From: a virus
DNA length: 64,000 nt
IMG/VR virus record: IMGVR_UViG_3300021962_000027
Reading direction: 5' to 3' (one strand)
Shown here: piece after piece, positions 1-64,000 of the stretch
Numbering within the stretch: the stretch's first letter is position 1
Layout of the letters: each line of letters opens with the position of its first letter
The notes under the pieces: model-generated
Told to the model about the DNA's origin: nothing
Database searches by the model: none
Seen by the model: the letters and a program-made list of their open reading frames with translations, nothing else
Translations under genes and position numbers: made by a program

Positions 1-207
1 ATCGAATTTTTTTAATTGGGATAAACTACCTTTTAATATTAAGGATTTAAACTCTTTTTGCCCCCTGGTTGATTTAACTAGTTCTACTAAAAAGTCAATA
101 AATTCAAGTTTATTTATTTTTTTTTGCGCATCACTGACATATGGTTTCTGTGTATTAGAAACCACTAATGACCTATATCTTGAAAATATTTCGCTTTGTG
201 AACTCAT
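1..207 (-). CDS. hypothetical protein, 5' part (runs off the window's left edge)
   Basis: ATG at 207-205 overlaps the stop of the upstream ORF. The frame is open (MSSQSEIFSRYRSLVVSNTQKPY...) to position 1. Confidence 0.7.
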   Translation of the reverse strand, partial: MSSQSEIFSRYRSLVVSNTQKPYVSDAQKKINKLEFIDFLVELVKSTRGQKEFKSLILKGSLSQLKKFD

Positions 208-584
208 TATTCATATTCTTTTTCGTTCTTATCTGATGAATCACCCTGTTTTTTAATGTAGTCTTCAGCCCATTTTCTGTCCTCATCAGTAATTGTCATA
301 CTAACACCAGAACCTTCTGTTGGTTTACCAGATTTATAAAGAATATCACCTTGTATTTTGATTAATCTAAGTTTTTTCTCAATAGACGAATCAATGATTT
401 TAAGTAAATCATTTGTTATTTTACCAACTAAGGCTATATCTGAATTTTCATTAATGTCTCTAGAGAATTTTTTATAAGCCGTTAAAGCCCTATTTCTCTC
501 ATCAACAATCTCATTGTATGTTTCTTGCATAAGCTCTTTCATGCTTTCTTCCGAAACGTCAACTTTTTTCTTTTTAGGTACCAT
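207..584 (-). CDS. hypothetical protein (coiled-coil rich)
   Basis: 125-aa ORF in tight gene order, with a late-promoter-like motif at 602-608. Confidence 0.75.
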   Translation of the reverse strand: MVPKKKKVDVSEESMKELMQETYNEIVDERNRALTAYKKFSRDINENSDIALVGKITNDLLKIIDSSIEKKLRLIKIQGDILYKSGKPTEGSGVSMTITDEDRKWAEDYIKKQGDSSDKNEKEYE

Positions 585-608
585 AATAATGTTATTTATT
601 AATAAATA

Positions 609-1322
609 TCAGGTATCCAAATAATCGTCCTTAAAAATCTTATATAAAGACTTAAATCTCTTCATACTATTCCTAATTTCCTTAGTATTTAAACCTGTCA
701 TGTTTCTAATATATAGTAATATTAGGTTTTTATTAAATTTAGGTGAATTCTTACCGTCATTAACTTGTGAGAATAATTCTCGCCATTCTTCAAGTATTTT
801 AACCAATGAGTGCCCAACTTTAAATTCGTTTTCGGATAAATTATCGGCATCAAGATCTTTTCTTATATTAGACGCTAGTGATTCAATAAAAATATTTAAA
901 TCTAATTCATCATTATCAATCCTATATAATAGTTCATCCCTTTTTAGGATATCACCCTCACTTTGATCAATGTCAACAAGTGACATATTTTTTTTATATT
1001 CTTTAACCATCTCACCAAAGAGATAGTTTTTACAGATGGTACCAAAATATGAAAATGATCTTTTACCCTTTTCGGGTTTAAATTTATCAAATTTAGTCAT
1101 TAAGAATGATAGTGTATCCGCATGCAGGTCGTTGAATTCGTATGATTGTCTGTATAATTTATACGTTCGTATTATACTTTCTATCATAGTATTGATAGGT
1201 TCTTGTAAATATTCTCGATAAATTTTTTCTCTTTCTCCGACAGTTTTAGCATCCAGAAACATGATCACCGCTTTCTCCTGGTCCACACCATAGTAGTTGC
1301 GATCTTTTTTCTGTCTTGCCAT
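609..1322 (-). CDS. phage RNA polymerase sigma factor, T4 gp55 (late sigma)-like
   Basis: Sigma region-2-like motif DLHADTLSFL..KFDKFKPEKGKRSFSYFGTICKNYL, typical of gp55-like sigma factors. Confidence 0.75.
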   Translation of the reverse strand: MARQKKDRNYYGVDQEKAVIMFLDAKTVGEREKIYREYLQEPINTMIESIIRTYKLYRQSYEFNDLHADTLSFLMTKFDKFKPEKGKRSFSYFGTICKNYLFGEMVKEYKKNMSLVDIDQSEGDILKRDELLYRIDNDELDLNIFIESLASNIRKDLDADNLSENEFKVGHSLVKILEEWRELFSQVNDGKNSPKFNKNLILLYIRNMTGLNTKEIRNSMKRFKSLYKIFKDDYLDT

Positions 1323-2152
1323 TATTCAGTAACTTCATTTTCCTCATAAATTATATGTCTGTCTTCGTTAAACATGTACTCTTTTTTAGCCGTTTCCATC
1401 CAGAAAATAGCTTCTTTTGGTTCGATTTTGTATTCGATAGCCTCGCTATTTTTATATAACCAGAATAACGAACCATCTCTCATGTTAATGTGTTTATACC
1501 CAATTTTAGGGATAACCATTGATTTGTAACCATTTTTATGGAAACGCAATAAGAACTCATAATTAAATGTTAATTTTATTTGCTTAAGACCGTTGATTTC
1601 ATTGTAAACAGATGTTTTAATAACCATACCACACGGACTGATATTTGGGTATTCCAATAAAGTTTCCAAATCAATTGACCCTAGATTTTCTGTAAAATTA
1701 TACGCCCATACAGCTTCGTTTGATAAACCGATAAATTTATTATCTTCAGCAACATCATTAATAATTGGTAAAAACATGTCAACATCCGAATAAGCTTGGA
1801 TATGCTCTTCAACATTTTTATACCAAGTTTTTGAAACCTCATCATCAAATTCGAGCACACTCATAAATTCGGTTGTAACTTCTTTGGCAGCGAAATTTAA
1901 TTGATTTTGGTAATCGCTATCACCGTCATTGGTGATAACCTCAATGTTTAAGTCATATTTTTTGAAATCGAATGTTTCCATTTTAGCGATCACATCAATG
2001 CAATTACATGTAACGATTAAAACCTTTTCTGGTTTAGTATCATTTCTATCGATTGATGATAATGCGATGTCAAATAAAACATCAAATTTTTGCGTACCGA
2101 TATCCTCTACTGAATGTACTGGTACTATAACGGTTAAATTAGTTTTCTTCAT
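1322..2152 (-). CDS. glycosyltransferase, GT2/GT-A fold
   Basis: N-terminal LTVIVPVH, DxD-like EFDD, C-terminal YEFLLRF...VIPKIGYKH. Confidence 0.8.
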   Translation of the reverse strand: MKKTNLTVIVPVHSVEDIGTQKFDVLFDIALSSIDRNDTKPEKVLIVTCNCIDVIAKMETFDFKKYDLNIEVITNDGDSDYQNQLNFAAKEVTTEFMSVLEFDDEVSKTWYKNVEEHIQAYSDVDMFLPIINDVAEDNKFIGLSNEAVWAYNFTENLGSIDLETLLEYPNISPCGMVIKTSVYNEINGLKQIKLTFNYEFLLRFHKNGYKSMVIPKIGYKHINMRDGSLFWLYKNSEAIEYKIEPKEAIFWMETAKKEYMFNEDRHIIYEENEVTE

Positions 2153-3221
2153 TTTCTTCTACTGTTTGTTGGTTAAAATTTTCTTTTATTTTTTCTAATT
2201 TAGAAATCTTCTTATTGAATAAGTGTTGGAAAACTTCTGTTGTATTCTTTTCAAAAATTTCGTGTGTATATCTATCGATGATGGTTTCGGAAACATTAAG
2301 TAAATTTTCTGGTAATGTATCATCTAACCAATTTTTAATATAACTAGATAAGATCTCTGGGATCTGATTTTCATCATAAACCCAAATTCCATTATCATCC
2401 GTCATCCATTCTGGGATGATATTAGGTACTTTACCGATAACAGGTACATTACATCTAATTGATTCAGCTGGGAATCTACCGAAAGATGAATCATCATCAA
2501 CCCAAATAGAAACAGCACATTCTTTTAAATTTTCCGCAAAATCATTATGATTCATAGCGTGCATATCTTTAAAAGAGATAAATCTGTAAATAGGATATTT
2601 AAGGTAAAACGCTTTAATAATCTTAGCAGCTTTTCTCGCTTCACGGCAATGAATTGCGATGATAGGTTTTTTTGGTTTTTCGCTAGTTGTAAAAACTTCT
2701 GATAAACTTGGTTCGATGAACTGTACGTCTTCCACGGGAACCGTATCTTCGATCATAGCCTTTAATGTATTAGAAGTAGTGATGCACTCTTCAGCACCAA
2801 GATCAACCCATGATTTACCAGGTGAAAAAGCTTCTAACATGTAGTCAAAAGACTGTACATAAATGATTTTTTCCAAAGGCATTGTATTGATTTGTTCAAA
2901 CACACTACCATAAACTTCTGGTACAACGATAAAATCAGATGGTCCAACAACTAAATTGTTGTCTTCAATAGACATGTGTTCTAATTCATCACATTCTGGT
3001 GTTAACCAAGAACCAACTTTAATGAAGTCATTTTTTTCGTGTAAAATAGCCACATTATAACCATTATTTTTAAGCGCTAATGCTTGGTTGTACAAGTGAA
3101 TCACACTTGATTTACCGTTACCCTTTGTATCAGGTACTAGGAAAATAATTTTATGCTCTTTGTTTTTAATCTTATCGATCGCAGAGTCAAGATTTTTAAC
3201 TATTTCTTTACTTTTTTCCAT
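2139..3221 (-). CDS. glycosyltransferase, GT-B fold (GT4-like)
   Basis: DFIVVPEVY..., SSFGRFPAESIRCNVPVIG resembles the GT4 EGFGLPxxEAM motif. Confidence 0.7.
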   Translation of the reverse strand: MEKSKEIVKNLDSAIDKIKNKEHKIIFLVPDTKGNGKSSVIHLYNQALALKNNGYNVAILHEKNDFIKVGSWLTPECDELEHMSIEDNNLVVGPSDFIVVPEVYGSVFEQINTMPLEKIIYVQSFDYMLEAFSPGKSWVDLGAEECITTSNTLKAMIEDTVPVEDVQFIEPSLSEVFTTSEKPKKPIIAIHCREARKAAKIIKAFYLKYPIYRFISFKDMHAMNHNDFAENLKECAVSIWVDDDSSFGRFPAESIRCNVPVIGKVPNIIPEWMTDDNGIWVYDENQIPEILSSYIKNWLDDTLPENLLNVSETIIDRYTHEIFEKNTTEVFQHLFNKKISKLEKIKENFNQQTVEENEEN

Positions 3222-3843
3222 TTTTTTCTTTATTTAGTTTTTTTAGTAGTTTGAATAATTCTTCAGTATTAATTATAGTATAATCGGATTTAATGTCAAT
3301 ATTAAATTCATTTTGATATTTTATCGATACCTTATCTTTGGGTTTTGTTTTAAGTAATTTGGGGTTATCTGTCACTAGTACATCACAGTTAGACCAAAAA
3401 TCCTTCCACTTTTTGGGGAAGACTATCTGATCTAGGTTATAGTAATTCTTACTTAAGAAAAATAATGTAGCCGACTTTGATCTTTGGCTTTCATTATTCA
3501 ATAAAATTATATTGATCTTATTTTTATTGGAGAAATCAGATATTTGTTTAATTATACCTGGTATTGTCTCATCTGTTCTCCCAAAAACCTCAAAACAAGC
3601 GTCCTCATACATAAATCTATCCAGATTAAAAGATGTATCTTTTTTGTTTTCAGTAAATTCAATCTCTTGGTCGTCTTTGAACTCAGGTTCGTCAACATCA
3701 CCTTCAATATCTGGGAAGGACTTGGATAAATCAAAAGGATTTATAGGTTCGATAGCTTCTTTTTCGAATTCGAACTCATATAAATCCTTAAGTTTTGAAA
3801 TGTGGTCTCTTAGTATGTTGTTTATAGTTATACCTACTATCAT
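3208..3843 (-). CDS. HAD-fold 5'(3')-deoxyribonucleotidase-like protein, degenerate active site
   Basis: MIVGITINNILRD resembles IGIDIDGVLRD, and CDVLVTDNP resembles DILIDDNP. The catalytic Asp residues are replaced. Confidence 0.55.
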   Translation of the reverse strand: MIVGITINNILRDHISKLKDLYEFEFEKEAIEPINPFDLSKSFPDIEGDVDEPEFKDDQEIEFTENKKDTSFNLDRFMYEDACFEVFGRTDETIPGIIKQISDFSNKNKINIILLNNESQRSKSATLFFLSKNYYNLDQIVFPKKWKDFWSNCDVLVTDNPKLLKTKPKDKVSIKYQNEFNIDIKSDYTIINTEELFKLLKKLNKEKNGKK

Positions 3844-3891
3844 ATCATTATTTTTAGATAAAAATAATAATGAAGTGGTGTAAAATAAACC

Positions 3892-4656
3892 CTACATTTT
3901 ATTTTCGTTAAATATTTTTTCGATTTTTTTGATTAGAGGGTTTCTTACAACATCGTCTTCACCCAAAACAATCGTACCAACTTCATCAAAATCGCTAAAC
4001 TTTTGGATGATGAAGTTTAATGAACTCTCACCTCTTTTTTTCATATCAATTTGATTTTCATCACCAAGAAAAATCATTTTAGAGTTTTCACCTAATCTGG
4101 TCATGATTGTTCTGATATTATCTATTGAGATATTTTGAGCCTCATCGATAATAGTGATCGAATTATCAATATTGATACCTCTCATATACGCAATCGGCAT
4201 CTCTTCGATCATATTATTAGCTCGTAGAATTTCAACATTATGTTTACCAACCACTTTTTCAAAATTATGCATAAATGAGAACATAAATGGTTCCATCTTT
4301 TCTTTCATCGTACCTTTTAAAAAACCAATCTCTTCATCTTTTAAAGTCGTTACCGATTTAACTATAACAATTTTTCTATATCTAGAGTCATTCTTAAGTA
4401 ATTCCAAAGCCATGGCGCATGATAAAAAGGTTTTACCAGTACCTGGTAAACCAGAACAAATAACAATCTCTTTATTCCTTATTTCAGTAATGAGCTTTTT
4501 TTGGTTTTGAGTTTTGCATTTAATGTCCACCTTCATTTTATCTAAAACATTACCACTGTGCGCACGGGTAATACTTTCAAGAGCTTCATACTCTTCTTCA
4601 GGTGTTAATTTTTTTCTCGTTCTTCTTGTTGTTGGTTTTGTTTGTCTGTTACCCAT
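3892..4656 (-). CDS. phoH: PhoH family ATPase
   Basis: GLPGTGKTFL Walker A, EIGFLKG, YMRG, IIDEAQN, TRLGENSK, GDENQID. Confidence 0.95.
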   Translation of the reverse strand: MGNRQTKPTTRRTRKKLTPEEEYEALESITRAHSGNVLDKMKVDIKCKTQNQKKLITEIRNKEIVICSGLPGTGKTFLSCAMALELLKNDSRYRKIVIVKSVTTLKDEEIGFLKGTMKEKMEPFMFSFMHNFEKVVGKHNVEILRANNMIEEMPIAYMRGINIDNSITIIDEAQNISIDNIRTIMTRLGENSKMIFLGDENQIDMKKRGESSLNFIIQKFSDFDEVGTIVLGEDDVVRNPLIKKIEKIFNENKM

Positions 4657-4657
4657 A

Positions 4658-4948
4658 TTAAAAGTAATTTTCGCTGTTTATATTTTTATCATCAATAAAT
4701 AAATCATAAGGTGGTTTACCAAACTTTAACTCGTGGTATTTAACACCCCATTCTTTAAATTGTTTCTTTGTTAACTCTGAATGGTCAATACCTGTAACAG
4801 AACCTCTTGCTGTCCAGTATACAATTGTATTACCTTCATCGTATAATTTATTTATTTTTTCAATCCTTTCGGGCATCGGTGTTACTTCATTATAATCGGT
4901 ACCCTCTGTAACACATATTGTATTATCAATATCAACGTATATTAACAT
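4658..4948 (-). CDS. small HAD-family phosphatase (capsule-biosynthesis type; candidate nonulosonate-9-phosphate phosphatase)
   Basis: VDIDNTI (motif I), WTARG (motif II), GKP..DLFIDDK (motifs III/IV). Lies directly downstream of the NeuB-like gene. Confidence 0.85.
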   Translation of the reverse strand: MLIYVDIDNTICVTEGTDYNEVTPMPERIEKINKLYDEGNTIVYWTARGSVTGIDHSELTKKQFKEWGVKYHELKFGKPPYDLFIDDKNINSENYF

Positions 4949-4983
4949 AGTTTAACTAATTTGATGTCGTCTTTATTTTTTAA

Positions 4984-5817
4984 TTATTTTCTTAAACTTT
5001 TTTGTTTACTCAGTTCACCACCAAATAGTTCTCTAGCCATCATTGGTATTGATAGGGCTGCTTCGATATCACGAACACCTTTAACTAGTTTAAATAACCC
5101 AGATGGTTCAATTGATGCCGAATGATCTGAACCCCACATATCTCTATCCAGTGTGATATGTCGTTCAATCCAAGTTGCACCCATTGGGATGGTTGCAAAC
5201 GTTGTAACTAAACCATATTCATGACCACTATAACCAATCTCTTTATCAGGGTACCAGTTTTTAAGCCAATGGATATAATTGAGATTTAATTCATCAACAG
5301 GGCATGGGTATGTTGAATTGGTATGCATGATAACATCAGGATCACACTCTGAGATACAAGCCCTAACTTCTTTTTCAGTACTCATACCAGTTGAAATCAT
5401 CAGATAATCTGCTTTCCCCCTGGCGTACTGACATAACTCAGAATCGGTTATTAGAGCTGATGGTATTTTCATAACAACACCCAAATCGGTTTTATATTTC
5501 ATCATAAAATCAACCGATGATTTATCCCAAACAGAGGCAAACCAATTAATACCGATTTCTTTACAGAATCTATCAATTTCGTCATATTCTTCATAACCAA
5601 ATTCTGTTCTCCATTTATATTCTAAATAAGTTATTTCACCCCAAGGTGTCTGACGCATTTTACTTTTTTGCTCCTCTGGTACGCAAACGTCTGGGTTTCT
5701 TTTTTGAAACTTTACGTAGTCACATCCAGCGGCTTTTGCAACAAGGATTAAATCCTTTGCTATTTTAAGGTCACCGTTATGGTTGATACCTATTTCAGCG
5801 ATAATTTTTGTACTCAT
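4984..5817 (-). CDS. neuB: N-acetylneuraminate/nonulosonate synthase (NeuB family), without the C-terminal antifreeze-like domain
   Basis: IIAEIGINHNGD, VKFQKR, KIPS, ISTGMS, HTNSTYP, GYSGHE, IERHITLD, GSDHSAS. Confidence 0.93.
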   Translation of the reverse strand: MSTKIIAEIGINHNGDLKIAKDLILVAKAAGCDYVKFQKRNPDVCVPEEQKSKMRQTPWGEITYLEYKWRTEFGYEEYDEIDRFCKEIGINWFASVWDKSSVDFMMKYKTDLGVVMKIPSALITDSELCQYARGKADYLMISTGMSTEKEVRACISECDPDVIMHTNSTYPCPVDELNLNYIHWLKNWYPDKEIGYSGHEYGLVTTFATIPMGATWIERHITLDRDMWGSDHSASIEPSGLFKLVKGVRDIEAALSIPMMARELFGGELSKQKSLRK

Positions 5818-5821
5818 TTTG

Positions 5822-6463
5822 TTAATTAATTAAATCGGTGTAAAATATTTTATTTAGCATAATGTAGTCGTTTTGTTTGACATTAATTGATGATGATTTA
5901 AATATAGGGAAAAATCCCATTTTTTCAACATATTCTAGAACTTCTGGTTCAAGTGTTTGTCCGTTAAAATACTCAAGTTCCTCAGTCTCAATCTGTAGAA
6001 CCCTAATTTTATTTAATAAATTACCAAAACTTTCTAAAGCCTCTAAGGTTGCACCCTCAACATCGATTTTTACAAGATCGGGTATTAACAGATTATTTTT
6101 TGTGATAAAAGTATCCATTCTAGAACATTCTAGTTCAACTAATATATCTTTAGTTTTTGAAAGGTTTTGTTCAAAAATACTATGTATACCATTTTGTTCT
6201 TTCTGATAAAATTGTGTTTTGCCGTCATAATTACGAATAATTATTTGGTGGAAACTAACTTTATCGGTGTTTTTGTCTCGTAAAAATTTTTCATAATTAT
6301 CGGGTAATCCTTCAAAACCAACAACATCGCAATTAAATAATTCTGATAATAAAAAACTATCAGCGCCATTAAGGCATCCTATGTCGTAAACTGTTTTTAT
6401 TTCTGAGATGTCAATTTTTTTAACTAAAACATCTTTCATTGTTTGCATGTCTAATCTAGCCAT
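5822..6463 (-). CDS. FkbM family methyltransferase
   Basis: YDIGCLNG SAM-binding motif and DLVKIDVEGA. Confidence 0.88.
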   Translation of the reverse strand: MARLDMQTMKDVLVKKIDISEIKTVYDIGCLNGADSFLLSELFNCDVVGFEGLPDNYEKFLRDKNTDKVSFHQIIIRNYDGKTQFYQKEQNGIHSIFEQNLSKTKDILVELECSRMDTFITKNNLLIPDLVKIDVEGATLEALESFGNLLNKIRVLQIETEELEYFNGQTLEPEVLEYVEKMGFFPIFKSSSINVKQNDYIMLNKIFYTDLIN

Positions 6464-7302
6464 TTTTCGTAAATTTTAATGTATTCATTTGCAATTGTTT
6501 TCGGGTCCCAATATTTTTCCATCCAAAGCCTGCTTTCATAACCAAGCTCTAAAACATTATTTAAACCAGATTCAATTAACTCAATTAATTTATTTTTTAA
6601 TTCATCACAATTAACATTGATGAATGGATTTCTATCTGCACCAGAAGCTTCTAATAAAACTTTATTAACACTACTACCAATAGAACATATTGTTGCTGAC
6701 CCCATGGCCATAGCCTCTAACCCAGATCTATGATATGATGTTGTTTTAACCTCATCTATGAATATGTTACATAAAGCTTTTCTTTCTAAACATTCTTTTA
6801 AGGGTACACCAATTATTATATCAATTTCAATTTTATCTTTATAAATCTCTTTTAATTCGTTTAAAATAGGTACTGTCTCAACATACCCTTTATCAGCCCA
6901 ATCGGAACCTGGTTTAAGTGTTGATGGTGAGTAACCAATACGAATGATATCTTGTTGATATTGCGGGAAGAACATTTCGTCATATAAATCAATCGGATTC
7001 CTAACAATTTTACAGTTACTGTATTCTTGTAAAGTTGCGTGGTATTGCGCTATAACTAATTTAGGGCATGTGGCATCTAACGCAACCCTAAAAGGTTCAC
7101 TATGAAATTGAATTATATTTTTTTTATCCGTATCAATTAGTTTATTGTGCTGGTGTACGATATCGGTTTCAGGTATAATACCTTTTTGGGGGTATGAATA
7201 CCCAATAACATATGAATTATGATTTGTATATTTGTTAATAACATCACTAATAGCTTCAGGTGCTTTAGCTATTGCTGTTGGTTTATATTGTGCTATTATC
7301 AT
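6451..7302 (-). CDS. glycosyltransferase, GT-B (GT4-like)
   Basis: IGYSPS...KG, IFIDE, SGLEAMAMG motif, and an ELGYESRLWMEKYWD C-terminus. Confidence 0.75.
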   Translation of the reverse strand: MIIAQYKPTAIAKAPEAISDVINKYTNHNSYVIGYSYPQKGIIPETDIVHQHNKLIDTDKKNIIQFHSEPFRVALDATCPKLVIAQYHATLQEYSNCKIVRNPIDLYDEMFFPQYQQDIIRIGYSPSTLKPGSDWADKGYVETVPILNELKEIYKDKIEIDIIIGVPLKECLERKALCNIFIDEVKTTSYHRSGLEAMAMGSATICSIGSSVNKVLLEASGADRNPFINVNCDELKNKLIELIESGLNNVLELGYESRLWMEKYWDPKTIANEYIKIYEKWLD

Positions 7303-8293
7303 AAAAAGTTATAATATTATTTTCCTTATCGTAACTATTAGCATTTTCCATTATACTATTTTTTTCAAAATTATAATCATGTACGCTTGATATATTTAAA
7401 CTAACACCTTCATCGGTTCTTAAAATACTTTCGAGCCCGTTTTCGTAAAAATTAAAACCAATTAAATCTATTTTTTCGTAACCACCTAATTTTAATAATA
7501 ATGTTAACATAACAAAACCAGTTGTTGGTGGTTTATTTGTTATTTTTTGTCCATTTATTTCATTATGGTGATTATATTTTAATATAAGACTCTGTTTGAA
7601 TTTATCTAACGATTCAATTTTTTTAATCCAGTTTTTTAATGAAATTGAAACTACAAATCTAATTGGTACAAATTGATCTAGGTTTATATCTTGTAAATAA
7701 ACACTAGCGTGTATCGTGGTTTTTTTACCAGTATACTCTTCATCTAATTTAAAAGAATTAAACCTAATAACTATATCGTATGAATCAATTAGTCGGCCAT
7801 TTTTATTTTTTAATAAATCAGATGAATTAGCGACAAGTATTATATTTTTACCACTAATAAAATTTTTAAGATTTGTTAAATCAATAAAAGACCTGTTAAC
7901 ATTTTTAATCTTTAATTCACGATCTATAGTTTTTGATAATTTATCAATACTTTCTGAGTTTAGATTTTTTTTATCACTAATTAATTTATATAATTCAGTT
8001 AAATTCCTACCAGATTGTTGACCTTTTTTTTCAAATACCTTTTTGATAACCGTTTCAACAACATTACCTTTTTTTAATGTCGAATCTGGTACAACGCTAC
8101 ACCCTTTTTTCATAATAGTGGGTTCTGGTGTTGAGCTAATACCCCTTTTAAGGTGTGTTTTTTCTGGGACAACAACTTTTTCCTCAATAATAGCGCTCTG
8201 TTTGTCAGTATCAACTGTGACAACCTGCTCATCAGATTTTTTAACCACCTTGCCTTGCGTAAGGCCTTTATTTTTCTTTATGAAATAACCCAT
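7283..8293 (-). CDS. GT29-like sialyltransferase with a Lys-rich N-terminal extension
   Basis: Sialylmotif L (ILVANSSDLLKNKNGRLIDSYDIVIRFN...YTGKKTT), motif S (PTTGFVML...IDLIGF) and motif VS (HDYNFE). Confidence 0.8.
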   Translation of the reverse strand: MGYFIKKNKGLTQGKVVKKSDEQVVTVDTDKQSAIIEEKVVVPEKTHLKRGISSTPEPTIMKKGCSVVPDSTLKKGNVVETVIKKVFEKKGQQSGRNLTELYKLISDKKNLNSESIDKLSKTIDRELKIKNVNRSFIDLTNLKNFISGKNIILVANSSDLLKNKNGRLIDSYDIVIRFNSFKLDEEYTGKKTTIHASVYLQDINLDQFVPIRFVVSISLKNWIKKIESLDKFKQSLILKYNHHNEINGQKITNKPPTTGFVMLTLLLKLGGYEKIDLIGFNFYENGLESILRTDEGVSLNISSVHDYNFEKNSIMENANSYDKENNIITFYDNSTI

Positions 8294-8918
8294 CTAGATC
8301 TATTTTTGTGTCAACATCAATAACATCGTCAATTTTAAAGAAAAATGTGTCATCGTTATATAAATTATTATTAAGTTTTGTAAGTTCATTAACATTAAAT
8401 ATACAAACATAATGTGAAATCTCAAATACCGCTGGGTAATCTTGTCTTCTATATAAATTATGTTTAACCAATTGGGCACCTTTATTACCAATAATATCAA
8501 ACATGTATAAACAAGGGTGTGTTGATTTTATGTCTTTCTTACAAAGAAGGCTTTTCGCACCTTGTTCGATAAAGAATGTATATGCGTTTTTAATATCAGA
8601 CCAAGTTCTTTCTGGGTATGTTAAATAAAGCATAATAACGGTGTCACCAAAATTAATATCATTATTATCGATATGGTATTGGATGACATCTTTTGTACTT
8701 GTCTCATCCAGAGATAGATTATCTGGTCTAACACTAACATTTAAACCAATACTTTTACATTTTTCAATTAAAACCTCATCATCGGTTGAGATAAGTAAGT
8801 CTTTAAAATATTCAGTTGGAATAGTGTTGATCGTGTGTTCAAATAATAACCTATTTTTAAAAGGTAACCCTTTTGAATTACGTCTAGCTGGTATTAATAG
8901 TTTAACTTTATCGGTCAT
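8268..8918 (-). CDS. neuA: CMP-nonulosonate (acylneuraminate) cytidylyltransferase
   Basis: LIPARRNSKGLPFKNR, ISTDD, RP..LS.D, LYLTYPER, RRQDYP, IDVDT..D. Confidence 0.9.
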   Translation of the reverse strand: MTDKVKLLIPARRNSKGLPFKNRLLFEHTINTIPTEYFKDLLISTDDEVLIEKCKSIGLNVSVRPDNLSLDETSTKDVIQYHIDNNDINFGDTVIMLYLTYPERTWSDIKNAYTFFIEQGAKSLLCKKDIKSTHPCLYMFDIIGNKGAQLVKHNLYRRQDYPAVFEISHYVCIFNVNELTKLNNNLYNDDTFFFKIDDVIDVDTKIDLDGLFHKEK

Positions 8919-9577
8919 CTATATGTTCTGTTTTCTAGATTTAGTGAAACAAAGGGTATAACTGATACAACATTAGCGTCATAATGTTTTTTAACCTGTT
9001 TTTTTACCAAAATAGTTTGACCCTCTATCATTTTCAACCAAGTCTTATATTGATTCCAAGTAGACCAAGGTGTATCTTTTATTGTATTATAATACCCCTT
9101 AAAAGTCATTTCTCCATCAATTGTACCACAATCATGTCCAATCAAAATTATGTTCTTAGCGCCCATGTAAGCTGCTATATGAATAGCTGAGGTTATTGTT
9201 GAGAAGCTCACAACAATTTTATCACCACCGAAAACAGAGATGTCTACTTTATCGTGCAGATTATCGTTATGTTCGAAATAGTAAAGATTATCATGGTCCA
9301 CCTTGTTCGTGTTTAATTTATCCTCACCAGTGTTTAGGTTACCACTATCGTATTCGGAAACGATTACAATTGACTCTGTCGCTAAACTTTCTTTTATGAA
9401 TTTAACTTCTTTTCTAACTAAGTAATCACACCATATTTTTTTATAAGCTTGATTAACTCCGATAACAATTTTGTTATCAAAAAAATCTTCGTTGAAGAAA
9501 TCAACAGATTTACCTGAGGCTAATACGTATATGTCTTCACCTTGATGTTTATTCTTTAGTTCGATAATACCTTTCAT
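8915..9577 (-). CDS. Maf/DUF115 (MptE-like) fold protein, putative nonulosonate transferase
   Basis: LKNKHQGEDIYVLASGKS...IGVNQ...AIHIAAYMGAKNIILIGHD, the signature of the Maf/DUF115/GT42-like fold. Confidence 0.7.
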   Translation of the reverse strand: MKGIIELKNKHQGEDIYVLASGKSVDFFNEDFFDNKIVIGVNQAYKKIWCDYLVRKEVKFIKESLATESIVIVSEYDSGNLNTGEDKLNTNKVDHDNLYYFEHNDNLHDKVDISVFGGDKIVVSFSTITSAIHIAAYMGAKNIILIGHDCGTIDGEMTFKGYYNTIKDTPWSTWNQYKTWLKMIEGQTILVKKQVKKHYDANVVSVIPFVSLNLENRTYR

Positions 9578-10242
9578 ATTTTAATGGGTAATTTTTCCCC
9601 GTATTTATATTCGAATAATTTTTTATTAATCTCCCATTGATCATTTGTTTTACCAACTGAAAGGTGTGTAACCGATATATTTGTTACAACACCAATTTTA
9701 ACACCATCTAGGTGGTTAGGTAAACAGAATGATAAATCATAAAAATGAAAACCATGGAAATTATTATCAAAATTATGTTTAATTTTAGTTCGATTAATAG
9801 CTAAAAATAAACCGTCAAGAACAACCATTTGTTTTATGTTGTCACCTTGTTGTTGAGAAAACATGCTAGTCCATTTTTTTTTACCGTCACTATGATTAAC
9901 AATACCATGCATGGATTCTCTAATTGACCACCATCTACCGTCAACTAATCTATTGGTACCAGCTATGCCGATTATACCATAATCCATGTTTTTTTTAAAA
10001 TGTTCGATAATCTTTTTACCCCAATGTCTAGTTTCAAAAATAAGATCATCATGGCAAAAAACTATAATATCATTTTTAGCGTCAATTAAACCTTTATTAT
10101 ATATTTCGGTTAAAGAATGCTCACCATTATTTTCATACGGTAAGATCTCTATACCATCACATAAACAAGTTTTTTGAATATGTTCTATATAATCTTGGTT
10201 AATCTCCCTAGTTGAGAAAACCACACTTATATTATTAATCAT
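9574..10242 (-). CDS. glycosyltransferase, GT2-like
   Basis: YNKGL..AKNDIIVFCHDD, GIIGIAG, LDGLFLA, FHFYDLSFCL. ATG at 10242 is preferred over the upstream start at 10281. Confidence 0.82.
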   Translation of the reverse strand: MINNISVVFSTREINQDYIEHIQKTCLCDGIEILPYENNGEHSLTEIYNKGLIDAKNDIIVFCHDDLIFETRHWGKKIIEHFKKNMDYGIIGIAGTNRLVDGRWWSIRESMHGIVNHSDGKKKWTSMFSQQQGDNIKQMVVLDGLFLAINRTKIKHNFDNNFHGFHFYDLSFCLPNHLDGVKIGVVTNISVTHLSVGKTNDQWEINKKLFEYKYGEKLPIKI

Positions 10243-10540
10243 AATCCTCTTCAATAATAAGCGGTCTTTCCAGATTATCATTTTTATATTTCAAAACTGG
10301 TATGATACCTTTTATTTTCTGTATAAAAGCAAACTGATTTGTAACCTCGTTAAGTTCACGCTCAAGAAATGTTGTTAATTTATAATCTTCAGAATTTAGT
10401 GGATACACAAAGGCGTATAAAACTTTGTCACCCACTTGTATTCTCTTACCAGACCATACGGTTTTATATTCAATACGATCGAGTACATCTGGTGTAATCG
10501 ATTTGTACGCTCTTATTTGATCTTTAAATTCACTTACCAT
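10235..10540 (-). CDS. hypothetical protein
   Basis: 101-aa ORF overlapping both neighbours in the operon. Confidence 0.65.
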   Translation of the reverse strand: MVSEFKDQIRAYKSITPDVLDRIEYKTVWSGKRIQVGDKVLYAFVYPLNSEDYKLTTFLERELNEVTNQFAFIQKIKGIIPVLKYKNDNLERPLIIEEDYD

Positions 10541-11121
10541 TATTTAACCCCTGTTGATCCGAATCCACCAGAGCCCCTTTCTGAGCTTGATAATGAATCG
10601 GTTTTTATAAATTTAGTTTTATTAATCGTTTGCACGGCAGCGATAACACCCTGAGCAATTCTATCACCTTTGTGGATATAAAAGGGTGTTGACTTATCAG
10701 TATTATATAAAATAACACATACCTCACCTCTGTACCCAGAATCAACTGTACCTGGGCTATTTAATACCATAATACCGTTTTTTAAAGCTAATCCGCTTCT
10801 AGATCTAACCTGTAGTTCATATCCACCTGGTATTTCGAAATGTAGTCCAGTTGGTATTAAAGCTCTATGACCTGGTTCAATTTCAATTGGTAGCTCATTA
10901 TTAGCTCTAATATCAAATCCACTATCCCCATCTTTTTCATACGCTGGGTCTTGGTTTTCAGAATTATTAATGAAACTAACTTTTAACTTAACGGTCATTG
11001 TTTCATTATCATACTCCCATCCACCCATTAAATCATTAGTTTGTGCTAAAAAATTGTCTAGCTCACTTTTTGTTTCATCATCAAAAAGTTCATTAAGGTC
11101 TAAATCTTGTAAGTTATCCAT
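10540..11121 (-). CDS. dut: trimeric dUTPase
   Basis: SGFDIRA, RSRSGLA, NSPGTVDSGYRGE, GDRIAQ, RGSGGFGSTG (motifs 1-5). Confidence 0.97.
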   Translation of the reverse strand: MDNLQDLDLNELFDDETKSELDNFLAQTNDLMGGWEYDNETMTVKLKVSFINNSENQDPAYEKDGDSGFDIRANNELPIEIEPGHRALIPTGLHFEIPGGYELQVRSRSGLALKNGIMVLNSPGTVDSGYRGEVCVILYNTDKSTPFYIHKGDRIAQGVIAAVQTINKTKFIKTDSLSSSERGSGGFGSTGVK

Positions 11122-11122
11122 A

Positions 11123-12346
11123 TTATAATAATGTTTTGTAAATTTCAGATCTTTCTTTTGTCACCGTATTTAAATTATATCTATCCTTAACGGTTTCATA
11201 TAATTTTTCACCTAAATCTTCCACTAAGTTTGGGTTATCAACTAACCTCTTAACATGTTGACTCCATTGTTTATGGTTTTTACTTGATTCAACTAACAAC
11301 GAGTTACCGTTATTATTAAAACCACCACCTTTTTCAATCGCTGAAATTAAATCTATTGTATAAGGTCCATAATTTTGTGCAATAATAGCTTTTTTATGGA
11401 AACCAGCTTCAATAATCTTTAACTGTGATTTATATTTATTAAAAGATGTTTCTACCAAAGGTGCCAAAGCAACGTCAAATTCATTATAACCTTTGGCATA
11501 TGTTTCAATACTTTTAGTCCATATTCTTCTATATGGCATATCCTTATCGTTATATGGTAATTGTGAATCAAATTTTAATAAATGTTTTAAATAATCCGAA
11601 TGTTTCTCTAATAACCTAAAATTATCAGTAATAAAAATCTCATACATAAACCATGTTGTTTCAATTGGTTGCATGTCTCTTTCCATCCACTGATTTGTTT
11701 CTTTATTAAACATTTTGACCTTACCTCTTGTGTCATAACCACAAAGAACAAACTGAATTTTATCAGAATATTCCTTAACTCTTTGTGGAACACCTTTAAG
11801 CAATTCAATATCTTTAATGTGTGATGACCCACCTAACCATCCGAATCTAAGTTTTTCGGATTTAGTTGGGTTCGGTTTAAATTGTGGTTCATTAGGGTTT
11901 ACCGCATTTGGTAAAACTACACAATTTTTATTGTGCTTAAGAACATCTTTTTGTAAAATACTTGTTGTTACAGTGACTAAATCAGCTTCTTTAATAACCG
12001 ACACAATTGTGGCTGGAAAATTTAAGGCTTTAGATTGTTGATACATCCCGTGAGATGGGTCTAAATTCCAGTGATCATCTAAATCGATAATAACTTTACC
12101 ACCGAATGATTTAATCTTTTTAATTATTTTAAGAGCATCAGCAAAATTATTTCCAGGTACCCTGTGAAAAAAGAATAGTTGGAATTTTTTTAAATAACTA
12201 TCATCATCAAAATTAACGTCATAGTTTATTTCAACGAAATAATCATCACCATGGTTATTTTGAAGCGATATATGCGGGTCTAGGCATCTATATTTACCAG
12301 AACCAGCACGATCACTAGGGTTTACAAGAATATTTATCTTACTCAT
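11123..12346 (-). CDS. glycosyltransferase, GT-B (GT4-like)
   Basis: IDLDDHW, GWLGGSSH..D, DVALAPL...FN.YKSQLKIIEAG. Confidence 0.85.
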   Translation of the reverse strand: MSKINILVNPSDRAGSGKYRCLDPHISLQNNHGDDYFVEINYDVNFDDDSYLKKFQLFFFHRVPGNNFADALKIIKKIKSFGGKVIIDLDDHWNLDPSHGMYQQSKALNFPATIVSVIKEADLVTVTTSILQKDVLKHNKNCVVLPNAVNPNEPQFKPNPTKSEKLRFGWLGGSSHIKDIELLKGVPQRVKEYSDKIQFVLCGYDTRGKVKMFNKETNQWMERDMQPIETTWFMYEIFITDNFRLLEKHSDYLKHLLKFDSQLPYNDKDMPYRRIWTKSIETYAKGYNEFDVALAPLVETSFNKYKSQLKIIEAGFHKKAIIAQNYGPYTIDLISAIEKGGGFNNNGNSLLVESSKNHKQWSQHVKRLVDNPNLVEDLGEKLYETVKDRYNLNTVTKERSEIYKTLL

Positions 12347-12401
12347 TAAATTATGTTTCTATAATAATAAGAAAAATAAAGCAAAAATCAAAATATATTG
12401 T

Positions 12402-12433
12402 AAAAAAAAAATGGGGAGTATCAAACTCCCCAT
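12402..12433 (-). terminator. intrinsic terminator (minus strand)
   Basis: Hairpin atggggagt-atcaa-actccccat next to an A-run, which is a U-tract on the minus strand. Confidence 0.85.
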
Positions 12434-12460
12434 CATTAATCTTGTTAAGTTCTTTAACAA

Positions 12461-12655
12461 TTAGTTTTTAGATTCATTAACAATATTGTCGAATTTACCT
12501 TCTTTTGCGGCCTCTACAAAATCAGCAAATTGGTTTTTAGTCCAAGTTGTTATACCTTCTGGACCTTCTTTATCACCTAATACAATAGCGTTTTCTTGAA
12601 CCTCGATAACTGGACAACATTTGTTTTTACAAAATTTAATTACGTTACTTTCCAT
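12461..12655 (-). CDS. small protein resembling DUF397
   Basis: CCPVIEV...IVLGDKEGPEG..TWTKNQFADFVEAAKEGKFD parallels the DUF397 pattern CVEVA..VxVRDSKxPxGP.L.F....W.AF...VK.GEFD. Confidence 0.55.
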   Translation of the reverse strand: MESNVIKFCKNKCCPVIEVQENAIVLGDKEGPEGITTWTKNQFADFVEAAKEGKFDNIVNESKN

Positions 12656-12659
12656 TTTT

Positions 12660-13277
12660 TTACTTTTTACTTGTTTTATTGTTATTTTCTTTCAAAACGT
12701 TTAATTTACCGCCAAACACTTTATCTCCAATTTTAATTTGGAAGTTTTCATCGATACTAGTTTTTTTAGCTTGTTCTTCAAGAACAGTCTCAACAGTTTT
12801 TTTAATGATGTATTCTATTAACTGTACATCCATTACAGGTGCGGCCGATTTTGGTGCACTTGGTTGTTCATTAATAACAGGTCTTTCATATTCAGTAACT
12901 TCTTGAATCTGTTTCATTTTAGGTTGCGCTTGCGCAACTTTCTCCATTAAAGCATCCATCCCAACTGGGACTGTTGGATCAACTATTGGGTTTTCGAGGA
13001 ATGATTGTAAAATCTCCTTTGGCATTTTAGATGTACTTAAATTTTTCATTGTGTTTTTAGGGGTTGGTCCACCAGCTGTTCTTGTTCTAGCCGCAACTTC
13101 AGCTTCACTAAGATAAACTGGTTCACGATCTTCGGCATCATCAGCATACATGGCTCTGTTTATTTCTGGTTGTTGAGTCATTTTGGTACCACCAGTATTA
13201 ATCTCAACTTTTTCCATGATTTTTCTAGCATTAGCAATCCCTTGTGCTAATATTGATGCTTTATCTTGAGTTTCCAT
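12660..13277 (-). CDS. hypothetical protein (possible head-internal/core protein)
   Basis: 205-aa ORF in a late-promoter-driven operon, with several I/L-x-E motifs. Confidence 0.65.
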   Translation of the reverse strand: METQDKASILAQGIANARKIMEKVEINTGGTKMTQQPEINRAMYADDAEDREPVYLSEAEVAARTRTAGGPTPKNTMKNLSTSKMPKEILQSFLENPIVDPTVPVGMDALMEKVAQAQPKMKQIQEVTEYERPVINEQPSAPKSAAPVMDVQLIEYIIKKTVETVLEEQAKKTSIDENFQIKIGDKVFGGKLNVLKENNNKTSKK

Positions 13278-13827
13278 ATGTGTTATATATCCATTTTAAA
13301 AATCCAGAGCTATGGTTTTCATTTATTTCAGTATTTTCAACATCCTCTGGTTTATTTTCTATTGCTGGTGCATTATAATTGGGGTCTTTAAAGTTAGGGT
13401 CTGTTGGCCCAGCTGGTTTACTAGTATTTACAAATGATACAGCTTTTTCACCATCCATTTTTTTATCAGAACCATCTGTTCTATAACCTGATTGTGGGTT
13501 AAACGTTTTAAGTTGTTTACCACTTGAATCAAATAATATATCTACAGTACCATCTTTAATTTCATCCACAAGGTATGTTTTCCACTTTTGATTTGTCGTA
13601 TTTGTAACACCTGCTGTTTGGTATGCTCTAAGCATCCATTTACCAGTGGCTTTACTTTTACCTAAAGCAACGGGTTGTACACGTCTATAGTTTTGTTTTG
13701 TGTACTTTTTTTCAGCTGGATCACTAACTTTGACACCTCTATACCAAAATACAATCTCGTATTTATTTTCGATCGCATATTTGATCATATTCAGTTTATC
13801 ATCACCTGCATTTTCAATTATAAGCAT
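13261..13827 (-). CDS. stand-alone WYL-domain protein
   Basis: AIENKYEIVFWY...RRVQPVALG...WMLRAY...WKTYLVDEI matches the WYL pattern. No HTH domain. Confidence 0.75.
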   Translation of the reverse strand: MLIIENAGDDKLNMIKYAIENKYEIVFWYRGVKVSDPAEKKYTKQNYRRVQPVALGKSKATGKWMLRAYQTAGVTNTTNQKWKTYLVDEIKDGTVDILFDSSGKQLKTFNPQSGYRTDGSDKKMDGEKAVSFVNTSKPAGPTDPNFKDPNYNAPAIENKPEDVENTEINENHSSGFLKWIYNTYGNSR

Positions 13828-13839
13828 AATTTTTTAAAA

Positions 13840-14103
13840 TTAAACAACAGATGAGTCTGGATATGTATTACTATCTTTATAATTATTAACAGCGATTAAT
13901 TTTGATCTTTCCTCAACGTCAGTTGTATTACCGATATCACCTTTACCTTTAGCGTCACCACTAAGTGCGTTAGGGTTTGTTGCGCTATATTCAAATGAAT
14001 TTGGTTTATATTCATTGATCGGAACTAATTTGCCTTCTCTTTCTTCAACAGCAACTTGTCTTAATTGTTCTGATGCTGGTACTTTTAAAATATTGTTAGC
14101 CAT
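13840..14103 (-). CDS. hypothetical protein
   Basis: 87-aa ORF in operon order. Confidence 0.7.
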   Translation of the reverse strand: MANNILKVPASEQLRQVAVEEREGKLVPINEYKPNSFEYSATNPNALSGDAKGKGDIGNTTDVEERSKLIAVNNYKDSNTYPDSSVV

Positions 14104-14105
14104 GG

Positions 14106-14603
14106 TTAAATTTTATTTATTAATTTTTTTATTTTATTAACACTCTCTAATAATGCGCTATTTGTCATTAAATCGGGTGTGTCCATTATTCTATCATCTA
14201 AACTAGTATCAAAATCATTTCCTTCCGAATCTTTTCTGAATTGATTGTCCATACCAGCGTTAGTTCTCGCTACTTTATTACCGTTAACACGTTCTCTTTC
14301 GTTTTTAATTAGATCTTGTACCCATTTATTCATCACCTCACCACCGTTTAGTTCATATTCAACTGGATTAACATTATCACGATCAACATTATCAAAATAT
14401 GATTTAATCATAACTAGATTAACAAACGGTTGATTTGGGTTATTTATTAAATGGTTGGCTCTTTTATAACCCTTTGCTGTTTTTTGATCTGAAAATTTAT
14501 TTAAGACGTTTTTAATATGCGTCAAAACTTCTTCTGGTAAATCATATCGATTACCAATTAGTTTAGAATTCTCCTCATATAAAAAACCTGGTTCGTTAAT
14601 CAT
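14106..14603 (-). CDS. hypothetical protein (possible head-associated)
   Basis: 165-aa ORF with a C-terminal LLESVNKIKKLI motif. Confidence 0.7.
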   Translation of the reverse strand: MINEPGFLYEENSKLIGNRYDLPEEVLTHIKNVLNKFSDQKTAKGYKRANHLINNPNQPFVNLVMIKSYFDNVDRDNVNPVEYELNGGEVMNKWVQDLIKNERERVNGNKVARTNAGMDNQFRKDSEGNDFDTSLDDRIMDTPDLMTNSALLESVNKIKKLINKI

Positions 14604-15165
14604 TAGTGAGTGATTTTTTAAAATAATCTAATAAAACTTTTTTCTCATCTTCATTCATGTTTTGATTGAAGAATTCGATTAATTGATCGAATTTACCTAA
14701 TATTAAGTTTTCTTTATCTTTAATTTCCTCGATTGTGGGTAATTTTTTTGTTATCAAATTATCACTCTCATTTCTTTTGGCTAACAAAGTTTCTAGCATT
14801 TTAAACGCCTTTTCTTTTGCGATTTCTTTTAATCTATCTTTTGGATTGGCTGGTTTAACATCCTTCATCTTGGGTTTAACCTCAATAAAATAATCTTCAA
14901 AGGTATGTTCCATACCCTTTTCATATAAATATTTGTGAAATTTTTCTGGATTATCTTTACACTTATCCGCCTCATTATTAAAAGGTAATGTGGATTCACC
15001 GTAATATCTTCTATAATTCTGAAAAACAAATGGTTGTCTTGTTTTTAGAATAGTAGCATCGGTTGTGTCATGGGTTGTTGCGGTATAATCAATGTATTTT
15101 TTATCCCCACTAATCATAGTACCATCTGCGTCAATAAACTCCTTAATGTCTTTATTATTTTCCAT
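14596..15165 (-). CDS. hypothetical protein
   Basis: 189-aa ORF preceded by a TATTTAT motif at 15179-15185. Confidence 0.7.
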   Translation of the reverse strand: MENNKDIKEFIDADGTMISGDKKYIDYTATTHDTTDATILKTRQPFVFQNYRRYYGESTLPFNNEADKCKDNPEKFHKYLYEKGMEHTFEDYFIEVKPKMKDVKPANPKDRLKEIAKEKAFKMLETLLAKRNESDNLITKKLPTIEEIKDKENLILGKFDQLIEFFNQNMNEDEKKVLLDYFKKSLTND

Positions 15166-15209
15166 TCGATATTTTTCTATAAATATCGGTGATTTAAGTA
15201 ATATTTCAA

Positions 15210-18200
15210 TTAAACTGGAATTTCTTCATCAAATCCAGGTAATTTAAATATAATATCATCATTAAACCAATAATCTGGTTCATAATCCATTTTAACCCAG
15301 AATTCTTTTTCCATTTGAGATGGTGTGTAGAATTCATATAAGGTATCTTGATCACCAATATCATTTGGTTCGTCATTAACCAAATCTAGTTCTGACCTAA
15401 GGAACATTTTTTTATCCTCTGGTTTTGTTATCAATATTTCATTTCTATGGGATAATGGGAATGCAACTAGAAGTGGTTCAACCTTTTTGTTAAAAGCGTC
15501 TAAATATTTTGGTACGTTATATTCACCAATAAAATCTGGTTGGTTTTCTATTATATCATTTGGGACTAAAGAGGCGTACATATTGCCATGTTTATCCGTA
15601 GTTGAATCACCATGTGATTTAACTTTACCATTATTTACATAATATATGGTGTCACCTAAATTAACATTTAAGTTATTTATAATAGCTAATTCCATATGAG
15701 CTTGTTTCGGTAATTCCCTACCGTTTTTATCTACACCACGATTTTTATAACCTTGTATTGATTTTTTAACCCTAGCTTTTGTGGCGATTTTAGCCAATGG
15801 TATCTCTTTGTTATGGATTTTTTCAGCGTATTCATGGTAATATTGTACAAACTCATAACCTTGGCCGCTCAATAACATCTTCATACCTTTACCTAGAAAC
15901 TCCTCAATATAAACAGGCATTGCTTTTGATTTAATACTGTTTCCAGTTAAGCTGACAGAGCCATCATCTTCTAACAAAGCGTAGTTCTTTCTTGAAAGAT
16001 TAATCGTTGCTGGCCAAATACCATCCAAACCAAGACCCATCTCCCCACGCATATAGGTGTCATTAAATTCAGCTACAACGGCTTTAACACCAGTATACTC
16101 TTTACCAGCTTCAACCTCATCATTTAAACCCTTACCGATGTAAAAGAATGATTCACCGTTCTTTGGTGCCATGAAGTTAACACCATCCGTATCAAGTACT
16201 AAAGGTGTATAACCTTTCTTGATAAAGAATTTAACCATTAGTCTAAGATACTGTCTAGCTGTACACGTAATTCGTTCACTAACATCTATTTCCGCCCATT
16301 GAAATGCCATAGGTGCACCAAGGGCACCGAACATCGAGTTAATAAAGATCTTAAGCGGTAACTGTTTACGTTTATATTTATCTGCTAATTGGTAATTACC
16401 CTCTTTTTTATATTTATCCGATAATCTCTTAGCGTTAAAACGTTCAGTATGGAAATATTTCAACATCGATTTCATCGCACCGTTAATATCAACACTAGGA
16501 AATACATCATGCGCTAATTGAATAGCTGGATAAAGTGAGTTGTAGTCCATCTTTCTTAAAGTGGTTGAATAACCAACTTTGAATAGTCTGGACAAACCAC
16601 CAGTGTAATCTCTTTTTGTATCCGATACAGGTATGGCCAAATCATTCTCGAATGAATATGCCATCATAAGCAATTTCCATAAACCAGCTGTACCCATTGT
16701 TGAAACCCTTTGGTATGTTGTTGGTACCAACTTAGCTAATAAGAATGATGACTGGTTGTAAACAGCATCAACTTCCATTGTTTCCCATAAGTCATCAATC
16801 AAGTAACGCTCAACGATATATTTACCGTCAACTTCCTCAAATGTATTGATATACTGACGAAGAGCACTTAAAAGGTTCTTAAGATAAGAGAAAGTTTTGG
16901 GCGCTTTGTAATCTAATTGAGCTAAACCAGTACCGATCCCCATTTTAGGGAATACGATAGTTTTACCCTCTCTAATCTTTTGGATTATCTTATTTACATC
17001 GGCATCGATCAGTTTTTTATTTTTATCATAATCAACGTCACTAAAATAAGATTCTGGTGTTGTATCTGGTGAATTTTTAGTTACAATACCAATTACGTTT
17101 GGTTCACCACGCATATCTTTTGCTTGTCCACCAAAACCTTCTCTTTCCACGTTGTCACCAAATACAAATATTTTATCGGGGTTTGATTGGATATGATCTC
17201 TTGTGATATAATCCATAAACTCTAAAGCTGGTTTTGTTTTACAGTATGAACCAGTTCTATCATCAAAATAGAATTTATCCTCTGAATACCAGGTGTTACC
17301 GATTTTGTCACCAACGACATAAACACGGTTCTTCTTAGCGATTTTATTGTATTTACACACATATTTTAAACCAACTGATTTCATACTCGAATCAATCGCT
17401 TGTGCACGCCTAGCTGAGTGAATAATGTCAATAATTGAATAACCAAACATATTTGTCTGTGTATATTCTTCTACCTCATTACCTAGTTTAAGGATACTTT
17501 TTTCTTTTCTCTGGATTAATTCACCTGGTTTAAGTGTTATTGCGATATCCTTAATATCAACACCAAGTTTTTGACAGCGGACAAAAAAGAAATCCCAATC
17601 AAAGTTCGCACTATTATAACCAGCTATAATCGTTGGTTTAATCTCATTAATTTTTTCAAAGAATTTTATAATACCCTGTCTTTCGGATTCATCATTATCT
17701 TCAATAGGTATAATCTCTTCAACACCTTTATTAGTGTAAATCCCGATTAAAAATATCCTATTAATCTCTGGGTCCAAACCAGTGGTCTCTAAGTCGAATA
17801 TAAACTTATGGATATCATCATATTCCTCAAACCCTTTAAACAATCTTTTACCAGTGTGTATAAAATATTGCTCAACTGGTGGTATTATCAAAAAGTGTGA
17901 ATTAATGTCATTTCTTTTATCATAAATATAAATCCCACCTTCTCTAAAGAAATCTTTCATTCTTTTATCACCCTGTGTACAGGTAACTAAGTATTTATAA
18001 CCATCAACTAGTTTTGGGTGATCACCGTGTTCGAGTACTTTAATGTCAATACCGTATCTCTGTCTTGCTGCTTTGATTTTTGAGTCACTATTACCGTAGA
18101 AATTAGTTAGTTCTTTAACCTTATTAAGGTTTTTTATCCACATAAAAGCTAATAAAGGTTCAGTTTCTATATAGTTACCCCTTTCTGGGTCTTGCTTAAC

Positions 18201-18314
18201 CTTGTGTATTAAATTAGTTTCAGCATCGTATTCAACATTAACGATGTATTTCTCATCGTCATGCCCACTAAGGAACTTTTCTATATCTTCGAGTGAAATC
18301 TTATACTCAGCCAT
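15210..18314 (-). CDS. polB: family B DNA polymerase with a macrodomain-like insertion in the 3'-5' exonuclease domain
   Basis: ExoI FDLETTG, ExoII GYNSANFD, ExoIII YLIDD; pol motifs DYNSLYP, KQLPLKIFINSMFG, DTDG. Confidence 0.95.
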   Translation of the reverse strand: MAEYKISLEDIEKFLSGHDDEKYIVNVEYDAETNLIHKVKQDPERGNYIETEPLLAFMWIKNLNKVKELTNFYGNSDSKIKAARQRYGIDIKVLEHGDHPKLVDGYKYLVTCTQGDKRMKDFFREGGIYIYDKRNDINSHFLIIPPVEQYFIHTGKRLFKGFEEYDDIHKFIFDLETTGLDPEINRIFLIGIYTNKGVEEIIPIEDNDESERQGIIKFFEKINEIKPTIIAGYNSANFDWDFFFVRCQKLGVDIKDIAITLKPGELIQRKEKSILKLGNEVEEYTQTNMFGYSIIDIIHSARRAQAIDSSMKSVGLKYVCKYNKIAKKNRVYVVGDKIGNTWYSEDKFYFDDRTGSYCKTKPALEFMDYITRDHIQSNPDKIFVFGDNVEREGFGGQAKDMRGEPNVIGIVTKNSPDTTPESYFSDVDYDKNKKLIDADVNKIIQKIREGKTIVFPKMGIGTGLAQLDYKAPKTFSYLKNLLSALRQYINTFEEVDGKYIVERYLIDDLWETMEVDAVYNQSSFLLAKLVPTTYQRVSTMGTAGLWKLLMMAYSFENDLAIPVSDTKRDYTGGLSRLFKVGYSTTLRKMDYNSLYPAIQLAHDVFPSVDINGAMKSMLKYFHTERFNAKRLSDKYKKEGNYQLADKYKRKQLPLKIFINSMFGALGAPMAFQWAEIDVSERITCTARQYLRLMVKFFIKKGYTPLVLDTDGVNFMAPKNGESFFYIGKGLNDEVEAGKEYTGVKAVVAEFNDTYMRGEMGLGLDGIWPATINLSRKNYALLEDDGSVSLTGNSIKSKAMPVYIEEFLGKGMKMLLSGQGYEFVQYYHEYAEKIHNKEIPLAKIATKARVKKSIQGYKNRGVDKNGRELPKQAHMELAIINNLNVNLGDTIYYVNNGKVKSHGDSTTDKHGNMYASLVPNDIIENQPDFIGEYNVPKYLDAFNKKVEPLLVAFPLSHRNEILITKPEDKKMFLRSELDLVNDEPNDIGDQDTLYEFYTPSQMEKEFWVKMDYEPDYWFNDDIIFKLPGFDEEIPV

Positions 18315-18331
18315 AATTTATTATTTTGGCA

Positions 18332-18339
18332 CAAATATA
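18332..18339 (-). promoter_or_regulatory. Bacteroidota-type -7 promoter element (TATATTTG) upstream of polB
   Basis: Matches TAnnTTTG, 17 nt before the ATG. Confidence 0.55.
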
Positions 18340-18474
18340 GTAATAAATGGTTCAATAAAGAAATTTTTTATAAAAAAAAAATAATTAACCAGTTTTTAGA
18401 TCAGTTAAAACTGTTTACAGTGTTGGGTTACAGCATATTTTTTACAGTTTTTACGTAAAATAGAGTATAGTTTA

Positions 18475-18876
18475 TTAAACAATGTCAGTTTTAATAAACG
18501 AATCCACAATATGAATATATAAATCTTCTTGTATTGGTGCGATTAACTCACCATAAACTTTAAAGGGGTCTGCTAAATCAAATAATGTTAATTTAAACTC
18601 ACCTAAAAACACACCTGGTTTATCGGTATCATCTTTAGTGAATTGGTAAACCACTATATAATGTTTGTCACCATTTTCATCACATGGGTTTTCAAGAACT
18701 ATCTTAGCTTCTTTATTGGCAACTTTATAGACACCAGTTTTTTCATCTTTCATTGCGAAAGTTGCAACACAGTTTTCAATTAATTCTTCGAAACGTCTGA
18801 AATCATTACGACCATCTCTAAAAACTTTCATTTTTAAAATAGGTAATGTTGAGTTTTGTCTTATACTGAATATCAT
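18475..18876 (-). CDS. virion structural protein, BppU-N-terminal-like Ig fold
   Basis: FSIRQNSTLPILKM...ATFAM...YQF...DTDKPGVFLGEFKL pattern, with a late promoter motif at 18892-18898. Confidence 0.5.
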   Translation of the reverse strand: MIFSIRQNSTLPILKMKVFRDGRNDFRRFEELIENCVATFAMKDEKTGVYKVANKEAKIVLENPCDENGDKHYIVVYQFTKDDTDKPGVFLGEFKLTLFDLADPFKVYGELIAPIQEDLYIHIVDSFIKTDIV

Positions 18877-20384
18877 TAGAATAATTTATTAATAAATATC
18901 TTTCTACCACCGTTTATTGTCCTTAGGTTATAAATATTAGTCATATTACTAACTATTTTTTTAACCTCTACACTATACAAAGGTACACAATACATCTGAA
19001 AATCCTTTACACCACCTAAAAATGTTCCAGCGAAGAATTTCTCAAGTACGGTGTTTATTTTCTTAGTCTCATCTAAATATAACGCATCTAAAAGATTTTG
19101 CGTACCACCACCAAATGAGATATTAAAAGGGACACCTTCTTGGTATTTACTATCAACATCTAATTCATGCGGTGTTACCTCAACAAAATCATAGTTTCTC
19201 AAAACCATTTTACCGTTTAAGTAAATTGATAACGTACCTCGTCTGTACTTACCATATAATAGTTCACAAGAATCCTTGTAGGCGAAATCCCTTTCAAACA
19301 CACTACTTACATGTAAAAACTTTTTCTCATTAACATCTATTACTGGTTTTTTTGTGTAACCCTCTTCTATTGTAAAATATTTTGTAACTATTAAAGAAAT
19401 TGTGTGATTAGAACAAGCGTCATCTGGTTGTTGGATGAATGAGTTTGTTGTGATACCACTAACTTCTTGTGTTTGACCAGTGTAACATATATCCGTTGGA
19501 TATATGGTTCTGTAACCAATTCTACCATCGTTGGTTATTCTTAAACCAAACGCATTGTAATATAAATCGGAATACTCCTGGTGGTATTGTAAAACTTGAG
19601 ACTGTGGTGTATATTTTCTACCAGTATACATTAATCCGTTATAATAGTTAAAATAACCTATATATTTTGAACTACCATTTAGGGTAAGCATACCATTATA
19701 TGTGTATATATTTTGTAATTCTTTTGGTATTATGGAATAACTATCATTTAATTTTTTAACCTCAACAACTGTTTTATCAGCATATTTGTTTTCAGATCTA
19801 GTACCCATATAAAAAATAAAACCAGTATTACCTGTAAACATCTCGTTCAGTGTAATACCTGTAGTGGAACCTGTGGTGGAACCTGTGGTGGAACCTGTGG
19901 TGGAACCTGTAGTGTTCATTGGGAAGTGTAGTAACATGTTAACACTAAAACCCTTTCTACCTCTTGTTGGAAACCACTCAACAGGTTGTTTGTGTATTTT
20001 ATAAAACCCTTGATAAAAACCACCTTTCAATTGATTATAATATTGGCCATTATCCGATTTTAAGTGTTCTATCTCATAAGTGAATTGCCCTGTATAACCA
20101 GAAACTTCGTGAAAACAAAAAGTATCACCGCTTTCAACAACATATGTTACATCTGGATCAATTTTACCATTACCATTTGGTATGAAAAAATTATCATAAC
20201 CATTAAGTCCTATATAATCCAATTCAACATTTGTTGCTTGTGTTATACCTGGTCTAGAACATAGCCCTTGAGTAACATCAATTTTAATTAAATGACACTC
20301 ACTATAATCACGATAAAAATCTCTACAATCTTTTGTGACCGTTAAATCAAAATATTCACTATTATCTAGGGCTGTATAAAACAT
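18876..20384 (-). CDS. putative virion structural protein (concanavalin/LamG-like features, (TTGS)n repeat)
   Basis: Located after the neck gene. GTLSIYLNGK, ISFGGG and F.GGV..FQMY..PL resemble LamG. Rich in [ST]GxT motifs. Confidence 0.55.
   Translation of the reverse strand: MFYTALDNSEYFDLTVTKDCRDFYRDYSECHLIKIDVTQGLCSRPGITQATNVELDYIGLNGYDNFFIPNGNGKIDPDVTYVVESGDTFCFHEVSGYTGQFTYEIEHLKSDNGQYYNQLKGGFYQGFYKIHKQPVEWFPTRGRKGFSVNMLLHFPMNTTGSTTGSTTGSTTGSTTGITLNEMFTGNTGFIFYMGTRSENKYADKTVVEVKKLNDSYSIIPKELQNIYTYNGMLTLNGSSKYIGYFNYYNGLMYTGRKYTPQSQVLQYHQEYSDLYYNAFGLRITNDGRIGYRTIYPTDICYTGQTQEVSGITTNSFIQQPDDACSNHTISLIVTKYFTIEEGYTKKPVIDVNEKKFLHVSSVFERDFAYKDSCELLYGKYRRGTLSIYLNGKMVLRNYDFVEVTPHELDVDSKYQEGVPFNISFGGGTQNLLDALYLDETKKINTVLEKFFAGTFLGGVKDFQMYCVPLYSVEVKKIVSNMTNIYNLRTINGGRKIFINKLF
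19857..19914. repeat. 12-bp tandem repeat (acctgtggtgga, about 4.8 copies) encoding (TTGS)n
   Basis: Directly visible in the sequence. Confidence 0.95.
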
Positions 20385-21475
20385 TATATAATCTTAATTG
20401 GTTTTTGGAACGCTCTGTATTTAAGAGCTTTATTAATTTCTTCAGCCTCAGAAGACATTCTCTTAAGGATTTCTAATGGGTTTAATTTAATCATCCTGTC
20501 CTCTAATTCTTTTTTAAGTGTAACCATTTCATCTTTACCTTCCGATAAAAGTGATTGGTATTCTATTTCCATATTTGCGTCTGGAACTGGTATTTTACCA
20601 CCGAACGTACCTCTTACTCTACCTAAAGTTTCTTTACATAAAGCAATAAAGTATCTTCTAATCCAAATTTTAGCTGGGTCGTTTAGATCATCAAAATCAA
20701 CATTGTCCAAAGGGACATCCATTGGTGATTTGATAATATCTTTGTTTTTAGCCAAACAATCATCTTTAATTAAAGGGTTAATATCATAGTACCAATACCA
20801 ACATTTACCTTGATTAAGCATTGACCCCCTAAAATCAAATTTACCACCAGGTGTGTTCATTAAGTGAAGATATTTCTTACCGTCTGGGGCGTTTGTAATT
20901 TTATAAATTAACTCAGAACGAATCATTCTATTTTTAAGGTTTCTATCTGTTGTTCTCATTAAAATATCGAAAGCTGGTAGAATATAGTAACTACCTAACC
21001 CCATATATTCAGCACCAAACTGGTTATTCCACACACCTAAAAATGGGTCAATTACTGATTGATCTAAGGATGCTGGGGTAAACCATAATACCTCATTTAT
21101 TTCTCTATTTGCTGGTATCTCATACATTTGTTGACCTTTAACTAGTTCAACGTAATCTTTTTTGAGAACGTAACCACCTTCACCAGCACCTAAACCGACT
21201 ATTTTTGAATAGGAGTATGTGTATTGAGTTACCAAATCAAAAGTTCTATAAAGGAATGCTCTGGTTAAGTCCGCTTCAGTAACGTTTAAACCAATTAAAC
21301 TAGGCCATTGATGCTCAATTAACCAGTTATGTATAAACTCAACATAATCTTCAGTTGCGATTTCAAGCAATGAATCCATTTGCTCATTTTCTAACTGTAT
21401 TTTTCTAATCGGTGCCCCAAGCCTATGTTTAGCTTGTTTATAGATTTTTTCTTTTTCAACTGGATTTATTTTCAT
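20384..21475 (-). CDS. neck/head-tail adaptor protein, T4 gp13-like
   Basis: HRLGAPIRKIQLENEQMD..., WIRRYFIALCKETLGRVRG.F, EGKDEM..L..EL. ATG at 21475 is preferred. Confidence 0.82.
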   Translation of the reverse strand: MKINPVEKEKIYKQAKHRLGAPIRKIQLENEQMDSLLEIATEDYVEFIHNWLIEHQWPSLIGLNVTEADLTRAFLYRTFDLVTQYTYSYSKIVGLGAGEGGYVLKKDYVELVKGQQMYEIPANREINEVLWFTPASLDQSVIDPFLGVWNNQFGAEYMGLGSYYILPAFDILMRTTDRNLKNRMIRSELIYKITNAPDGKKYLHLMNTPGGKFDFRGSMLNQGKCWYWYYDINPLIKDDCLAKNKDIIKSPMDVPLDNVDFDDLNDPAKIWIRRYFIALCKETLGRVRGTFGGKIPVPDANMEIEYQSLLSEGKDEMVTLKKELEDRMIKLNPLEILKRMSSEAEEINKALKYRAFQKPIKII

Positions 21476-21483
21476 TTCACTAA

Positions 21484-21498
21484 TATTTATTATAAATA
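21484..21498. promoter_or_regulatory. pair of opposed late-promoter motifs TATTTAT-t-ATAAATA
   Basis: Palindromic arrangement between the divergent neck gene and the GP88-like gene. Confidence 0.6.
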
Positions 21499-21518
21499 CT
21501 TTCAAATAAACAAACAGT

Positions 21519-22694
21519 ATGATAAATGATAAAATTGAACATTCTTTAATCAGATTTAAAGAATTATTTGGCTATAGACTTAATGAATCAGAGGATATTA
21601 ATGAAGTTGATTGGGATAAAGAATTTAGCGATGTTAAAAAAAGCTGTTTATCACCAGAGTCAGTTGTTAGTATGTTAAACTCTCAATTAAACAGACTAGG
21701 TAAACCCTCAAAAGATAGGGGTAAGATAAGTGCTAATGAACCTATTATTAGTGGTGGAAATATACCTACTGATAATGAAGGTGAGATTGATATTGAACAT
21801 TTTATCAAACAAATAACCGCATTACCAAAACAAATATTTGATAGAAACCCTAAAATGGAAAAAAGTGATAAGGGTGGTTTACAATACACAGTTAATACTG
21901 GGATACCAGCATTAAGGAGTATACTTTATGATAAAGAACAAGGTGAGTTTTATACAATTAATACTTGTCCTGGAGCTGGTTCATGTGCGATTGATTGTTA
22001 CGCTAGAAAAGGCTTTTATATCATGAACGATGGTAAAAATATAAAATACACACAAAGACTTAATCTATTATTAAACGATCCAGAGACATATGAGAATATT
22101 ATAATGGATGAATTAGATCCTTTAGCTTATAGCCTTAAAAGACAATCAAAAAAAGAGGGTGTTGATATTAAACTAATATTAAGATGGAATGATGCTGGTG
22201 ATTTTTTTGCTAAAAAATATTACGATATAGCTATTAGTGTTACAAACCAATTACTTAAAGCTGGTTACAATGTTGATTCATACGCATATACAAAAATGGG
22301 TGATATAGCAAACATAGCTGACCCTAATTTTATTATGAATTTTTCTGATGACGCTAATAAAAGGGAGACTGAAAAGGTTAATACGGATACAGCTAAAATA
22401 TCTAAAATAGTCCCTAAGGAATTATTTAAGGATATCTTTAAAAAAGAAGGGCCTCACTACGTAAAAGACGAAAAAGGTAAGGCTCAATTTATTGATGATA
22501 GTACTAAAGAGATGTTAAAAAATCGTATAAGTGTTAAATATAATATACCTTATGATTCGATTGTTTATACCGATGAATTACCATCAACACAAGCAGAGCC
22601 ATTGGTCTATAATGTGGTTGTATTACCAACTGGAGACAGTGATGTTGGTGCTCAAAGAAAAGATGTTAAAGGTAGTTACCTACTTCAACATTAA
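21519..22694 (+). CDS. GP88-like Cys-motif (radical-SAM-like) protein with an N-terminal extension
   Basis: TCPGAGSCAIDCYA, RWNDAGDF and YAYTK, as in the phage gene-88 family. Confidence 0.65.
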   Translation: MINDKIEHSLIRFKELFGYRLNESEDINEVDWDKEFSDVKKSCLSPESVVSMLNSQLNRLGKPSKDRGKISANEPIISGGNIPTDNEGEIDIEHFIKQITALPKQIFDRNPKMEKSDKGGLQYTVNTGIPALRSILYDKEQGEFYTINTCPGAGSCAIDCYARKGFYIMNDGKNIKYTQRLNLLLNDPETYENIIMDELDPLAYSLKRQSKKEGVDIKLILRWNDAGDFFAKKYYDIAISVTNQLLKAGYNVDSYAYTKMGDIANIADPNFIMNFSDDANKRETEKVNTDTAKISKIVPKELFKDIFKKEGPHYVKDEKGKAQFIDDSTKEMLKNRISVKYNIPYDSIVYTDELPSTQAEPLVYNVVVLPTGDSDVGAQRKDVKGSYLLQH

Positions 22695-24505
22695 CGTCTA
22701 AGGTGCATAATAACTTCTTTACCAACAGAAATTTGTTCTTCTGATGGGTTATCACCCATGATAGTACTAATAATTTTCATTTTACTTTGTAGTGCTTTGT
22801 ACATGATCATGTCTAACGTATCAGCGAATAAAGGGTAAATAATATGAACTTGGTTTTGTTGGCCGATTCTATGCGCCCTATCTTCAGCCTGCATATGATT
22901 GGCGGGTGTCCAATCTAAATCATTAAATATTACCACACTACTTTCAGTCAGTGTCAAACCAACACCAGCGGCAACAATATTACCTAAGAAAACTTTAATC
23001 TTATCATCGTTTTGGAATGATTCAACGGCCTGTTGTCTTTTTTCTTTTGACACCGAACCATCAATTGTGACAGCTTTTTTACCAAAATGGGCTTGTAATT
23101 CTTTAATAGTATTGGTAAAACAACTAAAAATAATAACTTTCTGATCATTTTCCAACATTTCTTCAGCCATTTCAATTGTATGTACAATTTTATCATAGGA
23201 TAATAATTGTCTAACTTTGATAAGTTTTGTTAAATGGTCAGTAATTGTTGGTTTTTCACCAGCGGCTTCCATTTCCTCAATCCAAGCCTCGTATTCAGCT
23301 ATATAAGCGTTGTAACTGGTTGAGAACTCAAGTGGTAAATAAACTGGTTTGATTGTTTTTTGTGGCAGGTCAATTGAATCATTCTTTGTTCTTCTTAAAA
23401 TAACGTCAGATGAAAAATCTTTCAGCTCCTCTAAATTTGATGACCCAGAACAAACCCAATATTTTTGTTTGGTACCCTTACGATTAAACTGTCTACCAGC
23501 GCAATATCTTTTAACATAACCAACCCAGTTAGCCGCAACGGGTGAATCACACAAATACAAAAGATTATAGAAATCGATTGGTTTATTTGTGATCGGAGTA
23601 CCTGTCAATAACCATCTTACAGGTATTTTCATAGCAAAATCGTTAAAGATCTTGGTTCTATTTGAAGAAGCGTTTTTAAGATAGTGAGCCTCGTCAGCAA
23701 TAACTAGATCAAATTTATGGTAATCAATTGGCGATGTTGGTAAATCAGATACTTTAACACCACGTCTGGGTAAATGGTGAAAATTTTTAAGAATATCGTA
23801 ATTTACAATCGTCCATTTCTTTACAGTTAGATTACTACCGTCAACAATACTAATATTGTCAGGTGAATCGTAATTTGATATCTCTATCTTCCAATTTAAT
23901 TTAAGTGACGCTGGGCATACTACAAGTATTTTTTTGAACTGCCCTTCCATCGCAGCGATAATAGCTGAGGTTGTCTTACCTAAACCCATTTCGTCAGCTA
24001 ATATAAATTTATCATTCATTAATAAATTTTTAATAGCCGTTATTTGATGTGGTTTAGGATCTCTTTCATATTTAGATGGATCGATTATGGGTTCTGGCTT
24101 ACTAACTTTAACACATTCTTTTGATATGTAAAACGTGTAATACTCATCACACCCTTCTTCAAAACAACCAAAAACATGTAAAAAATTATCTTTTCTACTA
24201 AGTAATTTGTTTATAAATATTTTTTCTGGTATGAAATCTAGTTTTAATTGTTCAGCAATAAATGGTCTACATGATTTGCTAATCTTAAATAATTTATTAA
24301 CAACAACTGGGTCAACATGTCCATTTTTAATAATATAGTCACTTTGATTTTTTGTTGGTATGAAGCTTTTGCTTGTAAAATATGTTTTTTGTATCCCTAA
24401 AATGTAATCATTAGTCCCTTTATAAACCTTTAATATATCTAGAGCACGTTTTTCTATTGGTAACTGCATTATAATTCTTAATTCATCGAATTTATTATTA
24501 TTCAA
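22691..24505 (-). CDS. SNF2-family helicase (SMARCAL1/HARP-like)
   Basis: LADEMGLGKT, DEAH, LTGTP, GVGLTL, QAEDRAHRIGQ. The real start may be the ATG at 24469. Confidence 0.93.
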   Translation of the reverse strand: MNNNKFDELRIIMQLPIEKRALDILKVYKGTNDYILGIQKTYFTSKSFIPTKNQSDYIIKNGHVDPVVVNKLFKISKSCRPFIAEQLKLDFIPEKIFINKLLSRKDNFLHVFGCFEEGCDEYYTFYISKECVKVSKPEPIIDPSKYERDPKPHQITAIKNLLMNDKFILADEMGLGKTTSAIIAAMEGQFKKILVVCPASLKLNWKIEISNYDSPDNISIVDGSNLTVKKWTIVNYDILKNFHHLPRRGVKVSDLPTSPIDYHKFDLVIADEAHYLKNASSNRTKIFNDFAMKIPVRWLLTGTPITNKPIDFYNLLYLCDSPVAANWVGYVKRYCAGRQFNRKGTKQKYWVCSGSSNLEELKDFSSDVILRRTKNDSIDLPQKTIKPVYLPLEFSTSYNAYIAEYEAWIEEMEAAGEKPTITDHLTKLIKVRQLLSYDKIVHTIEMAEEMLENDQKVIIFSCFTNTIKELQAHFGKKAVTIDGSVSKEKRQQAVESFQNDDKIKVFLGNIVAAGVGLTLTESSVVIFNDLDWTPANHMQAEDRAHRIGQQNQVHIIYPLFADTLDMIMYKALQSKMKIISTIMGDNPSEEQISVGKEVIMHLRR

Positions 24506-24570
24506 TAATAATAAATTTTTAGCACAAAGTCAATTCATAAATAAATTAAACTATTTATCTATAAAGAACA

Positions 24571-25092
24571 ATGGAAAGAAAAACTAGAATACCAAATACT
24601 AGGTTGAATAGGTTTTACGATGAAGAAGATTTTCAACTTGAACTTGATATGGCTACTGAGCTAATCGAGGGTGATATGAACTTTACCGTTGTTTTATTTA
24701 GAATTGATCGTGCTAACACGCAAGTAGATGATGTTTATTGGGAGAGTAATTCTGGTGATATTAGATTTAAAGCACCTGTTGAACTTAAAGTTATACTAAA
24801 CCTAGAAAACGGTGAGAACAAATCGTATTCACCAAATGGTAATTTAAGATATCAGGATTATGGTAATCTAGAATTTACAGTTTTACAAAAACAGTTAGAT
24901 GAGAAGACCGTTGAAATTAATTATGGCGATATTGTTGGTTACGCTGACAAACAAAATAATTTTAAATACTTCACAGTTTTTGATGATGATACAATAAACT
25001 CGGATAATCCTAGTACACAATTTGGTTATTCTGGATATTTCAGAAGAATTAAATGTACTAATGTTGATCCAAATATATTTAACGGCATATAA
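24571..25092 (+). CDS. head closure/neck protein (gp14-like)
   Basis: First gene of the tail operon; size and position before the terminator and sheath genes; late promoter motif at 24552. Confidence 0.5.
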   Translation: MERKTRIPNTRLNRFYDEEDFQLELDMATELIEGDMNFTVVLFRIDRANTQVDDVYWESNSGDIRFKAPVELKVILNLENGENKSYSPNGNLRYQDYGNLEFTVLQKQLDEKTVEINYGDIVGYADKQNNFKYFTVFDDDTINSDNPSTQFGYSGYFRRIKCTNVDPNIFNGI

Positions 25093-25094
25093 TT

Positions 25095-25862
25095 ATGGCA
25101 TTACCAGGGTCTTTTAAGAAAAACATTAATATCACCAGAGAGCGAGCAAACATTGAGTACCCTTATTCTATGCAGAGCGGTGCGGCTGAAAATATGAAGG
25201 ATATGATTATCGATAAAGATACTTATCTCCCTAAAGGTGTTTTACATATTGATTTAGATAGAGGTTTTAAAGATTTTGTTAATAACAACTTAAAATTATC
25301 TCTTGATGGTGAAGAGGTTCCAGTTTTTATGATGGGTATACAAAAATGGAACGAATTCTCACAAACTTGGAAATTTTCTGATGAATATAAAAACGTTAAG
25401 ATACCATTTATTAATATCGTTAGAAACCCAGATACTAAATACGGTACAAACCCTTCGTTAATTTATAATATACCGATAGGTAAGCACTATACGTATGCTG
25501 AGGTACCAACTTGGGATGGAAATAGAAAGGGGGTTGATGTTTATCAAATACCACAACCAATACCTGTTGATATAATGTATTCTGTTAGGATATTTGCTTA
25601 TAGACAGCAAGAGCTTAATAAGTTTAACACATTAGTTCTTAAAAATTTTCAAAGTAGACAGGCTTATACAGTTGTAAATGGACATTATATCCCAATCGTT
25701 TTAGAAGATACGTCTGATGAAAGCCAAGTAACTGATTTAACGAATAAAAGGTTCTATGTGCAACTTTATACTTTTAATTTACAAGGGTTTATATTAGATC
25801 CAGATGATTTTATAGTAACACCAGCTGTTAGTAGAACGTTTACATTAACTGAAAACGGATAA
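25095..25862 (+). CDS. tail terminator/sheath stabiliser (gp15-like)
   Basis: Precedes the sheath gene. PQPIPVDIMYSV..., FTFNLQGFI-like pattern. Confidence 0.6.
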   Translation: MALPGSFKKNINITRERANIEYPYSMQSGAAENMKDMIIDKDTYLPKGVLHIDLDRGFKDFVNNNLKLSLDGEEVPVFMMGIQKWNEFSQTWKFSDEYKNVKIPFINIVRNPDTKYGTNPSLIYNIPIGKHYTYAEVPTWDGNRKGVDVYQIPQPIPVDIMYSVRIFAYRQQELNKFNTLVLKNFQSRQAYTVVNGHYIPIVLEDTSDESQVTDLTNKRFYVQLYTFNLQGFILDPDDFIVTPAVSRTFTLTENG

Positions 25863-25968
25863 AAATAATAAAACTTTTTTTAAAATGAATCGATCTTACG
25901 GTTTTTTGGTAAAAAATGTGATATTTATGAATAAGTAAAATTAAATAATAAATAAAAATTAACTAAAT

Positions 25969-28900
25969 ATGGCAAACAAAGTTTATGCATCTCCAGGTGT
26001 TTACACAACAGAAAAAGATTTAACTTTCACTACTGAAACAGTGGGTGTTACTACTTTAGGTGTTGTTGGTGAAACCGTAAAAGGTCCAGCATTCCAACCA
26101 ATTTTCATCAGAAACTTCGATGAGTTTAAAACGACATTTGGTGGGACAAATCCAGAAAAATTTAAAAATACACAAATTGTTAAGTATGAATTACCATACA
26201 TCGCAAAACAGTATTTAACACAATCAAATCAATTGTACGTAACTAGACTACTAGGTTTATCAGGATATGAAGCTGGTATGGCTTGGACTGTTAAAACTTT
26301 AGGTGCATGCGATGAATCAACATTATCACATACTGGTATTACTCAGACTCAAATTGAGTTTCGTTTTAATACAGCAACAAATTCATTTTATGTTGTTGAT
26401 CCAGGTGGAAACATTGACTTGATTGATTACATTTCAAGTTTAACTGGTGTTAATACAACTGAATTTGATTCAGTTTTTAACACATATTTCACTACAATCG
26501 GTGGATATACAGGTGCTAATTTTTATGATAAAAAACATGCAATGTATTGGGGTCTATTGACTAACGATCTACAAAATGAGATGGATACTGATATCGCACC
26601 TATTAATGTATACGATGCGACTTATGTTGATGCTTATGAATTACCTAATACGGTACCTGCACAAGATAGAGACGCTTATGTGTTAAATAATGAATTGGTT
26701 TATAACCCTATTACTCAAACATATAGCGGGCCTAGTTTTGGTTTATTTTGTCACACATTTAGTTCAGCTGGCGCTAGTACCATTAAAGGTAAATTAGAGT
26801 TATACACAATGACTTTAAATTGTGATCCATATACTGAAGGACATAATAAAACAATTGCTACTATTAGAAGTAGAGGTAATTATGTTTCTGATGTGTTAAA
26901 ATACAAAGTTAATACTTTGGATATGATCGCACCAATAGGTTTAGATAGTAACCCTTATTTAGCTTTTGAGTTAACGGGGACAACAGCTAACCCATCTGGT
27001 GGTACGTTCTCTTATACTGTTTCTTTGAAAGAGGGTAATGCTAACTATATTAAAAATGTAATTGGTACAACACCAGCAAACAAAGATTCTTTAATCTATG
27101 TTGAGGAAGTATATGATAACTCATTAAAAATGGGTTGGTTAGAAGGTAAGATTAAAGGTTTATACACAGAATTAACTTCTGTTAATGAATGGGATCATTA
27201 TAAATTCCAATATCAATCACCTGTTACACCATTTATTGTTTCAGAATTAAGAGGTGGTTTACCACAAAGGTTATTTAGGTTTATATCTATATCTGATGGT
27301 ACAACAGCAAACTTTGAAATTAAAGCATCTATCGCAAATGTTGATTTATCTAAAAAGACATTTGATATTTATGTAAGATCATTCAATGATACTGATAAAA
27401 CACCTGTTTTATTAGAGAGATTCACTGATTGTACAATGAATGAAAGTTTAGATAACTACGTTGGTAGAAAAATCGGTACTATCGATAATAAATACCCATT
27501 GAAGAGTAGTTATATCGTCCTTGATTTAGCTAATAACGCACCGATGGATGGCGTACCTGCTGGTTTCGAAGGTTATGAGTTCAGAACTAATAATGAAGTT
27601 AATTATACAGCAACATTAGTACCTGAAATGCCATACAAATTGAAGTATTATGCCCCAGGTGATACAATTTATAACCCACCTTTCGGTAATGCTGTTATCT
27701 CTAGTGGTGATAGAATCCCTAAAAATTATTTAGGTTTCTCAAGTCAATTTGGATTTGATAAAGATTTATTACTGTTCAAAGGTAAAGTTAGTATCTTAGG
27801 TGATAACGCATATAATATTGGTGATGATTACACAACAAAAACTAAAGGTTTCCACATGGATATCAACGCACAATCAATTGTTGATTCTGTAACTGGTGAA
27901 CAAGTTTTTGCAACTGGTGTAGCTTCATTTAACGATGCAACAACTGTTGACGGTACAGTTTCTCACCCATACAATAACATGAGAACAAGAAAATTCACAG
28001 TATTATTCTCAGGTGGTTTTGATGGTTGGGATGAATACAGAGTTAACAGAACAAACACAGATGAATATAAAATCGGTAGAACTGGTTTCGTAGCTGGACA
28101 ATTTGATACATTCACAAATGTTGAATACGCTGAATTGTTTGGTACTTCTGACTACTATGCAACAATGTATGGTATCAGAACATTCCAAAATCCTGAAGAA
28201 ATCGCTATTAACATCTTAGCAACACCTGGTATTGACATGTTAAACAATACTGACTTGGTTAGAGATGCAATTGAAGTGGTTGAAGAGAAGAGATTGGATG
28301 CAATTTATTTACCAACATTACCTGATATTAAATTATTAAATAATAATAACCCTTCAGATACTGAAAGTTGGTACTATGCTGAGGATATCGTTAGCGAATT
28401 AGAGAATACTGATATTGATTCTAATTACACTGCGGTATATTACCCATGGATCCAAATTACAGATACAGACAATAACGCAAACTTGTATATCCCACCTACT
28501 GCTGAAGTAGTAAGAAATATGGCTTATACTGATAACGTAGCGTTCCCTTGGTTTGCAACTGCTGGTTACAATAGAGGTTTAGTTAAATGTAATAGAGCAC
28601 GTATTGTTCTTGACCAAGAGGCTAGAGATGTATTATATCCAGGTAGAATCAACCCATTGGCTACTTATTCAGATGTTGGAGTTGTTATCTGGGGTAATAG
28701 AAACTTACAAGTTAAATCAAGTGCTCTTGATAGATTGAACATCAGAAGATTGTTGTTACAAGCAAGAAGATTGATTATGAGTGTGTCTAAAAGATTGTTA
28801 TTCGATCCAAACGATACCACAGTTAGAAATCAATTCTTGTCTTTGGTTAACCCAATCTTAGATAACATCAGAAAAGAAAGAGGTTTAACAGACTTTAGAG

Positions 28901-29040
28901 TAAGTGTCGCTATGGACGTTGAAGATAATGATAGAAATACCTTAAGAGGTAAAATATTTATCAAACCAACTCCAACATTAGAGTTCATTGAACTTGAGTT
29001 CACAGTTACACCACAAAACGTTTCTTTCGATAACATTTAA
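25969..29040 (+). CDS. contractile tail sheath protein (gp18)
   Basis: SPGVYTTEKD, TVKGPAF.P, YYPW, PWFATAGYNRG, RINP, WGNRNL, LNIRRL, PTPTLEFIEL. Confidence 0.97.
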   Translation: MANKVYASPGVYTTEKDLTFTTETVGVTTLGVVGETVKGPAFQPIFIRNFDEFKTTFGGTNPEKFKNTQIVKYELPYIAKQYLTQSNQLYVTRLLGLSGYEAGMAWTVKTLGACDESTLSHTGITQTQIEFRFNTATNSFYVVDPGGNIDLIDYISSLTGVNTTEFDSVFNTYFTTIGGYTGANFYDKKHAMYWGLLTNDLQNEMDTDIAPINVYDATYVDAYELPNTVPAQDRDAYVLNNELVYNPITQTYSGPSFGLFCHTFSSAGASTIKGKLELYTMTLNCDPYTEGHNKTIATIRSRGNYVSDVLKYKVNTLDMIAPIGLDSNPYLAFELTGTTANPSGGTFSYTVSLKEGNANYIKNVIGTTPANKDSLIYVEEVYDNSLKMGWLEGKIKGLYTELTSVNEWDHYKFQYQSPVTPFIVSELRGGLPQRLFRFISISDGTTANFEIKASIANVDLSKKTFDIYVRSFNDTDKTPVLLERFTDCTMNESLDNYVGRKIGTIDNKYPLKSSYIVLDLANNAPMDGVPAGFEGYEFRTNNEVNYTATLVPEMPYKLKYYAPGDTIYNPPFGNAVISSGDRIPKNYLGFSSQFGFDKDLLLFKGKVSILGDNAYNIGDDYTTKTKGFHMDINAQSIVDSVTGEQVFATGVASFNDATTVDGTVSHPYNNMRTRKFTVLFSGGFDGWDEYRVNRTNTDEYKIGRTGFVAGQFDTFTNVEYAELFGTSDYYATMYGIRTFQNPEEIAINILATPGIDMLNNTDLVRDAIEVVEEKRLDAIYLPTLPDIKLLNNNNPSDTESWYYAEDIVSELENTDIDSNYTAVYYPWIQITDTDNNANLYIPPTAEVVRNMAYTDNVAFPWFATAGYNRGLVKCNRARIVLDQEARDVLYPGRINPLATYSDVGVVIWGNRNLQVKSSALDRLNIRRLLLQARRLIMSVSKRLLFDPNDTTVRNQFLSLVNPILDNIRKERGLTDFRVSVAMDVEDNDRNTLRGKIFIKPTPTLEFIELEFTVTPQNVSFDNI

Positions 29041-29047
29041 TAAATCT

Positions 29048-29080
29048 TGGGGGTATTTAATAGTACCCCCATATTTTTAT
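29048..29080. terminator. hairpin/intrinsic terminator after the sheath gene
   Basis: tgggggta-tttaatag-taccccca followed by tattttt. Confidence 0.7.
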
Positions 29081-29254
29081 CATAGACGTTTTACCATGTA
29101 TGGTTTATTGACTACGGTAAAAAGAAAGTAACAAAGAAAAATATATATAATAGTACCATTTATAAGTACATATATATATAATATAATAATAATAATGTAT
29201 ATATAGTACTATATAATATAATAATAAAATAGTACCTCTCGTTAAGACCCTTAA

Positions 29255-29285
29255 CAAAAATAAGTATAAAAAGGCCAAAAGTCAA
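29255..29285 (-). promoter_or_regulatory. Bacteroidota-type promoter facing leftwards into the ORF-less spacer
   Basis: Minus strand TTGACTTTT with TTG-N20-TATTTTTG, the same architecture as the gp32 promoter. Confidence 0.55.
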
Positions 29286-29376
29286 GTATTTTGAAATATT
29301 TTTTTAAAAAGGTGTACAAAACGAAAAACAAAGATATTTATTAAAAAGAATAAAACAAAACTAAATAAATAACAAT

Positions 29377-29865
29377 ATGGCTAACTTACTAATGAAAATG
29401 CCTGTTCCTTACGAACCAAAGAAAAAGAATAGGTTTATCTTGAGATTCCCAAGTTCACTAGGTATCAACGAATGGTTTGTGATTTCAACATCAAGACCTA
29501 AAGTAACAATAAATGAAGTTGAGATTCCTTTCTTGAATACATCAACGTATGTTGCTGGTAGATTCAACTGGGAGTCAATTGACGTTACGTTCAAAGATCC
29601 TATCGGACCTTCAGCTGCTCAAGCGTTAATGGAATGGGTTCGTCTACACGCTGAATCCGTAACAGGACGTATGGGTTATGCCGCTGGTTATAAAAAAGAT
29701 ATTGAATTGGAAATGTTAGATCCGACAGGTGTTGTTGTTGAGAAATGGATTCTTCAAGGAACCTTCTTAACCAATGTCGACTTTGGATCATTAGAATACA
29801 GTGATGACGAAATCGCAGATATCTCCGCTACATTAAGAATGGACCGTTGTATCTTGGTTTACTAA
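29377..29865 (+). CDS. tail tube protein (gp19-like)
   Basis: EPKKKNRF, RPK, YVAGRFNWESIDVTFKDPI, YKKDIELEMLDPTGVVVEKW.L.G. Confidence 0.93.
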   Translation: MANLLMKMPVPYEPKKKNRFILRFPSSLGINEWFVISTSRPKVTINEVEIPFLNTSTYVAGRFNWESIDVTFKDPIGPSAAQALMEWVRLHAESVTGRMGYAAGYKKDIELEMLDPTGVVVEKWILQGTFLTNVDFGSLEYSDDEIADISATLRMDRCILVY

Positions 29866-29885
29866 GAGAGATTGCACAAGATTAC

Positions 29886-29919
29886 AAGAGGGGACGCTAT
29901 GCGACCCCTTTTTTGTTTT
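29886..29919 (+). terminator. intrinsic terminator after the tube gene
   Basis: aagaggggacgc-tat-gcgacccctttttt. Confidence 0.75.
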
Positions 29920-30320
29920 TACCCGTTTAGTAATTTACTATGTTTCCCGACAAACGTATTAATCTTCTCTGTTAAAACTTTTGTTTCTAACATCTCATGC
30001 TCCCAAATCACTAACAAGGTGTATGAGGGATCGAATTTAACAAGTTTAACCTTGTACTGGTCATTCTTAAGATTTGCTCTCTGGAAGGCGTATTTGGGCT
30101 CTGGGTTATGTTTTTTACAGCAATGATAGAAACACCCATGAGTCTCAACTAAAATACTGTGATCATTTAACAAAAAATCAAACTCCCTTTTCCTAAAAAC
30201 AAAATGTTGTTCAAACTTAATATTCATTTCCCTCAATAATTCAGCGAACATAACCTCAAGGTTTGAGGTACCATTCATTTTTTTTAACATTTTCCTTGTT
30301 TTACCTTTCTTTTTTGCCAT
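29919..30320 (-). CDS. Vsr/DUF559-like PD-(D/E)xK endonuclease
   Basis: EFDF..., VETHGCFYHCC, ND..K, LLVIWEHE. Confidence 0.75.
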   Translation of the reverse strand: MAKKKGKTRKMLKKMNGTSNLEVMFAELLREMNIKFEQHFVFRKREFDFLLNDHSILVETHGCFYHCCKKHNPEPKYAFQRANLKNDQYKVKLVKFDPSYTLLVIWEHEMLETKVLTEKINTFVGKHSKLLNG

Positions 30321-30438
30321 ACATTCGTATTATTACTTAGATAAGTACCGTCAAATTACGGGTAAACAGTAAATTTTAAAAAAAATACCGTTTACACTAT
30401 TTAATAATATACTATAATTAATTAAAAAAGAAACGAAT

Positions 30439-31197
30439 ATGGATAATTCACAACAAGTTTACTTTGAACCAGCACATGACGTAATTAGTTTACCGTCTGG
30501 TGGAAGATTCTACAAGAATAAAAAAGATTCAGTTAAAGTTGCCTATATGACAGCTTCTGATGAAAACATCTTAACTTCACCAAACCTACTTCAAAGTGGT
30601 AAAGTTCTTGATGTGTTATTAGAAAAGAAAATTTTAGATAAAGATATCAAAGCTGGTCAATTATTACCAGGTGATAGAAACGCTATTATTTTCTTCTTAA
30701 GAGCAACAGGTTATGGCGAAATGTATCCTGTGGAGTTATCAGACCCTAAAACAGGTGAGAGATTTGTCACTGATATCGATATTAGCCAGTTACCAACAAA
30801 AGAAATTTCAATACAACCAGATGAAAACGGTGAGTGTTCTTTTGTTTTACCAAAATGTAAAAAAACCGTTAAATTCAAATACTTAACAGCTGAAGAGGAT
30901 GAGAAGTTAGTTAAAGAAGATTCTGTTAGAACTAAAAAACTCGGTTCAAACGCTATTAGCCAGATCATGACCCTTAGATTACAAAATCAAATTACAGAGG
31001 TTGATGGTATTACCGATAAAAATGCAATTATTCAATTTGTTGAATCAATGTCACCAATGGACTCTGCCGAATTTAGAAAACACTTATTCGACAACGAACC
31101 AGGTCTTGACTTAACGATTAATGTAGAAGCTCCTAGTGGGGAATTTTTTTTTGGTGAACTTCCTATTACAGCCAAATTTCTTTGGCCTTACGTCTGA
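30439..31197 (+). CDS. baseplate hub assembly/tail assembly chaperone (gp26-like)
   Basis: LPSGG.FY, MTASDENIL, GDRNAI..FLRATGYG..Y, FKYLT..ED, PGLDL, FLWP. Confidence 0.8.
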   Translation: MDNSQQVYFEPAHDVISLPSGGRFYKNKKDSVKVAYMTASDENILTSPNLLQSGKVLDVLLEKKILDKDIKAGQLLPGDRNAIIFFLRATGYGEMYPVELSDPKTGERFVTDIDISQLPTKEISIQPDENGECSFVLPKCKKTVKFKYLTAEEDEKLVKEDSVRTKKLGSNAISQIMTLRLQNQITEVDGITDKNAIIQFVESMSPMDSAEFRKHLFDNEPGLDLTINVEAPSGEFFFGELPITAKFLWPYV

Positions 31198-31384
31198 TTA
31201 TAGACAGCAAATGATGTATGAATCATACATCTTAGTAAAACATGCGAATTTTACTTATGCTGATGTAATTGGGATGCCAATCTTTGAAAGAAGAAAGTTT
31301 ATTGAGATATTGATGGAAGAGAATACTAAAATCAAAGAAGCTAGAGATAGAGAGATGCAAAAAGCTAAATCTAAAAGAGGATAA
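31177..31384 (+). CDS. gp51-like chaperone tail (possibly reached by +1 frameshift, or initiated at ATG 31211)
   Basis: FFGLTSDYRQQMMYESYILVKHANFTYADVIGMPIFERRKFI overlaps the end of the upstream chaperone in the +1 frame. Confidence 0.65.
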
Positions 31385-31387
31385 AAG

Positions 31388-31418
31388 AAACCCACTATAA
31401 AGGTGGGTTTTTTGTTTT
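31388..31418 (+). terminator. intrinsic terminator
   Basis: aaacccac-tataaag-gtgggttt plus a T-tract. Confidence 0.85.
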
Positions 31419-31445
31419 ACTAGATATTTATTAATAAAAACATTT

Positions 31446-32183
31446 ATGAAAAAATATGTTATAACAGAAGCGCAACTTAAAACCATTGTTGAGAAGTATG
31501 AACCAATACCTAAAGATGTGGTTAAATCAGCACCAATGACATTTCAAAATTTTATAAAAGCTATTAAAATGGAGAAAGATGGTGGTCAGACGGACAAAAG
31601 TGATTTAAAAAGTTTTGTTAGTGCTAAGATGGCTGGTTCTAGAGCTGAAAAATACTTGGATAAAACCGATGACGCTTTAGCTAAGATAGTTGGTGATCAT
31701 GGTAGTATTAAGGGTTATAGTCTTGTTAATGACGACCCTGTTTTGGGTGATGCTGAGGATTTATCAATAATCGTGATATCGTTAGTTTATTACTTCTATA
31801 AAGAAGGTCAGTTACCTAACTTTAAAATTAAAGATGTTCGAATGGATCTTGATAGAAATTATAACATAATTAAAACTAAAGGTCTTAATGATTTTAAAAC
31901 ATTATTGAGATCTAGATTTGAATCAGACTGGATTGTATCTGAAATGCCTAATAACGAAAATGAAGCTTTGATAAGCACACCAACTGGATCTATTCAAGTA
32001 CATGCTAATATACTTGGTGGTATGGCTACTTTGGTTAAATTTAATTTCATGGATACCCCAACTTTAAATAAATTCTATAGTGATATAATCATGGATAAAG
32101 AAACCATGACCAAAATTAAAAAAGCTATTGGTAAGAATATTATACCAAAATTAAATAGCGGTAGTTTAGAATTTTCATTTTAA
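31446..32183 (+). CDS. hypothetical protein with an N-terminal MKKYVITEAQLKTIVE leader
   Basis: 245-aa ORF with a late promoter motif at 31425. Confidence 0.75.
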   Translation: MKKYVITEAQLKTIVEKYEPIPKDVVKSAPMTFQNFIKAIKMEKDGGQTDKSDLKSFVSAKMAGSRAEKYLDKTDDALAKIVGDHGSIKGYSLVNDDPVLGDAEDLSIIVISLVYYFYKEGQLPNFKIKDVRMDLDRNYNIIKTKGLNDFKTLLRSRFESDWIVSEMPNNENEALISTPTGSIQVHANILGGMATLVKFNFMDTPTLNKFYSDIIMDKETMTKIKKAIGKNIIPKLNSGSLEFSF

Positions 32184-32186
32184 TAA

Positions 32187-34889
32187 ATGGCTCAAGGGGA
32201 TATAGCAGCAAAATTAGATAAAATGCTTAAGGAATTAGATTCTTTAAACAATGGTAATACTGTGTCCCAAAAACTTAGAGAAAATGCGATTCAACAAATT
32301 ATAGAATCACACGCAAAATCTATTGACGCTAAAAAAGAAGCTTACAAATATGATCTTAGACAAGATACGATATCATCGTATATTAAAAAAGTTTATAAAA
32401 GAAATAAGGATGTAATTAATGAAAGGATTAAGTTAGAAAAGGAACAAGAGAGGATAACTGAGTTAATAGAAAAATATAAGGAAGAAGAGATTGAAGCCGC
32501 ACAAAATGGTAAGACAGAATTAAGTAAATATATCCTTAAAAGAAGAACCCAGTTAGAAACCGAAAAGATTATCAACGAAGCGATGGAAGGTGCTTCAGAC
32601 ACAGCAGAAGCTGCCGCTAAAACAGGTAACCCGTATTTAGCCGCTATTATTGTAGTTGGTGGAGCTGTATTCACCGCAGTTAAAACATTAGCCACAGCCG
32701 CATTTAGTTTGTTTAAAATAGTTGGTGGTTTTGTTACGGATATGTTTGGATCTGATTTGGGTATCGGAGCTGTTTACGAAACTTTTCTTCGAATGCAAAA
32801 AATCACTGGTGATTTTTCAGCGGATGCTGGGTTAATCGCTTCTGAATCCGAAAACTTCCTGGGTAATATGCCTAGAATAATGAATGAAGTTCTAGATGTT
32901 GGTGGTACCATTGAACAAATTGGTGAGGTGATGGATAAATTAACTAATGTAACTGGTAAAAATAGAATGTTTACTGGTAAACAATTTAAAAACATTATTG
33001 AGTTAGGTCTTGGTACTGGTTTAGGTGTAGAAGAGGGTTCAGAACTCATAGGAAACTTTGATAACTTAGGGTATTCATTAGATCAAACACTTGAATTAAC
33101 CGACTATGCCAGAAATAAGGCAATGAGAGTATCCCAAAACCAAACAGGGGTTCTTAAAAAAGTAAATGAATTAGTTATCTCATTAACTGGTTTCGGTATA
33201 TCTAGGGGTTTAAAGGGTCTTACTGATTTGGTGGTTAAAACCCAAAAATTAAGAATTGATGTTGTTAAAAGCGTTGATTCATTTAAAGATGCTTTTACTG
33301 ATCCAGAGACTGCTGTTGAAGTAGCAGCGACCGCCAAATTACTTGGTGGTAAATTTGCATCTTATTTCGGTGACCCTTTTACATTAATGGGTAAGAGTGT
33401 ACTTGAACCAGAGGAATTAACAGCTGATTTAATTGAAGCGCTAAAAGGTAAAGCTTTTAAAGGTAGAAACGGTTTTCAAATGTCACCAGCTGACCGTCAA
33501 ATAATTAAAGAGTTTGCTGAATCGATTAATCAAGATGCTGACGAATTAATGAATGGTGCTATTGAACAGGCTAAATTTACCGATAAAATAGACGCTTTAG
33601 ATAAAAAAGGTTTTTCAGCGACAATGAATAGTGAACAAAAGGATTTGATCACAAATTTAATGACATTAAATGAGGATGGTAGTTATAGTGTTAGATTATC
33701 AAACGGTGTTATTAAAAGACTTGAAGAAATACCAAGTATAAATGTAATAAATCAAACTTTGTTACAAAACAGAAGAAATGATGAATCAGCTTTGTTAAGA
33801 AAAACACTAGCCGAAAGAATTGGTATAGCCATTGATAGATTTAATATCGGTTTCTCACAAGTATTTGTTGTATTAAATAGGTATTTCACACAAAACGATA
33901 CGATGAATAATTTAGATAGTACCGTTGCTAGTGTTAGTAATGGGATGATTAATTGGTTAAACCAAAATATGTCCAATACTGGTTTATGGGGTGTATTCAT
34001 TAGAAAAGGTCTTAAAGCTGCTAATGAAATGATCGATAAAGTATTAGGTATATGGTTGAATCCAGATACAATCTTTACACAAAAATTCGGTGAAACGCTT
34101 AATTTTATATTTAAGGGTCTTAATGATATATTAGTACCTTACATACAATATTACGGTGGTAGAATAGTTGAATTACTGGGTAATGTGTTACCAGGTATTG
34201 GTGAAAAATTCCAAAAAATAGGGTTAGAGGTACAGAAAAACGCTTTAAATAACGCAGGTGAAAATTCTATTTTAAGTAAAAACAAAAAGAACTCATTAAC
34301 ACAAAGAATTAATACGTGGAATGAAAATAACGGGGGTGTGGATCTTAGTTCGCCAGCGATAAAAACTGGTGCTTATTTAACATCAAAATCTGCCGCAAAA
34401 ATACTAGGAAAAAGTATAGTTAAAAAAATACCTGGTATCGGGTTAGTACTTGGCGTTTTTGATGCAATTGGCCAAGTTGTTGAGGGTGATTGGGATCAAG
34501 CTGGGATAGCACTTGCATCTGGGGCTTTAACCACAATACCTGGTGTTGGTACAGCGGCATCAGTGGCTTTAGACCTAGGTAACGCATATATTGATAACCA
34601 AAGAGGTGATAACCATATATCAGTTCAAGACGCTGTTATTAGACCAGACGGTAGTTATTATGATGGTAATAAGGGTGATACAATCTCATATTTAAAATCT
34701 TTAATAGAAGGTAATATGAGTACAAACGCTAGTAAAAAAACATCAGTTAATTTAGTGTTAAAAGGTAAAATAACTAACATAAGTAGAAACACAAGATTAA
34801 CTGATAAAGAGCTTGATGCATCAATTTCTGAATCATCAAAAATGATATTAAAACAAGTAATAACTAATTTACAAACATCTGCTGTATAA
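32187..34889 (+). CDS. tape measure protein, copy 1
   Basis: Long helical, Ala/Gly-rich protein after the tube and chaperone genes, with hydrophobic IPGIG/IPGVG segments. Confidence 0.75.
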   Translation: MAQGDIAAKLDKMLKELDSLNNGNTVSQKLRENAIQQIIESHAKSIDAKKEAYKYDLRQDTISSYIKKVYKRNKDVINERIKLEKEQERITELIEKYKEEEIEAAQNGKTELSKYILKRRTQLETEKIINEAMEGASDTAEAAAKTGNPYLAAIIVVGGAVFTAVKTLATAAFSLFKIVGGFVTDMFGSDLGIGAVYETFLRMQKITGDFSADAGLIASESENFLGNMPRIMNEVLDVGGTIEQIGEVMDKLTNVTGKNRMFTGKQFKNIIELGLGTGLGVEEGSELIGNFDNLGYSLDQTLELTDYARNKAMRVSQNQTGVLKKVNELVISLTGFGISRGLKGLTDLVVKTQKLRIDVVKSVDSFKDAFTDPETAVEVAATAKLLGGKFASYFGDPFTLMGKSVLEPEELTADLIEALKGKAFKGRNGFQMSPADRQIIKEFAESINQDADELMNGAIEQAKFTDKIDALDKKGFSATMNSEQKDLITNLMTLNEDGSYSVRLSNGVIKRLEEIPSINVINQTLLQNRRNDESALLRKTLAERIGIAIDRFNIGFSQVFVVLNRYFTQNDTMNNLDSTVASVSNGMINWLNQNMSNTGLWGVFIRKGLKAANEMIDKVLGIWLNPDTIFTQKFGETLNFIFKGLNDILVPYIQYYGGRIVELLGNVLPGIGEKFQKIGLEVQKNALNNAGENSILSKNKKNSLTQRINTWNENNGGVDLSSPAIKTGAYLTSKSAAKILGKSIVKKIPGIGLVLGVFDAIGQVVEGDWDQAGIALASGALTTIPGVGTAASVALDLGNAYIDNQRGDNHISVQDAVIRPDGSYYDGNKGDTISYLKSLIEGNMSTNASKKTSVNLVLKGKITNISRNTRLTDKELDASISESSKMILKQVITNLQTSAV

Positions 34890-34941
34890 AAACAGTTTGT
34901 TTTGTATTTATAGTTAACTAATATATAGTAAATTTAAATAA

Positions 34942-37632
34942 ATGGCACAAGGAGATTTTTTCAGTAATTTAAAAAATGCGCAGCAAAGTTTGAGCGATGC
35001 TAGGGCTAACGGTTTGATCACCGCACAGCAGGAAGAAGATCATATGATGAAAATGATGTCATATTATGAAGCCATAAACGCAAAAAAAGCAGCTGGTAGG
35101 GAATGGGATTTAAAAAACCAAACAATACTACAAAATATATCTAGGTTTGGTAAACAAATGGTTGAAGATGCTAATAACTTAAAAGATGCTAAAAAGAATC
35201 TTAAGAAGACAACTGAAGAAATTAAAAAACTTGATGAAACCGCCAATAAATTAGAGCAGAGGGGTAATAAACTCGCTGCCGATATGATTAAAAAGAAAAA
35301 GGCTCAACTAGAACTTGAAAAAGAAATTGCTGAGGTAAACGTAGAAACAGCTAAAACCGCTAGTGGTAAAATGGGTAGTGCGATGGCTGGTATATCTGGT
35401 GTTGGTAAAACAATCGGTACACAATTTAGTGGTATAGGGAGTATATTTAGTGGTATTTTAAGTACGGCTTGGAATTTAGGTAAAGCTTTATTTGATATAA
35501 TTTTCCCTATTGAGAAAGCTTGGAAAATGTTTCTTGAAATGCAAAAAGTTGTTGGTGGGGTTGCCGCTGATATAGGTTTAACATATTCAGAATACAGAAA
35601 TTTAATGAATCAAATGCCAACCCTTTACAATGAAATAATAGGGTATGGTGGTAAGATTGAGGATATTGGTAAAATTATTAAGGGTTTTAGTGATGAAACT
35701 GGTAAAAATCGTTTATTTAGTAAAGAAGAAATAACAGATATAGTTAAACTTGGTTACAGCACTGGTTTAGGTGTTGAAGGTGTGACTAACATGGTTGCTG
35801 AATTTGACAATCTTGGTATATCACTAGGAACAACAATGAAAACCGCTGAAAAGGGGAGACAAGTTGCCGCCAAATTTAATATTAATCAAACAAAACTATT
35901 AAAAACGACAACTGATGTTGTTAAAAATTTAACTGGTACCGCTTTCGGTAGAAGTGTAGAGGATTTAACAAAATTAGCAGCTAAAGCTGAATCACTTAGA
36001 TTTAATTTAGCGGAATCAATTAGTTCTTTTAAAGATGCGTTCTTTAGCCCAGAAAAAGCCGTTGAAGCGGCAGCTAAAATACAAGTACTTGGTGGTGAAA
36101 TGGCGCAACAATTTGGTGACCCATTCTCATTAATGTACGATTCAATGAATAACGCTGACGGTATGGCCGAGAAATTAATCGACAGTGCTAAGAATCTTGC
36201 GGTTAAAAACAAAAACGGTGAATTTATTATTCCACCAGCACAAAGACAAATATTAAAAGAACAAGCTGAAGCGCTTAATCAAAATTATGAAACGATACAA
36301 AATGCTGCCATAGAACAAGCTAAAACAGCTGACAAACTTAACGCTTTAGCTAAATCTGGTAAAAACTTAATGGGTTTTGATGAAGATCAAAAACAACAAT
36401 TAAGTAATTTAATGACTCTTAACAAAGACGGTCAATATGAGATTAAAATGCCTAACGGTGTTAGTGAGTTGGTTAGTAATATCACAGGTGAGGATCAGTT
36501 GAAAAACATATTATCACAAAGAAAAGCTAGTGAAGATGCTGCACAGTCTAGATTAACGTTACAAGAAAGATTAAACATAGTTTTAGATAGGTTCGCCATT
36601 GGTTTAACACCGTTATTCACAAATTTAGCTAGATTTTTAGAGGATGAAGGTACTTTAAAAAAGATTGAGGATTTGGGTAAGGGTATTGCTGACGGTTTAA
36701 TACCTTTCATTAATGATTTATTTTCACCAGGTGGTTTTCTTGAAACTGGTATTAAAGATTTCTTATCTAAATTTAATACATTCATGGATCACATTAGAGA
36801 TATAATGAATGGTGAGGGTACCTTTTTTGGTAAAATAGGTAAAATATTTGGTGAAATAGCTAGTTTCGTAATGAAAGGTATTTTACCATATGTTGAATTT
36901 ACTTTTGGTCACATTTTAAAAACATTAGGTGACGCTTTAGATATAGATTTAATTAAAAATGCTGGTGAACAAATGATATCTGGTTCATTTGTTACTGATG
37001 GTAAAAGAAATGAGGCTTTAATAGCCATGGCTGGTGGTGAAAAAGCTGTTCAACAACAAATGGGTAGAGGTAATAGAGCTAGAGCCGAAAATAATGATAC
37101 TGGTGGTTTTACATACGGTGGTTATGCGGCAACGGGTGCCGCAGCTGGTGCAGCTATTGGTAGTATTATCCCTGGAGTTGGAACCGCTATTGGTGCTTTA
37201 GTTGGTGGCGCTGGGGGATTAATCACCGCTGGTTTACAAGATATCTTTGAAACTGACGATAACCCAAAACAGCAACATTATCAGTTACCCCCAGTTGAAA
37301 ATGTTAATGACGCTGTATTATATTCTGATGGTAGGGTTTTTAAAGGTGGTAAGGGTGATGCTGTTGCTTTCTTAGATGAAATGGCCTTTGGTCAAGCGTA
37401 TAAATCTGCAATGACTGGTGGTGGAACAAACACAACAGTTACAGTGAATGTCTCTGGTGTTATTGAACATGATTCACCTAGTGGTAAAAGATCGATAACA
37501 GCTAAACAATTATATGAATCAGATCCGCAAATGTTTGGGGAATTTATAAAAACTACCATGGCTAAGAATGATTATGGTAGTGGTAACTACATTGTTGATT
37601 TCGGTGTGGCGCCAATTAGTGATATAGGATAA
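34942..37632 (+). CDS. tape measure protein, copy 2 (paralog)
   Basis: Colinear similarity with copy 1 (TGKNR.F, GLGVE, SFKDAF..PE.AVE.AA, FGDPF.LM, NLMTLN.DG.Y). Confidence 0.75.
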   Translation: MAQGDFFSNLKNAQQSLSDARANGLITAQQEEDHMMKMMSYYEAINAKKAAGREWDLKNQTILQNISRFGKQMVEDANNLKDAKKNLKKTTEEIKKLDETANKLEQRGNKLAADMIKKKKAQLELEKEIAEVNVETAKTASGKMGSAMAGISGVGKTIGTQFSGIGSIFSGILSTAWNLGKALFDIIFPIEKAWKMFLEMQKVVGGVAADIGLTYSEYRNLMNQMPTLYNEIIGYGGKIEDIGKIIKGFSDETGKNRLFSKEEITDIVKLGYSTGLGVEGVTNMVAEFDNLGISLGTTMKTAEKGRQVAAKFNINQTKLLKTTTDVVKNLTGTAFGRSVEDLTKLAAKAESLRFNLAESISSFKDAFFSPEKAVEAAAKIQVLGGEMAQQFGDPFSLMYDSMNNADGMAEKLIDSAKNLAVKNKNGEFIIPPAQRQILKEQAEALNQNYETIQNAAIEQAKTADKLNALAKSGKNLMGFDEDQKQQLSNLMTLNKDGQYEIKMPNGVSELVSNITGEDQLKNILSQRKASEDAAQSRLTLQERLNIVLDRFAIGLTPLFTNLARFLEDEGTLKKIEDLGKGIADGLIPFINDLFSPGGFLETGIKDFLSKFNTFMDHIRDIMNGEGTFFGKIGKIFGEIASFVMKGILPYVEFTFGHILKTLGDALDIDLIKNAGEQMISGSFVTDGKRNEALIAMAGGEKAVQQQMGRGNRARAENNDTGGFTYGGYAATGAAAGAAIGSIIPGVGTAIGALVGGAGGLITAGLQDIFETDDNPKQQHYQLPPVENVNDAVLYSDGRVFKGGKGDAVAFLDEMAFGQAYKSAMTGGGTNTTVTVNVSGVIEHDSPSGKRSITAKQLYESDPQMFGEFIKTTMAKNDYGSGNYIVDFGVAPISDIG

Positions 37633-37663
37633 AAAAAAACAATTTAAATAATATTTATAAGAT

Positions 37664-40600
37664 ATGAGTCTTAATAGTATTTCAGGACAATTTAGAAACA
37701 CAGTTCTAAATTTAAACTTACAATCTCCACCTGATATTGTAACGGGTTTAGTTAATTTAACTAACTCAGTTACTGTTAGCGCCTATTTAGATTCTTTAGG
37801 TCAGGATGCTGTTGTAAATAATTTTTCGGTGCAAAATCCAGGTGATGTTGATACAGCTGGTAACCCCGCTAGATTAGCAAATCTTAACAGAACATTAAAT
37901 ACACCTACCGACATTACAACTGGTATAACTGATTTAACGGTAAACCAACAATATGTCGCTAGTTTTATTAGCGGTAGAGGATCCGTAACAACGATTAATG
38001 ATTATACTAACGTTAACCCAGGTGATGTATTAACAGAAGCGGTTAATCCAAGACTTTTAGATTTAAATAAAAACCTAAACACACCAACAGATATCACAGC
38101 TGGCGTCCAAGCTTTAACACCAAACGCTCAATTTGCTTCCCAATATTTATCTGGTAGGGGTTCATTTAGTGTTATTAACGATTTCAATGTTATAAACCCT
38201 GGTGATGTGTTAACAGATGCTGTTTCACCAAGGCTTTTAGATTTTAGTAGAAACTTAAATACACCAACAGATATCACGGCTGGTGTAAACGATCTAACAC
38301 CTAACGCAGCTTTAGCGGCTCAATATTTATCTGGTAGGGGTTCATTTAGTGTTATTAACGACTTTGTTGTTATTAACCCTGGTGATGTAATCAATGATGC
38401 GATTGCACCAAGAATACTAAACTTTGCTCAAACATTAAATACACCAACAGATATCACAGCTGGTGTTCAAGACCTAACCCCAAATTCAACATTGGCGGCA
38501 CAATACCTTTCTGGTAGAGGATCTTTCGCCCCAGTAAATACATCACCTAATATTAACCCTGGTGATGTTATTAATGATGCGGTAGCACCAAGAACATTAA
38601 ACTTTAATAGAACATTAAATACACCAACAGATATCACAGCTGGTTTAAATGATCTTAGTGGAGCGTATGCAGCTCAATATTTAGCTGGTAGAGGTTCTTT
38701 TAGTGTTATTAATGATTATATTAACATAAACCCTGGTAATGTTCAAACAGATGCGGTAGCACCAAGAACATTAAACTTTAATAGAACATTAAACACACCT
38801 ATTGATATCACCGCTGGTTTAAATGACCTTAGTGGGACATATGCGGCTCAATATTTAGCTGGTAGAGGATTAGATACAGTTATTAATGATTTTAATAATA
38901 TAAATCCTGGTAATGTAGTTGTTCAATCATTAGCACCAAGAACATTAAATTTAAATAGAAACTTAAATACACCAATCGATATAACGGCAGGTTTAACCAA
39001 TCTTAGTGGTTCATTTGCATCTCAATATTTAGCTGGTAGAGGATTAGATACTATTATTAATAACTTCCAGGTTTTAAACCCAGGGGATGTTATGACAGAA
39101 GGTTTAGCACCAAGAACGTTAAACTTATCAATGACATTAAATACACCTATTGATATCACATCTGGTATTAGTACGTTAACAGCAAACGCATCTTTAGCAG
39201 CTCAATATTTAGCTGGTAGAGGTACTAACGCAGCTATTAATACATCACCAAACATTAACCCAGGCGATGTTGTTACAATAGCTAACCCACAAAGAATTAG
39301 TTTATTTAATAGGAATATTATTAAAGACCCATTAAATGACGCAACAGATCAATTCACAATTGCAAATCCAGGTACTGTGGCTATTGGAGCCGATACCGTT
39401 ATTAATGATTTCACAGTTTTAAATCAATCTGAATTAGCACCATTTACACAGCAATGGATTAACTCTAATATCAGAAATAGATACCAAGCTGAATTAACTG
39501 AATTAGTTGATAAAACTGGGGATATTTTCCTAAATACTGACCCTAATACACCTCAAAACCCTTATTTAACCGAGGATAAGTTAAATAATGCCGATCCAAC
39601 ACAACTAGTGATGGGTGACTTCTTAAATTTACCAACAGCATCAACACCTTTAAGCGCTTTGCTTGGTGCGGATTTAAATGTGGCTAATTTACTAACAGAA
39701 CCAGGTGTTAAAAATGATACATTATTAGCACAAATTGGTGCTTTAGAATTGAAGTTCCATTTGGAAGCTAGAATTGCTGCTAAATTGGCACAGGAAGCCC
39801 TAGGATTAACTACTTTGGATGATATGGTAACTAACCCGCTTAAGTTAGCTGAAGCGATTAAAAACCCTAGTTCTATCATTGAGAGAGGTAATGCCGATAT
39901 TACAACATTTAAAGGTGGTTTGGGTAAGGTTGCCAGTTTTATATCCGATGTTAGTGGATTGGGTGGTTTAACATCAGCATTTTTTACCGATGATTCTATC
40001 GTTTTAAGACCAACTTGTTTTTCTGAATCAGAATATGGTACTTACGATATTGAGAAAAAAATAGAAGATAGGGATATTAATAGGATTGAGGAGACAGGTA
40101 GAGGACAAAGATTCTCACTTTTCCTTAATTTAGGTATTAATAAATATACACCAGATTTTGTTGTAAAATTAGGAAGGTCTGACAAAAAAATGTTAGAAAG
40201 CTCCGCTAAAACCCAAACTGGTGTTGAAGATGTAATGTTTAAAACATACATAAGTGGCGGTATTAACGGTACGTTTTATCTATTACAAGATATAAACGGA
40301 TTACAAGTTAAAGCAAATACTGAATTAACAAGAGCTATAACAAAGGGGCCAGCAAATCAAGAAAATTATTATTCAGAACCAGGTGTTGAAACTGTTTCAA
40401 AATATAGTTCAGTACAAACATCATTTGTGTGGAGAGGTTCAACAATGGAAACTTTCTTAGACCCAGTTAATAAACAAACATTGACAGACGATTGGGATGG
40501 TAGGATCAAGGATAATGATACGTTATCAAAAACTAAGACATTCCGTGACTGTTCTATTTTAGATGTTACACAAACTTTATTAGAAGCTGGTGTTGAAAAT

Positions 40601-43600
40601 AGGGCTGCAAGAGCTATTGACCAAACAAAAACAAAATTTACTGATGGTTATAACTTCTCACCAAAAGGTAGTGGTGTGATCACACCATATAGAACTGAAA
40701 GGTTAAGTAAAGACGGTAAAGATGTTGTTGGTTATAAATATTTTGTTCCAGGTCTTGATGCCGCTGGTAACAGAGACCAAAAAAGAATGTATGATGAGGT
40801 TGAGTTATGTAGAACATGGACAAAAGCTAAACCCTTCACAAAAATTACTGATCTTATTAGATGGAAAGAATTACACAGAAAAGAAAGAAACTCAGTATTA
40901 GATAGATATGGTAACTTAAACATCCACCCCTCAGCGCTTAACGTTAATGAAGGTTATGGTAGGTTAGGTGACGGTCTTGGTGATGCTGTTGTTGAAGCTT
41001 TTGGCGAAAAAAGAGCTAGAAAATACATGTTCTCTATTGAGAATCTAGCTTGGAGAGAAGCTAGATTATTCGCAGATTTACCACCTTGTGAGAAGGGTAG
41101 TAATGGTGGTAGAATTATGTGGTTCCCACCATATAATATTAGATTTACTGATGATACAACAACAAACTGGACAGCACACCAATTCCTAGGTAGACCAGAG
41201 CCAATATACACTTACCAAAATACCGAAAGATCTGGTACTTTGAGTTGGGATATAGTTGTTGATCACCCAACAATCTTGAATTTATTAGTTTCTAAAGAGT
41301 TTGCATCATTAACAGATGGTGAAGTCGATGAATTATTAGCTGCTTTCTGGGCTGGTTGTTTAGAATACGATGTTTTTGAATTAGCTAGAATATGGGGCGT
41401 GTTTAGTGAGTCTGATATTGAATACTTCCAAAAAGTAATAGAAGATTTGGACATAAGACTCCCTAATGAAGTGATCAGGAAAAAAATTAAAAGTTCTGGT
41501 GTTAATAATGATAAAAAAGTTGAAATAGAAACTGATGATAAAGCAGCGCCTGCGATACCACAATTTAACTTATTTTTCGAAAACGATATACCATTACCAT
41601 CAAATAGATATAAAGTAAAAACATTTACTGTCGATCCGTATGATAAATATTTTCAAATATATACTGATTTAGCAAATGGTGTAAACATAGATAAAAACTC
41701 TGAATATCAAGAAGAAGCTGTTTGGGGTAATACTTACGGTTCTGGTTTAGCTGATAAAAATTGGATTCGTTATGATAAAACCATTGGTAATAAAATGCCA
41801 GAGGGTAGTAGATACTTTTTTGAAAAAGATAGAGAAAAGTTTCCAGCAAAAACATTTGGTTATGAACAACAATTCAATAGCCTAAAAGATAGTGATTATT
41901 CGGCAAAAAATTATGCATTAACAAAAGATTTTAATTTAAATATTGATATGGTTGCGCATGCATCACCATCCGCACCTGGTAATTCATTAGATAATATAAA
42001 AAAATATAATGATAAATTAGCTGCCAGACGTTTTGTTTCCGTAACAAAATGGTTTATACCAAATGTCTTAAGTAATGATACGATTAAATGTTATAATGTT
42101 AATGATGGTTTAGAAATAACACCAGAAACTATAAATAGTATTTTTAGTTCTGGTTTAGAGGAAACTAATACGATTACAATCCTAAGGGGTGATATAAATG
42201 AACCAACTAAAAGACAAAGAATAATTTTAACTGTTTCAGCTGCGGATGGTTTAACAACTGACGATGTGTTCCCAACGGACCCAACTTCTGACTACGCTAC
42301 TTTATTTGGTATGCCTAAAATATTTAATATTAATGGTGAGGATATACAATATTATGAAATAGCTTATGGTGATAAAATTTATTATATGGTTAAAACATAT
42401 GATGAATACGATAAAGTTGAAGGTCAATTTAAACCAAATGGTACGTTAATAAAAAATAGTCTAATTGGTACAGCTATTGCTATTAGAACAGATAATGGCA
42501 AAGCCACACAAATATACAGAAGACAAGCTGATGTTATTTGCGGTAACTTATCGTCAAACGCATCTTATGCTAGGAGAGTTGAGGTAAATTCTCTTTTAGC
42601 GCCTAAAGAAATACCTATTGAAAGAGTTACACCACCAGATCAAGACCCACCAGCTGAGATTGAGAAAAAATTTGTTACAACAAATGTAACTAAAAGGGAA
42701 ATAGCGCAAAGGATATTAAATAAATTATTAACGGAATGTGATTATTTTGAATATCTCTCAAAAGAGACGCCTATACTTTATGATAGTTTAAAAAGTAAAT
42801 TAAAGTATTTCACCCCAGCTTTCCACTCAATGACACCTGAAGGGTTAAACACTAGATTAACGTTCCTACAACAATGTATGAGACCTGGTGATACTATAAC
42901 TAAAAACCAGGGTCAAGGTAATTGTGATGCTAAAAACACCTCATTTGGTAAACCACCAGTTTGTGTTTTACGAATAGGTGACTTTTACCACACAAAAATT
43001 ATTATTAATAGTTTGAATATAAGTTATGATCCTTTGGTTTGGGATTTAAACCCAGAAGGTATTGGTGTACAACCAATGTTAGCTAAAATTAATTTATCGT
43101 TCAAATACATAGGTGGCCAAGGTTTAAGGAGATATGTTGACCAATTACAAAACGCTTTATCATTTAACTATTACGCAAACACCGATGTCTATGACGAAAG
43201 AACATTTGCTAATACAGATAGAAGAGAAAGGGATTTAATTAACCTTGAACAAGATTTCTTTGCTCAAAACTCATTGGATTTAATACCTATTGTGGCTCAA
43301 GCTAAATTAATAACACCTTCAACTGAATATTTACCAGTTCCTGCTGGTACAATTGGTATAATTAGTCAAAGGTTATTACCAAAATTAGCTGGTGGCACAT
43401 ATTTTAATAGTTTAGTTTCCGCAACACCATTTGACCCAGTAACAGATTTCCCAGCTGAAGCGTGTGTTGTTTACCAAGGCCAATATTATGTTAGAAAGGT
43501 AGCGAAATACCCAGAATCTGGACCAACATTACCAACAGACACAAACACTTGGACAGCTGTTGATCAATCAAACTTTGGTGAATTCGCATTCAGGGAAGAA

Positions 43601-46165
43601 TACGGTAGATATTATATCAACCAATTCGATGTTAAGTACGATGGTATTTTTGGTGAGTTATATAAAACATTCGGTGAGTATGTTTATGCATTAACAGGTG
43701 AAAATGAGACTGGTATTACGTATGTAAATGAAAAATATAGAACATTATCTGATATCCTTAGAAAGAAAAATTATGCAAAACCTATCGCAACTAGTGGTGA
43801 TACAATATCATCAATAATATCTAGTATTAGCGGGAATACAATACCTGTAGGTGGTTTTAGTGGTTTAACTTTTTATGAGGTTTTTACTAATATTGCTAGT
43901 GATAAAAGATATCTTGAATTAGGTGACATTTTTAAAAAACACCCATTCTTCTTAGGTAAAAACAACAATAAACCAGAGCAGTTCGAAGCATTAAAACTTA
44001 ATTTACACCCACAAGAATATATGTTTAAAGTTGGTGATGGACTTGGTATACCATATAAATTTGAGGCTTTAACAAATGCACCCAATAATGGTAGAAGCAC
44101 CAAGTATTTTCAAGGTAGCTTCACAAACGGTTACACCAATTATTTTGATGGCGTATCTGAAACAGGTGGTATCTTCTTTAAAGAGAGCTCAACATCACAA
44201 AAAATATATGAATCGATAATGGATAATTTCGCCTTAGAGTTTAAAACTAAGATAAGATTAAACTTATTACCGATTTGGGATGCTAAATACGACACTAACC
44301 TAAACACTTTTGACGGTTTCAACACTAAATTAGATGATGTTCATAGAATTATGTTTAGAACTTATTTAACTAACTTATTTGATTCTTATTATAGCGGACT
44401 TAAATCAAATAATGAGGAGACTACAAATACCATAAACGATAAAATCGCTAAAATGAGTGTCATACTTTCTGGTTTATCACTACCATTATATGGTTATGAC
44501 GCTAAATACACAGAAGATGGTAAGGCTCAATTATATGAAATAGTACCAAATGCTAAAAAACTCACAACAAAGGTAACAGATGCTAATATGTTTGGATATA
44601 ACCCTTACGATCAATATAAGAAATTAAATATTAGTGGTGGGGAGATAATTAATTTTTCAGATATTAACACCATATTCCAAAATACTAGTAGTAGTGGGTG
44701 GGACGGTAGTATATCACCAACATTAATGGATTATATAGGTTTGGGTAATGGTTTATACTTCTTTAAACAATTAACTAATGAGTGTATTACTGGTACAACA
44801 AATAACCCATTCCCAACTGGTGAAACAACAAATGTTATGTACGAATACGTTAGGAATATGGAATTCATACAACAAGTATTTGGTTATGAGAACATAAGTG
44901 ATTTACCAAACCAGTATAATTTTAAAAATTGTTTACCGAAAGCTGTTGCGTTCTCAAATAGCGCAATTGTGATGGCTAATCTACACAACTATTATTTTGA
45001 AACACCGTTTTCATTTAACCCTAACGAATTTGGTGTGTCACCATCAGCTAGATTATTGGAAACAACAGCTGATAACTTAACAACCAGATTATCGGATGGA
45101 AGTATTGGTAATACCATTAATAATTCATTTAGTACTAACGATTATGAAATGAAATATACGTGGGAAAAATTAAATTACGAGATGTTAGAATTCAGTAATA
45201 GGACTCTTGATTTAATGTTATCCGATGATTTAGAGACTAAATTAAATGATGTTGATTTTACGTTCACACCATCTTTATCATTTGACACGCAATTAGAAAA
45301 CCTAACAGGTACTACAATTGATGGAAGTGCAACTGGTAATACAATATCTAAATCATTATTTTATTATGGTGATAACAAAAAACCAAACCAATTTTTAACC
45401 GATGTTAATTATTATTTATTTAATGAAGATAACCCTAACATAACTGGAACTAATTTAGCTAGCATTTTAGGTAATCTAAATAATTTGTTAAAATATAATT
45501 TCACGATAAATGAACACTTTATTTCATCTTTACCAGATAATAATAAAACTGTTTTATCGGGTACAACTGTTAATGGTGGCACAACTGATTTAATACAATT
45601 AAGTGCTATGCATGAACTTATTTTTATGGAGTTTATTGTTAATTTAAACAATGATAAGAACATTCATATAGAAGCGTTAAAAACACAATTCCTTGAATCA
45701 ATATCCATTCCAGCTAATATAAAAGACAAACCTAAGAAGGTTGAGAAATATATCGCACAAAAAACAAAAGAAATTGAAGGTGTTATAAAAGACACGTTTA
45801 ATTTAATATCTAAATTTGTTATTGAATTTGATTCGGTTATAGGTGATTTATATTTTTATAACATGGATATAAAAAATCAAACAATTAAGAAAATAAATAA
45901 AAATGTTTTTGATAGCGCTGATAATGAGTACTTGATGTCTTCTGATGAGATGAAAAATAAACTAATAAAGGGTGGCCCAGAGGATTATACCTTAACTATG
46001 AGAGAAACTAGTAAATTAGATAACACCATCGTTAGAAACTTAAAACTATTTACAAAATACAAGAGTGACCCTATTATTAATATAAGCTCTGTACTAGAGG
46101 CTGAGACCGAACCAGTTGCAACAAAGACTGAATTAGCGAAGCAATGGCCAGAATTATATGATTAA
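37664..46165 (+). CDS. giant baseplate/tube-initiator protein (2833 aa) with N-terminal repeats, an OmpA-like insertion and a CBM-like module
   Basis: Tube-initiator-like halves (WFPPY...W....LGRPEPIYTY.NTERSGTLSW and PPVCVLRIGDFY...SLNISYD...QPM). Located after the TMPs and before the LysM gene. Confidence 0.7.
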   Translation: MSLNSISGQFRNTVLNLNLQSPPDIVTGLVNLTNSVTVSAYLDSLGQDAVVNNFSVQNPGDVDTAGNPARLANLNRTLNTPTDITTGITDLTVNQQYVASFISGRGSVTTINDYTNVNPGDVLTEAVNPRLLDLNKNLNTPTDITAGVQALTPNAQFASQYLSGRGSFSVINDFNVINPGDVLTDAVSPRLLDFSRNLNTPTDITAGVNDLTPNAALAAQYLSGRGSFSVINDFVVINPGDVINDAIAPRILNFAQTLNTPTDITAGVQDLTPNSTLAAQYLSGRGSFAPVNTSPNINPGDVINDAVAPRTLNFNRTLNTPTDITAGLNDLSGAYAAQYLAGRGSFSVINDYININPGNVQTDAVAPRTLNFNRTLNTPIDITAGLNDLSGTYAAQYLAGRGLDTVINDFNNINPGNVVVQSLAPRTLNLNRNLNTPIDITAGLTNLSGSFASQYLAGRGLDTIINNFQVLNPGDVMTEGLAPRTLNLSMTLNTPIDITSGISTLTANASLAAQYLAGRGTNAAINTSPNINPGDVVTIANPQRISLFNRNIIKDPLNDATDQFTIANPGTVAIGADTVINDFTVLNQSELAPFTQQWINSNIRNRYQAELTELVDKTGDIFLNTDPNTPQNPYLTEDKLNNADPTQLVMGDFLNLPTASTPLSALLGADLNVANLLTEPGVKNDTLLAQIGALELKFHLEARIAAKLAQEALGLTTLDDMVTNPLKLAEAIKNPSSIIERGNADITTFKGGLGKVASFISDVSGLGGLTSAFFTDDSIVLRPTCFSESEYGTYDIEKKIEDRDINRIEETGRGQRFSLFLNLGINKYTPDFVVKLGRSDKKMLESSAKTQTGVEDVMFKTYISGGINGTFYLLQDINGLQVKANTELTRAITKGPANQENYYSEPGVETVSKYSSVQTSFVWRGSTMETFLDPVNKQTLTDDWDGRIKDNDTLSKTKTFRDCSILDVTQTLLEAGVENRAARAIDQTKTKFTDGYNFSPKGSGVITPYRTERLSKDGKDVVGYKYFVPGLDAAGNRDQKRMYDEVELCRTWTKAKPFTKITDLIRWKELHRKERNSVLDRYGNLNIHPSALNVNEGYGRLGDGLGDAVVEAFGEKRARKYMFSIENLAWREARLFADLPPCEKGSNGGRIMWFPPYNIRFTDDTTTNWTAHQFLGRPEPIYTYQNTERSGTLSWDIVVDHPTILNLLVSKEFASLTDGEVDELLAAFWAGCLEYDVFELARIWGVFSESDIEYFQKVIEDLDIRLPNEVIRKKIKSSGVNNDKKVEIETDDKAAPAIPQFNLFFENDIPLPSNRYKVKTFTVDPYDKYFQIYTDLANGVNIDKNSEYQEEAVWGNTYGSGLADKNWIRYDKTIGNKMPEGSRYFFEKDREKFPAKTFGYEQQFNSLKDSDYSAKNYALTKDFNLNIDMVAHASPSAPGNSLDNIKKYNDKLAARRFVSVTKWFIPNVLSNDTIKCYNVNDGLEITPETINSIFSSGLEETNTITILRGDINEPTKRQRIILTVSAADGLTTDDVFPTDPTSDYATLFGMPKIFNINGEDIQYYEIAYGDKIYYMVKTYDEYDKVEGQFKPNGTLIKNSLIGTAIAIRTDNGKATQIYRRQADVICGNLSSNASYARRVEVNSLLAPKEIPIERVTPPDQDPPAEIEKKFVTTNVTKREIAQRILNKLLTECDYFEYLSKETPILYDSLKSKLKYFTPAFHSMTPEGLNTRLTFLQQCMRPGDTITKNQGQGNCDAKNTSFGKPPVCVLRIGDFYHTKIIINSLNISYDPLVWDLNPEGIGVQPMLAKINLSFKYIGGQGLRRYVDQLQNALSFNYYANTDVYDERTFANTDRRERDLINLEQDFFAQNSLDLIPIVAQAKLITPSTEYLPVPAGTIGIISQRLLPKLAGGTYFNSLVSATPFDPVTDFPAEACVVYQGQYYVRKVAKYPESGPTLPTDTNTWTAVDQSNFGEFAFREEYGRYYINQFDVKYDGIFGELYKTFGEYVYALTGENETGITYVNEKYRTLSDILRKKNYAKPIATSGDTISSIISSISGNTIPVGGFSGLTFYEVFTNIASDKRYLELGDIFKKHPFFLGKNNNKPEQFEALKLNLHPQEYMFKVGDGLGIPYKFEALTNAPNNGRSTKYFQGSFTNGYTNYFDGVSETGGIFFKESSTSQKIYESIMDNFALEFKTKIRLNLLPIWDAKYDTNLNTFDGFNTKLDDVHRIMFRTYLTNLFDSYYSGLKSNNEETTNTINDKIAKMSVILSGLSLPLYGYDAKYTEDGKAQLYEIVPNAKKLTTKVTDANMFGYNPYDQYKKLNISGGEIINFSDINTIFQNTSSSGWDGSISPTLMDYIGLGNGLYFFKQLTNECITGTTNNPFPTGETTNVMYEYVRNMEFIQQVFGYENISDLPNQYNFKNCLPKAVAFSNSAIVMANLHNYYFETPFSFNPNEFGVSPSARLLETTADNLTTRLSDGSIGNTINNSFSTNDYEMKYTWEKLNYEMLEFSNRTLDLMLSDDLETKLNDVDFTFTPSLSFDTQLENLTGTTIDGSATGNTISKSLFYYGDNKKPNQFLTDVNYYLFNEDNPNITGTNLASILGNLNNLLKYNFTINEHFISSLPDNNKTVLSGTTVNGGTTDLIQLSAMHELIFMEFIVNLNNDKNIHIEALKTQFLESISIPANIKDKPKKVEKYIAQKTKEIEGVIKDTFNLISKFVIEFDSVIGDLYFYNMDIKNQTIKKINKNVFDSADNEYLMSSDEMKNKLIKGGPEDYTLTMRETSKLDNTIVRNLKLFTKYKSDPIINISSVLEAETEPVATKTELAKQWPELYD
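37715..39300 (+). repeat. about 9 tandem 174-180 bp (58-60 aa) coding repeats
   Basis: LNTPxDITxG cores (TP codons) at 37901, 38081, 38261, 38441, 38621, 38795, 38969 and 39143, plus a degenerate first unit. Confidence 0.95.
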
Positions 46166-46181
46166 ATAAAAAAATAGAAAA

Positions 46182-46505
46182 ATGGCTTTAAATTATTTTA
46201 ATCGATACAAAAAGTTGGATAGTGACGGAAAACATGTTTCCCCGCCTTTTATTAAATTAACCGAAAAACAAACGGATAAATTTACGACTTACGTTGTTAA
46301 TAAAAGTAGGTTGGATAAATTCAGTCAGCAGTTTTATGGAGCACCTTACTATGGTTGGTTAATATTAATGGCTAACCCTGAATTAGGTTCAAGTGAATGG
46401 GAATTCCCAGATAACTCAACAATAAGAATACCATTCCCTTTACAAGATAGTTTAAGAGAATATGACACAAAACTAAAAAATAGGTTGGATTATTATGGCG
46501 GTTAA
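46182..46505 (+). CDS. LysM/tail-X-like baseplate wedge protein (gp53-like)
   Basis: RLDKFSQQFYGAPYYGWLILMANP...IRIP. Confidence 0.85.
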   Translation: MALNYFNRYKKLDSDGKHVSPPFIKLTEKQTDKFTTYVVNKSRLDKFSQQFYGAPYYGWLILMANPELGSSEWEFPDNSTIRIPFPLQDSLREYDTKLKNRLDYYGG

Positions 46506-49410
46506 TTATAATGAAAAAATATTATCCACATTCGGTAAAAGAACGGTAAAATCAACCACTGGGGAACCAGATACTATATCAAACGGTGTATTTGTTGTTG
46601 ACCCGAATAAGATTGTTACAGAGGACGAAACGATAATACCTAGATACGTTAAACAGGAAGATCTTGTTATGTACGCAAACATAACGGCTAGATTAAACCC
46701 TGACAATTCCATTATTGAAAATGGTGATCAAAGTAGTGTTGTTACCATTGGTAGGGTTGGTGTTAATTTTTTAAACCCATTCTCAACAGCACCTAAAGAC
46801 AGTTCTGGTGCGATTAATTTTGGTGATAAAAAGAATAAGGATTATTTTACAACAGAATGGTCTGACTACTTCACTTCAAATTCTGAACAAGGAACCTTTT
46901 TTGACCCAGAAACTTTCGGTATATCTAATATTGATGTAACACATAATGCTAGTTTAACACCTATCATAAAAATTGAATTTATAGATGTACAAGGTAGGAC
47001 ATTGCTTGAAAGAGGTGATGACCCATATAACCCATATAATATTTTTTATAGATTCCCATACCCTTTATTTACTTTAACAATTAAGGGTTATTTCGGTAAA
47101 GCTATTGAATACCCGTTGTCGATGACAAAAACCACAACAACGTTTGATTCATCAACTGGTAACTACGTGATTAGAGCTGAGTTCTTATCAAGAACTTTCT
47201 CAGTTTACAATAACTTCTTGATGATATACGCCTATGCCGCACCATATATGTACGAAAGATCTGATGTCCAGGGTAGTTATTTAGGTAAACGATTAGTATC
47301 AGCATTATACCAAAAACAAAATGATGAATATGCTAAATTATATGGTAAAGACACACCAGAGTATTTAAAACACGAATTTGTTAAATTTCCAACGATACTA
47401 GATTTAACCAGAGCTCAAACAGTTCTTGGTTATGAAACATTAAGTATTGAGGATAAATTAAAACAAATTAATAAAGACAAAGAAAAGGCTTTAGGTTTTT
47501 ATGGGGAGTTAGACACCGCATATGAAAGTGGGTTAAAAAGTCAATTAGAAAATTGGGAGACTAATATATTAATTAAAAACAAAAGAGATGGTAAATATTT
47601 CTTAAAACAAGAAACAATTGATTCATTAAAATCAGATGAATTACCTGATCTTAGCATGACTAATTTTCCAGCTCCATATGAAATTTTTTATGGTTATAAC
47701 GATGTATTAACTTCTATGAATGATGGTGATAATGGTGTTAGCGCTGAACTAAAAACAGCTATATTCAATGCGGTTATTGCTGATACGAGTATACCAGAAG
47801 GTTATAAAAGTGGTTTAGATATAACAAATTTAAATTCACTAATTAAGGAAAGTTTATTATTGCTATTTTATACAGATTCAAACGATGAATCTAAATTAAA
47901 TGAGATTTATTATACTGAGATATATTTTAAACAATTACATAAAACAATATCTAAAGTTCTTTCAGAATATTATGATAAAGAAGAAACTACAATCGTAGAT
48001 AATTTAGGTTTACAGTTAAAAGAAAATTTAGGTTACGTACCAAACATGTCAAACGTTTTACGTATATTAATGAATAATATGCAAGTATTTTTAACAATGT
48101 TAAATCTAGTTGGGTTAAATGCGTCAAAACAGTTAATGGATGATGCTGGTAGAAGAACTAACCAGGAAAAATTCGGTGAGTATGACATACCAACAAACTC
48201 ACCTGGTGACAAAAGATTCTACCCATTCCCTAATTATTTTAAGAAAAAATTTGATACAAATACTGAAGATTTTATTTGGGAAAAGGTTTATCCCTGGACA
48301 AGAAAAACAGTTAATTGGTTTGAGGTTCAGTTTGTTGAGGAGATATATCGAGCGTTAGAACGTTTAAAAAAACTACCTAAAGATGGTATTGATAGCCAAA
48401 CCGAAGCTGACATACTTTTTCAAATCGAAGAAGCTAAAAAGGTTAAAGGTAATGTTATTAGCGATAAGAAAATAGCGTTATTGACAACATTATTGGTGGT
48501 TAATAATTTAGATTTTTATAATGATCAACAATCACCAAGAGAAACTGGTTTAGAGTTTATAGAAAAAATAATGTTATTTTCAACATTAGGTTATATTAAC
48601 ACAGCTGGCGATGTCACCAAGATAAATGATATCACTAAACTTTTTGTTGACCACGAATTTGATTTAATTGAAAGAAGATACGCTAATAAAGATGCTAATG
48701 ACATACATGATTTTTATAGTAATCTAGGTGTTTTTATTGGTCATAATGTTTATGAAGGTACCGAAACACCAACAAATTATGATAGGATATGTAATGAATT
48801 TGTTAATGGTACAGTTGTAACAACAGGTGGTAATTACACTAATGAAACAAATGGTGTTGCCATCGTTAATAATATTAATAATATTATCCCAGAGCTTAAG
48901 GCTTTGTTATCAACAAATTACACTATTAGTGAATTAAGGGATTTATATGTTAAAGTTGATAATATTATTAACCAAGCTACTGATATAACGGAATTTAAAA
49001 AATTATATCAATATAACCCATTAAAATATAAAAACAGGAAAAACTCTAATCAAGGTCAAACAACAAGATCATTATTTTTTAACGGATTGGATTCTCATGA
49101 TATGTACGATGGTTTTAGTGATTATTTAAATGATTACTCAACTAAATTACAAGCTTATAGAAAAACATCTTTAGTTTCCGCAAATAATGGTTATTTTTAT
49201 TCTTTAAACACTGAAAATGTGGACACGTTAAATTTTATCGTTAACGGTAGGGTTGAAGCCAATGACAGTAACTCCACACCTTTAACATTTGCTTTAAAAA
49301 CAGATGAATTACTTAAAGATGGTAAATTGGGGATGGAATTTGGGGGTTTAAACTTAGATAATACTAAAAAAATAACAAGTGGTACTAAGTATAGTAAAGT
49401 AAGAATATAA
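46495..49410 (+). CDS. baseplate hub protein, N-terminal part (gp27/late-control-D-like)
   Basis: FGISNI...IEFIDVQGR...YPLFTLTIKGYFGK...FDSSTGNY.I.AEF; follows the LysM gene. Confidence 0.55.
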   Translation: MAVNYNEKILSTFGKRTVKSTTGEPDTISNGVFVVDPNKIVTEDETIIPRYVKQEDLVMYANITARLNPDNSIIENGDQSSVVTIGRVGVNFLNPFSTAPKDSSGAINFGDKKNKDYFTTEWSDYFTSNSEQGTFFDPETFGISNIDVTHNASLTPIIKIEFIDVQGRTLLERGDDPYNPYNIFYRFPYPLFTLTIKGYFGKAIEYPLSMTKTTTTFDSSTGNYVIRAEFLSRTFSVYNNFLMIYAYAAPYMYERSDVQGSYLGKRLVSALYQKQNDEYAKLYGKDTPEYLKHEFVKFPTILDLTRAQTVLGYETLSIEDKLKQINKDKEKALGFYGELDTAYESGLKSQLENWETNILIKNKRDGKYFLKQETIDSLKSDELPDLSMTNFPAPYEIFYGYNDVLTSMNDGDNGVSAELKTAIFNAVIADTSIPEGYKSGLDITNLNSLIKESLLLLFYTDSNDESKLNEIYYTEIYFKQLHKTISKVLSEYYDKEETTIVDNLGLQLKENLGYVPNMSNVLRILMNNMQVFLTMLNLVGLNASKQLMDDAGRRTNQEKFGEYDIPTNSPGDKRFYPFPNYFKKKFDTNTEDFIWEKVYPWTRKTVNWFEVQFVEEIYRALERLKKLPKDGIDSQTEADILFQIEEAKKVKGNVISDKKIALLTTLLVVNNLDFYNDQQSPRETGLEFIEKIMLFSTLGYINTAGDVTKINDITKLFVDHEFDLIERRYANKDANDIHDFYSNLGVFIGHNVYEGTETPTNYDRICNEFVNGTVVTTGGNYTNETNGVAIVNNINNIIPELKALLSTNYTISELRDLYVKVDNIINQATDITEFKKLYQYNPLKYKNRKNSNQGQTTRSLFFNGLDSHDMYDGFSDYLNDYSTKLQAYRKTSLVSANNGYFYSLNTENVDTLNFIVNGRVEANDSNSTPLTFALKTDELLKDGKLGMEFGGLNLDNTKKITSGTKYSKVRI

Positions 49411-49411
49411 A

Positions 49412-52400
49412 ATGGGATTAGCTTTAGCAAATTTTTTAAAAGAAAGATATCTTAATAGTACCGACTCGGACTTAGGTGCCGTGATGTCAACTGCATATGA
49501 CGAATACAATAATAACATATTGTTGTCAACCGCAGAAAAATATCACGATGCGTTTAAAACCGAAACTTTATTTAAAAATGTACATGATCTACCTGTTAGA
49601 TACGGTACCCAATCAACCGCATACCAATCACCATCAACACCCGTTAACCACGCAATATTTGCGCAAAATATAGTAAATGAATCTAAAACTGGTAAATTAT
49701 TTAAAACAGCACAGCTGTTTATTTCTAGTTTAGCAACAGAGTCTAATAATGGGGTGGTATCACCAGCACAATTAGGTAAGATATTTAAAAGAACCCAAGG
49801 ATTAATTGAGGTACCCACCCACTTGGTGTTATACATTGGTGGATTATATGATTTTTATTATTATGGAACTCCAGATAATAATATTGATTTAAAAACAATT
49901 AACGGTGTTTCAAATAAAGATGGTAGTGATTTATTATCCAACCCTTTATTATTGAACAAACATTATGGTTCATACGCTTTCGATAACAATAACGCTGGTT
50001 TAAAAGCCGCAACGTTACCATTCGTAAAACCTCTAACCCCAAGATTCATTGATGATTTAATGTCATTTGATTATGAATCATATAGAGACCAGAAATTACC
50101 TAAAAATTATCGTGATACATATTATGATTATGAATTTAAACAGGATATCTCTTTAAGTAATAACATATCATCACATATACCATTTTCTGGTTACGGTGTT
50201 TTAAATAATTATTTAAACTCAATGTCATACCTATACTTCAATGAAGGTCTTGATGGTCAAACAAATGAAAATAGTAGTTTAAATGACGATGGTTTACCTT
50301 ACCATATAATTGGTAATTTTAGGGGTAAATTAAAAACGTTTAAAACATATAATGATCAGAATATAAATTTCCTAGGATCATATAATAGTTACGGACCTAA
50401 AGTTAAATTTAATATATCAACAGCAGACTCTGATTTAAACACTATAACTAGCGCCATAACATTTGACAATGATTTTTTATACACGGATAAAAATAATAAA
50501 GAAAAAATAGAATTCTTTTTACTTCTATCCAAGATAAAATGTAATTTTCTTGGTGGTTATATGGACACGGTTGATGTTTATAACATAGTTAGAAAACTGT
50601 GTGCTATTAATAATTTAAAAGCTAAACAGGATGATATTGAAATACCTGATTTTATCACTTTATTAATACACAGTTTAATACCACCAGATGGTAATGAACC
50701 AGACACAGATTCCAATAGAGTTAATAGGAACCTAACAATCTTAGATAAATATAATGTTGATTCAAGATCGTTCATCGGTTATATAGATATTAAAACTAAG
50801 GAGTATAATGAGTTATACACAATCATATTAATGATTAACCAGTTAACTGGTAACGACCTATATGATTACGCATCAAGACTATTGGTATCAATGTGGTCAA
50901 GAGAGTTTAACCAAAAAGAGAATAATAAACTTAAAGCATTAGACGGAAGAGGTTCATTTGTTGTTTACCCAAGTTGTGGTGGTGATATTAATGTTAATAA
51001 TTTATTTACACAAAACGATTTTGATTACGGTTTGGGTAATAATAAAGCGTCTATAAACCCTAAGTATAAGTACCAAAAAACTAATGTTGTACATACGGTA
51101 TTTGAAACACAAGGTGATGCCTATTTATCAAATTTAGTACATAATGATCCAGAATTTTTGGTAATCGATTCTAAGGTATCAAATGATATAACAAATTACT
51201 GGAACAGGACCTATTTATATTCGCAGATAAACCCTGGTTTAGCTGAATTTGTTTCCCTTAATAACTCACAAAACTATTCTGATAGAATAATACCTAAAAA
51301 TGTTACGGCAAATGATACCGCTTTAATGGGTATGTATTTACCCGTATATTTTAGACCAGAAAACGCCCCATCAAATGGCACATTCATCAATTATTTTGAT
51401 AGGTATGATGATGTTTATATCATTGCAAATACAACGGATCCAGAGGGTGTTAAGAGACTTAAATTCGATAACAAATCTTTAATATATAATACCAGTAGAT
51501 TATTTTGGTTTGATTCGCCAAACACTAGTGGCGTAATATACCCAGAGACTATTAAATTCGCCCCAAAAAATGCAACACAAAAACCAGATTTAATATCCGT
51601 TGATTATTACGAGTATAAACATTTCCATTTAAAAAACGGTAGTGTTTATGATTATAAAAACGGTGAGTTGTTTTATGACATGTCTAATACCGATGAAGAG
51701 GTTGTTAGATCTTATAACGATTTTAAAGCTGGGTCCACATTATATTCGACTTTTGAAAACTTAGTTAGTAATGCTGACAGTATCACTAATTATTATTCGG
51801 ATAACAAACAAATACAAGATGCGGATTCTGCAAAAATTTTATTAGATATTTTCGACATTGATAAATTAGAAGACTTCAGAACACTATTCAAAAAATTTGC
51901 TGATGGTACCCAAGAAAATTATTTTAATAAAACATTTAATACGTTTGATTTTAAATCATTGTTAAAACACACAACGATGTTTGGGTATAGCAACTTACCA
52001 AATAGTGTTGAATTATACGGTAGATCTTTCGGTAAAGATGAGTTATTGGCGCTGATTTGTGGTTACTCTGGTAATTTCATAGAATTCGCCTCTATAACTG
52101 GTTTAGCTAAGGTTATTAACACCGCATTAACTTTAGGTCAAGAAGATAAGGCTAGGTTCGTAATAGATGAATTTTTAAACGCAAAAATAACCGTAAATAA
52201 TTACTCAACAGGTGGACCATTAACAATAGAGAGTTCCGATTTAAATAACCCAAATGGTTTAAGATTAAATTCGTTTATTTTTAACCCAATTATAGCATAT
52301 TCAACAAACACAAGAACTTATGAAAATATCGTGGCATCGCTTGGTGATGTTTTGTTATTCAGAACAATTTTATTCGGTGATCAAAATATTTCAGGGTATA

Positions 52401-55400
52401 GTGATCTAGATCCTGGTATAGATGAATTGGTTAAAAAATACGTATTGGTTAAAGGTATGACAAAAAATATTGATCCTAATTTGGGTGAAGATTTTGTTAT
52501 AACGGAATTGACTAGAGTTTTTTTTAGGAAATTAAATATACAATTAAATGAAGGTAATTTAAAATTATTAATAACATATTTAAGATCTTTCATAGCTGAA
52601 ACTTTATTTAAATCGATAGCGTTAAATCTATATAACGGTAAAACAAGATTATTTGATTTAACTAAAGATAATTACGATTCGGCTTTAATTCACCCCTCAA
52701 AAGAAGGTGCTAAAAACCAAATTTATGACCATCAGAAAAAAAAATATATCGTTATTTCTGAAATTAAAAACGGTGTTTTAATACCAAAAGATTCTATATC
52801 ATATGTTAATGAAAAATTTGAAGATTTCCAGTCCGATATAGTGTTTAACGATTGGGTTAAAAAATTTAATAAAGATTTTGTTGAAAAAGCATTAACCACT
52901 TTAAATGGTTCCTTAGGGTCCTTACATGAAAAGTTATTAGAAAAATTAACCACAAATTATAATGATACTGTTGATGGGGATGGTTATGAATATGAAGATA
53001 TTAAAACCGATGAAATTGATATTAGAACAGGTACATACTATAGGATTAAAACACTTTATGATAAAAATGTTTCATATACTAATATTAATGCCACCGATGA
53101 TCGATTAATAAAGAAAAGTAGTCATGAACTAGGTTCTGCCGATGTTAATGCGATTTTAAATAGCCCGTTATTTTTTAACTTTAATGTACAACAACAAGAT
53201 ATTTGTGATGATAATGGTTTATTAACACCTAGTAGTGATAAATTAAAAGATTTAGTCGATTACACCCAAGTCTTGGATAGAGGTAATAACCCTTTTGGTA
53301 CAAAAGTTTTTGTTGATATAGTTTCATTTAAACAAACATTAACAGATGATTTATATAAGGAAGGTGAGATAAATAAAACCACATCAAAATCTATGTGGAC
53401 AATTTTATCTAAGTTAGCTAGTGATCATGAATTCTTATTGATGCCATTAACATCTTATATAAACTTAAGTGGTTCTGTTACCGAAAAAGATAGTCCATAT
53501 GATTTAGCCCATGACATGTTCGGTGTTTTTAACACACTTGAAATGTGGGAATCAAACCCCTCTTTCATATTCCAATTAGGGTCATTAACATCATCGGTTG
53601 GTAACGGTGGTAGTAAAAAGAATTCAGCTAAAAGTAATTTTGATTTAAGTAACTCTTTTTGTTTAGATATTGATCAAAATAGTCTGGATATAGATGGCAA
53701 TGGTAAAATCCTTAATGAAGACGTACCTTCAGATGTTAGAAATTCTAATGTCTCATCTTTTATCGTGGATTTTGCGAACCCTAATCAAAACATGTTTGAG
53801 AGTATACAGTTATCAACTGATGAGTTCGCTAATACGGAAGAAAGTATCAACGCACAAGTTGCCATAGCTGGTGGTCAACCAGTTTTATCAAGCGGTAAGT
53901 TATTTAGTGCGATGGAAAACAGATCATATTCTTGTACCGTTAATAGTCTAGGTAACGCTACAATACAACCATTATCATATTTTTACTTAAGAAATGTTCC
54001 TTTATTTTATGGTACCTATTGGATAACAAATGTTAGCCACAAAATATCTGCAAATAATACCATGACGACAACGTTTAAGGGTGTTAGACAACCGATAGCT
54101 AGAAAACCGACACCAAATGTTGCGGTTATTAGAGCATTACTTAAAAAAGCTAAAGAATTATCTGGCCAACAAGGTTATTTAGATAGGGATGATGCAACAC
54201 CAATACCAACGTCTGGTGAAATATATACCAATAGATCTTTCACAGGTGTTAGTGGTACAACTAGTGAAACCAAATATGGTTTATTGTATCAAAGAGCTAC
54301 TGATGAAGGGGTGAATAAATATGTTACATATAACGGTTTATGGGTTATCGCCTCATACTTAAAATTAATGACTGGTGGTGATGAAACTGATACGGTATTA
54401 ATTAAAACATTAATATCATATTTACATAATAACGCATCGGAATTGGCCGTATCGTGGGATATAGATTATACAGCACCATATTTTGTAGATATTGTTGCAT
54501 ATGATTTATATAATAAACTTGGGTATGAAACTAACGAACTATCTTTAAGTGAATTATTGGATAATTACCCAACAACAGCTGGTGATATGTATCAAACAAC
54601 CTTATATAAATTACTCGAATTCCAACAAAAACCGAATGATTTATTAGCTTATTTAACTTTAACAGCTGAAGAAAAATATAACCCAAAAACAACCTTAATC
54701 ACAAATAGTAAAGGAACGGCTATTACTAATGATGAGACATTACCTAAGATAACATTTCCTGGTGATTTTGGACAAGATAATCTTAGTGCGATAACAAGAG
54801 TCAATTATTGGGTTAGCGATACAACCAAAAGTAACCTTAAAACATTTAATGGATTATCAACTTATGAATTGGTTAGTTATTTTGACACAACACCAGCCAC
54901 ACCAACTGTTAGTATAGTACAACAAACATTACAAGAAGCGGCAATTCAAAACGCTATCCAATTGGATTTGGCAAACCCTGCCGAGTCAACTGGTGTTGTA
55001 GCACCTACGTTATACCCAGCAACAAACGCTAATTTAAATACACAGTTTAAATTTTCATTACAAGCACCAGCACAACAAACAGTACAACAACAGCTCTTTG
55101 CGGGGTTACCACAGTTTAATAATAACACACAAACTACAAGCGGTACAACACCTAGAGAACTTGGTTCACAAAAAGATGGTTCGTTTGATTTCTCTAAAGC
55201 CTTTTCAAAAACTTTTACAATAGAAGGTTATGATGAAGATTTGATTGCATATGTTATGGGTGGATATGGTAAGAGTAAAAAATATGCATTCTTTAAACTA
55301 TGTAATGATAGCGAAAAATTTGAGTATGATACCATAAAAATAAACAAACATGCTCATATTGATTTAAAAATACTGGGTCAAGATAATGGTAACGCTACTG

Positions 55401-56416
55401 GTGATACCATCAACAAGTGGACAATAAAAAATGTTACCAGCGAACAAACTGATAATATTTACGTATCACCCGTTCGAAACGGTAGCGGCCAACAAGGAAG
55501 TGGATTGGTAGTTGGTTGGGTTAACCCTTTAAAAGATATTTATGTTACCTCTGGTTATGGTTACCAAGCATCGAGAGGTAGGGTTCATGAGGGTAATGAT
55601 TTAAGAGCGGCTCTTGGTACTGATGTTTATGCTGTATTGGACGGTGTTGTCGTATCAAGCCAAGCGTTTGGTGGTTATGGTTATGCGGTAATATTATCAC
55701 ATCCAAATCACGGGCTATCAACATTATATGGTCACGTAAGAGAAAGATTTGTATCAGCTGGAGATACTGTATCAGCTGGTCAGCTAATCGCTAAATCTGG
55801 TGATGAGGGTTCACCAGGACAACCACATTTACACTTTGAGGTGTTGAAAAACGCTATTAGCTTAGACAATAGTAATTATTTTAGTTCAGCTAACCAAGCT
55901 TTATTAACCGACCCAGAACCATATCTTAAGGGTGAGGTTATCCCTAATAATAGTGGTGGGGATAGCCAAACAGCGGGTAGCGGAGATGTTGTTTCAAAAG
56001 GTTTGGATTATACAGTTGCGTTCTTAACAGATGTACTGAAAGGTCTTGGGGTTAGCTCACCTAATTCAAGCCAGATTAAATTTATGAAAGCTTGGAGACA
56101 GCATGAAGGTGCTAAGGCTACTTATAATCCATTTAACACAACACAAAAAGCAGCTGGGGCCACTAATTTCAATAGCGTTGGTGTTAAAAACTTTATAAAC
56201 AGAGCACAAGGTTTAAAGGCTACATTAGATACATTGAATAATGGTAGATATGGTGCTATAATAACAGCGATTAAAAATATCCGAAATGATGATGATATTA
56301 ACGCTGCTATGCAGGCTGTTAATGACTCACCATGGGGTAGTAACTTTAGCCCAGTTAATTATAAATCATGGAAAACTTTAAATAATTATATTTATGGTTA
56401 TGTTAATGAGGGTTAA
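49412..56416 (+). CDS. giant baseplate hub/tail lysin (2334 aa): hub C-terminal domain, M23 peptidase and lysozyme-like domain
   Basis: SYSCTVNSLGNATIQP..YFYL.NVP.F.G.YWITNVSH (hub); HEGNDL, YGH and PHLHFEV (M23); AWRQHEG...NPFNTTQ...GV.NF (lysozyme-like). Confidence 0.8.
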   Translation: MGLALANFLKERYLNSTDSDLGAVMSTAYDEYNNNILLSTAEKYHDAFKTETLFKNVHDLPVRYGTQSTAYQSPSTPVNHAIFAQNIVNESKTGKLFKTAQLFISSLATESNNGVVSPAQLGKIFKRTQGLIEVPTHLVLYIGGLYDFYYYGTPDNNIDLKTINGVSNKDGSDLLSNPLLLNKHYGSYAFDNNNAGLKAATLPFVKPLTPRFIDDLMSFDYESYRDQKLPKNYRDTYYDYEFKQDISLSNNISSHIPFSGYGVLNNYLNSMSYLYFNEGLDGQTNENSSLNDDGLPYHIIGNFRGKLKTFKTYNDQNINFLGSYNSYGPKVKFNISTADSDLNTITSAITFDNDFLYTDKNNKEKIEFFLLLSKIKCNFLGGYMDTVDVYNIVRKLCAINNLKAKQDDIEIPDFITLLIHSLIPPDGNEPDTDSNRVNRNLTILDKYNVDSRSFIGYIDIKTKEYNELYTIILMINQLTGNDLYDYASRLLVSMWSREFNQKENNKLKALDGRGSFVVYPSCGGDINVNNLFTQNDFDYGLGNNKASINPKYKYQKTNVVHTVFETQGDAYLSNLVHNDPEFLVIDSKVSNDITNYWNRTYLYSQINPGLAEFVSLNNSQNYSDRIIPKNVTANDTALMGMYLPVYFRPENAPSNGTFINYFDRYDDVYIIANTTDPEGVKRLKFDNKSLIYNTSRLFWFDSPNTSGVIYPETIKFAPKNATQKPDLISVDYYEYKHFHLKNGSVYDYKNGELFYDMSNTDEEVVRSYNDFKAGSTLYSTFENLVSNADSITNYYSDNKQIQDADSAKILLDIFDIDKLEDFRTLFKKFADGTQENYFNKTFNTFDFKSLLKHTTMFGYSNLPNSVELYGRSFGKDELLALICGYSGNFIEFASITGLAKVINTALTLGQEDKARFVIDEFLNAKITVNNYSTGGPLTIESSDLNNPNGLRLNSFIFNPIIAYSTNTRTYENIVASLGDVLLFRTILFGDQNISGYSDLDPGIDELVKKYVLVKGMTKNIDPNLGEDFVITELTRVFFRKLNIQLNEGNLKLLITYLRSFIAETLFKSIALNLYNGKTRLFDLTKDNYDSALIHPSKEGAKNQIYDHQKKKYIVISEIKNGVLIPKDSISYVNEKFEDFQSDIVFNDWVKKFNKDFVEKALTTLNGSLGSLHEKLLEKLTTNYNDTVDGDGYEYEDIKTDEIDIRTGTYYRIKTLYDKNVSYTNINATDDRLIKKSSHELGSADVNAILNSPLFFNFNVQQQDICDDNGLLTPSSDKLKDLVDYTQVLDRGNNPFGTKVFVDIVSFKQTLTDDLYKEGEINKTTSKSMWTILSKLASDHEFLLMPLTSYINLSGSVTEKDSPYDLAHDMFGVFNTLEMWESNPSFIFQLGSLTSSVGNGGSKKNSAKSNFDLSNSFCLDIDQNSLDIDGNGKILNEDVPSDVRNSNVSSFIVDFANPNQNMFESIQLSTDEFANTEESINAQVAIAGGQPVLSSGKLFSAMENRSYSCTVNSLGNATIQPLSYFYLRNVPLFYGTYWITNVSHKISANNTMTTTFKGVRQPIARKPTPNVAVIRALLKKAKELSGQQGYLDRDDATPIPTSGEIYTNRSFTGVSGTTSETKYGLLYQRATDEGVNKYVTYNGLWVIASYLKLMTGGDETDTVLIKTLISYLHNNASELAVSWDIDYTAPYFVDIVAYDLYNKLGYETNELSLSELLDNYPTTAGDMYQTTLYKLLEFQQKPNDLLAYLTLTAEEKYNPKTTLITNSKGTAITNDETLPKITFPGDFGQDNLSAITRVNYWVSDTTKSNLKTFNGLSTYELVSYFDTTPATPTVSIVQQTLQEAAIQNAIQLDLANPAESTGVVAPTLYPATNANLNTQFKFSLQAPAQQTVQQQLFAGLPQFNNNTQTTSGTTPRELGSQKDGSFDFSKAFSKTFTIEGYDEDLIAYVMGGYGKSKKYAFFKLCNDSEKFEYDTIKINKHAHIDLKILGQDNGNATGDTINKWTIKNVTSEQTDNIYVSPVRNGSGQQGSGLVVGWVNPLKDIYVTSGYGYQASRGRVHEGNDLRAALGTDVYAVLDGVVVSSQAFGGYGYAVILSHPNHGLSTLYGHVRERFVSAGDTVSAGQLIAKSGDEGSPGQPHLHFEVLKNAISLDNSNYFSSANQALLTDPEPYLKGEVIPNNSGGDSQTAGSGDVVSKGLDYTVAFLTDVLKGLGVSSPNSSQIKFMKAWRQHEGAKATYNPFNTTQKAAGATNFNSVGVKNFINRAQGLKATLDTLNNGRYGAIITAIKNIRNDDDINAAMQAVNDSPWGSNFSPVNYKSWKTLNNYIYGYVNEG

Positions 56417-56464
56417 TAGTAACTTTTAATAAAAAATTAGATATTTATAAGAAAGTAAACGATT

Positions 56465-56692
56465 ATGAACAACATTGGTAGCAAATTAGACCAATTCTTA
56501 GGTAAAAGAGTTGAAGAAGCACAAATCGGAGAAGAAGTTTGTGATTTAAAAACTGGAGTTTGTTATGTAAAAACAAAAGACGGTTTAATTGAGAGAACTT
56601 TGATAGAAAAAAAATTGGTCCTAGAGGACGGTAGAGAGCTATTGAGAGAAGAATCACCTATAAGCCATTCAACAAAAACATTTTTAAGATGA
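56465..56692 (+). CDS. hypothetical protein
   Basis: 75-aa ORF after the late promoter motif at 56442. Confidence 0.7.
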   Translation: MNNIGSKLDQFLGKRVEEAQIGEEVCDLKTGVCYVKTKDGLIERTLIEKKLVLEDGRELLREESPISHSTKTFLR

Positions 56693-57429
56693 GTAAGAAA
56701 TTAGATAATATTTTATCCGAAGAGATAAAAAGATTCAACAATATCATGTCCTATCAAGATAAACTATATGAGGGACATCATTATAAATTCTATGAAGCTG
56801 AAGAAGAAGCTCCAGTTGAGGTAGCACCTGAAGAGGTACCAGTTGATGCTGGTATTGACACCACTGGTGATCAAGCACCTATGGATCCAGGGATGGACAC
56901 AACAGCTCCAGAAGAAGCACCAGTTGCGGATACAGAACCAGCTTTAGGTGATGAAGTTGCCCCAGAAGAAGCACCAGCGGCTCCTGAAGGTGATGTTGAG
57001 GTTGATGTAACTGAATTAGTTAACTCCACAAAAGAAATGGCAGCAAAAGCCGATGATATTGTACAAAAGATAGCTAACTCATCACAAAAAATTGAGGATA
57101 TCATTAATAAAGTTAATAGTGTTGAACAAGGTTTACAAAAAATGGATTCATTGGTACAACAAATGGATGCGTTAACAAAACAAGTTGAATTAATGAGACC
57201 ACCAACCGAAGAAGAGAGAAGAAAAGTTTTGGCAAAAGATTCATATCCATTTAGTGTTACACAAGATGAATATATGAGTGGTAACGCACCAAAAACACAG
57301 ACCGATCTTGAAAATAGACCAGATAAGTTATCGATGATGGATAATCTTATGAACAATTATAATGAGACTGATATTAAAAACAGCTTTTATAATTCAAACA
57401 ATAAAGAAAAACCTGTAAGTAATTATTAA
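56689..57429 (+). CDS. acidic Pro/Glu-rich coiled-coil protein (possible prohead core/scaffold)
   Basis: LSEEIKRFNNIM leader, EEAP-rich linker, coiled coil. Confidence 0.55.
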   Translation: MSKKLDNILSEEIKRFNNIMSYQDKLYEGHHYKFYEAEEEAPVEVAPEEVPVDAGIDTTGDQAPMDPGMDTTAPEEAPVADTEPALGDEVAPEEAPAAPEGDVEVDVTELVNSTKEMAAKADDIVQKIANSSQKIEDIINKVNSVEQGLQKMDSLVQQMDALTKQVELMRPPTEEERRKVLAKDSYPFSVTQDEYMSGNAPKTQTDLENRPDKLSMMDNLMNNYNETDIKNSFYNSNNKEKPVSNY

Positions 57430-57430
57430 T

Positions 57431-57736
57431 ATGAATCATATACAACAAGAATTGGTTATGGAAAAATTAACAGTTGGTGACCCAGCGTTAACTTTTACAA
57501 ACACAGAGGATTATACAATTGAGTATTATGCTTTTATCCCATTGGGTAACACAAATGACACAGTAGTCGCAACAATTAATGGCGTTACTGATCTAACCTT
57601 CTCAATGATGGGTATGATGGAAATACCCATCGCATCAATAGAAGTTACAGAGGTTAATGTGAGTGAAAACGAAACAGCTAGTGTTTATAGAGGTTTATTA
57701 GTATTTGGTATTAAAAAATATAAATCCATCTTTTAA
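57431..57736 (+). CDS. hypothetical protein
   Basis: 101-aa ORF followed by a terminator. Confidence 0.7.
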   Translation: MNHIQQELVMEKLTVGDPALTFTNTEDYTIEYYAFIPLGNTNDTVVATINGVTDLTFSMMGMMEIPIASIEVTEVNVSENETASVYRGLLVFGIKKYKSIF

Positions 57737-57766
57737 CCCCTAACTCTAAAAAAAAATATTATATTT

Positions 57767-57792
57767 AACCCCCTTTAGGGGGTTTTTTGTTT
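57767..57792 (+). terminator. intrinsic terminator
   Basis: aaccccc-ttta-gggggtt plus a T-tract. Confidence 0.88.
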
Positions 57793-57818
57793 TATTAAAA
57801 AAATATTTTGTCAGGTTC

Positions 57819-57849
57819 TTGACTTTTCGGGTAATTGTACCTACTTTTG
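57819..57849 (+). promoter_or_regulatory. Bacteroidota-type promoter of the replication operon
   Basis: TTG-N20-TACTTTTG (TAnnTTTG) upstream of gp32. Confidence 0.65.
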
Positions 57850-57872
57850 TACCATAACAAAAATAAATTATT

Positions 57873-58817
57873 ATGATTGACTACAAAAAAATCGATTGGA
57901 GCAAGGCCGCAACAGACACACTGGCCGATTACGAGAAAGCAAAGTCGAAAACAACACAGACTACCCAATCTAGTTCTGTTGACTTGACAAAGTATTTTAC
58001 AATTGCACTTGATGAGGGTGCACAAAGCGGTGAGAAATCAATTAGGATTCTTCCTAATCAAGACGATCCGACAAAATGGTACAAAGTTGGTTATTTCCAC
58101 AACTTAAAAATTGGAAAAAGATGGACAAAACTTTATGATCCATCACAAGATGGTGACGCTTCACCATTGAATGACATGTATAAGTTCTTAATGAAAAGCG
58201 CTGACAAAGAAGACAAGAAATTGGCTATCAATTACAAGTCACGTCAGTTCTTCATTGTTCGTGTTATCGAACGTGGTAAAGAACATGAAGGTGTAAAATT
58301 CTGGAGATTCCCAGCTGTACAAGACGGCTCTGGTATCATGGACAAAGTCGCACCACTTGTTAAAAAGTATGGGGCGTTCTGGAACCCATTTGAAGGTTTT
58401 GACCTTACAATCTCTATGATTAGAGATAAATCAAGAGACTCAAAAGTTGGTTTCACAAAGGTTGCATCTATCATCCCTGATAGAGAGTCTAAACTTTCTG
58501 ATGATGAAAACCAGGCTGTAGAGTGGTTAGGTGATCCAATGGCTTGGACAGACGTATTTAAGAAAAAATCTGTTGAGTATTTAACTATTGTTGCTGAAGG
58601 TAGCGAACCAATTTGGGATGCTGAGCAAAAATGTTTTATCGCTAAAACTGAAGAAGGTGTAAGCACTTACACCTCAACACCAGCACCTAAAGCTGTGTAT
58701 GACGCTCCAGTTGCGATGTCTGAGGACGATGCTGATGACAACTCTTCTATGACTCAATCACCAGAGGTTGAAGAAGCACCAAATGCTCAGTTGAAAATTG
58801 ACGATTTACCGTTCTAA
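57873..58817 (+). CDS. single-stranded DNA-binding protein (T4 gp32-like)
   Basis: IRILP, FH, VRVIERG.E.EGVKFWRF, GFDL.I, and an acidic tail ending DDLPF. Confidence 0.88.
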   Translation: MIDYKKIDWSKAATDTLADYEKAKSKTTQTTQSSSVDLTKYFTIALDEGAQSGEKSIRILPNQDDPTKWYKVGYFHNLKIGKRWTKLYDPSQDGDASPLNDMYKFLMKSADKEDKKLAINYKSRQFFIVRVIERGKEHEGVKFWRFPAVQDGSGIMDKVAPLVKKYGAFWNPFEGFDLTISMIRDKSRDSKVGFTKVASIIPDRESKLSDDENQAVEWLGDPMAWTDVFKKKSVEYLTIVAEGSEPIWDAEQKCFIAKTEEGVSTYTSTPAPKAVYDAPVAMSEDDADDNSSMTQSPEVEEAPNAQLKIDDLPF

Positions 58818-58831
58818 AAAAAAATAACATT

Positions 58832-58886
58832 AAAGCATGGATGTAAGCATGGACATAATGTCTATGCAAGTGTCCATGCTTTTTTT
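58832..58886 (+). terminator. long hairpin with U-tract between gp32 and uvsX
   Basis: aaagcatgga...gcatggacat/atgtctatgc...tccatgcttttttt. Confidence 0.7.
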
Positions 58887-58907
58887 ACACCTAAAAAAAA
58901 ATATATC

Positions 58908-59921
58908 ATGGCAGTTAAGAAAAAAGAATTCTCTTTTGATGATCTCAAAAAGAAATTAAGCACAACAACAAAGTACAAAGCAGATTTATTCCTAAATTGT
59001 GGGGAAGCCTTTTTAGAGGCATCTGGCGTACCAGGCCCTTGTATGGGTCACATCAACATGTTACTTGGTCATACGAACACAGGTAAAACTAGCGCCTTAA
59101 TCTCAGCATCAGTTGATGCACAAAGAAAAGGTATTTTACCAGTTTATTTGGTAACAGAGAAAAAATGGAGTTTCGAACATTGCCAACTTATGGGATTGGA
59201 TTGTTCAAGAAATGAAGAAACTGGTGAATGGGATGGATTCTTCCTTTATCGTGATGACTTCAACTATGTTGAACAAGTTACCGATTACATCAATGAGGTT
59301 TTAGATATGCAAGCAAAAGGTGATTTACCTTATGATGTTTGTTTCTTCTGGGATTCAGTTGGTTCAGTACCATGTAAAATGACATGGGAAGGTAAAGGTG
59401 GTAAACAACACACCGCAGGTGTACTGGCTGAAAAGATTAATATGGGTATTAACCAAAGAATCAATAATAGCCGTAAAGAGACATCACCATATTTGAATGG
59501 ATTGGTTGTATGTAATTTACCATGGGTAAGACTCCCAGATTCACCAATGGGTCAACCTAAAATGAAACCAAAAGGTGGTGAAGCTATTTACCAAGCATCT
59601 ACATTAGTATTCCGTTTTGGTAATGAAGCTGATGGTGGTATTAACAAAATTGATGCAACTAGTAAAGGTAGAAAAATTAATTTTGCCACTAGAACAAAAG
59701 TTACTGTAGATAAAAACCATATTAATGGACTTGGATATGCGGATTCAAAACTTATCGTAACACCACACGGATTCATTACAGATGATAAACGTGATAAAGC
59801 TGCTTTAGATGCGTACAAAAAGGAAACTTTTGAGTACTGGGCTTCTAAATTAGATGACGCTAACTTTGAGTTAGAGGAATATGAGGTTAACCAAAAAATC
59901 TCTTATTCTGATGAAGATTAA
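58908..59921 (+). CDS. uvsX: RecA/UvsX recombinase
   Basis: GHTNTGKT Walker A, WDSVGS Walker B, PKGGEAI, KNH. Confidence 0.88.
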   Translation: MAVKKKEFSFDDLKKKLSTTTKYKADLFLNCGEAFLEASGVPGPCMGHINMLLGHTNTGKTSALISASVDAQRKGILPVYLVTEKKWSFEHCQLMGLDCSRNEETGEWDGFFLYRDDFNYVEQVTDYINEVLDMQAKGDLPYDVCFFWDSVGSVPCKMTWEGKGGKQHTAGVLAEKINMGINQRINNSRKETSPYLNGLVVCNLPWVRLPDSPMGQPKMKPKGGEAIYQASTLVFRFGNEADGGINKIDATSKGRKINFATRTKVTVDKNHINGLGYADSKLIVTPHGFITDDKRDKAALDAYKKETFEYWASKLDDANFELEEYEVNQKISYSDED

Positions 59922-60963
59922 TAAACCAATAAGACACAAAGTTAATACGAGTATTAACTCATTACTTATAGATGGTGAATATCTTCTAAAACAAGGATTT
60001 CATGGTACCAAGCAACTTCAGGGAAAAGAAGGTAGCGTTGGTACCATATTCCATTTTATCAATACGATTAAAAGGTTTTATCAGGATTATGCGGTTACAA
60101 AAGTTGTGGTATTTTGGGAAGGTAACGGTTCTAAAGAATACAGACAAGCTTACTACCCATATTACAAAAAAAATCGTGAAGATAAGGTTAGTCTTGATGA
60201 AAAATATGACTTAGATAGACAAAGAATTCGAATCAAACAATATCTTGAAGAATTATCGATTAGACAAGTTGAGATAGATGGTTGCGAAGCTGATGACGGC
60301 ATCGCACACTATTCAATGAACTCACCTAATGAGAATAAAATTGTTTACACAAATGATCGTGACTTATTACAACTATTAGATGAAAACACGAAAGTGTGTT
60401 TAACGATAAAAGGTGCTAAGGTTATGATTAATATGGATAATTTCGATAGCTATTTTGATTATCACTATTCAAATGTGGGTATATTAAAAATGATCGCTGG
60501 TGATACTAGCGATAACATATCTGGTCTACAAAATATTGGGGAACAAAAAGTTTTAAAATATTTCCCTGAAATAAAGAAACATACTGTTAACCAGGATTGG
60601 GTGATTAATCGAACCAAAGAACTATTAATTGAAAAACCTAACGATAAGACTTTAAATACTATCATCAACGGTGAAACTAAATGGGGTACATACGGTACTG
60701 ATTATTTTTCGGTAATGAACAAAATAATCAACCTTAAAGAACCTCACGTTACTAATGAATTAAAGGATTCTATTAATGAAATGGTTAATGAAACGTTATC
60801 ACCAGAAGGTAGAGGTGGTATTAAAAAAATAATGGAAATGATGAGAGAAGATGAGTTATTAAATTTTTTACCAAAAAATGATGACGCTTTCTTTGTTTTC
60901 TGGAGTTCTTTTATTACTATTATAAAAAAGGAAGAAAATGATTACAACACAAAAAACAAATAA
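59911..60963 (+). CDS. rnh: 5'-3' exonuclease / RNase H (T4 rnh, PolI N-terminal-like)
   Basis: LLIDG, YPYYK.NR, CEADDGIA, TNDRDLLQL, GDTSDNISG. ATG at 59911 is preferred. Confidence 0.9.
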   Translation: MKINKPIRHKVNTSINSLLIDGEYLLKQGFHGTKQLQGKEGSVGTIFHFINTIKRFYQDYAVTKVVVFWEGNGSKEYRQAYYPYYKKNREDKVSLDEKYDLDRQRIRIKQYLEELSIRQVEIDGCEADDGIAHYSMNSPNENKIVYTNDRDLLQLLDENTKVCLTIKGAKVMINMDNFDSYFDYHYSNVGILKMIAGDTSDNISGLQNIGEQKVLKYFPEIKKHTVNQDWVINRTKELLIEKPNDKTLNTIINGETKWGTYGTDYFSVMNKIINLKEPHVTNELKDSINEMVNETLSPEGRGGIKKIMEMMREDELLNFLPKNDDAFFVFWSSFITIIKKEENDYNTKNK

Positions 60964-60964
60964 C

Positions 60965-61426
60965 ATGGAAGAAAAAAGAGAACAACGTAAATTTGAATTT
61001 ACACTTTACCTAAACGATAACATTATCGTACAAAGGTTTTTTAACATTATTGGGTTTAATAATAAAGCCATCAATTCTTTGAATTTTAAAGAGGCTATTG
61101 ATGATAATATGTATTTGATTCAAAGTGTCCTAAAAGATAGGACTTTGGATTTTATCACCGAACACCAAAGACATTTTCTCGAAACAAAAGATTACGAACA
61201 AAATGCATCAAAGGATGTTATGAAAATCGTTGTTAAACACGATGGTAAAGTTATTGCGTATAGAGAATGGGACGCAACCATTTACCCAGTTAAAGTTAGA
61301 TACACAGTTGATATACGCCAACATATCTATGATTTAATCACTAGAGTACAAAAATGTTTGTGCACACCAACTAGAGATCTTGAAACAGAGTACATAGGGT
61401 ATGATTTACAGGTTCAATTAGTATAA
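60965..61426 (+). CDS. hypothetical conserved replication-region protein
   Basis: ORF between rnh and the helicase; ATG at 60965. Confidence 0.7.
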   Translation: MEEKREQRKFEFTLYLNDNIIVQRFFNIIGFNNKAINSLNFKEAIDDNMYLIQSVLKDRTLDFITEHQRHFLETKDYEQNASKDVMKIVVKHDGKVIAYREWDATIYPVKVRYTVDIRQHIYDLITRVQKCLCTPTRDLETEYIGYDLQVQLV

Positions 61427-61438
61427 AATAAAATTTAA

Positions 61439-62863
61439 ATGAGTAATATAATAAACAGTTTTGACGATTTAGGTAAAGATTTCCAATTACAACTAATCAA
61501 TGAGATAATTACGGACCATAAATTTGGGTTAGCGATAGTTGACATTATCGACCCCAAGTACTTTTCATCTGAAGCCTTCCAAAGGATAACACACATGATT
61601 AAATCTTATTATAAGAAACATGATGTGTTAATGAACTTCCCAGCTTTAAGAGCGTTAGTTAACCAAGAGGTGAGTTCCGAGCACGTTGCTTTAAGAACAC
61701 AATTAGATGATACTATTACCGATATTGAGAATTGCACAATCGGTAATTTAAATACACAGGATAACGCTAAGAAATTCTGTAAATTACAATCCGTTAGAAC
61801 TGCCGTAAACGAAATAAAAACAAAATTAGATCGTGGTATTATTTCGGATTACGATGAGATCGAAGAAAAGATCAAAAATGCGATAACTTTTAAAGAAGAA
61901 CAAGATCCGATATTATTATTTGATAATATTGACCGAGTTTTATCCGAAGATTATCGTGACCCAGTACCAACTGGTATTCAAGGTATAGATGTTTGTACCA
62001 AAGGTGGTTTGTCAAAAGGTGAGGTTGGTCTGGTTATCGCACCACTTGGTGTTGGTAAAACGACTTTCCTAACCAAGGTAGCTAGTTCGGCATTTCTTGA
62101 AGGTAAAACGGTGTTACAGATTTTCTTTGAAGACAAAGAAGAAGCGGTACAAAGGAAACACTTCTCAGCTTTAACTAAGATACCACTAAGTGAGTTATCT
62201 GAAAACAAAACTTTAATCCAGAACAAAATCAAAAGCATCAAAGAAGAACATAAGAACAATCTTTATCTACAAAAATTACCTTCAGATGGTGTTACGATTA
62301 ATAAATTAAAAAACATCATCAAAAAGATTAATTCTAAGGGTACTAAAGTTGATGTATTAGTTTTGGATTATATTGATTGCCTTTCAATGGAAAAAGAATT
62401 TTCAAATAGCGAAGAGTGGTCAAATGAGGGTAAAATCATGAGAGCGTTTGAGAGTATGGTTGATGAGATGAACGTTGTTGGTTGGACAGCCACACAAGGT
62501 AACAGAAGCTCAACTAGTGTTGAGGTGGTTAAGACCGAGAACATGGGGGGTAACCTAAAGAAAGCACAAATCGCTCACTTTATAATGAGTATCGGTAAAA
62601 CACTTGAACAAAAAGACCAAAAGATCGCAACAATATCGATTCTTAAAAACCGTATGGGTGATGATGGTATGATATTTAAAGATTGCTTATTCGACAACTC
62701 AAGGATTATAATCGACACCAATGACGTACTAACCGAAAAGGGTTTTGAATCACAACAACAACAATCAAAGACCGAACAAAGAAGAAGATATCTTGAAAGC
62801 GTTGCGGCACAAAGAGATACAGAAGTTGAAAATATTTCTTTAGAAATTGATGCTAATATCTAA
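61439..62863 (+). CDS. dnaB: replicative DnaB-like helicase (gp41)
   Basis: PTG...D, APLGVGKT, LDYID, WTATQGNR, KNR.G. Confidence 0.93.
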   Translation: MSNIINSFDDLGKDFQLQLINEIITDHKFGLAIVDIIDPKYFSSEAFQRITHMIKSYYKKHDVLMNFPALRALVNQEVSSEHVALRTQLDDTITDIENCTIGNLNTQDNAKKFCKLQSVRTAVNEIKTKLDRGIISDYDEIEEKIKNAITFKEEQDPILLFDNIDRVLSEDYRDPVPTGIQGIDVCTKGGLSKGEVGLVIAPLGVGKTTFLTKVASSAFLEGKTVLQIFFEDKEEAVQRKHFSALTKIPLSELSENKTLIQNKIKSIKEEHKNNLYLQKLPSDGVTINKLKNIIKKINSKGTKVDVLVLDYIDCLSMEKEFSNSEEWSNEGKIMRAFESMVDEMNVVGWTATQGNRSSTSVEVVKTENMGGNLKKAQIAHFIMSIGKTLEQKDQKIATISILKNRMGDDGMIFKDCLFDNSRIIIDTNDVLTEKGFESQQQQSKTEQRRRYLESVAAQRDTEVENISLEIDANI

Positions 62864-62872
62864 AAACATTAC

Positions 62873-62891
62873 TATCTTTGTTCATATTTAT
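62873..62891 (+). promoter_or_regulatory. adjacent host-type (TATCTTTG) and late-type (TATTTAT) promoter motifs before nrdB
   Basis: Motif matches at 62873-62880 and 62885-62891. Confidence 0.45.
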
Positions 62892-62911
62892 TTAAACAAT
62901 AAAAATTAATT

Positions 62912-63862
62912 ATGCAAGAACCTATTTTACAGGAAAACCCTAACAGATTTGTTATTTTTCCAATTGAACACAATGACATTTGGGAGTTTTATAAACAACA
63001 CCAAGCGGCCTTTTGGACCGCAGAAGAAGTAGATCTATCTAATGATATTAGAGATTGGCAAAATTTAACTGATAATGAAAGATATTTCGTTAAAAACATA
63101 CTTTCATTTTTCGCTTCTTCGGATGGGATTGTAAATGAAAATCTTGCTGAAAATTTTTTAAAAGAGGTCCAATACCCAGAAGCTAAATTTTTCTATGGTA
63201 TGCAAATTGCGATGGAGAATATTCACAGCCTTATGTATTCTTTGTTGATTGATACATACATTTCAAATCACCAAGAGAAAATCGAAAGTTTTAAAGCGTT
63301 AGAATATCTACCCGCTGTTCAGAAAAAAGCTAAATGGGCTTTAGATTGGATCGAAAATTCTTCTTTTCAAGAAAGGTTAGTTGCGTTTGCTGCTGTTGAA
63401 GGTATTTTCTTTTCAGGGTCCTTTTGTTCTATTTTTTGGCTAAAATCAAGAGGATTGATGCAAGGTCTATGTAACGCAAACACCCTTATCTTTAAAGATG
63501 AGAATTTACATTGTGATTTCGCTATTCATTTAATTAATAACCATATTGTTGACAAACCATCTGAGGCTAGGATTAAAGAAATTATTTTATCTGCTTTGGA
63601 TATTGAAAAAGAATTTATCACAGAATCATTACCAGTATCTTTAATTGGTATGAATTCTAATTTAATGAAACAATATTTAGAATTTGTAACTGACGGGTTA
63701 TTAGTTAAATTCGGTTGCAAGAAAGAATTTAATGTCGAACAACCTTTTAAATTCATGGAGCAAATCGCTGTCGAAACAAAGGGTAATTTCTTCGAGTCTA
63801 GAACAATGGAATACCAAAAGGCTAAGTTGAATGAGAAACTTAGTTTCACTGATGATTTCTAA
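62912..63862 (+). CDS. nrdB: ribonucleotide reductase class Ia, beta subunit
   Basis: [45 protein letters not shown]. Confidence 0.97.
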
Positions 63863-63898
63863 TTAAAATTAAAATATTAACATAACATTAAAAATAAA

Positions 63899-64000
63899 AT
63901 GATCATACAAAAACGTAATGATGAACAAGCTGCGTTTAATCCTACAAAGATTTTAACAAGAATTAAAAAAGCTGCCAAAGGTTTAAAAGTTAACACTGAT
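63899..64000 (+). CDS. nrdA: ribonucleotide reductase alpha subunit, N-terminal ATP cone (partial)
   Basis: MIIQKRNDEQAAFNPTKILTRIKKA ATP-cone pattern directly after nrdB; runs off the window. Confidence 0.75.
   Translation, partial: MIIQKRNDEQAAFNPTKILTRIKKAAKGLKVNTD

Follow-up and report, generated by a model that had tools for sequence, protein, structure and literature searches.

A candidate module for the synthesis and transfer of a nonulosonic sugar, with a GT29-like transferase, in an uncultured T4-like phage

A compact gene module in an uncultured, giant T4-like phage is predicted to produce, activate and transfer a nine-carbon sugar of sialic-acid type. The module is located on the minus strand of the window (the whole 64,000-nucleotide stretch of IMGVR_UViG_3300021962_000027), where seven genes between positions 4658 and 9577 encode an HAD phosphatase, a NeuB-family synthase, an FkbM methyltransferase, a GT-B glycosyltransferase, a GT29-like protein, a CMP-synthetase and an MptE/DUF115-like protein. 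All seven were found where the original prediction had placed them. The reading that we favour, with moderate confidence and on the basis of sequence and fold comparison, is that the phage synthesizes and transfers a nonulosonic sugar by the 9-phosphate route, with the virion weakly favoured as the target. By sequence similarity the gene set recurs across hundreds of uncultured phages. The new elements are a gene order conserved on several phage backbones, fusions of the synthetase to the GT29-like protein, linkage of the NeuB and HAD genes, and complete relatives that are free of an epimerase. As an overall reading the original prediction holds for its gene content and its epimerase-less logic, and needs correction for the type of phosphatase, the description of GT29 as mainly eukaryotic and the Maf-like assignment, which scores below threshold.

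Read in the direction of the genes, the island is preceded by a terminator-like hairpin (12434–12410, with a 10 bp stem containing 5 GC pairs, and a T-run) and then a sigma-70-like promoter (12391–12364, TTGATT-16-TATTAT), both of which are consensus matches only. The first gene (11123–12346, minus strand) is weakly assigned as a GT-B type glycosyltransferase (PF13692 at 9e-4, below cut-off), and retains 60–76% identity across same-backbone relatives. The same operon includes a GT2-like glycosyltransferase (Glyco_tranf_2_5; 9574–10281, minus strand; PF13712 at 4.2e-26), after which the strand continues through the genes for the MptE-like protein, CMP-synthetase, GT29-like protein, compact GT-B, methyltransferase, synthase and phosphatase. 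Another GT2 glycosyltransferase (1322–2152, minus strand; PF00535 at 9.2e-6) lies further down the array.

The GT29-like protein (7283–8293, minus strand) comprises a disordered, basic N-terminal region (residues 1–102) and a catalytic domain (about 110–336). It matches PF00777 with 38.8 bits (cut-off 23; E = 9.2e-10), the alignment covering only residues 149–196, which correspond to motif L; PF00777 is present in 57 of 59 homologues. The family profile aligns with residues 94–256 of ST3Gal-I, comprising motifs L and S (E = 4.8e-6), and retrieves GT29 chains only. N156, S157, G166, D170, D173, R177, N179, G259, G279 and F280 are invariant in the alignment, as is an arginine (R292) located between motifs S and VS. 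Sialylmotif VS (H-x4-E) is found as H305-D-Y-N-F-E310, where E310 is invariant and 90% or more of the 33 sequences retain H305; H305 is the predicted catalytic histidine. Sialylmotif III (H/Y-Y-x-E/D) is unrecognisable in alignment A1.

The predicted structure of the protein has a GT-A variant 2 fold that is closest to the solved GT29 enzymes. The first 19 ranks of a Foldseek search are all GT29 chains (8e-8 to 2e-4), with ST3Gal-I at 8e-8. Comparison using VIA gives Z = 14.8 for ST6Gal-I, 13.8 for ST3Gal-I, 12.4 for ST6GalNAc-II and 10.5 for ST8Sia-III, against 9.4 for MptE HPPK, 8.0 for Cst-I and 7.8 for Maf. Judged from the model, the protein is clearly nearer to GT29 than to GT42 or Maf. 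The assignment as a GT29 protein with sialylmotifs L, S and VS made in the original prediction is thus borne out by the Pfam score, the profile, the H-x4-E motif and the fold, and the product of 7283–8293 does model as GT29. There is no hydrophobic segment that might form a type II anchor (maximum KD19 1.22), and the cysteine positions of the L–S disulfide of the animal enzymes are not conserved in the alignment. The N-terminal region contains 23 K+R and 13 D+E in 110 residues; the phage GT29-like proteins have in common a basic leader of this kind, which is disordered, variable and contains hKKG repeats.

The protein falls in a large prokaryote and phage branch of 472 clusters. The cellular relatives are 29–39% identical, and are mostly Actinomycetota (Cellulomonas, Isoptericola, Streptomyces), with others in a Polyangiaceae genome, Brevundimonas and Falsiroseomonas. 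The view of GT29 as mainly eukaryotic is therefore dated by this branch and by the bacterial GT29 proteins reported in 2018 (PMC5811610).

The gene for the CMP-nonulosonate synthetase (NeuA/PseF type; 8268–8918, minus strand) overlaps that for the GT29-like protein by 26 nt. The synthetase matches PF02348 at 1.9e-6, and PDB 1eyr (the CMP-Neu5Ac synthetase of Neisseria meningitidis) at 2.2e-16. The best curated model is PseF (TIGR03584, 6.4e-14), with KdsB reaching only 0.075. A synthetase gene is linked in 57 of the 80 best NeuB-selected viral loci (from a total of 516). Since Kdo or Dha is the presumed donor sugar of the GT29-like enzymes of plants, the GT29 fold leaves the donor unfixed. The constant adjacency of the GT29-like gene to that of the synthetase, and fusions of the two, point only indirectly to a CMP-activated ulosonic acid as the putative donor. 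CTP_transf_3 and GT29 are contained within one 445-aa ORF in L011 (9329–10666) and are also fused in P0066, while in P0116 the MptE-like protein, CTP_transf_3 and GT29 are all fused.

In 13 IMG/VR loci the core genes follow one another as CMP-synthetase, GT29, GT-B, variable insert, NeuB and HAD. These span several phage backbones; the flanks of three (L005, L011 and L014) have no homologue of the backbone genes of this phage.

The compact GT-B glycosyltransferase (283 aa; 6451–7302, minus strand) belongs to this conserved core, its gene adjoining that of the GT29-like protein in all 13 loci. It has no match in Pfam or PHROG, and 130 homologues of about 280 aa. The predicted model (pLDDT 94.6) is a two-Rossmann GT-B fold with a C-terminal E-x7-E-like motif; across 33 sequences E184, H191 and E196 do not vary. 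Foldseek matches it to PimA (2gej) at 7.9e-11, and VIA to BshA (Z = 20.5) and PimA (19.6) over 262–263 residues. Its earlier designation as GT4 holds as a GT4-like GT-B fold, and not as membership of the CAZy family given the lack of a Pfam match.

Two of the proteins are accessory, or probably so. The gene for the FkbM-family methyltransferase (5822–6463, minus strand; PF05050 at 7e-13, TIGR01444 at 1.6e-17) occupies the variable slot, and L003, L004 and L013 are the only loci with FkbM there. Elsewhere the slot is filled by Methyltransf_24/TylF-type methyltransferases, and in L007 it contains a DegT-type fragment and a PglD-like acetyltransferase. The MptE/DUF115-like protein (8915–9577, minus strand) was the weakest item of the original prediction, where it was called Maf/DUF115-like; with 28.3 bits it falls short of the PF01973 cut-off (34.6). 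The protein also matches phrog_4603 ('alpha-2,3-sialyltransferase') at 1.9e-6, and in the Atlas it falls in viral clusters with PF01973 in 10% of members. Every same-backbone relative has a GT29-like gene, an MptE-like gene or both, and where GT29 is absent the MptE-like gene is the sole candidate transferase. This pattern fits the suggestion of two candidate transferases, and the MptE-like protein is a possible second nonulosonate transferase.

The NeuB-family synthase (277 aa; 4984–5817, minus strand) matches PF03102 with E = 1.7e-60, and relatives of this type are encoded in 516 IMG/VR viral stretches. The TIM-barrel domain is present with its metal- and PEP-binding residues. E8, K36, Q38, K117, S120, H199, E218 and H220 are conserved, and the residues equivalent to E25, K53, K129 and H215 of N. 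meningitidis NeuB are kept. The position of E134 in that enzyme is leucine, both here (within the conserved KIPSALITD motif) and in 124 of 125 relatives. The synthase scores 196.9 bits with TIGR03569 (NeuB_NnaB, cut-off 399.65) and 143.7 bits with TIGR03586 (PseI, cut-off 340.25), and so misses the equivalog cut-offs for both Neu5Ac synthase and pseudaminic acid synthase. The SAF domain of NeuB contributes R314 to the sugar site. That C-terminal (antifreeze-like) domain is absent here; PDB alignments stop near residue 256, and the close relatives are all 270–299 aa. The predicted sugar pocket is remodelled by the missing SAF domain and the leucine at the E134 position. NeuB proteins lacking a SAF domain are known in environmental bacteria (PMC8208679).

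The HAD gene (4658–4948, minus strand) begins 36 nt past the NeuB stop and encodes a capless protein of just 96 aa. It has the full set of four HAD motifs (DxDxT, T, K and DD), and 18 homologues show no variation at D6, D8, T10, T46, K78 and D87. Pfam gives no match. The protein matches phrog_1238, a widespread phage family, at 6e-29, the 'capsule biosynthesis' protein PDB 9iqw at 5.4e-10, TIGR01689 ('capsule biosynthesis phosphatase') at 2.5e-7, which is below the cut-off of that model, and the BT0820-family HAD at 1e-3. Neither the KdsC-like Kdn-9-P phosphatase nor NANP was seen among its matches. The proposed parallel with the Bacteroides KDN pathway fails for the phosphatase, which is no orthologue of that type and matches TIGR01689 and the BT0820 family. 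We propose that it is a putative nonulosonate-9-phosphate phosphatase.

The genes for the synthase, phosphatase and CMP-synthetase share one operon. Amongst the best 80 of the 516 NeuB-selected viral loci an HAD gene lies within 8 kb on the same strand in 73, and is often adjacent; from the HAD side NeuB is linked in 53 of 80 loci. No match to NeuC (Epimerase_2) was found in the window ORFs scanned, as had been claimed, nor is there NeuC, NanE or AGE in two complete relatives (G004, 298,833 bp, and G007, 54,448 bp, both 100% complete by CheckV), in a search where control genomes were positive. The earlier logic of synthase, phosphatase and CMP-synthetase without an epimerase is backed by these linkage counts and complete relatives, which support a probable 9-phosphate route from a host hexose-6-phosphate. 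From this we infer Kdn as the simplest product.

In the proposed mechanism the SAF-less NeuB would join PEP to a hexose-6-phosphate of host origin; mannose-6-phosphate is the simplest candidate and would lead to Kdn-9-P. The 96-aa HAD would take off the 9-phosphate, the NeuA-type enzyme would form the CMP-sugar, and the soluble GT29-like enzyme would move it onto an acceptor that is probably built by the adjacent compact GT-B and other glycosyltransferases of the island. The methyltransferase and MptE-like protein would be swappable accessories, the latter perhaps transferring nonulosonates alongside the GT29-like enzyme or in place of it. Membrane helices are predicted in none of the island proteins (no 19-residue segment with a Kyte–Doolittle mean of 1.5 or above), so the glycan would be assembled in the cytoplasm. 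Virion proteins are weakly favoured as the target.

The enzymes might instead act on the inner side of the host membrane, extending lipid A-core or some other glycan carried on a lipid, with export by host transporters. This is possible, if somewhat doubtful, and the resulting masking of receptors would provide superinfection exclusion, or spare progeny from binding debris. Haemophilus, Neisseria and Campylobacter perform lipooligosaccharide sialylation using a similar set of enzymes, and GT25 'LPS biosynthesis' genes are found within the module of L005 and L006, alongside GT2, GT4 and CMP-synthetase. The basic N-terminal region of the GT29-like protein could hold it at an anionic membrane. 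However, genes for a flippase, a polymerase, a ligase and an initiating phosphoglycosyl transferase are all missing from the window, and the island proteins lack predicted membrane helices. Moreover, phage-driven surface conversion is best known in temperate phages, whereas this phage looks lytic. The island shares a dense array of co-directional genes with those for dUTPase, PhoH and a sigma-factor-like protein, and lacks in sense orientation the ATATTTAT motif found ahead of structural genes, fitting early or middle expression; yet early expression would equally be needed to fill the sugar-nucleotide pool ahead of virion assembly.

It is unlikely that NeuB takes an unphosphorylated host sugar, either ManNAc or, as in the synthesis of legionaminic and pseudaminic acids, a 2,4-diacetamido sugar, with the HAD serving another step, for example the dephosphorylation of some other sugar phosphate or of an intermediate of the glycan. 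The 'capsule biosynthesis' and phrog_1238 matches of the HAD would suit such a role, as would PseF as the best model for the synthetase and the DegT-type fragment and acetyltransferase in L007. In addition, about a third of the HAD-selected loci have no nearby NeuB (at least 15 with full flanks have none inside 8 kb). Against this, the linkage in 73 of 80 NeuB-selected loci and the complete relatives without a NeuC/LegG-type hydrolysing epimerase argue for the 9-phosphate route, the window contains no dehydratase, aminotransferase or acetyltransferase, and the NeuB_NnaB model outscores PseI. A further point against the 9-phosphate reading comes from Streptomyces loci in which a GT29-like gene occurs with a CMP-synthetase and a NeuB of 49% identity, and in which the search made found no such HAD.

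T4 protects its DNA from restriction with glucose, and a dUTPase/dCTP-deaminase-like gene lies inside the island. An analogous hypermodification of phage DNA is nevertheless very improbable: the resemblance of the compact GT-B model to the T4 alpha- and beta-glucosyltransferases (Z = 18.4 and 14.2) is generic, with BshA and PimA scoring higher and dozens of unrelated GT-B enzymes alike, the window ORFs scanned yielded neither a base hydroxymethylase nor a comparable gene, and we know of no case of a nonulosonate on DNA.

Neither a nonulosonate pathway nor a GT29-like enzyme is described for any bacteriophage in the literature searched. The phage genes are comparable to those of the Kdn pathway of Bacteroides thetaiotaomicron (BT1713–BT1715) and Prymnesium parvum, and of the vertebrate NANS/NANP/CMAS route (PMC6200933). 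Each has a NeuB-family synthase, an HAD-superfamily phosphatase and a CMP-synthetase without a NeuC-type epimerase, and the logic in common is PEP plus a hexose-6-phosphate followed by dephosphorylation, as predicted for the phage from its genes. The phage differs in its capless 96-aa HAD of TIGR01689/BT0820/phrog_1238 type, in a synthase without a SAF domain and with leucine at the E134 position, and in the carrier itself.

The bacterial GT29-like sialyltransferases of Petit et al. 2018 (23 sequences, mostly from alpha-proteobacteria; PMC5811610) have motifs L, S and VS in common with the phage protein, lack a transmembrane anchor and conserved disulfide cysteines, and are likewise from an aquatic setting. 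The phage proteins differ in the basic hKKG leader and in being gene-linked, and sometimes fused, to the CMP-synthetase, and the cellular relatives found here are mostly Actinomycetota rather than alpha-proteobacteria. The best structural matches are the animal Golgi enzymes (4js1 ST6Gal-I, 2wnf ST3Gal-I, 6apj ST6GalNAc-II and 5bo8 ST8Sia-III; Z = 14.8 to 10.5 over 193–228 residues), with the L, S and H-x4-E motifs in common. Identity is 15–21%, and the phage protein, which lacks the type II anchor, stem, disulfide and a recognisable motif III, should act in the cytoplasm. GT42 Cst-I/Cst-II and Maf (5mu5 for the Z of 7.8) belong to the same fold superfamily, and are soluble cytoplasmic enzymes that use CMP-nonulosonates in lipooligosaccharide sialylation and on flagellin, respectively; the MptE-like protein matches this side of the superfamily, below threshold. 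Virus-encoded glycosylation of virions is known for the capsid and tail of mycobacteriophages and the fibril glycans of giant viruses (PMC9614988). The phage resembles these viruses in having its own glycosyltransferases, and the giant viruses further in their own synthesis of sugar nucleotides.

The source of the DNA is an uncultured tailed phage with a G+C content of ~31%. The window encodes a contractile-tail sheath, a family B DNA polymerase, a DnaB-like helicase, a UvsX-like recombinase and the RNR small subunit, together with gp32, a T4 baseplate protein, a 5′-3′ exonuclease and PhoH. Judging from the size and completeness of its near relatives in IMG/VR, contigs of 298,833 bp (CheckV 100% complete) and 153,961 bp (CheckV 52%), this is probably a jumbo T4-like phage of ~300 kb.

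The glycan island lies in an array of 16 minus-strand genes tightly packed from 12346 to 609, with neighbours that overlap or are separated by very short gaps. Following the direction of transcription, the array starts with a weakly assigned GT-B glycosyltransferase (11123-12346), a dUTPase/dCD-like gene (10540-11121), a 101-aa ORF (10235-10540) and a GT2_5 gene (9574-10281). It then continues through an MptE-like protein (8915-9577), a CMP-synthetase (8268-8918), a GT29-like transferase (7283-8293), a 283-aa protein (6451-7302), an FkbM methyltransferase (5822-6463), NeuB (4984-5817) and a 96-aa HAD phosphatase (mini-HAD; 4658-4948). After PhoH (3892-4656) come an ORF with no assignment (3208-3843), a 360-aa ORF with no firm assignment (2139-3221) and a GT2 (1322-2152), and the array terminates with a sigma-factor-like protein (609-1322). 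Every gene listed in the original prediction is present. The only weak call among them is that of a Maf/DUF115-like protein: the gene exists (the MptE-like one), with a PF01973 score that falls under Pfam's cut-off. The dUTPase/dCTP-deaminase-like gene sits among glycosyltransferase genes, and this placement is conserved in relatives. The 360-aa ORF is kept in all relatives with the same backbone and has a faint Glycos_transf_1 match (E 0.021); its product could be one more of the island's GT-B enzymes. In Atlas the product of the last gene matches clusters of viral 'RNA polymerase sigma factor' with scores of 0.98-0.99, and its Sigma70_r2 match is weak (E 0.076); 26 of 80 viral loci selected by their HAD have a relative of it no more than 8 kb from the mini-HAD.

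NeuB belongs to a type of 270-299 aa lacking the SAF domain, for which at least 8,000 candidates were scored in the protein collection, all with E <=1e-10; relatives are encoded in 516 IMG/VR stretches. In 73 of the best 80 viral loci a mini-HAD is located within 8 kb of NeuB on the same strand, about half of them within 25 nt, and a CMP-synthetase is detectable in 57 of these 80. The mini-HAD is not exclusive to NeuB loci: 53 of the 80 HAD-selected loci hold NeuB, while about 10 of the other 27 end close to the HAD. It looks functional, because its catalytic residues are invariant. Neither NeuC (PF02350), NanE (PF04131) nor AGE (PF07221) was found in two CheckV-complete relatives (G004, 298,833 bp, and G007, 54,448 bp), with control genomes positive; a weak cupin match in G004 (PF01050, under cut-off) has no counterpart in the window. 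The phage NeuB keeps the metal and PEP ligands. The absent SAF domain supplies R314 in the Neisseria meningitidis enzyme (PMC8208679). The position of E134 (N. meningitidis numbering) is leucine in the phage protein, inside a KIPSALITD motif that 124 of 125 relatives share; the sugar pocket is, as far as sequence can tell, remodelled. The abundance of NeuB, its linkage to the HAD, the invariant HAD residues, the missing epimerases and the remodelled pocket combine to make a 9-phosphate route the most economical reading of the module, and one that we regard as probable. A host hexose-6-phosphate and PEP would give a nonulosonate-9-phosphate, which would be converted to the free sugar and then to the CMP-sugar.

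The synthetase is of the NeuA/PseF type and not KdsB, and the synthase is NeuB and not KdsA, so a nine-carbon sugar is more likely than Kdo. To our knowledge mannose-6-phosphate is the sole universally available manno-hexose-6-phosphate, and for this reason Kdn is put forward, tentatively, as the simplest candidate for the product. Kdn is the product in B. thetaiotaomicron and P. parvum (PMC6200933).

The transferase encoded at 7283-8293 is recognized by Pfam through motif L only. A profile built from 33 family members matches GT29 chains only within the PDB, aligning with pig ST3Gal-I through motifs L and S (E 4.8e-6). N156, S157, G166, D170, D173, R177, N179, G259, G279 and F280 are invariant in the family alignment, and H305-x4-E310 corresponds to sialylmotif VS. 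Residues 110-336 are modelled confidently by AlphaFold, and residues 1-102 have pLDDT <50. The best Foldseek matches of the model are ST3Gal-I, ST6Gal-I, ST8Sia-III and ST6GalNAc-II. An independent all-against-all aligner gave the same four enzymes Z scores of 14.8 (ST6Gal-I), 13.8 (ST3Gal-I), 12.4 (ST6GalNAc-II) and 10.5 (ST8Sia-III), compared with 9.4 for MptE HPPK, 8.0 for Cst-I (GT42) and 7.8 for Maf. Failure of this product to model as GT29 had been set beforehand as a refutation; both comparisons place it in that family. The first 110 residues begin with a conserved MGxFIKK followed by three hKKG repeats (LKRG, MKKG and LKKG), and the length of this leader and the number of repeats differ widely among homologues.

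In a 50%-identity library the GT29-like family spans 472 clusters at E <=1e-3 and 29 at E <=1e-30, none of which carries an informative name. Cellular relatives of 29-39% identity occur in Cellulomonas, Isoptericola, Streptomyces, a Polyangiaceae genome, Brevundimonas and Falsiroseomonas. The earlier description of GT29 as mainly eukaryotic is outdated, since bacterial GT29 was first reported in 2018 (Petit et al. 2018; PMC5811610). The GT29 gene is the fastest-changing of the module, with 65% identity in a related locus (L002) versus 82-96% for its neighbours.

In the window the genes for the CMP-synthetase and GT29 share a 26-nt overlap, and the two are joined elsewhere. A single 445-aa ORF (L011:9329-10666) contains CTP_transf_3 followed by GT29, and fusions of the same two domains are found in the homologous proteins P0066 (696 aa) and, with an MptE-like domain in addition, P0116 (749 aa). 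These natural fusions are good evidence that the GT29-like enzyme draws on the CMP-sugar of the synthetase as its donor. In P0065 (1310 aa) GT29 is joined to a GT1/GT4 domain. The 283-aa protein at 6451-7302, predicted originally as a GT4, has neither a Pfam nor a PHROG family; it has 130 homologues, each of ~280 aa. Its model (pLDDT 94.6) is a compact GT-B fold nearest to retaining GT4 enzymes (BshA, Z 20.5; PimA, Z 19.6; Foldseek 7.9e-11 for PimA), in agreement with that assignment. It is paired with GT29 in all the loci compared below, which suggests that it either builds the acceptor of the GT29 or extends its product.

The order CMP-synthetase, GT29, GT-B, variable insert, NeuB, HAD is constant in 13 IMG/VR loci with a substantial GT29 homologue, a count in which one locus (L012) ends before NeuB; the insert measures 0.6-6.6 kb. 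The 10-kb flanks of three loci (L005, L011 and L014) contain no homologues of the backbone genes of the window, indicating that the module has moved between phage lineages; the contig of L011, 54 kb long, is rated complete. The variable slot holds differing GT2 and GT25 genes, a second GT29 paralogue and O-methyltransferases (Methyltransf_24/TylF/CmcI in relatives, FkbM in the window), as well as a PglD-like acetyltransferase, a DegT fragment, PGA_cap and a radical-SAM protein in relatives. The paralogue (L005:10443-11111) is short, at 222 aa, and adjoins a GT25 gene.

All loci with the same backbone carry at least one transferase candidate, either GT29 with the GT-B enzyme, the MptE-like protein alone, or both; none is without both. 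Given this distribution, a match to phrog_4603 and the P0116 fusion, alternative nonulosonate transferase is a reasonable role to propose for the MptE-like protein, one to which we give about even chances. It shows no detectable relation to the GT29 profile by hhalign or to P0116 by BLASTP, and phmmer against the PDB found nothing.

Cellular clusters resembling the module occur in three Streptomyces genomes (L028, L030 and L031), where a 496-aa GT29-like protein lies within 10 kb of a CMP-synthetase and NeuB. This NeuB is 49% identical to that of the phage, with a related KVASASLTD motif. By gene content these clusters are the module's counterpart in cells, minus the mini-HAD, which was not found in the three genomes with one query sequence, a result that does not show its absence. 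A partial NeuB 96% identical to that of the window (P0351) lies on a 3-kb contig that NCBI labels a Bacteroidota MAG; the label hints weakly at the host, or else the contig comes from a phage and was binned together with that of its host.

Upstream of the island a strong terminator-like hairpin (12434-12410) is followed by a sigma-70-like promoter (12391-12364). The motif (G)ATATTTAT occurs in 29 copies in the window against 18 expected, a number reached in 2 of 100 shuffles, and precedes structural genes, those of the sheath and tube among them, by ~15-45 nt. Copies are located at 25921-25928, 29334-29341, 31424-31431, 37651-37658 and 21483-21490 on the plus strand and at 602-609, 15179-15186 and 18892-18899 on the minus strand. 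The motif may be a late-promoter element of this phage. There is no sense-orientation copy between 610 and 14900 and hence none inside the island; together with the sigma-factor-like gene ending the array, this suggests early or middle expression. Two other signals were rejected. TATAAATA, the late promoter of T4, shows no enrichment (14 copies, 17 expected), nor does the strict Bacteroidota promoter consensus (4 in the window versus 3.5 expected, none before the island).

In none of the island proteins does hydropathy exceed 1.5 over a 19-residue window, and no flippase, polymerase or initiating transferase is seen in the window; glycan assembly is on these grounds predicted to be cytoplasmic. 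Virion proteins are the favoured target, at slightly less than an even chance, because the soluble enzymes would act directly on proteins and there is precedent for virus-encoded glycosylation of virions. Transfer of the glycan to the host envelope is rather unlikely, and early or middle expression would be compatible with it as well as with a virion target. DNA is an unlikely target.

Enzymes of these kinds, and the route, have been described before. Uncultured phages commonly carry the module; resources built on cultured phages lack it. Of its five core proteins, four (NeuB, the CMP-synthetase, GT29 and the GT-B enzyme) are without a PHROGs family, and megablast of 4000-12500 against GenBank phages gave no match. 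By tblastn, 50,697 GenBank phage records contain no close GT29 homologue, only a 27%-identical stretch in an uncultured huge phage (LR756500), and NeuB matches only LR756508 (51%), Marine virus AG-345-L05 (42%) and a Moritella contig. A full-text literature search found no description of a phage nonulosonate or NeuB/sialyltransferase module.

Nonulosonic acids are key surface signals of animals and many bacteria. A phage with its own genes for synthesis, activation and transfer would widen virus-encoded glycosylation to acidic nine-carbon sugars. The fullest reading is that hundreds of uncultured aquatic phages make a Kdn-type, possibly O-methylated, nonulosonate, that the mini-HAD is a previously unrecognised 9-phosphate phosphatase, and that a soluble GT29 caps the phage's own virion fibres or tail proteins; as a whole this is rather unlikely. 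If true, bacteriophage particles would bear sialic-acid-like 'self' coats, and phages would hold a large pool of a sialyltransferase family once thought eukaryotic. The phage and prokaryote GT29 branch is relevant to the origin of eukaryotic sialyltransferases. The 96-aa phosphatase, the ~225-aa GT29 catalytic domain, the 283-aa GT-B enzyme and the synthetase-transferase fusions are possible chemoenzymatic tools, small and soluble.

The mini-HAD falls into a branch (TIGR01689, the BT0820 family, PDB 9iqw, phrog_1238) different from that of the known Kdn-9-P and Neu5Ac-9-P phosphatases; the literature search found no relevant paper for PDB 9IQW. Compared with the animal GT29 enzymes, the phage protein lacks the membrane anchor and the conserved cysteines of motifs L and S, its motif III is not recognisable, and it bears instead a lysine-rich disordered leader.

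Follow-up and report, generated by a model that had tools for sequence, protein, structure and literature searches.

A DUF7831 domain with a predicted macro-like fold is inserted in the proofreading domain of a phage family-B DNA polymerase

Introduction

The substrate of DarT is single-stranded DNA (ssDNA), and the active-site residues of two macrodomains that counter it are N22 and K80 in DarG2 and N23 and K78 in AdfM (PMC13309987). AdfM proteins (PhiKZ gp104, T4 Tk.4) are phage macrodomain anti-DarT factors that defeat DarTG2 by de-ADP-ribosylating DNA, the NADAR domains of AdfN and DarG1 are other erasers of DarT marks on DNA, and one phage was found to escape DarTG2 by mutations in its DNA polymerase (PMC13309987, PMC13716836). 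Among eukaryotic proteins, human TARG1 (C6orf130/OARD1) is a protein-directed ADP-ribose hydrolase. The uracil “read-ahead” pocket of archaeal family-B DNA polymerases (PolB) sets a precedent for a replicative enzyme of this type examining template bases before they enter the active site; this pocket lies in the N-terminal domain and serves for sensing only, with no inserted enzyme domain. To our knowledge, the measures that phages take against DarTG have so far been either free proteins (the AdfA/B inhibitors and the erasers AdfN, a NADAR protein, and AdfM, a macro protein) or polymerase point mutations.

Here we describe a PolB encoded in a 64,000-nucleotide stretch of viral DNA (IMG/VR record IMGVR_UViG_3300021962_000027; hereafter the window), whose exonuclease domain carries an inserted domain of the family DUF7831. 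The insert has no significant sequence similarity to AdfM or DarG2 and is 9-10% identical in sequence to TARG1; unlike the free AdfM, it is embedded in a polymerase. The possible analogy with the uracil pocket is our own. No paper mentioning DUF7831 was found in the literature searched.

Results and Discussion

A DUF7831 domain lies between the ExoII and ExoIII motifs

The polymerase gene, its motifs, and the inserted domain are located in the window as follows.

15210..18314, minus strand: family-B DNA polymerase with proofreading 3'-5' exonuclease, 1034 aa (ORF, Pfam, PHROGs, AF2 model)
17784..17798, minus strand: ExoI motif FDLET (D174, E176), aa 173-177, invariant in 45 PolB relatives
17598..17618, minus strand: ExoII motif YNSANFD (D239), aa 233-239, invariant in 45 PolB relatives
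16848..17228, minus strand: inserted DUF7831 domain (Pfam PF25176) with macro-like predicted fold, aa 363-489
16791..16805, minus strand: ExoIII motif YLIDD (Y504, D508), aa 504-508, invariant in 45 PolB relatives
16182..16547, minus strand: PolB motifs A (DYNSLYP), B (KIFINSMFG), and C (DTDG), invariant in 45 relatives

With its exonuclease and A/B/C motifs intact, the 1034-aa protein is a proofreading family-B polymerase, as is also evident from its Pfam matches (DNA_pol_B_exo1, DNA_pol_B, and RNase_H_2), from its PHROGs match (phrog_262, DNA polymerase, E 8e-45), and from the AF2 model of the whole protein (pLDDT 89.3). In the PDB, the model is best matched by the archaeal family-B polymerases 9N, KOD, and Tgo (E ~1e-29), and the uracil-recognition structures 2vwj and 2vwk are also among its matches.

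The original prediction, made from the sequence alone, had placed about 125 aa between ExoII and ExoIII (16850-17225), in close agreement with the domain boundaries given above. The two motifs are 263 aa apart here vs 145-146 aa in the insert-less relatives, in which both flanks are joined directly. The junctions read TKP/ALEF and RQYI/NTFEE, no flanking direct repeats of note were found around the insert, and the segment FVFGDN...GFGGQA...IGIVTK...FPKMGIGTG...APKTF corresponds to aa 383-475 of the polymerase. The insert matches PF25176 with an E value of 2.3e-43 and 147.2 bits (cut-off 27) over profile positions 2-117 of 118, and phrog_2072 with an E value of 3e-15. It is a true, full-length member of DUF7831 that resides in PolB, an essential enzyme, as an internal insertion, and no second DUF7831 gene or AdfM-like gene was found in the window.

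An intein was considered and rejected: in keeping with the predicted lack of intein ends, the polymerase has no intein, Hint, or LAGLIDADG match, and the splice-junction residues (Cys/Ser/Thr at +1, terminal His-Asn) are absent. A real intein (PF14528 LAGLIDADG_3 and PF14890 Intein_splicing) does occur in P0053, a metagenomic PolB relative of 1392 aa, where it is located elsewhere than the insert; P0053 also has a decayed insert.

The DUF7831 family and its signature residues

An exhaustive HMMER search retrieved 2,153 cluster representatives of DUF7831 homologues, with E <= 1e-10 for 1,511. Among the best 149 of these 2,153 representatives, 72 are stand-alone proteins of no more than 250 aa, and 48 exceed 1,000 aa, the longest having 6,725 aa. 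Matches in cultured phages are stand-alone hypothetical proteins, 39-49% identical to the insert, from phages of Caulobacter, Rhizobium, Sinorhizobium, Bradyrhizobium, Brevundimonas, Phaeobacter, and Rhodobacter; a range of 45-57% applies to stand-alone proteins of Caulobacter, Rhizobium, Sinorhizobium, Bradyrhizobium, and Phaeobacter phages and of giant viruses. The surroundings of the stand-alone phage genes consist of small unannotated genes. Matches in BFVD come from the giant viruses Tupanvirus, Hyperionvirus, and Yasminevirus and from large proteins of crAss-like phages. Three of the latter (A0A7M1RTM7, A0A7M1RV35, and A0A7M1RU68 of phages cr130_1, cr131_1, and cr272_1; 1278-1451 aa) each contain a DUF7831-like domain, with 19-23% identity and Foldseek E values of 3e-06 to 1e-05.

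The family-invariant residues of DUF7831 are F-G-D-N, G-x-G-G-Q-A, R-G-E-x-N, T-K, and P-x-x-G-x-G-x-G. All 22 of the 22 signature positions are present in the insert of this phage, four groups of which are given here.

17151..17159, minus strand: G386-D387-N388 at the end of strand 2; N388 (N29 in insert numbering) is family-invariant in the alignment of stand-alone homologues
17121..17138, minus strand: glycine-rich loop 1, GFGGQA, aa 393-398; G34, G36, G37, Q38, and A39 (insert numbering) are invariant or near-invariant
17076..17081, minus strand: T412-K413 at the end of strand 3; T53 and K54 (insert numbering) are near-invariant
16926..16949, minus strand: glycine-rich loop 2, PKMGIGTG, aa 456-463; P97, G100, G102, and G104 (insert numbering) are conserved

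Since all signature residues are intact, the insert in this phage is, judging from its sequence, probably active.

The predicted fold is nearest to DarG and TARG1

When 50 aligned stand-alone homologues were supplied for modelling, the insert was predicted with high scores (pLDDT 96.7, pTM 0.89) to consist of four strands and five helices. In a structural ranking of this model against 48,161 chains, at least 16 of the 21 best-placed were macrodomains, and the ADP-ribose erasers DarG and TARG1 were the best matches of the predicted structure; macroH2A and GDAP2 were also found among the matches. A Foldseek search of the PDB with the same model gave no match at E <= 0.001, its top rows being PTP/DUSP phosphatases, CbiL, and Get3; taken alone, this speaks against reading the insert as an ADP-ribose eraser.

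Membership of another Rossmann-like superfamily (SLOG/LOG-type or P-loop-derived), which would make the insert an N-glycosidase or nucleotide-binding module, is very unlikely. Macrodomains dominate the structural ranking, no SLOG, LOG, DprA, or TIR structure is among the best 50 of the 48,161 chains, and none of 51 DUF7831 members has a Pfam SLOG match.

Sequence profiles gave no macrodomain assignment either. The same 51 members have no match to Macro (PF01661) at E <= 10 in HMMER, the PADLOC DarG and NCBIfam Macro profiles likewise gave no HMMER match, and PDB searches by sequence, with the single insert sequence and with the family profile, returned chance matches only. Triosephosphate isomerase (E 0.1) was rejected as a chance match to the insert through an AIGTG phosphate loop.

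For a comparison with the phage macrodomains, 132 homologues of PhiKZ gp104 (GenBank) were collected and 68 were aligned, among which V-N, G-x-G-x-A, P-T-K, and P-x-x-G-x-x-x-G-x-L are invariant. In hhalign, the DUF7831 and AdfM families are colinear over 115 columns, with a probability of 1.4-2.5% that is not significant. This non-significant alignment pairs N388 of the insert with the catalytic Asn of AdfM (N23), G396/A398 with G31/A33, T412-K413 with T77-K78 (K78 being the catalytic Lys), and P456-x-x-G459-x-G461-x-G463 with P121-x-x-G124-x-G-x-G128. The real pair scored 19.2 and the reversed profile 18.7; among 150 shuffles of each kind, 4 by column and 18 by block attained the real score. 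PhiKZ AdfM alone is aligned in the same register (probability 0.6%), and E. coli YmdB alone gave no meaningful alignment. Compared with AdfM, the insert is shortened by a deletion of 30 residues (the remainder of helix 1 plus a hairpin) and does not have the final strand, and D387, R402, E404, N406, and D426, which are invariant in DUF7831, are without counterpart in the AdfM alignment. Both the non-significance of this sequence link and the absence of about 30 residues and of the last strand of AdfM count against an eraser.

The original prediction of a macro-like module with two ADP-ribose-binding loops is thus upheld in part. The predicted fold is nearest to DarG and TARG1, but membership in the macrodomains by sequence profile (PF01661, DarG/AdfM) was not found; both glycine loops are colinear with those of AdfM, but in an alignment that is statistically non-significant. 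We regard the correspondence of motifs between the insert and AdfM as suggestive, in that it agrees with the independent structural ranking, and not as demonstrated sequence kinship. In our view, DUF7831 most probably represents a pared-down version of the macro-type fold, of the DarG/TARG1/AdfM class.

A fold of this class need not be catalytic. Some macrodomains read only, macroH2A and GDAP2 are among the structural matches, sensor roles have been proposed for ligand-binding domains fused to nucleic-acid enzymes (PMC9503650), and a site inside the exonuclease domain suits allosteric coupling. The insert might therefore be a reader that binds a mark or signal and alters the polymerase (a pol/exo switch, stalling, or bypass) and removes nothing. 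We consider this quite improbable, because the invariant Asn and Thr-Lys appear to align with the catalytic residues of DarG2 and AdfM, and because stand-alone forms of 125-160 aa make up about half of the representatives (72/149), in which a bare reader would be of little use.

DUF7831 partners act on ssDNA or ADP-ribose

Pfam scans of 28 multidomain DUF7831 proteins identified as fusion partners DUF488-N3a (7 proteins), cpYpsA/YpsA (SLOG) (5 proteins), a RecD/PIF1-type SF1 helicase (3 proteins), and NADAR (2 large proteins); DUF4326, an AlkB-like 2OG-Fe(II) oxygenase, a PNK-like kinase with UvrB-interaction and MuF domains, and sigma-70 regions were found in one protein each. NADAR, as in AdfN and DarG1, thus shares a context with DUF7831 through these two fusions, but it has an unrelated fold and is specific for guanine-linked ADP-ribose. 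DUF488-N3a, cpYpsA/YpsA, and DUF4326 are predicted to act on soluble ADP-ribose derivatives and on the terminal phosphates of these (PMC9503650). DUF7831 thus takes the place of Macro in the network of ADP-ribose-derivative processing described there.

Cellular genomes contributed 71 DUF7831 loci. In 35-36 of the 71, all of them in Acidobacteriota (Pyrinomonadaceae, Chloracidobacterium, Blastocatellia), DUF7831 directly follows an SSB gene. This acidobacterial cassette consists of SSB (PF00436), DUF7831, and an uncharacterised protein of ~565 aa (for example, L088:3460-6809 and L100:3499-6258, with ~34 more among loci L087-L155), and several copies may be present per genome, which suggests that it is mobile or of prophage type. 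For the ~565-aa protein, no match was obtained in Pfam or the PDB, and the Atlas offered only a weak lead, to portal proteins of the SPP1 type. A different arrangement is seen in Hymenobacter (L096, L107, L121), where a stand-alone DUF7831 gene is found in the order isoleucyl-tRNA synthetase-like gene, signal peptidase II, small unknown gene, DUF7831, ABC-F type ATPase, RNase R; because this chromosomal neighbourhood is conserved, the gene is not obviously on a mobile element.

The polymerase, the helicases, SSB, and AlkB all act on ssDNA, and the DUF7831 partners as a whole, fusions and the SSB neighbour included, act on ssDNA or on ADP-ribose. These partners bear on the nature of the ligand. 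The same fold and pocket could serve another ligand or chemistry than DarT-type ADP-ribosyl-DNA, such as ADP-ribose-1''-phosphate, O-acetyl-ADP-ribose, a cyclic ADP-ribose signal, or some other modification of DNA or of nucleotides. The commonest fusion partners, with their predicted soluble ADP-ribose derivatives (PMC9503650), would fit such a role, as would the five invariant residues unmatched in AdfM. However, a DNA-bound substrate is favoured by the position inside a polymerase, by the fusions with SF1 helicases and with an AlkB-like domain, and by the neighbouring SSB gene, and the top structural matches, DarG and TARG1, are erasers of ADP-ribose on DNA or protein. On balance, we judge a different ligand unlikely.

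A candidate ADP-ribose eraser in cis with the polymerase

Our preferred reading, to which we give a probability of roughly 0.45, is that the insert forms a macro-type module acting in cis with the polymerase to process ADP-ribose adducts on DNA. A stand-alone phage DUF7831 gene would have been captured into the exonuclease domain of the replicative PolB of a jumbo phage. The resulting module, with four strands, two glycine-rich loops that may grip phosphates, an invariant Asn after strand 2, and Thr-Lys after strand 3, would bind an ADP-ribose-type adduct on the ssDNA beside the polymerase. It would remove this adduct in the way that DarG2 and AdfM take ADP-ribose off thymidine, or would at least sense it, so that the mark of a DarT-like host defence would no longer stall replication. 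The anti-DarT eraser function is one that we infer, by analogy, from the fold, the positions of the motifs, the fusion partners, and the precedent of AdfM. It is a more doubtful proposition that this PolB has a minimal DarG-like de-ADP-ribosylase built into its proofreading domain, which would clear host DarT marks from template or primer when the fork encounters them, and that DUF7831 at large, with its helicase-fused and SSB-adjacent forms, comprises widespread, unrecognised anti-DarT erasers that track ssDNA in phages, giant viruses, and mobile elements.

If the preferred reading is true, an eraser built into a replicative polymerase would be a new counter-defence architecture and one of the few examples in which a polymerase of this kind is coupled to the direct reversal of damage. 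It would also assign a function to a DUF with ~2,150 clusters, distributed over phages, giant viruses, polyvalent proteins, and acidobacterial elements.

The insert is variable, with repeated decay and conserved motifs

An insert is present at the same site in 82 of 121 PolB representatives. The expectation that alignment with related phage polymerases would reveal a variable insertion was confirmed, since the insert is absent from sister clades and has decayed at least five times. About 62 of the 82 insert-bearing PolBs retain at least 20 of the 22 signature residues in backbones that are only 45-50% identical. Ten PolBs (P0008-P0017) have 13-16 of the 22, with changes of G-D-N to D-E-N or S-E-N, of G-G-Q-A to G-Q-Q-S or G-E-Q-S, and of G-I-G-T-G to V-P-G-N-G or G-I-G-T-D; the Asn and Thr-Lys are kept in most of these. 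In nine further insert-bearing PolBs, the signature motifs are wholly lost. In a PolB tree inferred with the insert masked, the intact forms are paraphyletic and two insert-less clades are nested among them; the tree, on which decay is seen at least five times, is midpoint-rooted, so that the polarity of gain and loss is insecure. Any eraser activity would be dispensable, because the motif residues have been lost repeatedly within the PolB clade, a point against our preferred reading. Near-identical polymerases with an intact, a half-decayed, a fully decayed, or no insert would offer a ready-made natural experiment.

The insert also diverges rapidly between close relatives. The polymerases P0004 and P0001 are 91% identical outside the insert but only 55% within it; aa 401-480 (window 16900-17110) are 40-52% identical, and the flanks 80-100%. 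The P0004 insert is nearer to the inserts of P0008 and P0009 than to those of its nearest backbone relatives. Among backbones that are 76-96% identical, three insert “alleles” are found, whose tree is in conflict with that of the backbones. The insert is a hotspot of divergence with sharp bounds; the placement of the P0004 insert suggests recombination or fast diversification, and recombination or diversifying selection could explain the alleles. At deep divergence, where backbones are ~45% identical, the inserts are still ~50% identical, mostly at signature positions. Such retention of the signature, with the non-motif positions saturated, indicates purifying selection on the putative pocket.

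Decay bears on whether the insert has a present role at all. It could be a passenger or structural spacer whose likeness to macrodomains is that of a common three-layer alpha/beta fold with phosphate loops, and the decay and motif losses on at least five occasions with the polymerase intact, the absence from sister clades, the divergence that is much faster than in the flanks, and the non-significant sequence-profile evidence are all compatible with this. We nevertheless think a passenger decidedly unlikely, because all 22 family-invariant residues are kept here and most lineages likewise keep them across deep divergence, and because at least 16 macrodomains among the top 21 of 48,161 chains would be hard to obtain from a generic fold. 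Returning to an eraser in cis, we read the variation, which is seen at the sequence level, as that of an accessory, conflict-type function, strongly constrained where it is used, dispensable elsewhere, and intact in this phage.

Five insert-bearing IMG/VR contigs contain a single copy of DUF7831 each, in PolB. No stand-alone DUF7831 was found in five insert-less relatives (contigs 60-75% complete), and neither group of five contigs contains a canonical Macro gene.

Other lineage-specific insertions were observed in these polymerases. P0086 and P0097 have insertions of ~60-70 aa in the N-terminal domain, P0090 has a long coiled-coil-like segment near the C-terminus, and alignment columns 160-230 and 1100-1215 contain lineage-specific insertions among P0086, P0097, P0090, and P0100. 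In the neighbourhood of the polymerase gene described here, a 502-aa protein with a TGSTTGSTTGS repeat is encoded on the minus strand (window 18876-20384), and very large ORFs of 2833 and 2334 aa are present on the plus strand (window 37664-56416). The CheckV completeness of related contigs implies a genome size of ~300 kb.

Follow-up and report, generated by a model that had tools for sequence, protein, structure and literature searches.

Closest described systems

Bacteroidota possess a general O-glycosylation system that acts in the periplasm on surface proteins at the sequon D-[ST]-[AILVMT], and in flagellin glycosylation with nonulosonic acids (NulO) by Maf the acceptor is a Ser or Thr without a strict sequon, although neighbouring hydrophobic residues are said to play a part. 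In C. difficile, the GT-A/WcaA-type enzyme SgtA, whose gene adjoins that of its substrate, O-GlcNAcylates Thr (Ser is accepted) in BclA3 peptides such as TGATGLIGPTGATGA, and the resulting glycans coat a spore-surface fibre (PMC7157674). The TibC/Aah autotransporter heptosyltransferases (BAHT, TIGR04414) modify serine only, TibC leaving Thr unmodified, and one mapped acceptor in TibA reads N-S-G-G (PMC4358343). In mycobacteriophages, phage glycosyltransferases decorate virion proteins at the C-termini of capsid and tail-tube subunits, with surface masking as the proposed role; as that work is summarized, no sequon was defined (Freeman et al. 2023, via PMC12619734). Related large aquatic phages have predicted hosts in the Bacteroidota (PMC12619734).

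We analyzed a motif, [ST]GxT, in virion proteins encoded by a 64,000-nt window of an uncultured giant aquatic phage. Comparison with the peptide table of PMC7157674 showed that in the SgtA-BclA3 system (and BclA of Bacillus anthracis) the acceptor Thr stands in the T-G-x-T context of the phage motif, and its enzyme is of a soluble GT-A/GT2-like type, the GT2 genes of the window being matched by class only. The BclA3 acceptor lies in G-x-T repeats of a proline-rich collagen triple helix of period 3, whereas the phage sites are isolated tetrapeptides or period-4 loop arrays in globular beta-rich proteins, and Ser at +3 is not enriched in the phage motif. The collagen-like fibre of relatives consists mostly of G-T-S, G-S-S and G-E-S.

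Phage-encoded glycosyltransferases (here GT2, GT2_5, GT29-like and GT1-like) are common ground with the mycobacteriophages, but in place of C-terminal capsid and tube acceptors we find no motif in the tube, one to three sites in the capsid protein of relatives, and internal sites concentrated in the distal tail. BAHT substrates resemble the window's proteins in being beta-rich surface proteins with many loop sites, and are hyperglycosylated by a cytoplasmic enzyme; BAHT acceptors are exclusively serines, whereas about two thirds of the phage sites begin with Thr. The Bacteroidota sequon is similarly short (three residues) and sits on surface proteins, but D[ST][AILVMT] itself is not enriched (15 versus 11.3 expected in the 2833-aa protein, similar in relatives).

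Motif excess in the window

Motif-bearing proteins and sites are as follows.

18876..20384, minus strand: 502-aa ConA-like/LamG jelly-roll protein, 10 [ST]GxT sites (AF2 model and Foldseek)
19449..19481, minus strand: conserved core pair Y-TGQT-QEV-SGIT, aa 302 and 309 (alignments, model)
19824..19835, minus strand: TGNT, aa 184, lineage-specific site (alignments)
19851..19914, minus strand: tandem array N-(TTGS)4-TTGI, five head-to-tail [ST]GxT units (TRF)
20091..20132, minus strand: conserved core pair E-SGDT-FCFHEV-SGYT, aa 85 and 95 (alignments)
25969..29040, plus strand: tail sheath, 1023 aa, 3 sites (PHROG tail sheath)
26332-26343, 26974-26985 and 26995-27006, plus strand: sheath sites, N-terminal insertion domains
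37664..46165, plus strand: 2833-aa baseplate/tail protein, 11 sites
45305..45343, plus strand: insertion hot-spot TGTT-IDGSA-TGNT in the 2833-aa protein (comparison with relatives)
49412..56416, plus strand: 2334-aa protein with M23 peptidase domain, 3 sites, not above expectation
54251-54262, 55139-55150 and 55397-55408, plus strand: sites of the 2334-aa protein (motif count)

The excess of [ST]GxT over chance was confirmed as real, and is narrower than first claimed. Every per-protein count in the first-pass annotation was reproduced exactly, and its chance estimate (under 1 per 1000 aa) lies near the 0.3-1.4 per 1000 aa computed from composition. The 502-aa protein carries 10 sites (SGDT, SGYT, four TGST, TGIT, TGNT, TGQT and SGIT) against 0.70 expected, a number that 0 of 500 shuffles reached. 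Tandem amplification, already noticed at 19857-19914, was recovered there by TRF (period 12, 4.8 copies, 95% matches); this single recent slippage array contributes five of the ten sites, and with it removed five remain against 0.43 expected (p = 9e-5). Ten of the 11 sites of the 2833-aa protein fall in aa 1952-2632 (43517-45568), often paired 9-12 residues apart, with 0.89 expected for the C-terminal third. As a look-elsewhere control, [ST]GxT was ranked against 76,000 patterns of the form [ab]-c-x-d; it topped the ranking in this C-terminal third (p = 3.7e-8) and took second place when all 12 structural proteins were considered together.

These two proteins account for the window's excess. 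The sheath (3 versus 1.1 expected) and the 2334-aa protein (3 versus 1.9) are not significant alone, so the original claim of strong enrichment in virion proteins stands for the 502-aa protein and the 2833-aa C-terminal third but not for these two singly. No sites occur in the tube, the hub, the 971-aa protein or either tape-measure paralog. Pooled, the 12 structural proteins hold 27 sites versus 8.7 expected, and the non-structural proteins 3 versus about 3.3; two of those three are the Walker-A TGKT that are the sole matches in PhoH and the UvsX-like protein, and the 1034-aa polymerase has none.

A sharply defined peptide motif

The motif requires S or T at position 0, G at +1 and always Thr, not Ser, at +3, and favours a hydrophobic residue at -1. 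Enrichment is 4-6x for [ST]GxT and 8-11x for Phi[ST]GxT (Phi, aromatic or aliphatic), and the near-miss patterns [ST]GxS, [^ST]GxT, [ST]Gx[^ST] and [ST][A/N/D/S/P]xT all lie at about 1x. Every Gly codon and each of the two Ser codon families appears about as often as in the background, and x is free; at position 0 ACT is favoured over ACA, and ACTGGT is the commonest hexamer. Because motif codon usage matches background, these data show that selection acts on the peptide and not on DNA.

Relatives, controls and a targeted loss

The excess spans hundreds of relatives of this phage. All 58 related loci compared (26-89% identity) were enriched, and proteins of relatives reached 24 versus 3.0, 21 versus 3.4 and 15 versus 2.8 expected. 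Motif positions turn over among relatives while density is maintained, and proteins with unrelated folds share the motif; across loci, the motif richness of LamG homologs did not correlate with that of their neighbours (Spearman 0.02). As controls, T4 showed no overall excess (17 versus 12.5 expected) and neither did Microcystis phage Mel-JY01 (3 versus 6.3). T4 gp36/gp37 have a mild excess of their own (8 versus 2.3). A search for a cultured member of the clade found none.

One lineage has purged the motif from a single protein. A homolog in the related genome G006 is 81% identical to its counterpart in G002 and retains 0 of 15 sites. Motif glycines were kept in 3 of 15 cases versus 66 of 84 for other glycines (Fisher p = 2e-5); they were replaced by D, K, S or P with flanks conserved (local identity 0.88-0.97 around several destroyed sites), and G-to-D changes hit four motif glycines versus 0 of 84 others. 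The motif is therefore dispensable for folding. Loss of the enzyme cannot explain the purge, because it is limited to this protein, and the LamG-like protein and sheath of G006 retain their sites.

Sites on the proteins and the particle

The 502-aa gene is translationally coupled to that of a gp13-like head-tail adaptor, and its product belongs to a family of 522 proteins (Atlas lead Laminin_G_3). The AF2 model (pLDDT 85, pTM 0.85) matched ConA-like/LamG lectin modules and phage LamG-like virion proteins in Foldseek. Its sites follow strands, in coil, or fall in a loop modelled with low confidence. At the aa 85/95 pair, DSSP gives strand 81-83, coil, strand 90-93 and coil, and the array occupies a loop behind a conserved HFPM strand (pLDDT <50 at aa 159-174). 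In-register arrays of 2-7 units occur in 26 of 62 family members compared, with x being T, S, V, I, A, E, Q, D, Y, R, L or N and [ST]G.T kept; likewise, relatives vary x at the aa 302/309 pair (Q, A, V, E, S, T, D) and retain T/S, G and T. The counterpart of TGNT (aa 184) is PNNS or PDNS in many relatives, and family members with roughly 35% identity have their 13-19 sites elsewhere in the sequence. Four sites of the 502-aa protein lie in its highly conserved core, where a structural role would explain them too.

Three sites are positionally conserved in the 2833-aa family. Its insertion hot-spot has grown to (TTGx)n arrays in relatives and reads (GTS)14 in the motif-losing lineage. Sheath sites all fall in outer domains, with none in the conserved core (aa 624-1021), and sheaths of relatives have 5 versus 1.3 expected in the same places.

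The motif-bearing parts are thus outer sheath domains, distal baseplate and fibre proteins, and the lectin-fold protein; inner tail parts and enzymes lack it. No site occurs in portal, scaffold or protease, and relatives have 1-3, all internal, in their major capsid protein. Because heads are almost without the motif, the whole-virion glycan shield first envisaged does not hold.

Candidate glycosyltransferases

The sugar island of the window encodes the following.

1322..2152, minus strand: GT2-family glycosyltransferase, 276 aa, candidate enzyme (Pfam PF00535; synteny)
4658..9577, minus strand: NulO cassette of NeuB, FkbM methyltransferase, GT29-like protein, cytidylyltransferase and MptE/Maf-like protein (Pfam)
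9574..10281, minus strand: GT2_5-type glycosyltransferase, 235 aa, candidate enzyme (Pfam PF13712)
11123..12346, minus strand: GT1-like protein, 407 aa (weak Pfam match; core to close lineages)

NeuB, the cytidylyltransferase and the Maf-like protein (28.3 bits versus a Pfam cut-off of 34.6) recall the Maf/NulO flagellin system. This cassette is a variable insert, present in the window, G003 and G010 and missing from the syntenic slot in G001, G002 and G006, where the motif excess is equal or greater. The NulO cassette is not required for the motif, and the proposed coupling of island and sequon, which called for the two to co-occur, fails for this cassette; a Maf/NulO system as reader of the motif is not supported.

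TIGR04414 enzymes (297-331 bits, cut-off 200) lie beside the capsid gene in G001, G003 and G010-G013, and in relatives a glycosyltransferase operon adjoins that gene. None is encoded in the window. TibC/GT9 types are absent from the near-complete, motif-rich G016, G018, G019 and G020, and a TibC-like enzyme is likewise not universal.

GT2 (GT-A fold) is the only transferase class in every motif-rich genome tested, with 3-5 genes in 8 of 8. The 276-aa gene occurs in every related lineage, and the GT2_5 counterpart in relatives is a 478-aa double-GT2 protein. Since GT2 genes are very common, this co-occurrence is weak evidence, and no single transferase family tracks the motif when the NulO cassette, TibC/GT9 and GT2 are compared across relatives. 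The SgtA type is a GT-A enzyme with a TPR domain, encoded beside its substrate; in the window, 6.5-17.5 kb separate the GT2 genes from the 502-aa gene, and Pfam reports no TPR domain in the glycosyltransferase genes. With a dUTPase/dCTP-deaminase-like gene also in the island, DNA or host glycans are possible substrates of its transferases.

Proposed reading and alternatives

The motif is non-random, sharply defined, selected as peptide, located in loops, lineage-specific and removable as a unit. Its sharp definition, peptide-level selection, controls, spread and targeted loss argue that it is a discrete unit, probably read by some other molecule, and not a fold requirement; it behaves like an enzyme-read site, most plausibly a putative one for sugar attachment. 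We put the probability at roughly 45% that Phi-[ST]-G-x-T is a displayed recognition site, the acceptor for O-glycosylation by phage-encoded soluble glycosyltransferases. It would be a short linear site on loops of outward-facing tail, baseplate and fibre proteins and the lectin-fold protein, which these enzymes would modify in the cytoplasm, before or during assembly. Gain and loss of point sites, together with head-to-tail array expansion and contraction in disordered loops, may tune site density. We infer a glycosyltransferase as reader, and the same goes for any choice of enzyme, of one of the two hydroxyl residues and of sugar. The original proposal of a virion O-glycosylation sequon thus keeps its peptide-level unit on outer parts and a GT-A precedent, but loses island coupling and the whole-virion shield.

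Unlikely, though the strongest competitor, is a reader other than a glycosyltransferase: another Ser/Thr modification, docking of a chaperone or decorating protein, or a Thr-rich patch that binds host polysaccharide. A discrete, removable, surface-located peptide unit fits such a reader as well, no transferase family tracks the motif, and the purge of one G006 protein, with other sites kept, suits a protein-specific interaction. However, the window revealed no kinase or other enzyme that modifies Ser/Thr, 10-24 docking sites per protein plus disordered-loop arrays would be an unusual arrangement for binding a chaperone or partner, and the documented enzymatic T-G-x-T precedent is glycosylation only.

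Slightly more doubtful is an unmodified strand-turn-strand element intrinsic to the clade's beta-rich domains and read by nothing. The hydrophobic residue at -1 (often also at +4), placement between short strands, the conserved sites in the 502-aa (four) and 2833-aa (three) families and the T4 gp36/gp37 excess are in its favour. It sits poorly with the removal of 15 of 15 sites between conserved flanks, with arrays of up to 7 units in a predicted-disordered loop, with intolerance of the structurally near-equivalent Ser at +3, with the motif's presence in unrelated folds, and with T4 as a whole and Mel-JY01, which lack an excess.

An artefact of low complexity, slippage or post-hoc pattern choice is very improbable and largely refuted: although half the 502-aa sites come from one 95%-perfect 12-nt repeat and the sheath and 2334-aa protein are not significant individually, the excess survives array removal, tops the 76,000 patterns in a non-repetitive region and recurs across 58 loci and in several proteins unrelated to one another. 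Least probable, and also largely refuted, is an origin of the motif in a DNA word for methylation, restriction or recombination. The ACT preference and the ACTGGT hexamer speak for it; against it, each of the four Gly codons, the two Ser families and every Thr codon occur near background, and x is free.

Implications

Extending the glycosylation reading to the whole clade, we consider it possible, if still tentative, that Phi-[ST]-G-x-T genuinely serves as an O-glycosylation sequon, with which a very large group of aquatic jumbo phages, uncultured and spanning hundreds of contigs, coats the outer tail in sugar. If so, cytoplasmic glycosylation of phage particles would have its first defined sequon, and glycosylated virion proteins could be read straight from sequence. 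Sites that are gained, lost and tandemly amplified would then form an evolvable coat.

Excess of [ST]GxT in outer tail proteins

The source of the window is an uncultured large aquatic myophage. Its sequence (GC ~30%) combines a T4-like replication set (PolB with a DUF7831 insert, PhoH, UvsX-like and DnaB-like proteins), a contractile-tail module (1023-aa sheath, tube, hub, two tape-measure paralogs, and 2833-aa, gp25-like, 971-aa and 2334-aa M23-peptidase proteins) and, upstream of the tail module, a sugar-enzyme island (GT2, NeuB, FkbM methyltransferase, GT29-like, cytidylyltransferase, MptE/Maf-like, GT2_5, dUTPase-like and GT1-like genes). The sheath core is only ~30-35% identical to the nearest deposited phages. 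Sequence searches of Pfam, PHROGs and PDB with the 502-aa and 2833-aa proteins gave no matches, and tblastn of the 502-aa protein and its distant family members P0088 and P0069 matched no deposited phage.

Structural features of the window
18876-20384 (-): 502-aa LamG-like protein
25969-29040 (+): sheath
29140-29236: AT-only imperfect repeat, period ~25-40, in the 340-nt sheath-tube intergenic gap; a probable promoter or other regulatory region
32187-37632: neighbouring pair of tape-measure-like paralogs (900 and 896 aa), both without [ST]GxT, each showing peptidase or lysin-like similarity around aa 700-800
37664-46165 (+): 2833-aa baseplate/tail protein
38015-39166 (+): small domain of ~60 aa (174-180 nt), repeated in tandem ~5.5 times near the N-terminal end of the 2833-aa protein and giving a strong excess of [NT]PxD (18 vs 1.7) and PGxV (10 vs 0.5)
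49412-56416 (+): 2334-aa M23 protein

The first-pass annotation had described the tetrapeptide [ST]GxT (Ser or Thr at position 0, Gly at +1, Thr at +3) as enriched in virion proteins; its counts were all exact on recount, and the excess proved broader and sharper than it had stated. The 502-aa protein carries 10 sites against 0.70 expected from its own composition, a number reached in none of 500 shuffles, and the 2833-aa protein carries 11 against 2.6, with 10 against 0.89 in aa 1952-2632. The three sites reported for each of the sheath and the 2334-aa protein are present, although neither count is significant alone (3 vs 1.1 and 3 vs 1.9). No [ST]GxT was counted in the two tape measures, the 971-aa protein, the tube or the hub; the polymerase also has none, and PhoH and the UvsX-like protein contain only the Walker-A TGKT, as annotated. 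The tandem array at 19857-19914 is real, a 12-nt repeat that is 95% perfect.

Motif specificity was scored on enriched proteins from the window and two relatives. There, [ST]GxT occurs at 4-6x expectation and [ST]GxS, [^ST]GxT, [ST]Gx[^ST] and [ST]-A/N/D/S/P-x-T all lie near 1x, indicating that Ser or Thr at 0, Gly at +1 and Thr rather than Ser at +3 are each required. Position -1 is hydrophobic in 63-67% of sites compared to a 34% background (p = 3e-6 to 5e-5, three relatives) and in 9/16 sites in the window; adding this residue to the pattern raises enrichment to 8-11x.

Location and spread of the sites

An AF2 model of the 502-aa protein built from a 62-sequence alignment reached pLDDT 85 and pTM 0.85 (a 10-sequence alignment gave pLDDT 27). 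The modelled fold matches lectin jelly-rolls of the ConA-like/LamG type as well as virion proteins of phages that are LamG-like, and Pfam Laminin_G_3 was found in one family member. Sites 85 and 95 fall in coil between short strands and sites 302 and 309 in coil after a strand, while the array at aa 159-174 has pLDDT <50. All sheath sites lie in N-terminal insertion domains, with none in the conserved core. Among relatives, portal, scaffold and protease have no sites and the capsid protein has 1-3 against 0.4, so the proposed shield over the whole virion is not supported: the motif is a mark of the tail's outward-facing parts rather than of the particle as a whole. Transferases of the relatives contain no [ST]GxT.

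The 502-aa family comprises 522 proteins and is found at no fewer than 484 IMG/VR loci. In most of 62 representatives (32-90% identity) there are 5-19 sites where 0.3-1.7 are expected. At ~35% identity, members have 13-19 sites at mostly different positions. The loop after a conserved HFPM strand almost always holds a head-to-tail array of 1-7 [ST]GxT units in which x varies freely (T, S, V, I, A, E, Q, D, Y, R, L, N); (GSS)n or (GTS)n takes its place in some lineages. P0069, from a 202-kb contig, is motif-free, and P0052 and P0053 are motif-poor. The LamG homolog shows an excess in 58/58 diverse loci examined, and its unrelated neighbours are often enriched too (29 vs 5.1, 22 vs 3.2, 13 vs 0.9), with no genome-level correlation between the two. 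Across whole related contigs the excess is limited to a few large tail proteins, such as the 2472-aa (24 vs 3.0) and 2922-aa (15 vs 2.8) proteins of G002 and the 2672-aa protein of G001 (21 vs 3.4), and the remainder of each genome is at expectation. For the second protein with a TTGS tag and for the fibres, all encoded beyond the window, the analysis drew on relatives alone. The counterpart of that second protein, a 462-474-aa protein unrelated to the 502-aa family and encoded at 23336-24760 in G003 and 24540-25928 in G010, has its own (TTGT)5 or TTGVTTGT array.

For comparison we counted the motif in cultured phages. T4, whose virion proteins are not known to be glycosylated, has 17 sites against 12.5 expected in 21 structural proteins. 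In Microcystis phage Mel-JY01, whose sheath is the closest among cultured phages, 18 structural-region proteins hold 3 against 6.3, and one of them, of 2255 aa, is free of the motif. [ST]GxT is thus not a general property of tail proteins, and we rejected a generic fibre property as its cause. Flavobacterium phage immuto shows a mild excess (37 vs 21.2, p = 0.001) and is a possible experimental system. In its genome (vB_FspM_immuto_2-6A, L140), a 546-aa TGxT-rich, collagen-like protein (625-2265) encoded beside the capsid gene is rich in TGAT, TGLT and TGVT, and SGTT recurs in several structural proteins. A Bacteroidota D-S/T-x sequon was also considered and rejected.

Natural purge of the motif in one lineage

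A 2953-aa protein of G006, G007 and G009 has no sites (3.1 expected) and is 81% identical to the G002 2922-aa protein, which has 15.

2698-11559 of G006 (L062-L064), also in G007 and G009: purged baseplate gene, all [ST]GxT erased

Loss often took one change at a fixed position (TGTT to TDTT, SGTT to SDTT, TGST to NDST, TGTT to TDTD, SGLT to NGLT, SGVT to SKLT), with local identity of 0.88-0.97 around several purged sites; the array was deleted or swapped for (GTS)14. Motif glycines were retained in 3/15 cases compared to 66/84 for other glycines of the same region (Fisher p = 2e-5), and four motif glycines but 0/84 others became Asp. Given a survival probability of 0.53 for random triplets at i, i+1 and i+3, losing 15/15 by chance has a probability of ~1e-5. 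Sites 2044, 2056 and 2066 and the array at 2548-2557 are common to the window, G001, G002 and G003, indicating that the motif is ancestral and was lost in G006. The purged phage still carries it in the LamG homolog (7 vs 0.6) and the sheath (5 vs 1.3).

Interpretation of the motif

We consider a putative glycosylation sequon the best single explanation of [ST]GxT, with a probability of roughly 0.45. It is unlikely that the motif is recognised by something other than a transferase. We likewise doubt that [ST]GxT is a loop motif intrinsic to the fold: erasure of all 15 sites from an 81%-identical protein implies that it is dispensable for folding and can be selected against as a unit, which argues for recognition by another molecule over a purely structural role.

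An artefact is essentially excluded. Without its array the 502-aa protein retains 5 sites against 0.43 expected (p = 9e-5), and when all 76,000 [ab]-c-x-d patterns were scored as a guard against post-hoc pattern picking, [ST]GxT took first place (p = 3.7e-8) in the C-terminal third of the 2833-aa protein, a non-repetitive region, and came second in 12 structural proteins pooled. A DNA-level by-product is also essentially excluded and was rejected, since none of the four Gly codons, the two Ser codon families or the Thr codons is missing from the motif sites and their proportions are roughly those of the background, placing selection on the peptide rather than on a DNA word.

Candidate enzymes

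Candidate transferases in the window lie at 1322-2152, 2139-3221, 9574-10281 and 11123-12346. The sialic-acid-like nonulosonic-acid (NulO) cassette at 4658-9577 is an insert that varies among genomes: the window and G003 have it, and G010 has part of it. In G001, G002 and G006, whose motif richness is as high or higher, the slot between PhoH and the GT2_5 gene lacks it; the suggested coupling of motif and cassette therefore finds no support, and the cassette was rejected as a necessary enzyme set. A true TibC/Aah-type heptosyltransferase (297-331 bits, cut-off 200) adjoins the capsid gene in G001, G003 and G010-G013, of which G011 and G012 are complete genomes, and is missing from the near-complete motif-rich genomes G016, G018, G019 and G020; TibC modifies serine only (PMC4358343). 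GT2 is the only transferase class found in all 8 genomes tested (3-5 genes each, usually clustered), which is weak evidence because GT2 genes are common. Searches of PDB and NCBIfam with the core transferases turned up nothing informative, the one match being TagF to the 276-aa GT2 (E = 2.5e-5). A precedent is C. difficile SgtA, a GT-A/WcaA-type enzyme encoded beside its substrate gene that attaches O-GlcNAc to Thr, with Ser also accepted, in peptides of BclA3, for example TGATGLIGPTGATGA (PMC7157674). The island also holds a dUTPase/dCTP-deaminase-like gene, so some of its transferases may act on DNA.

Genes near the transferases
Window 609-1322 (-): 237-aa protein, gene directly abutting the GT2 gene and kept in all relatives; a possible phage sigma factor, with weak sigma-70/ECF likeness that falls under the cut-off (TIGR02937, E = 4e-4)
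Window 8915-9577 (-): 220-aa MptE/Maf-like gene adjoining GT2_5, no homolog in G001, G002, G003, G006 or G010
Window 9574-10281 (-): GT2_5 gene, 235 aa; homologs in the same five genomes have 478-483 aa and two GT2 matches, and it looks as if one GT2 half was replaced by the Maf-like module
G001 191676-200532, G003 2607-10902, G010 4706-12938: conserved operon directly after the T4-type major capsid gene, coding for a GT1-containing protein of 915-921 aa, additional GT1 proteins and the TibC/Aah-type enzyme; next comes a proline-free collagen-like (GTS/GSS/GES)n fibre gene

Implications

If [ST]GxT is a sugar site, virion glycosylation would not be peculiar to mycobacteriophages: it would be common among abundant aquatic phages and could be predicted from sequence, bearing on host recognition, on particle stability and stickiness in water, and on escape from host surface defences. 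With a defined four-residue acceptor, the responsible enzymes would be easier to track down and glycosylated proteins could be engineered in bacteria. Should no sugar be attached there, a tetrapeptide at 4-10x chance in many unrelated outer tail proteins, like its site-by-site erasure in one lineage, is still the sign of a molecular interaction worth finding.
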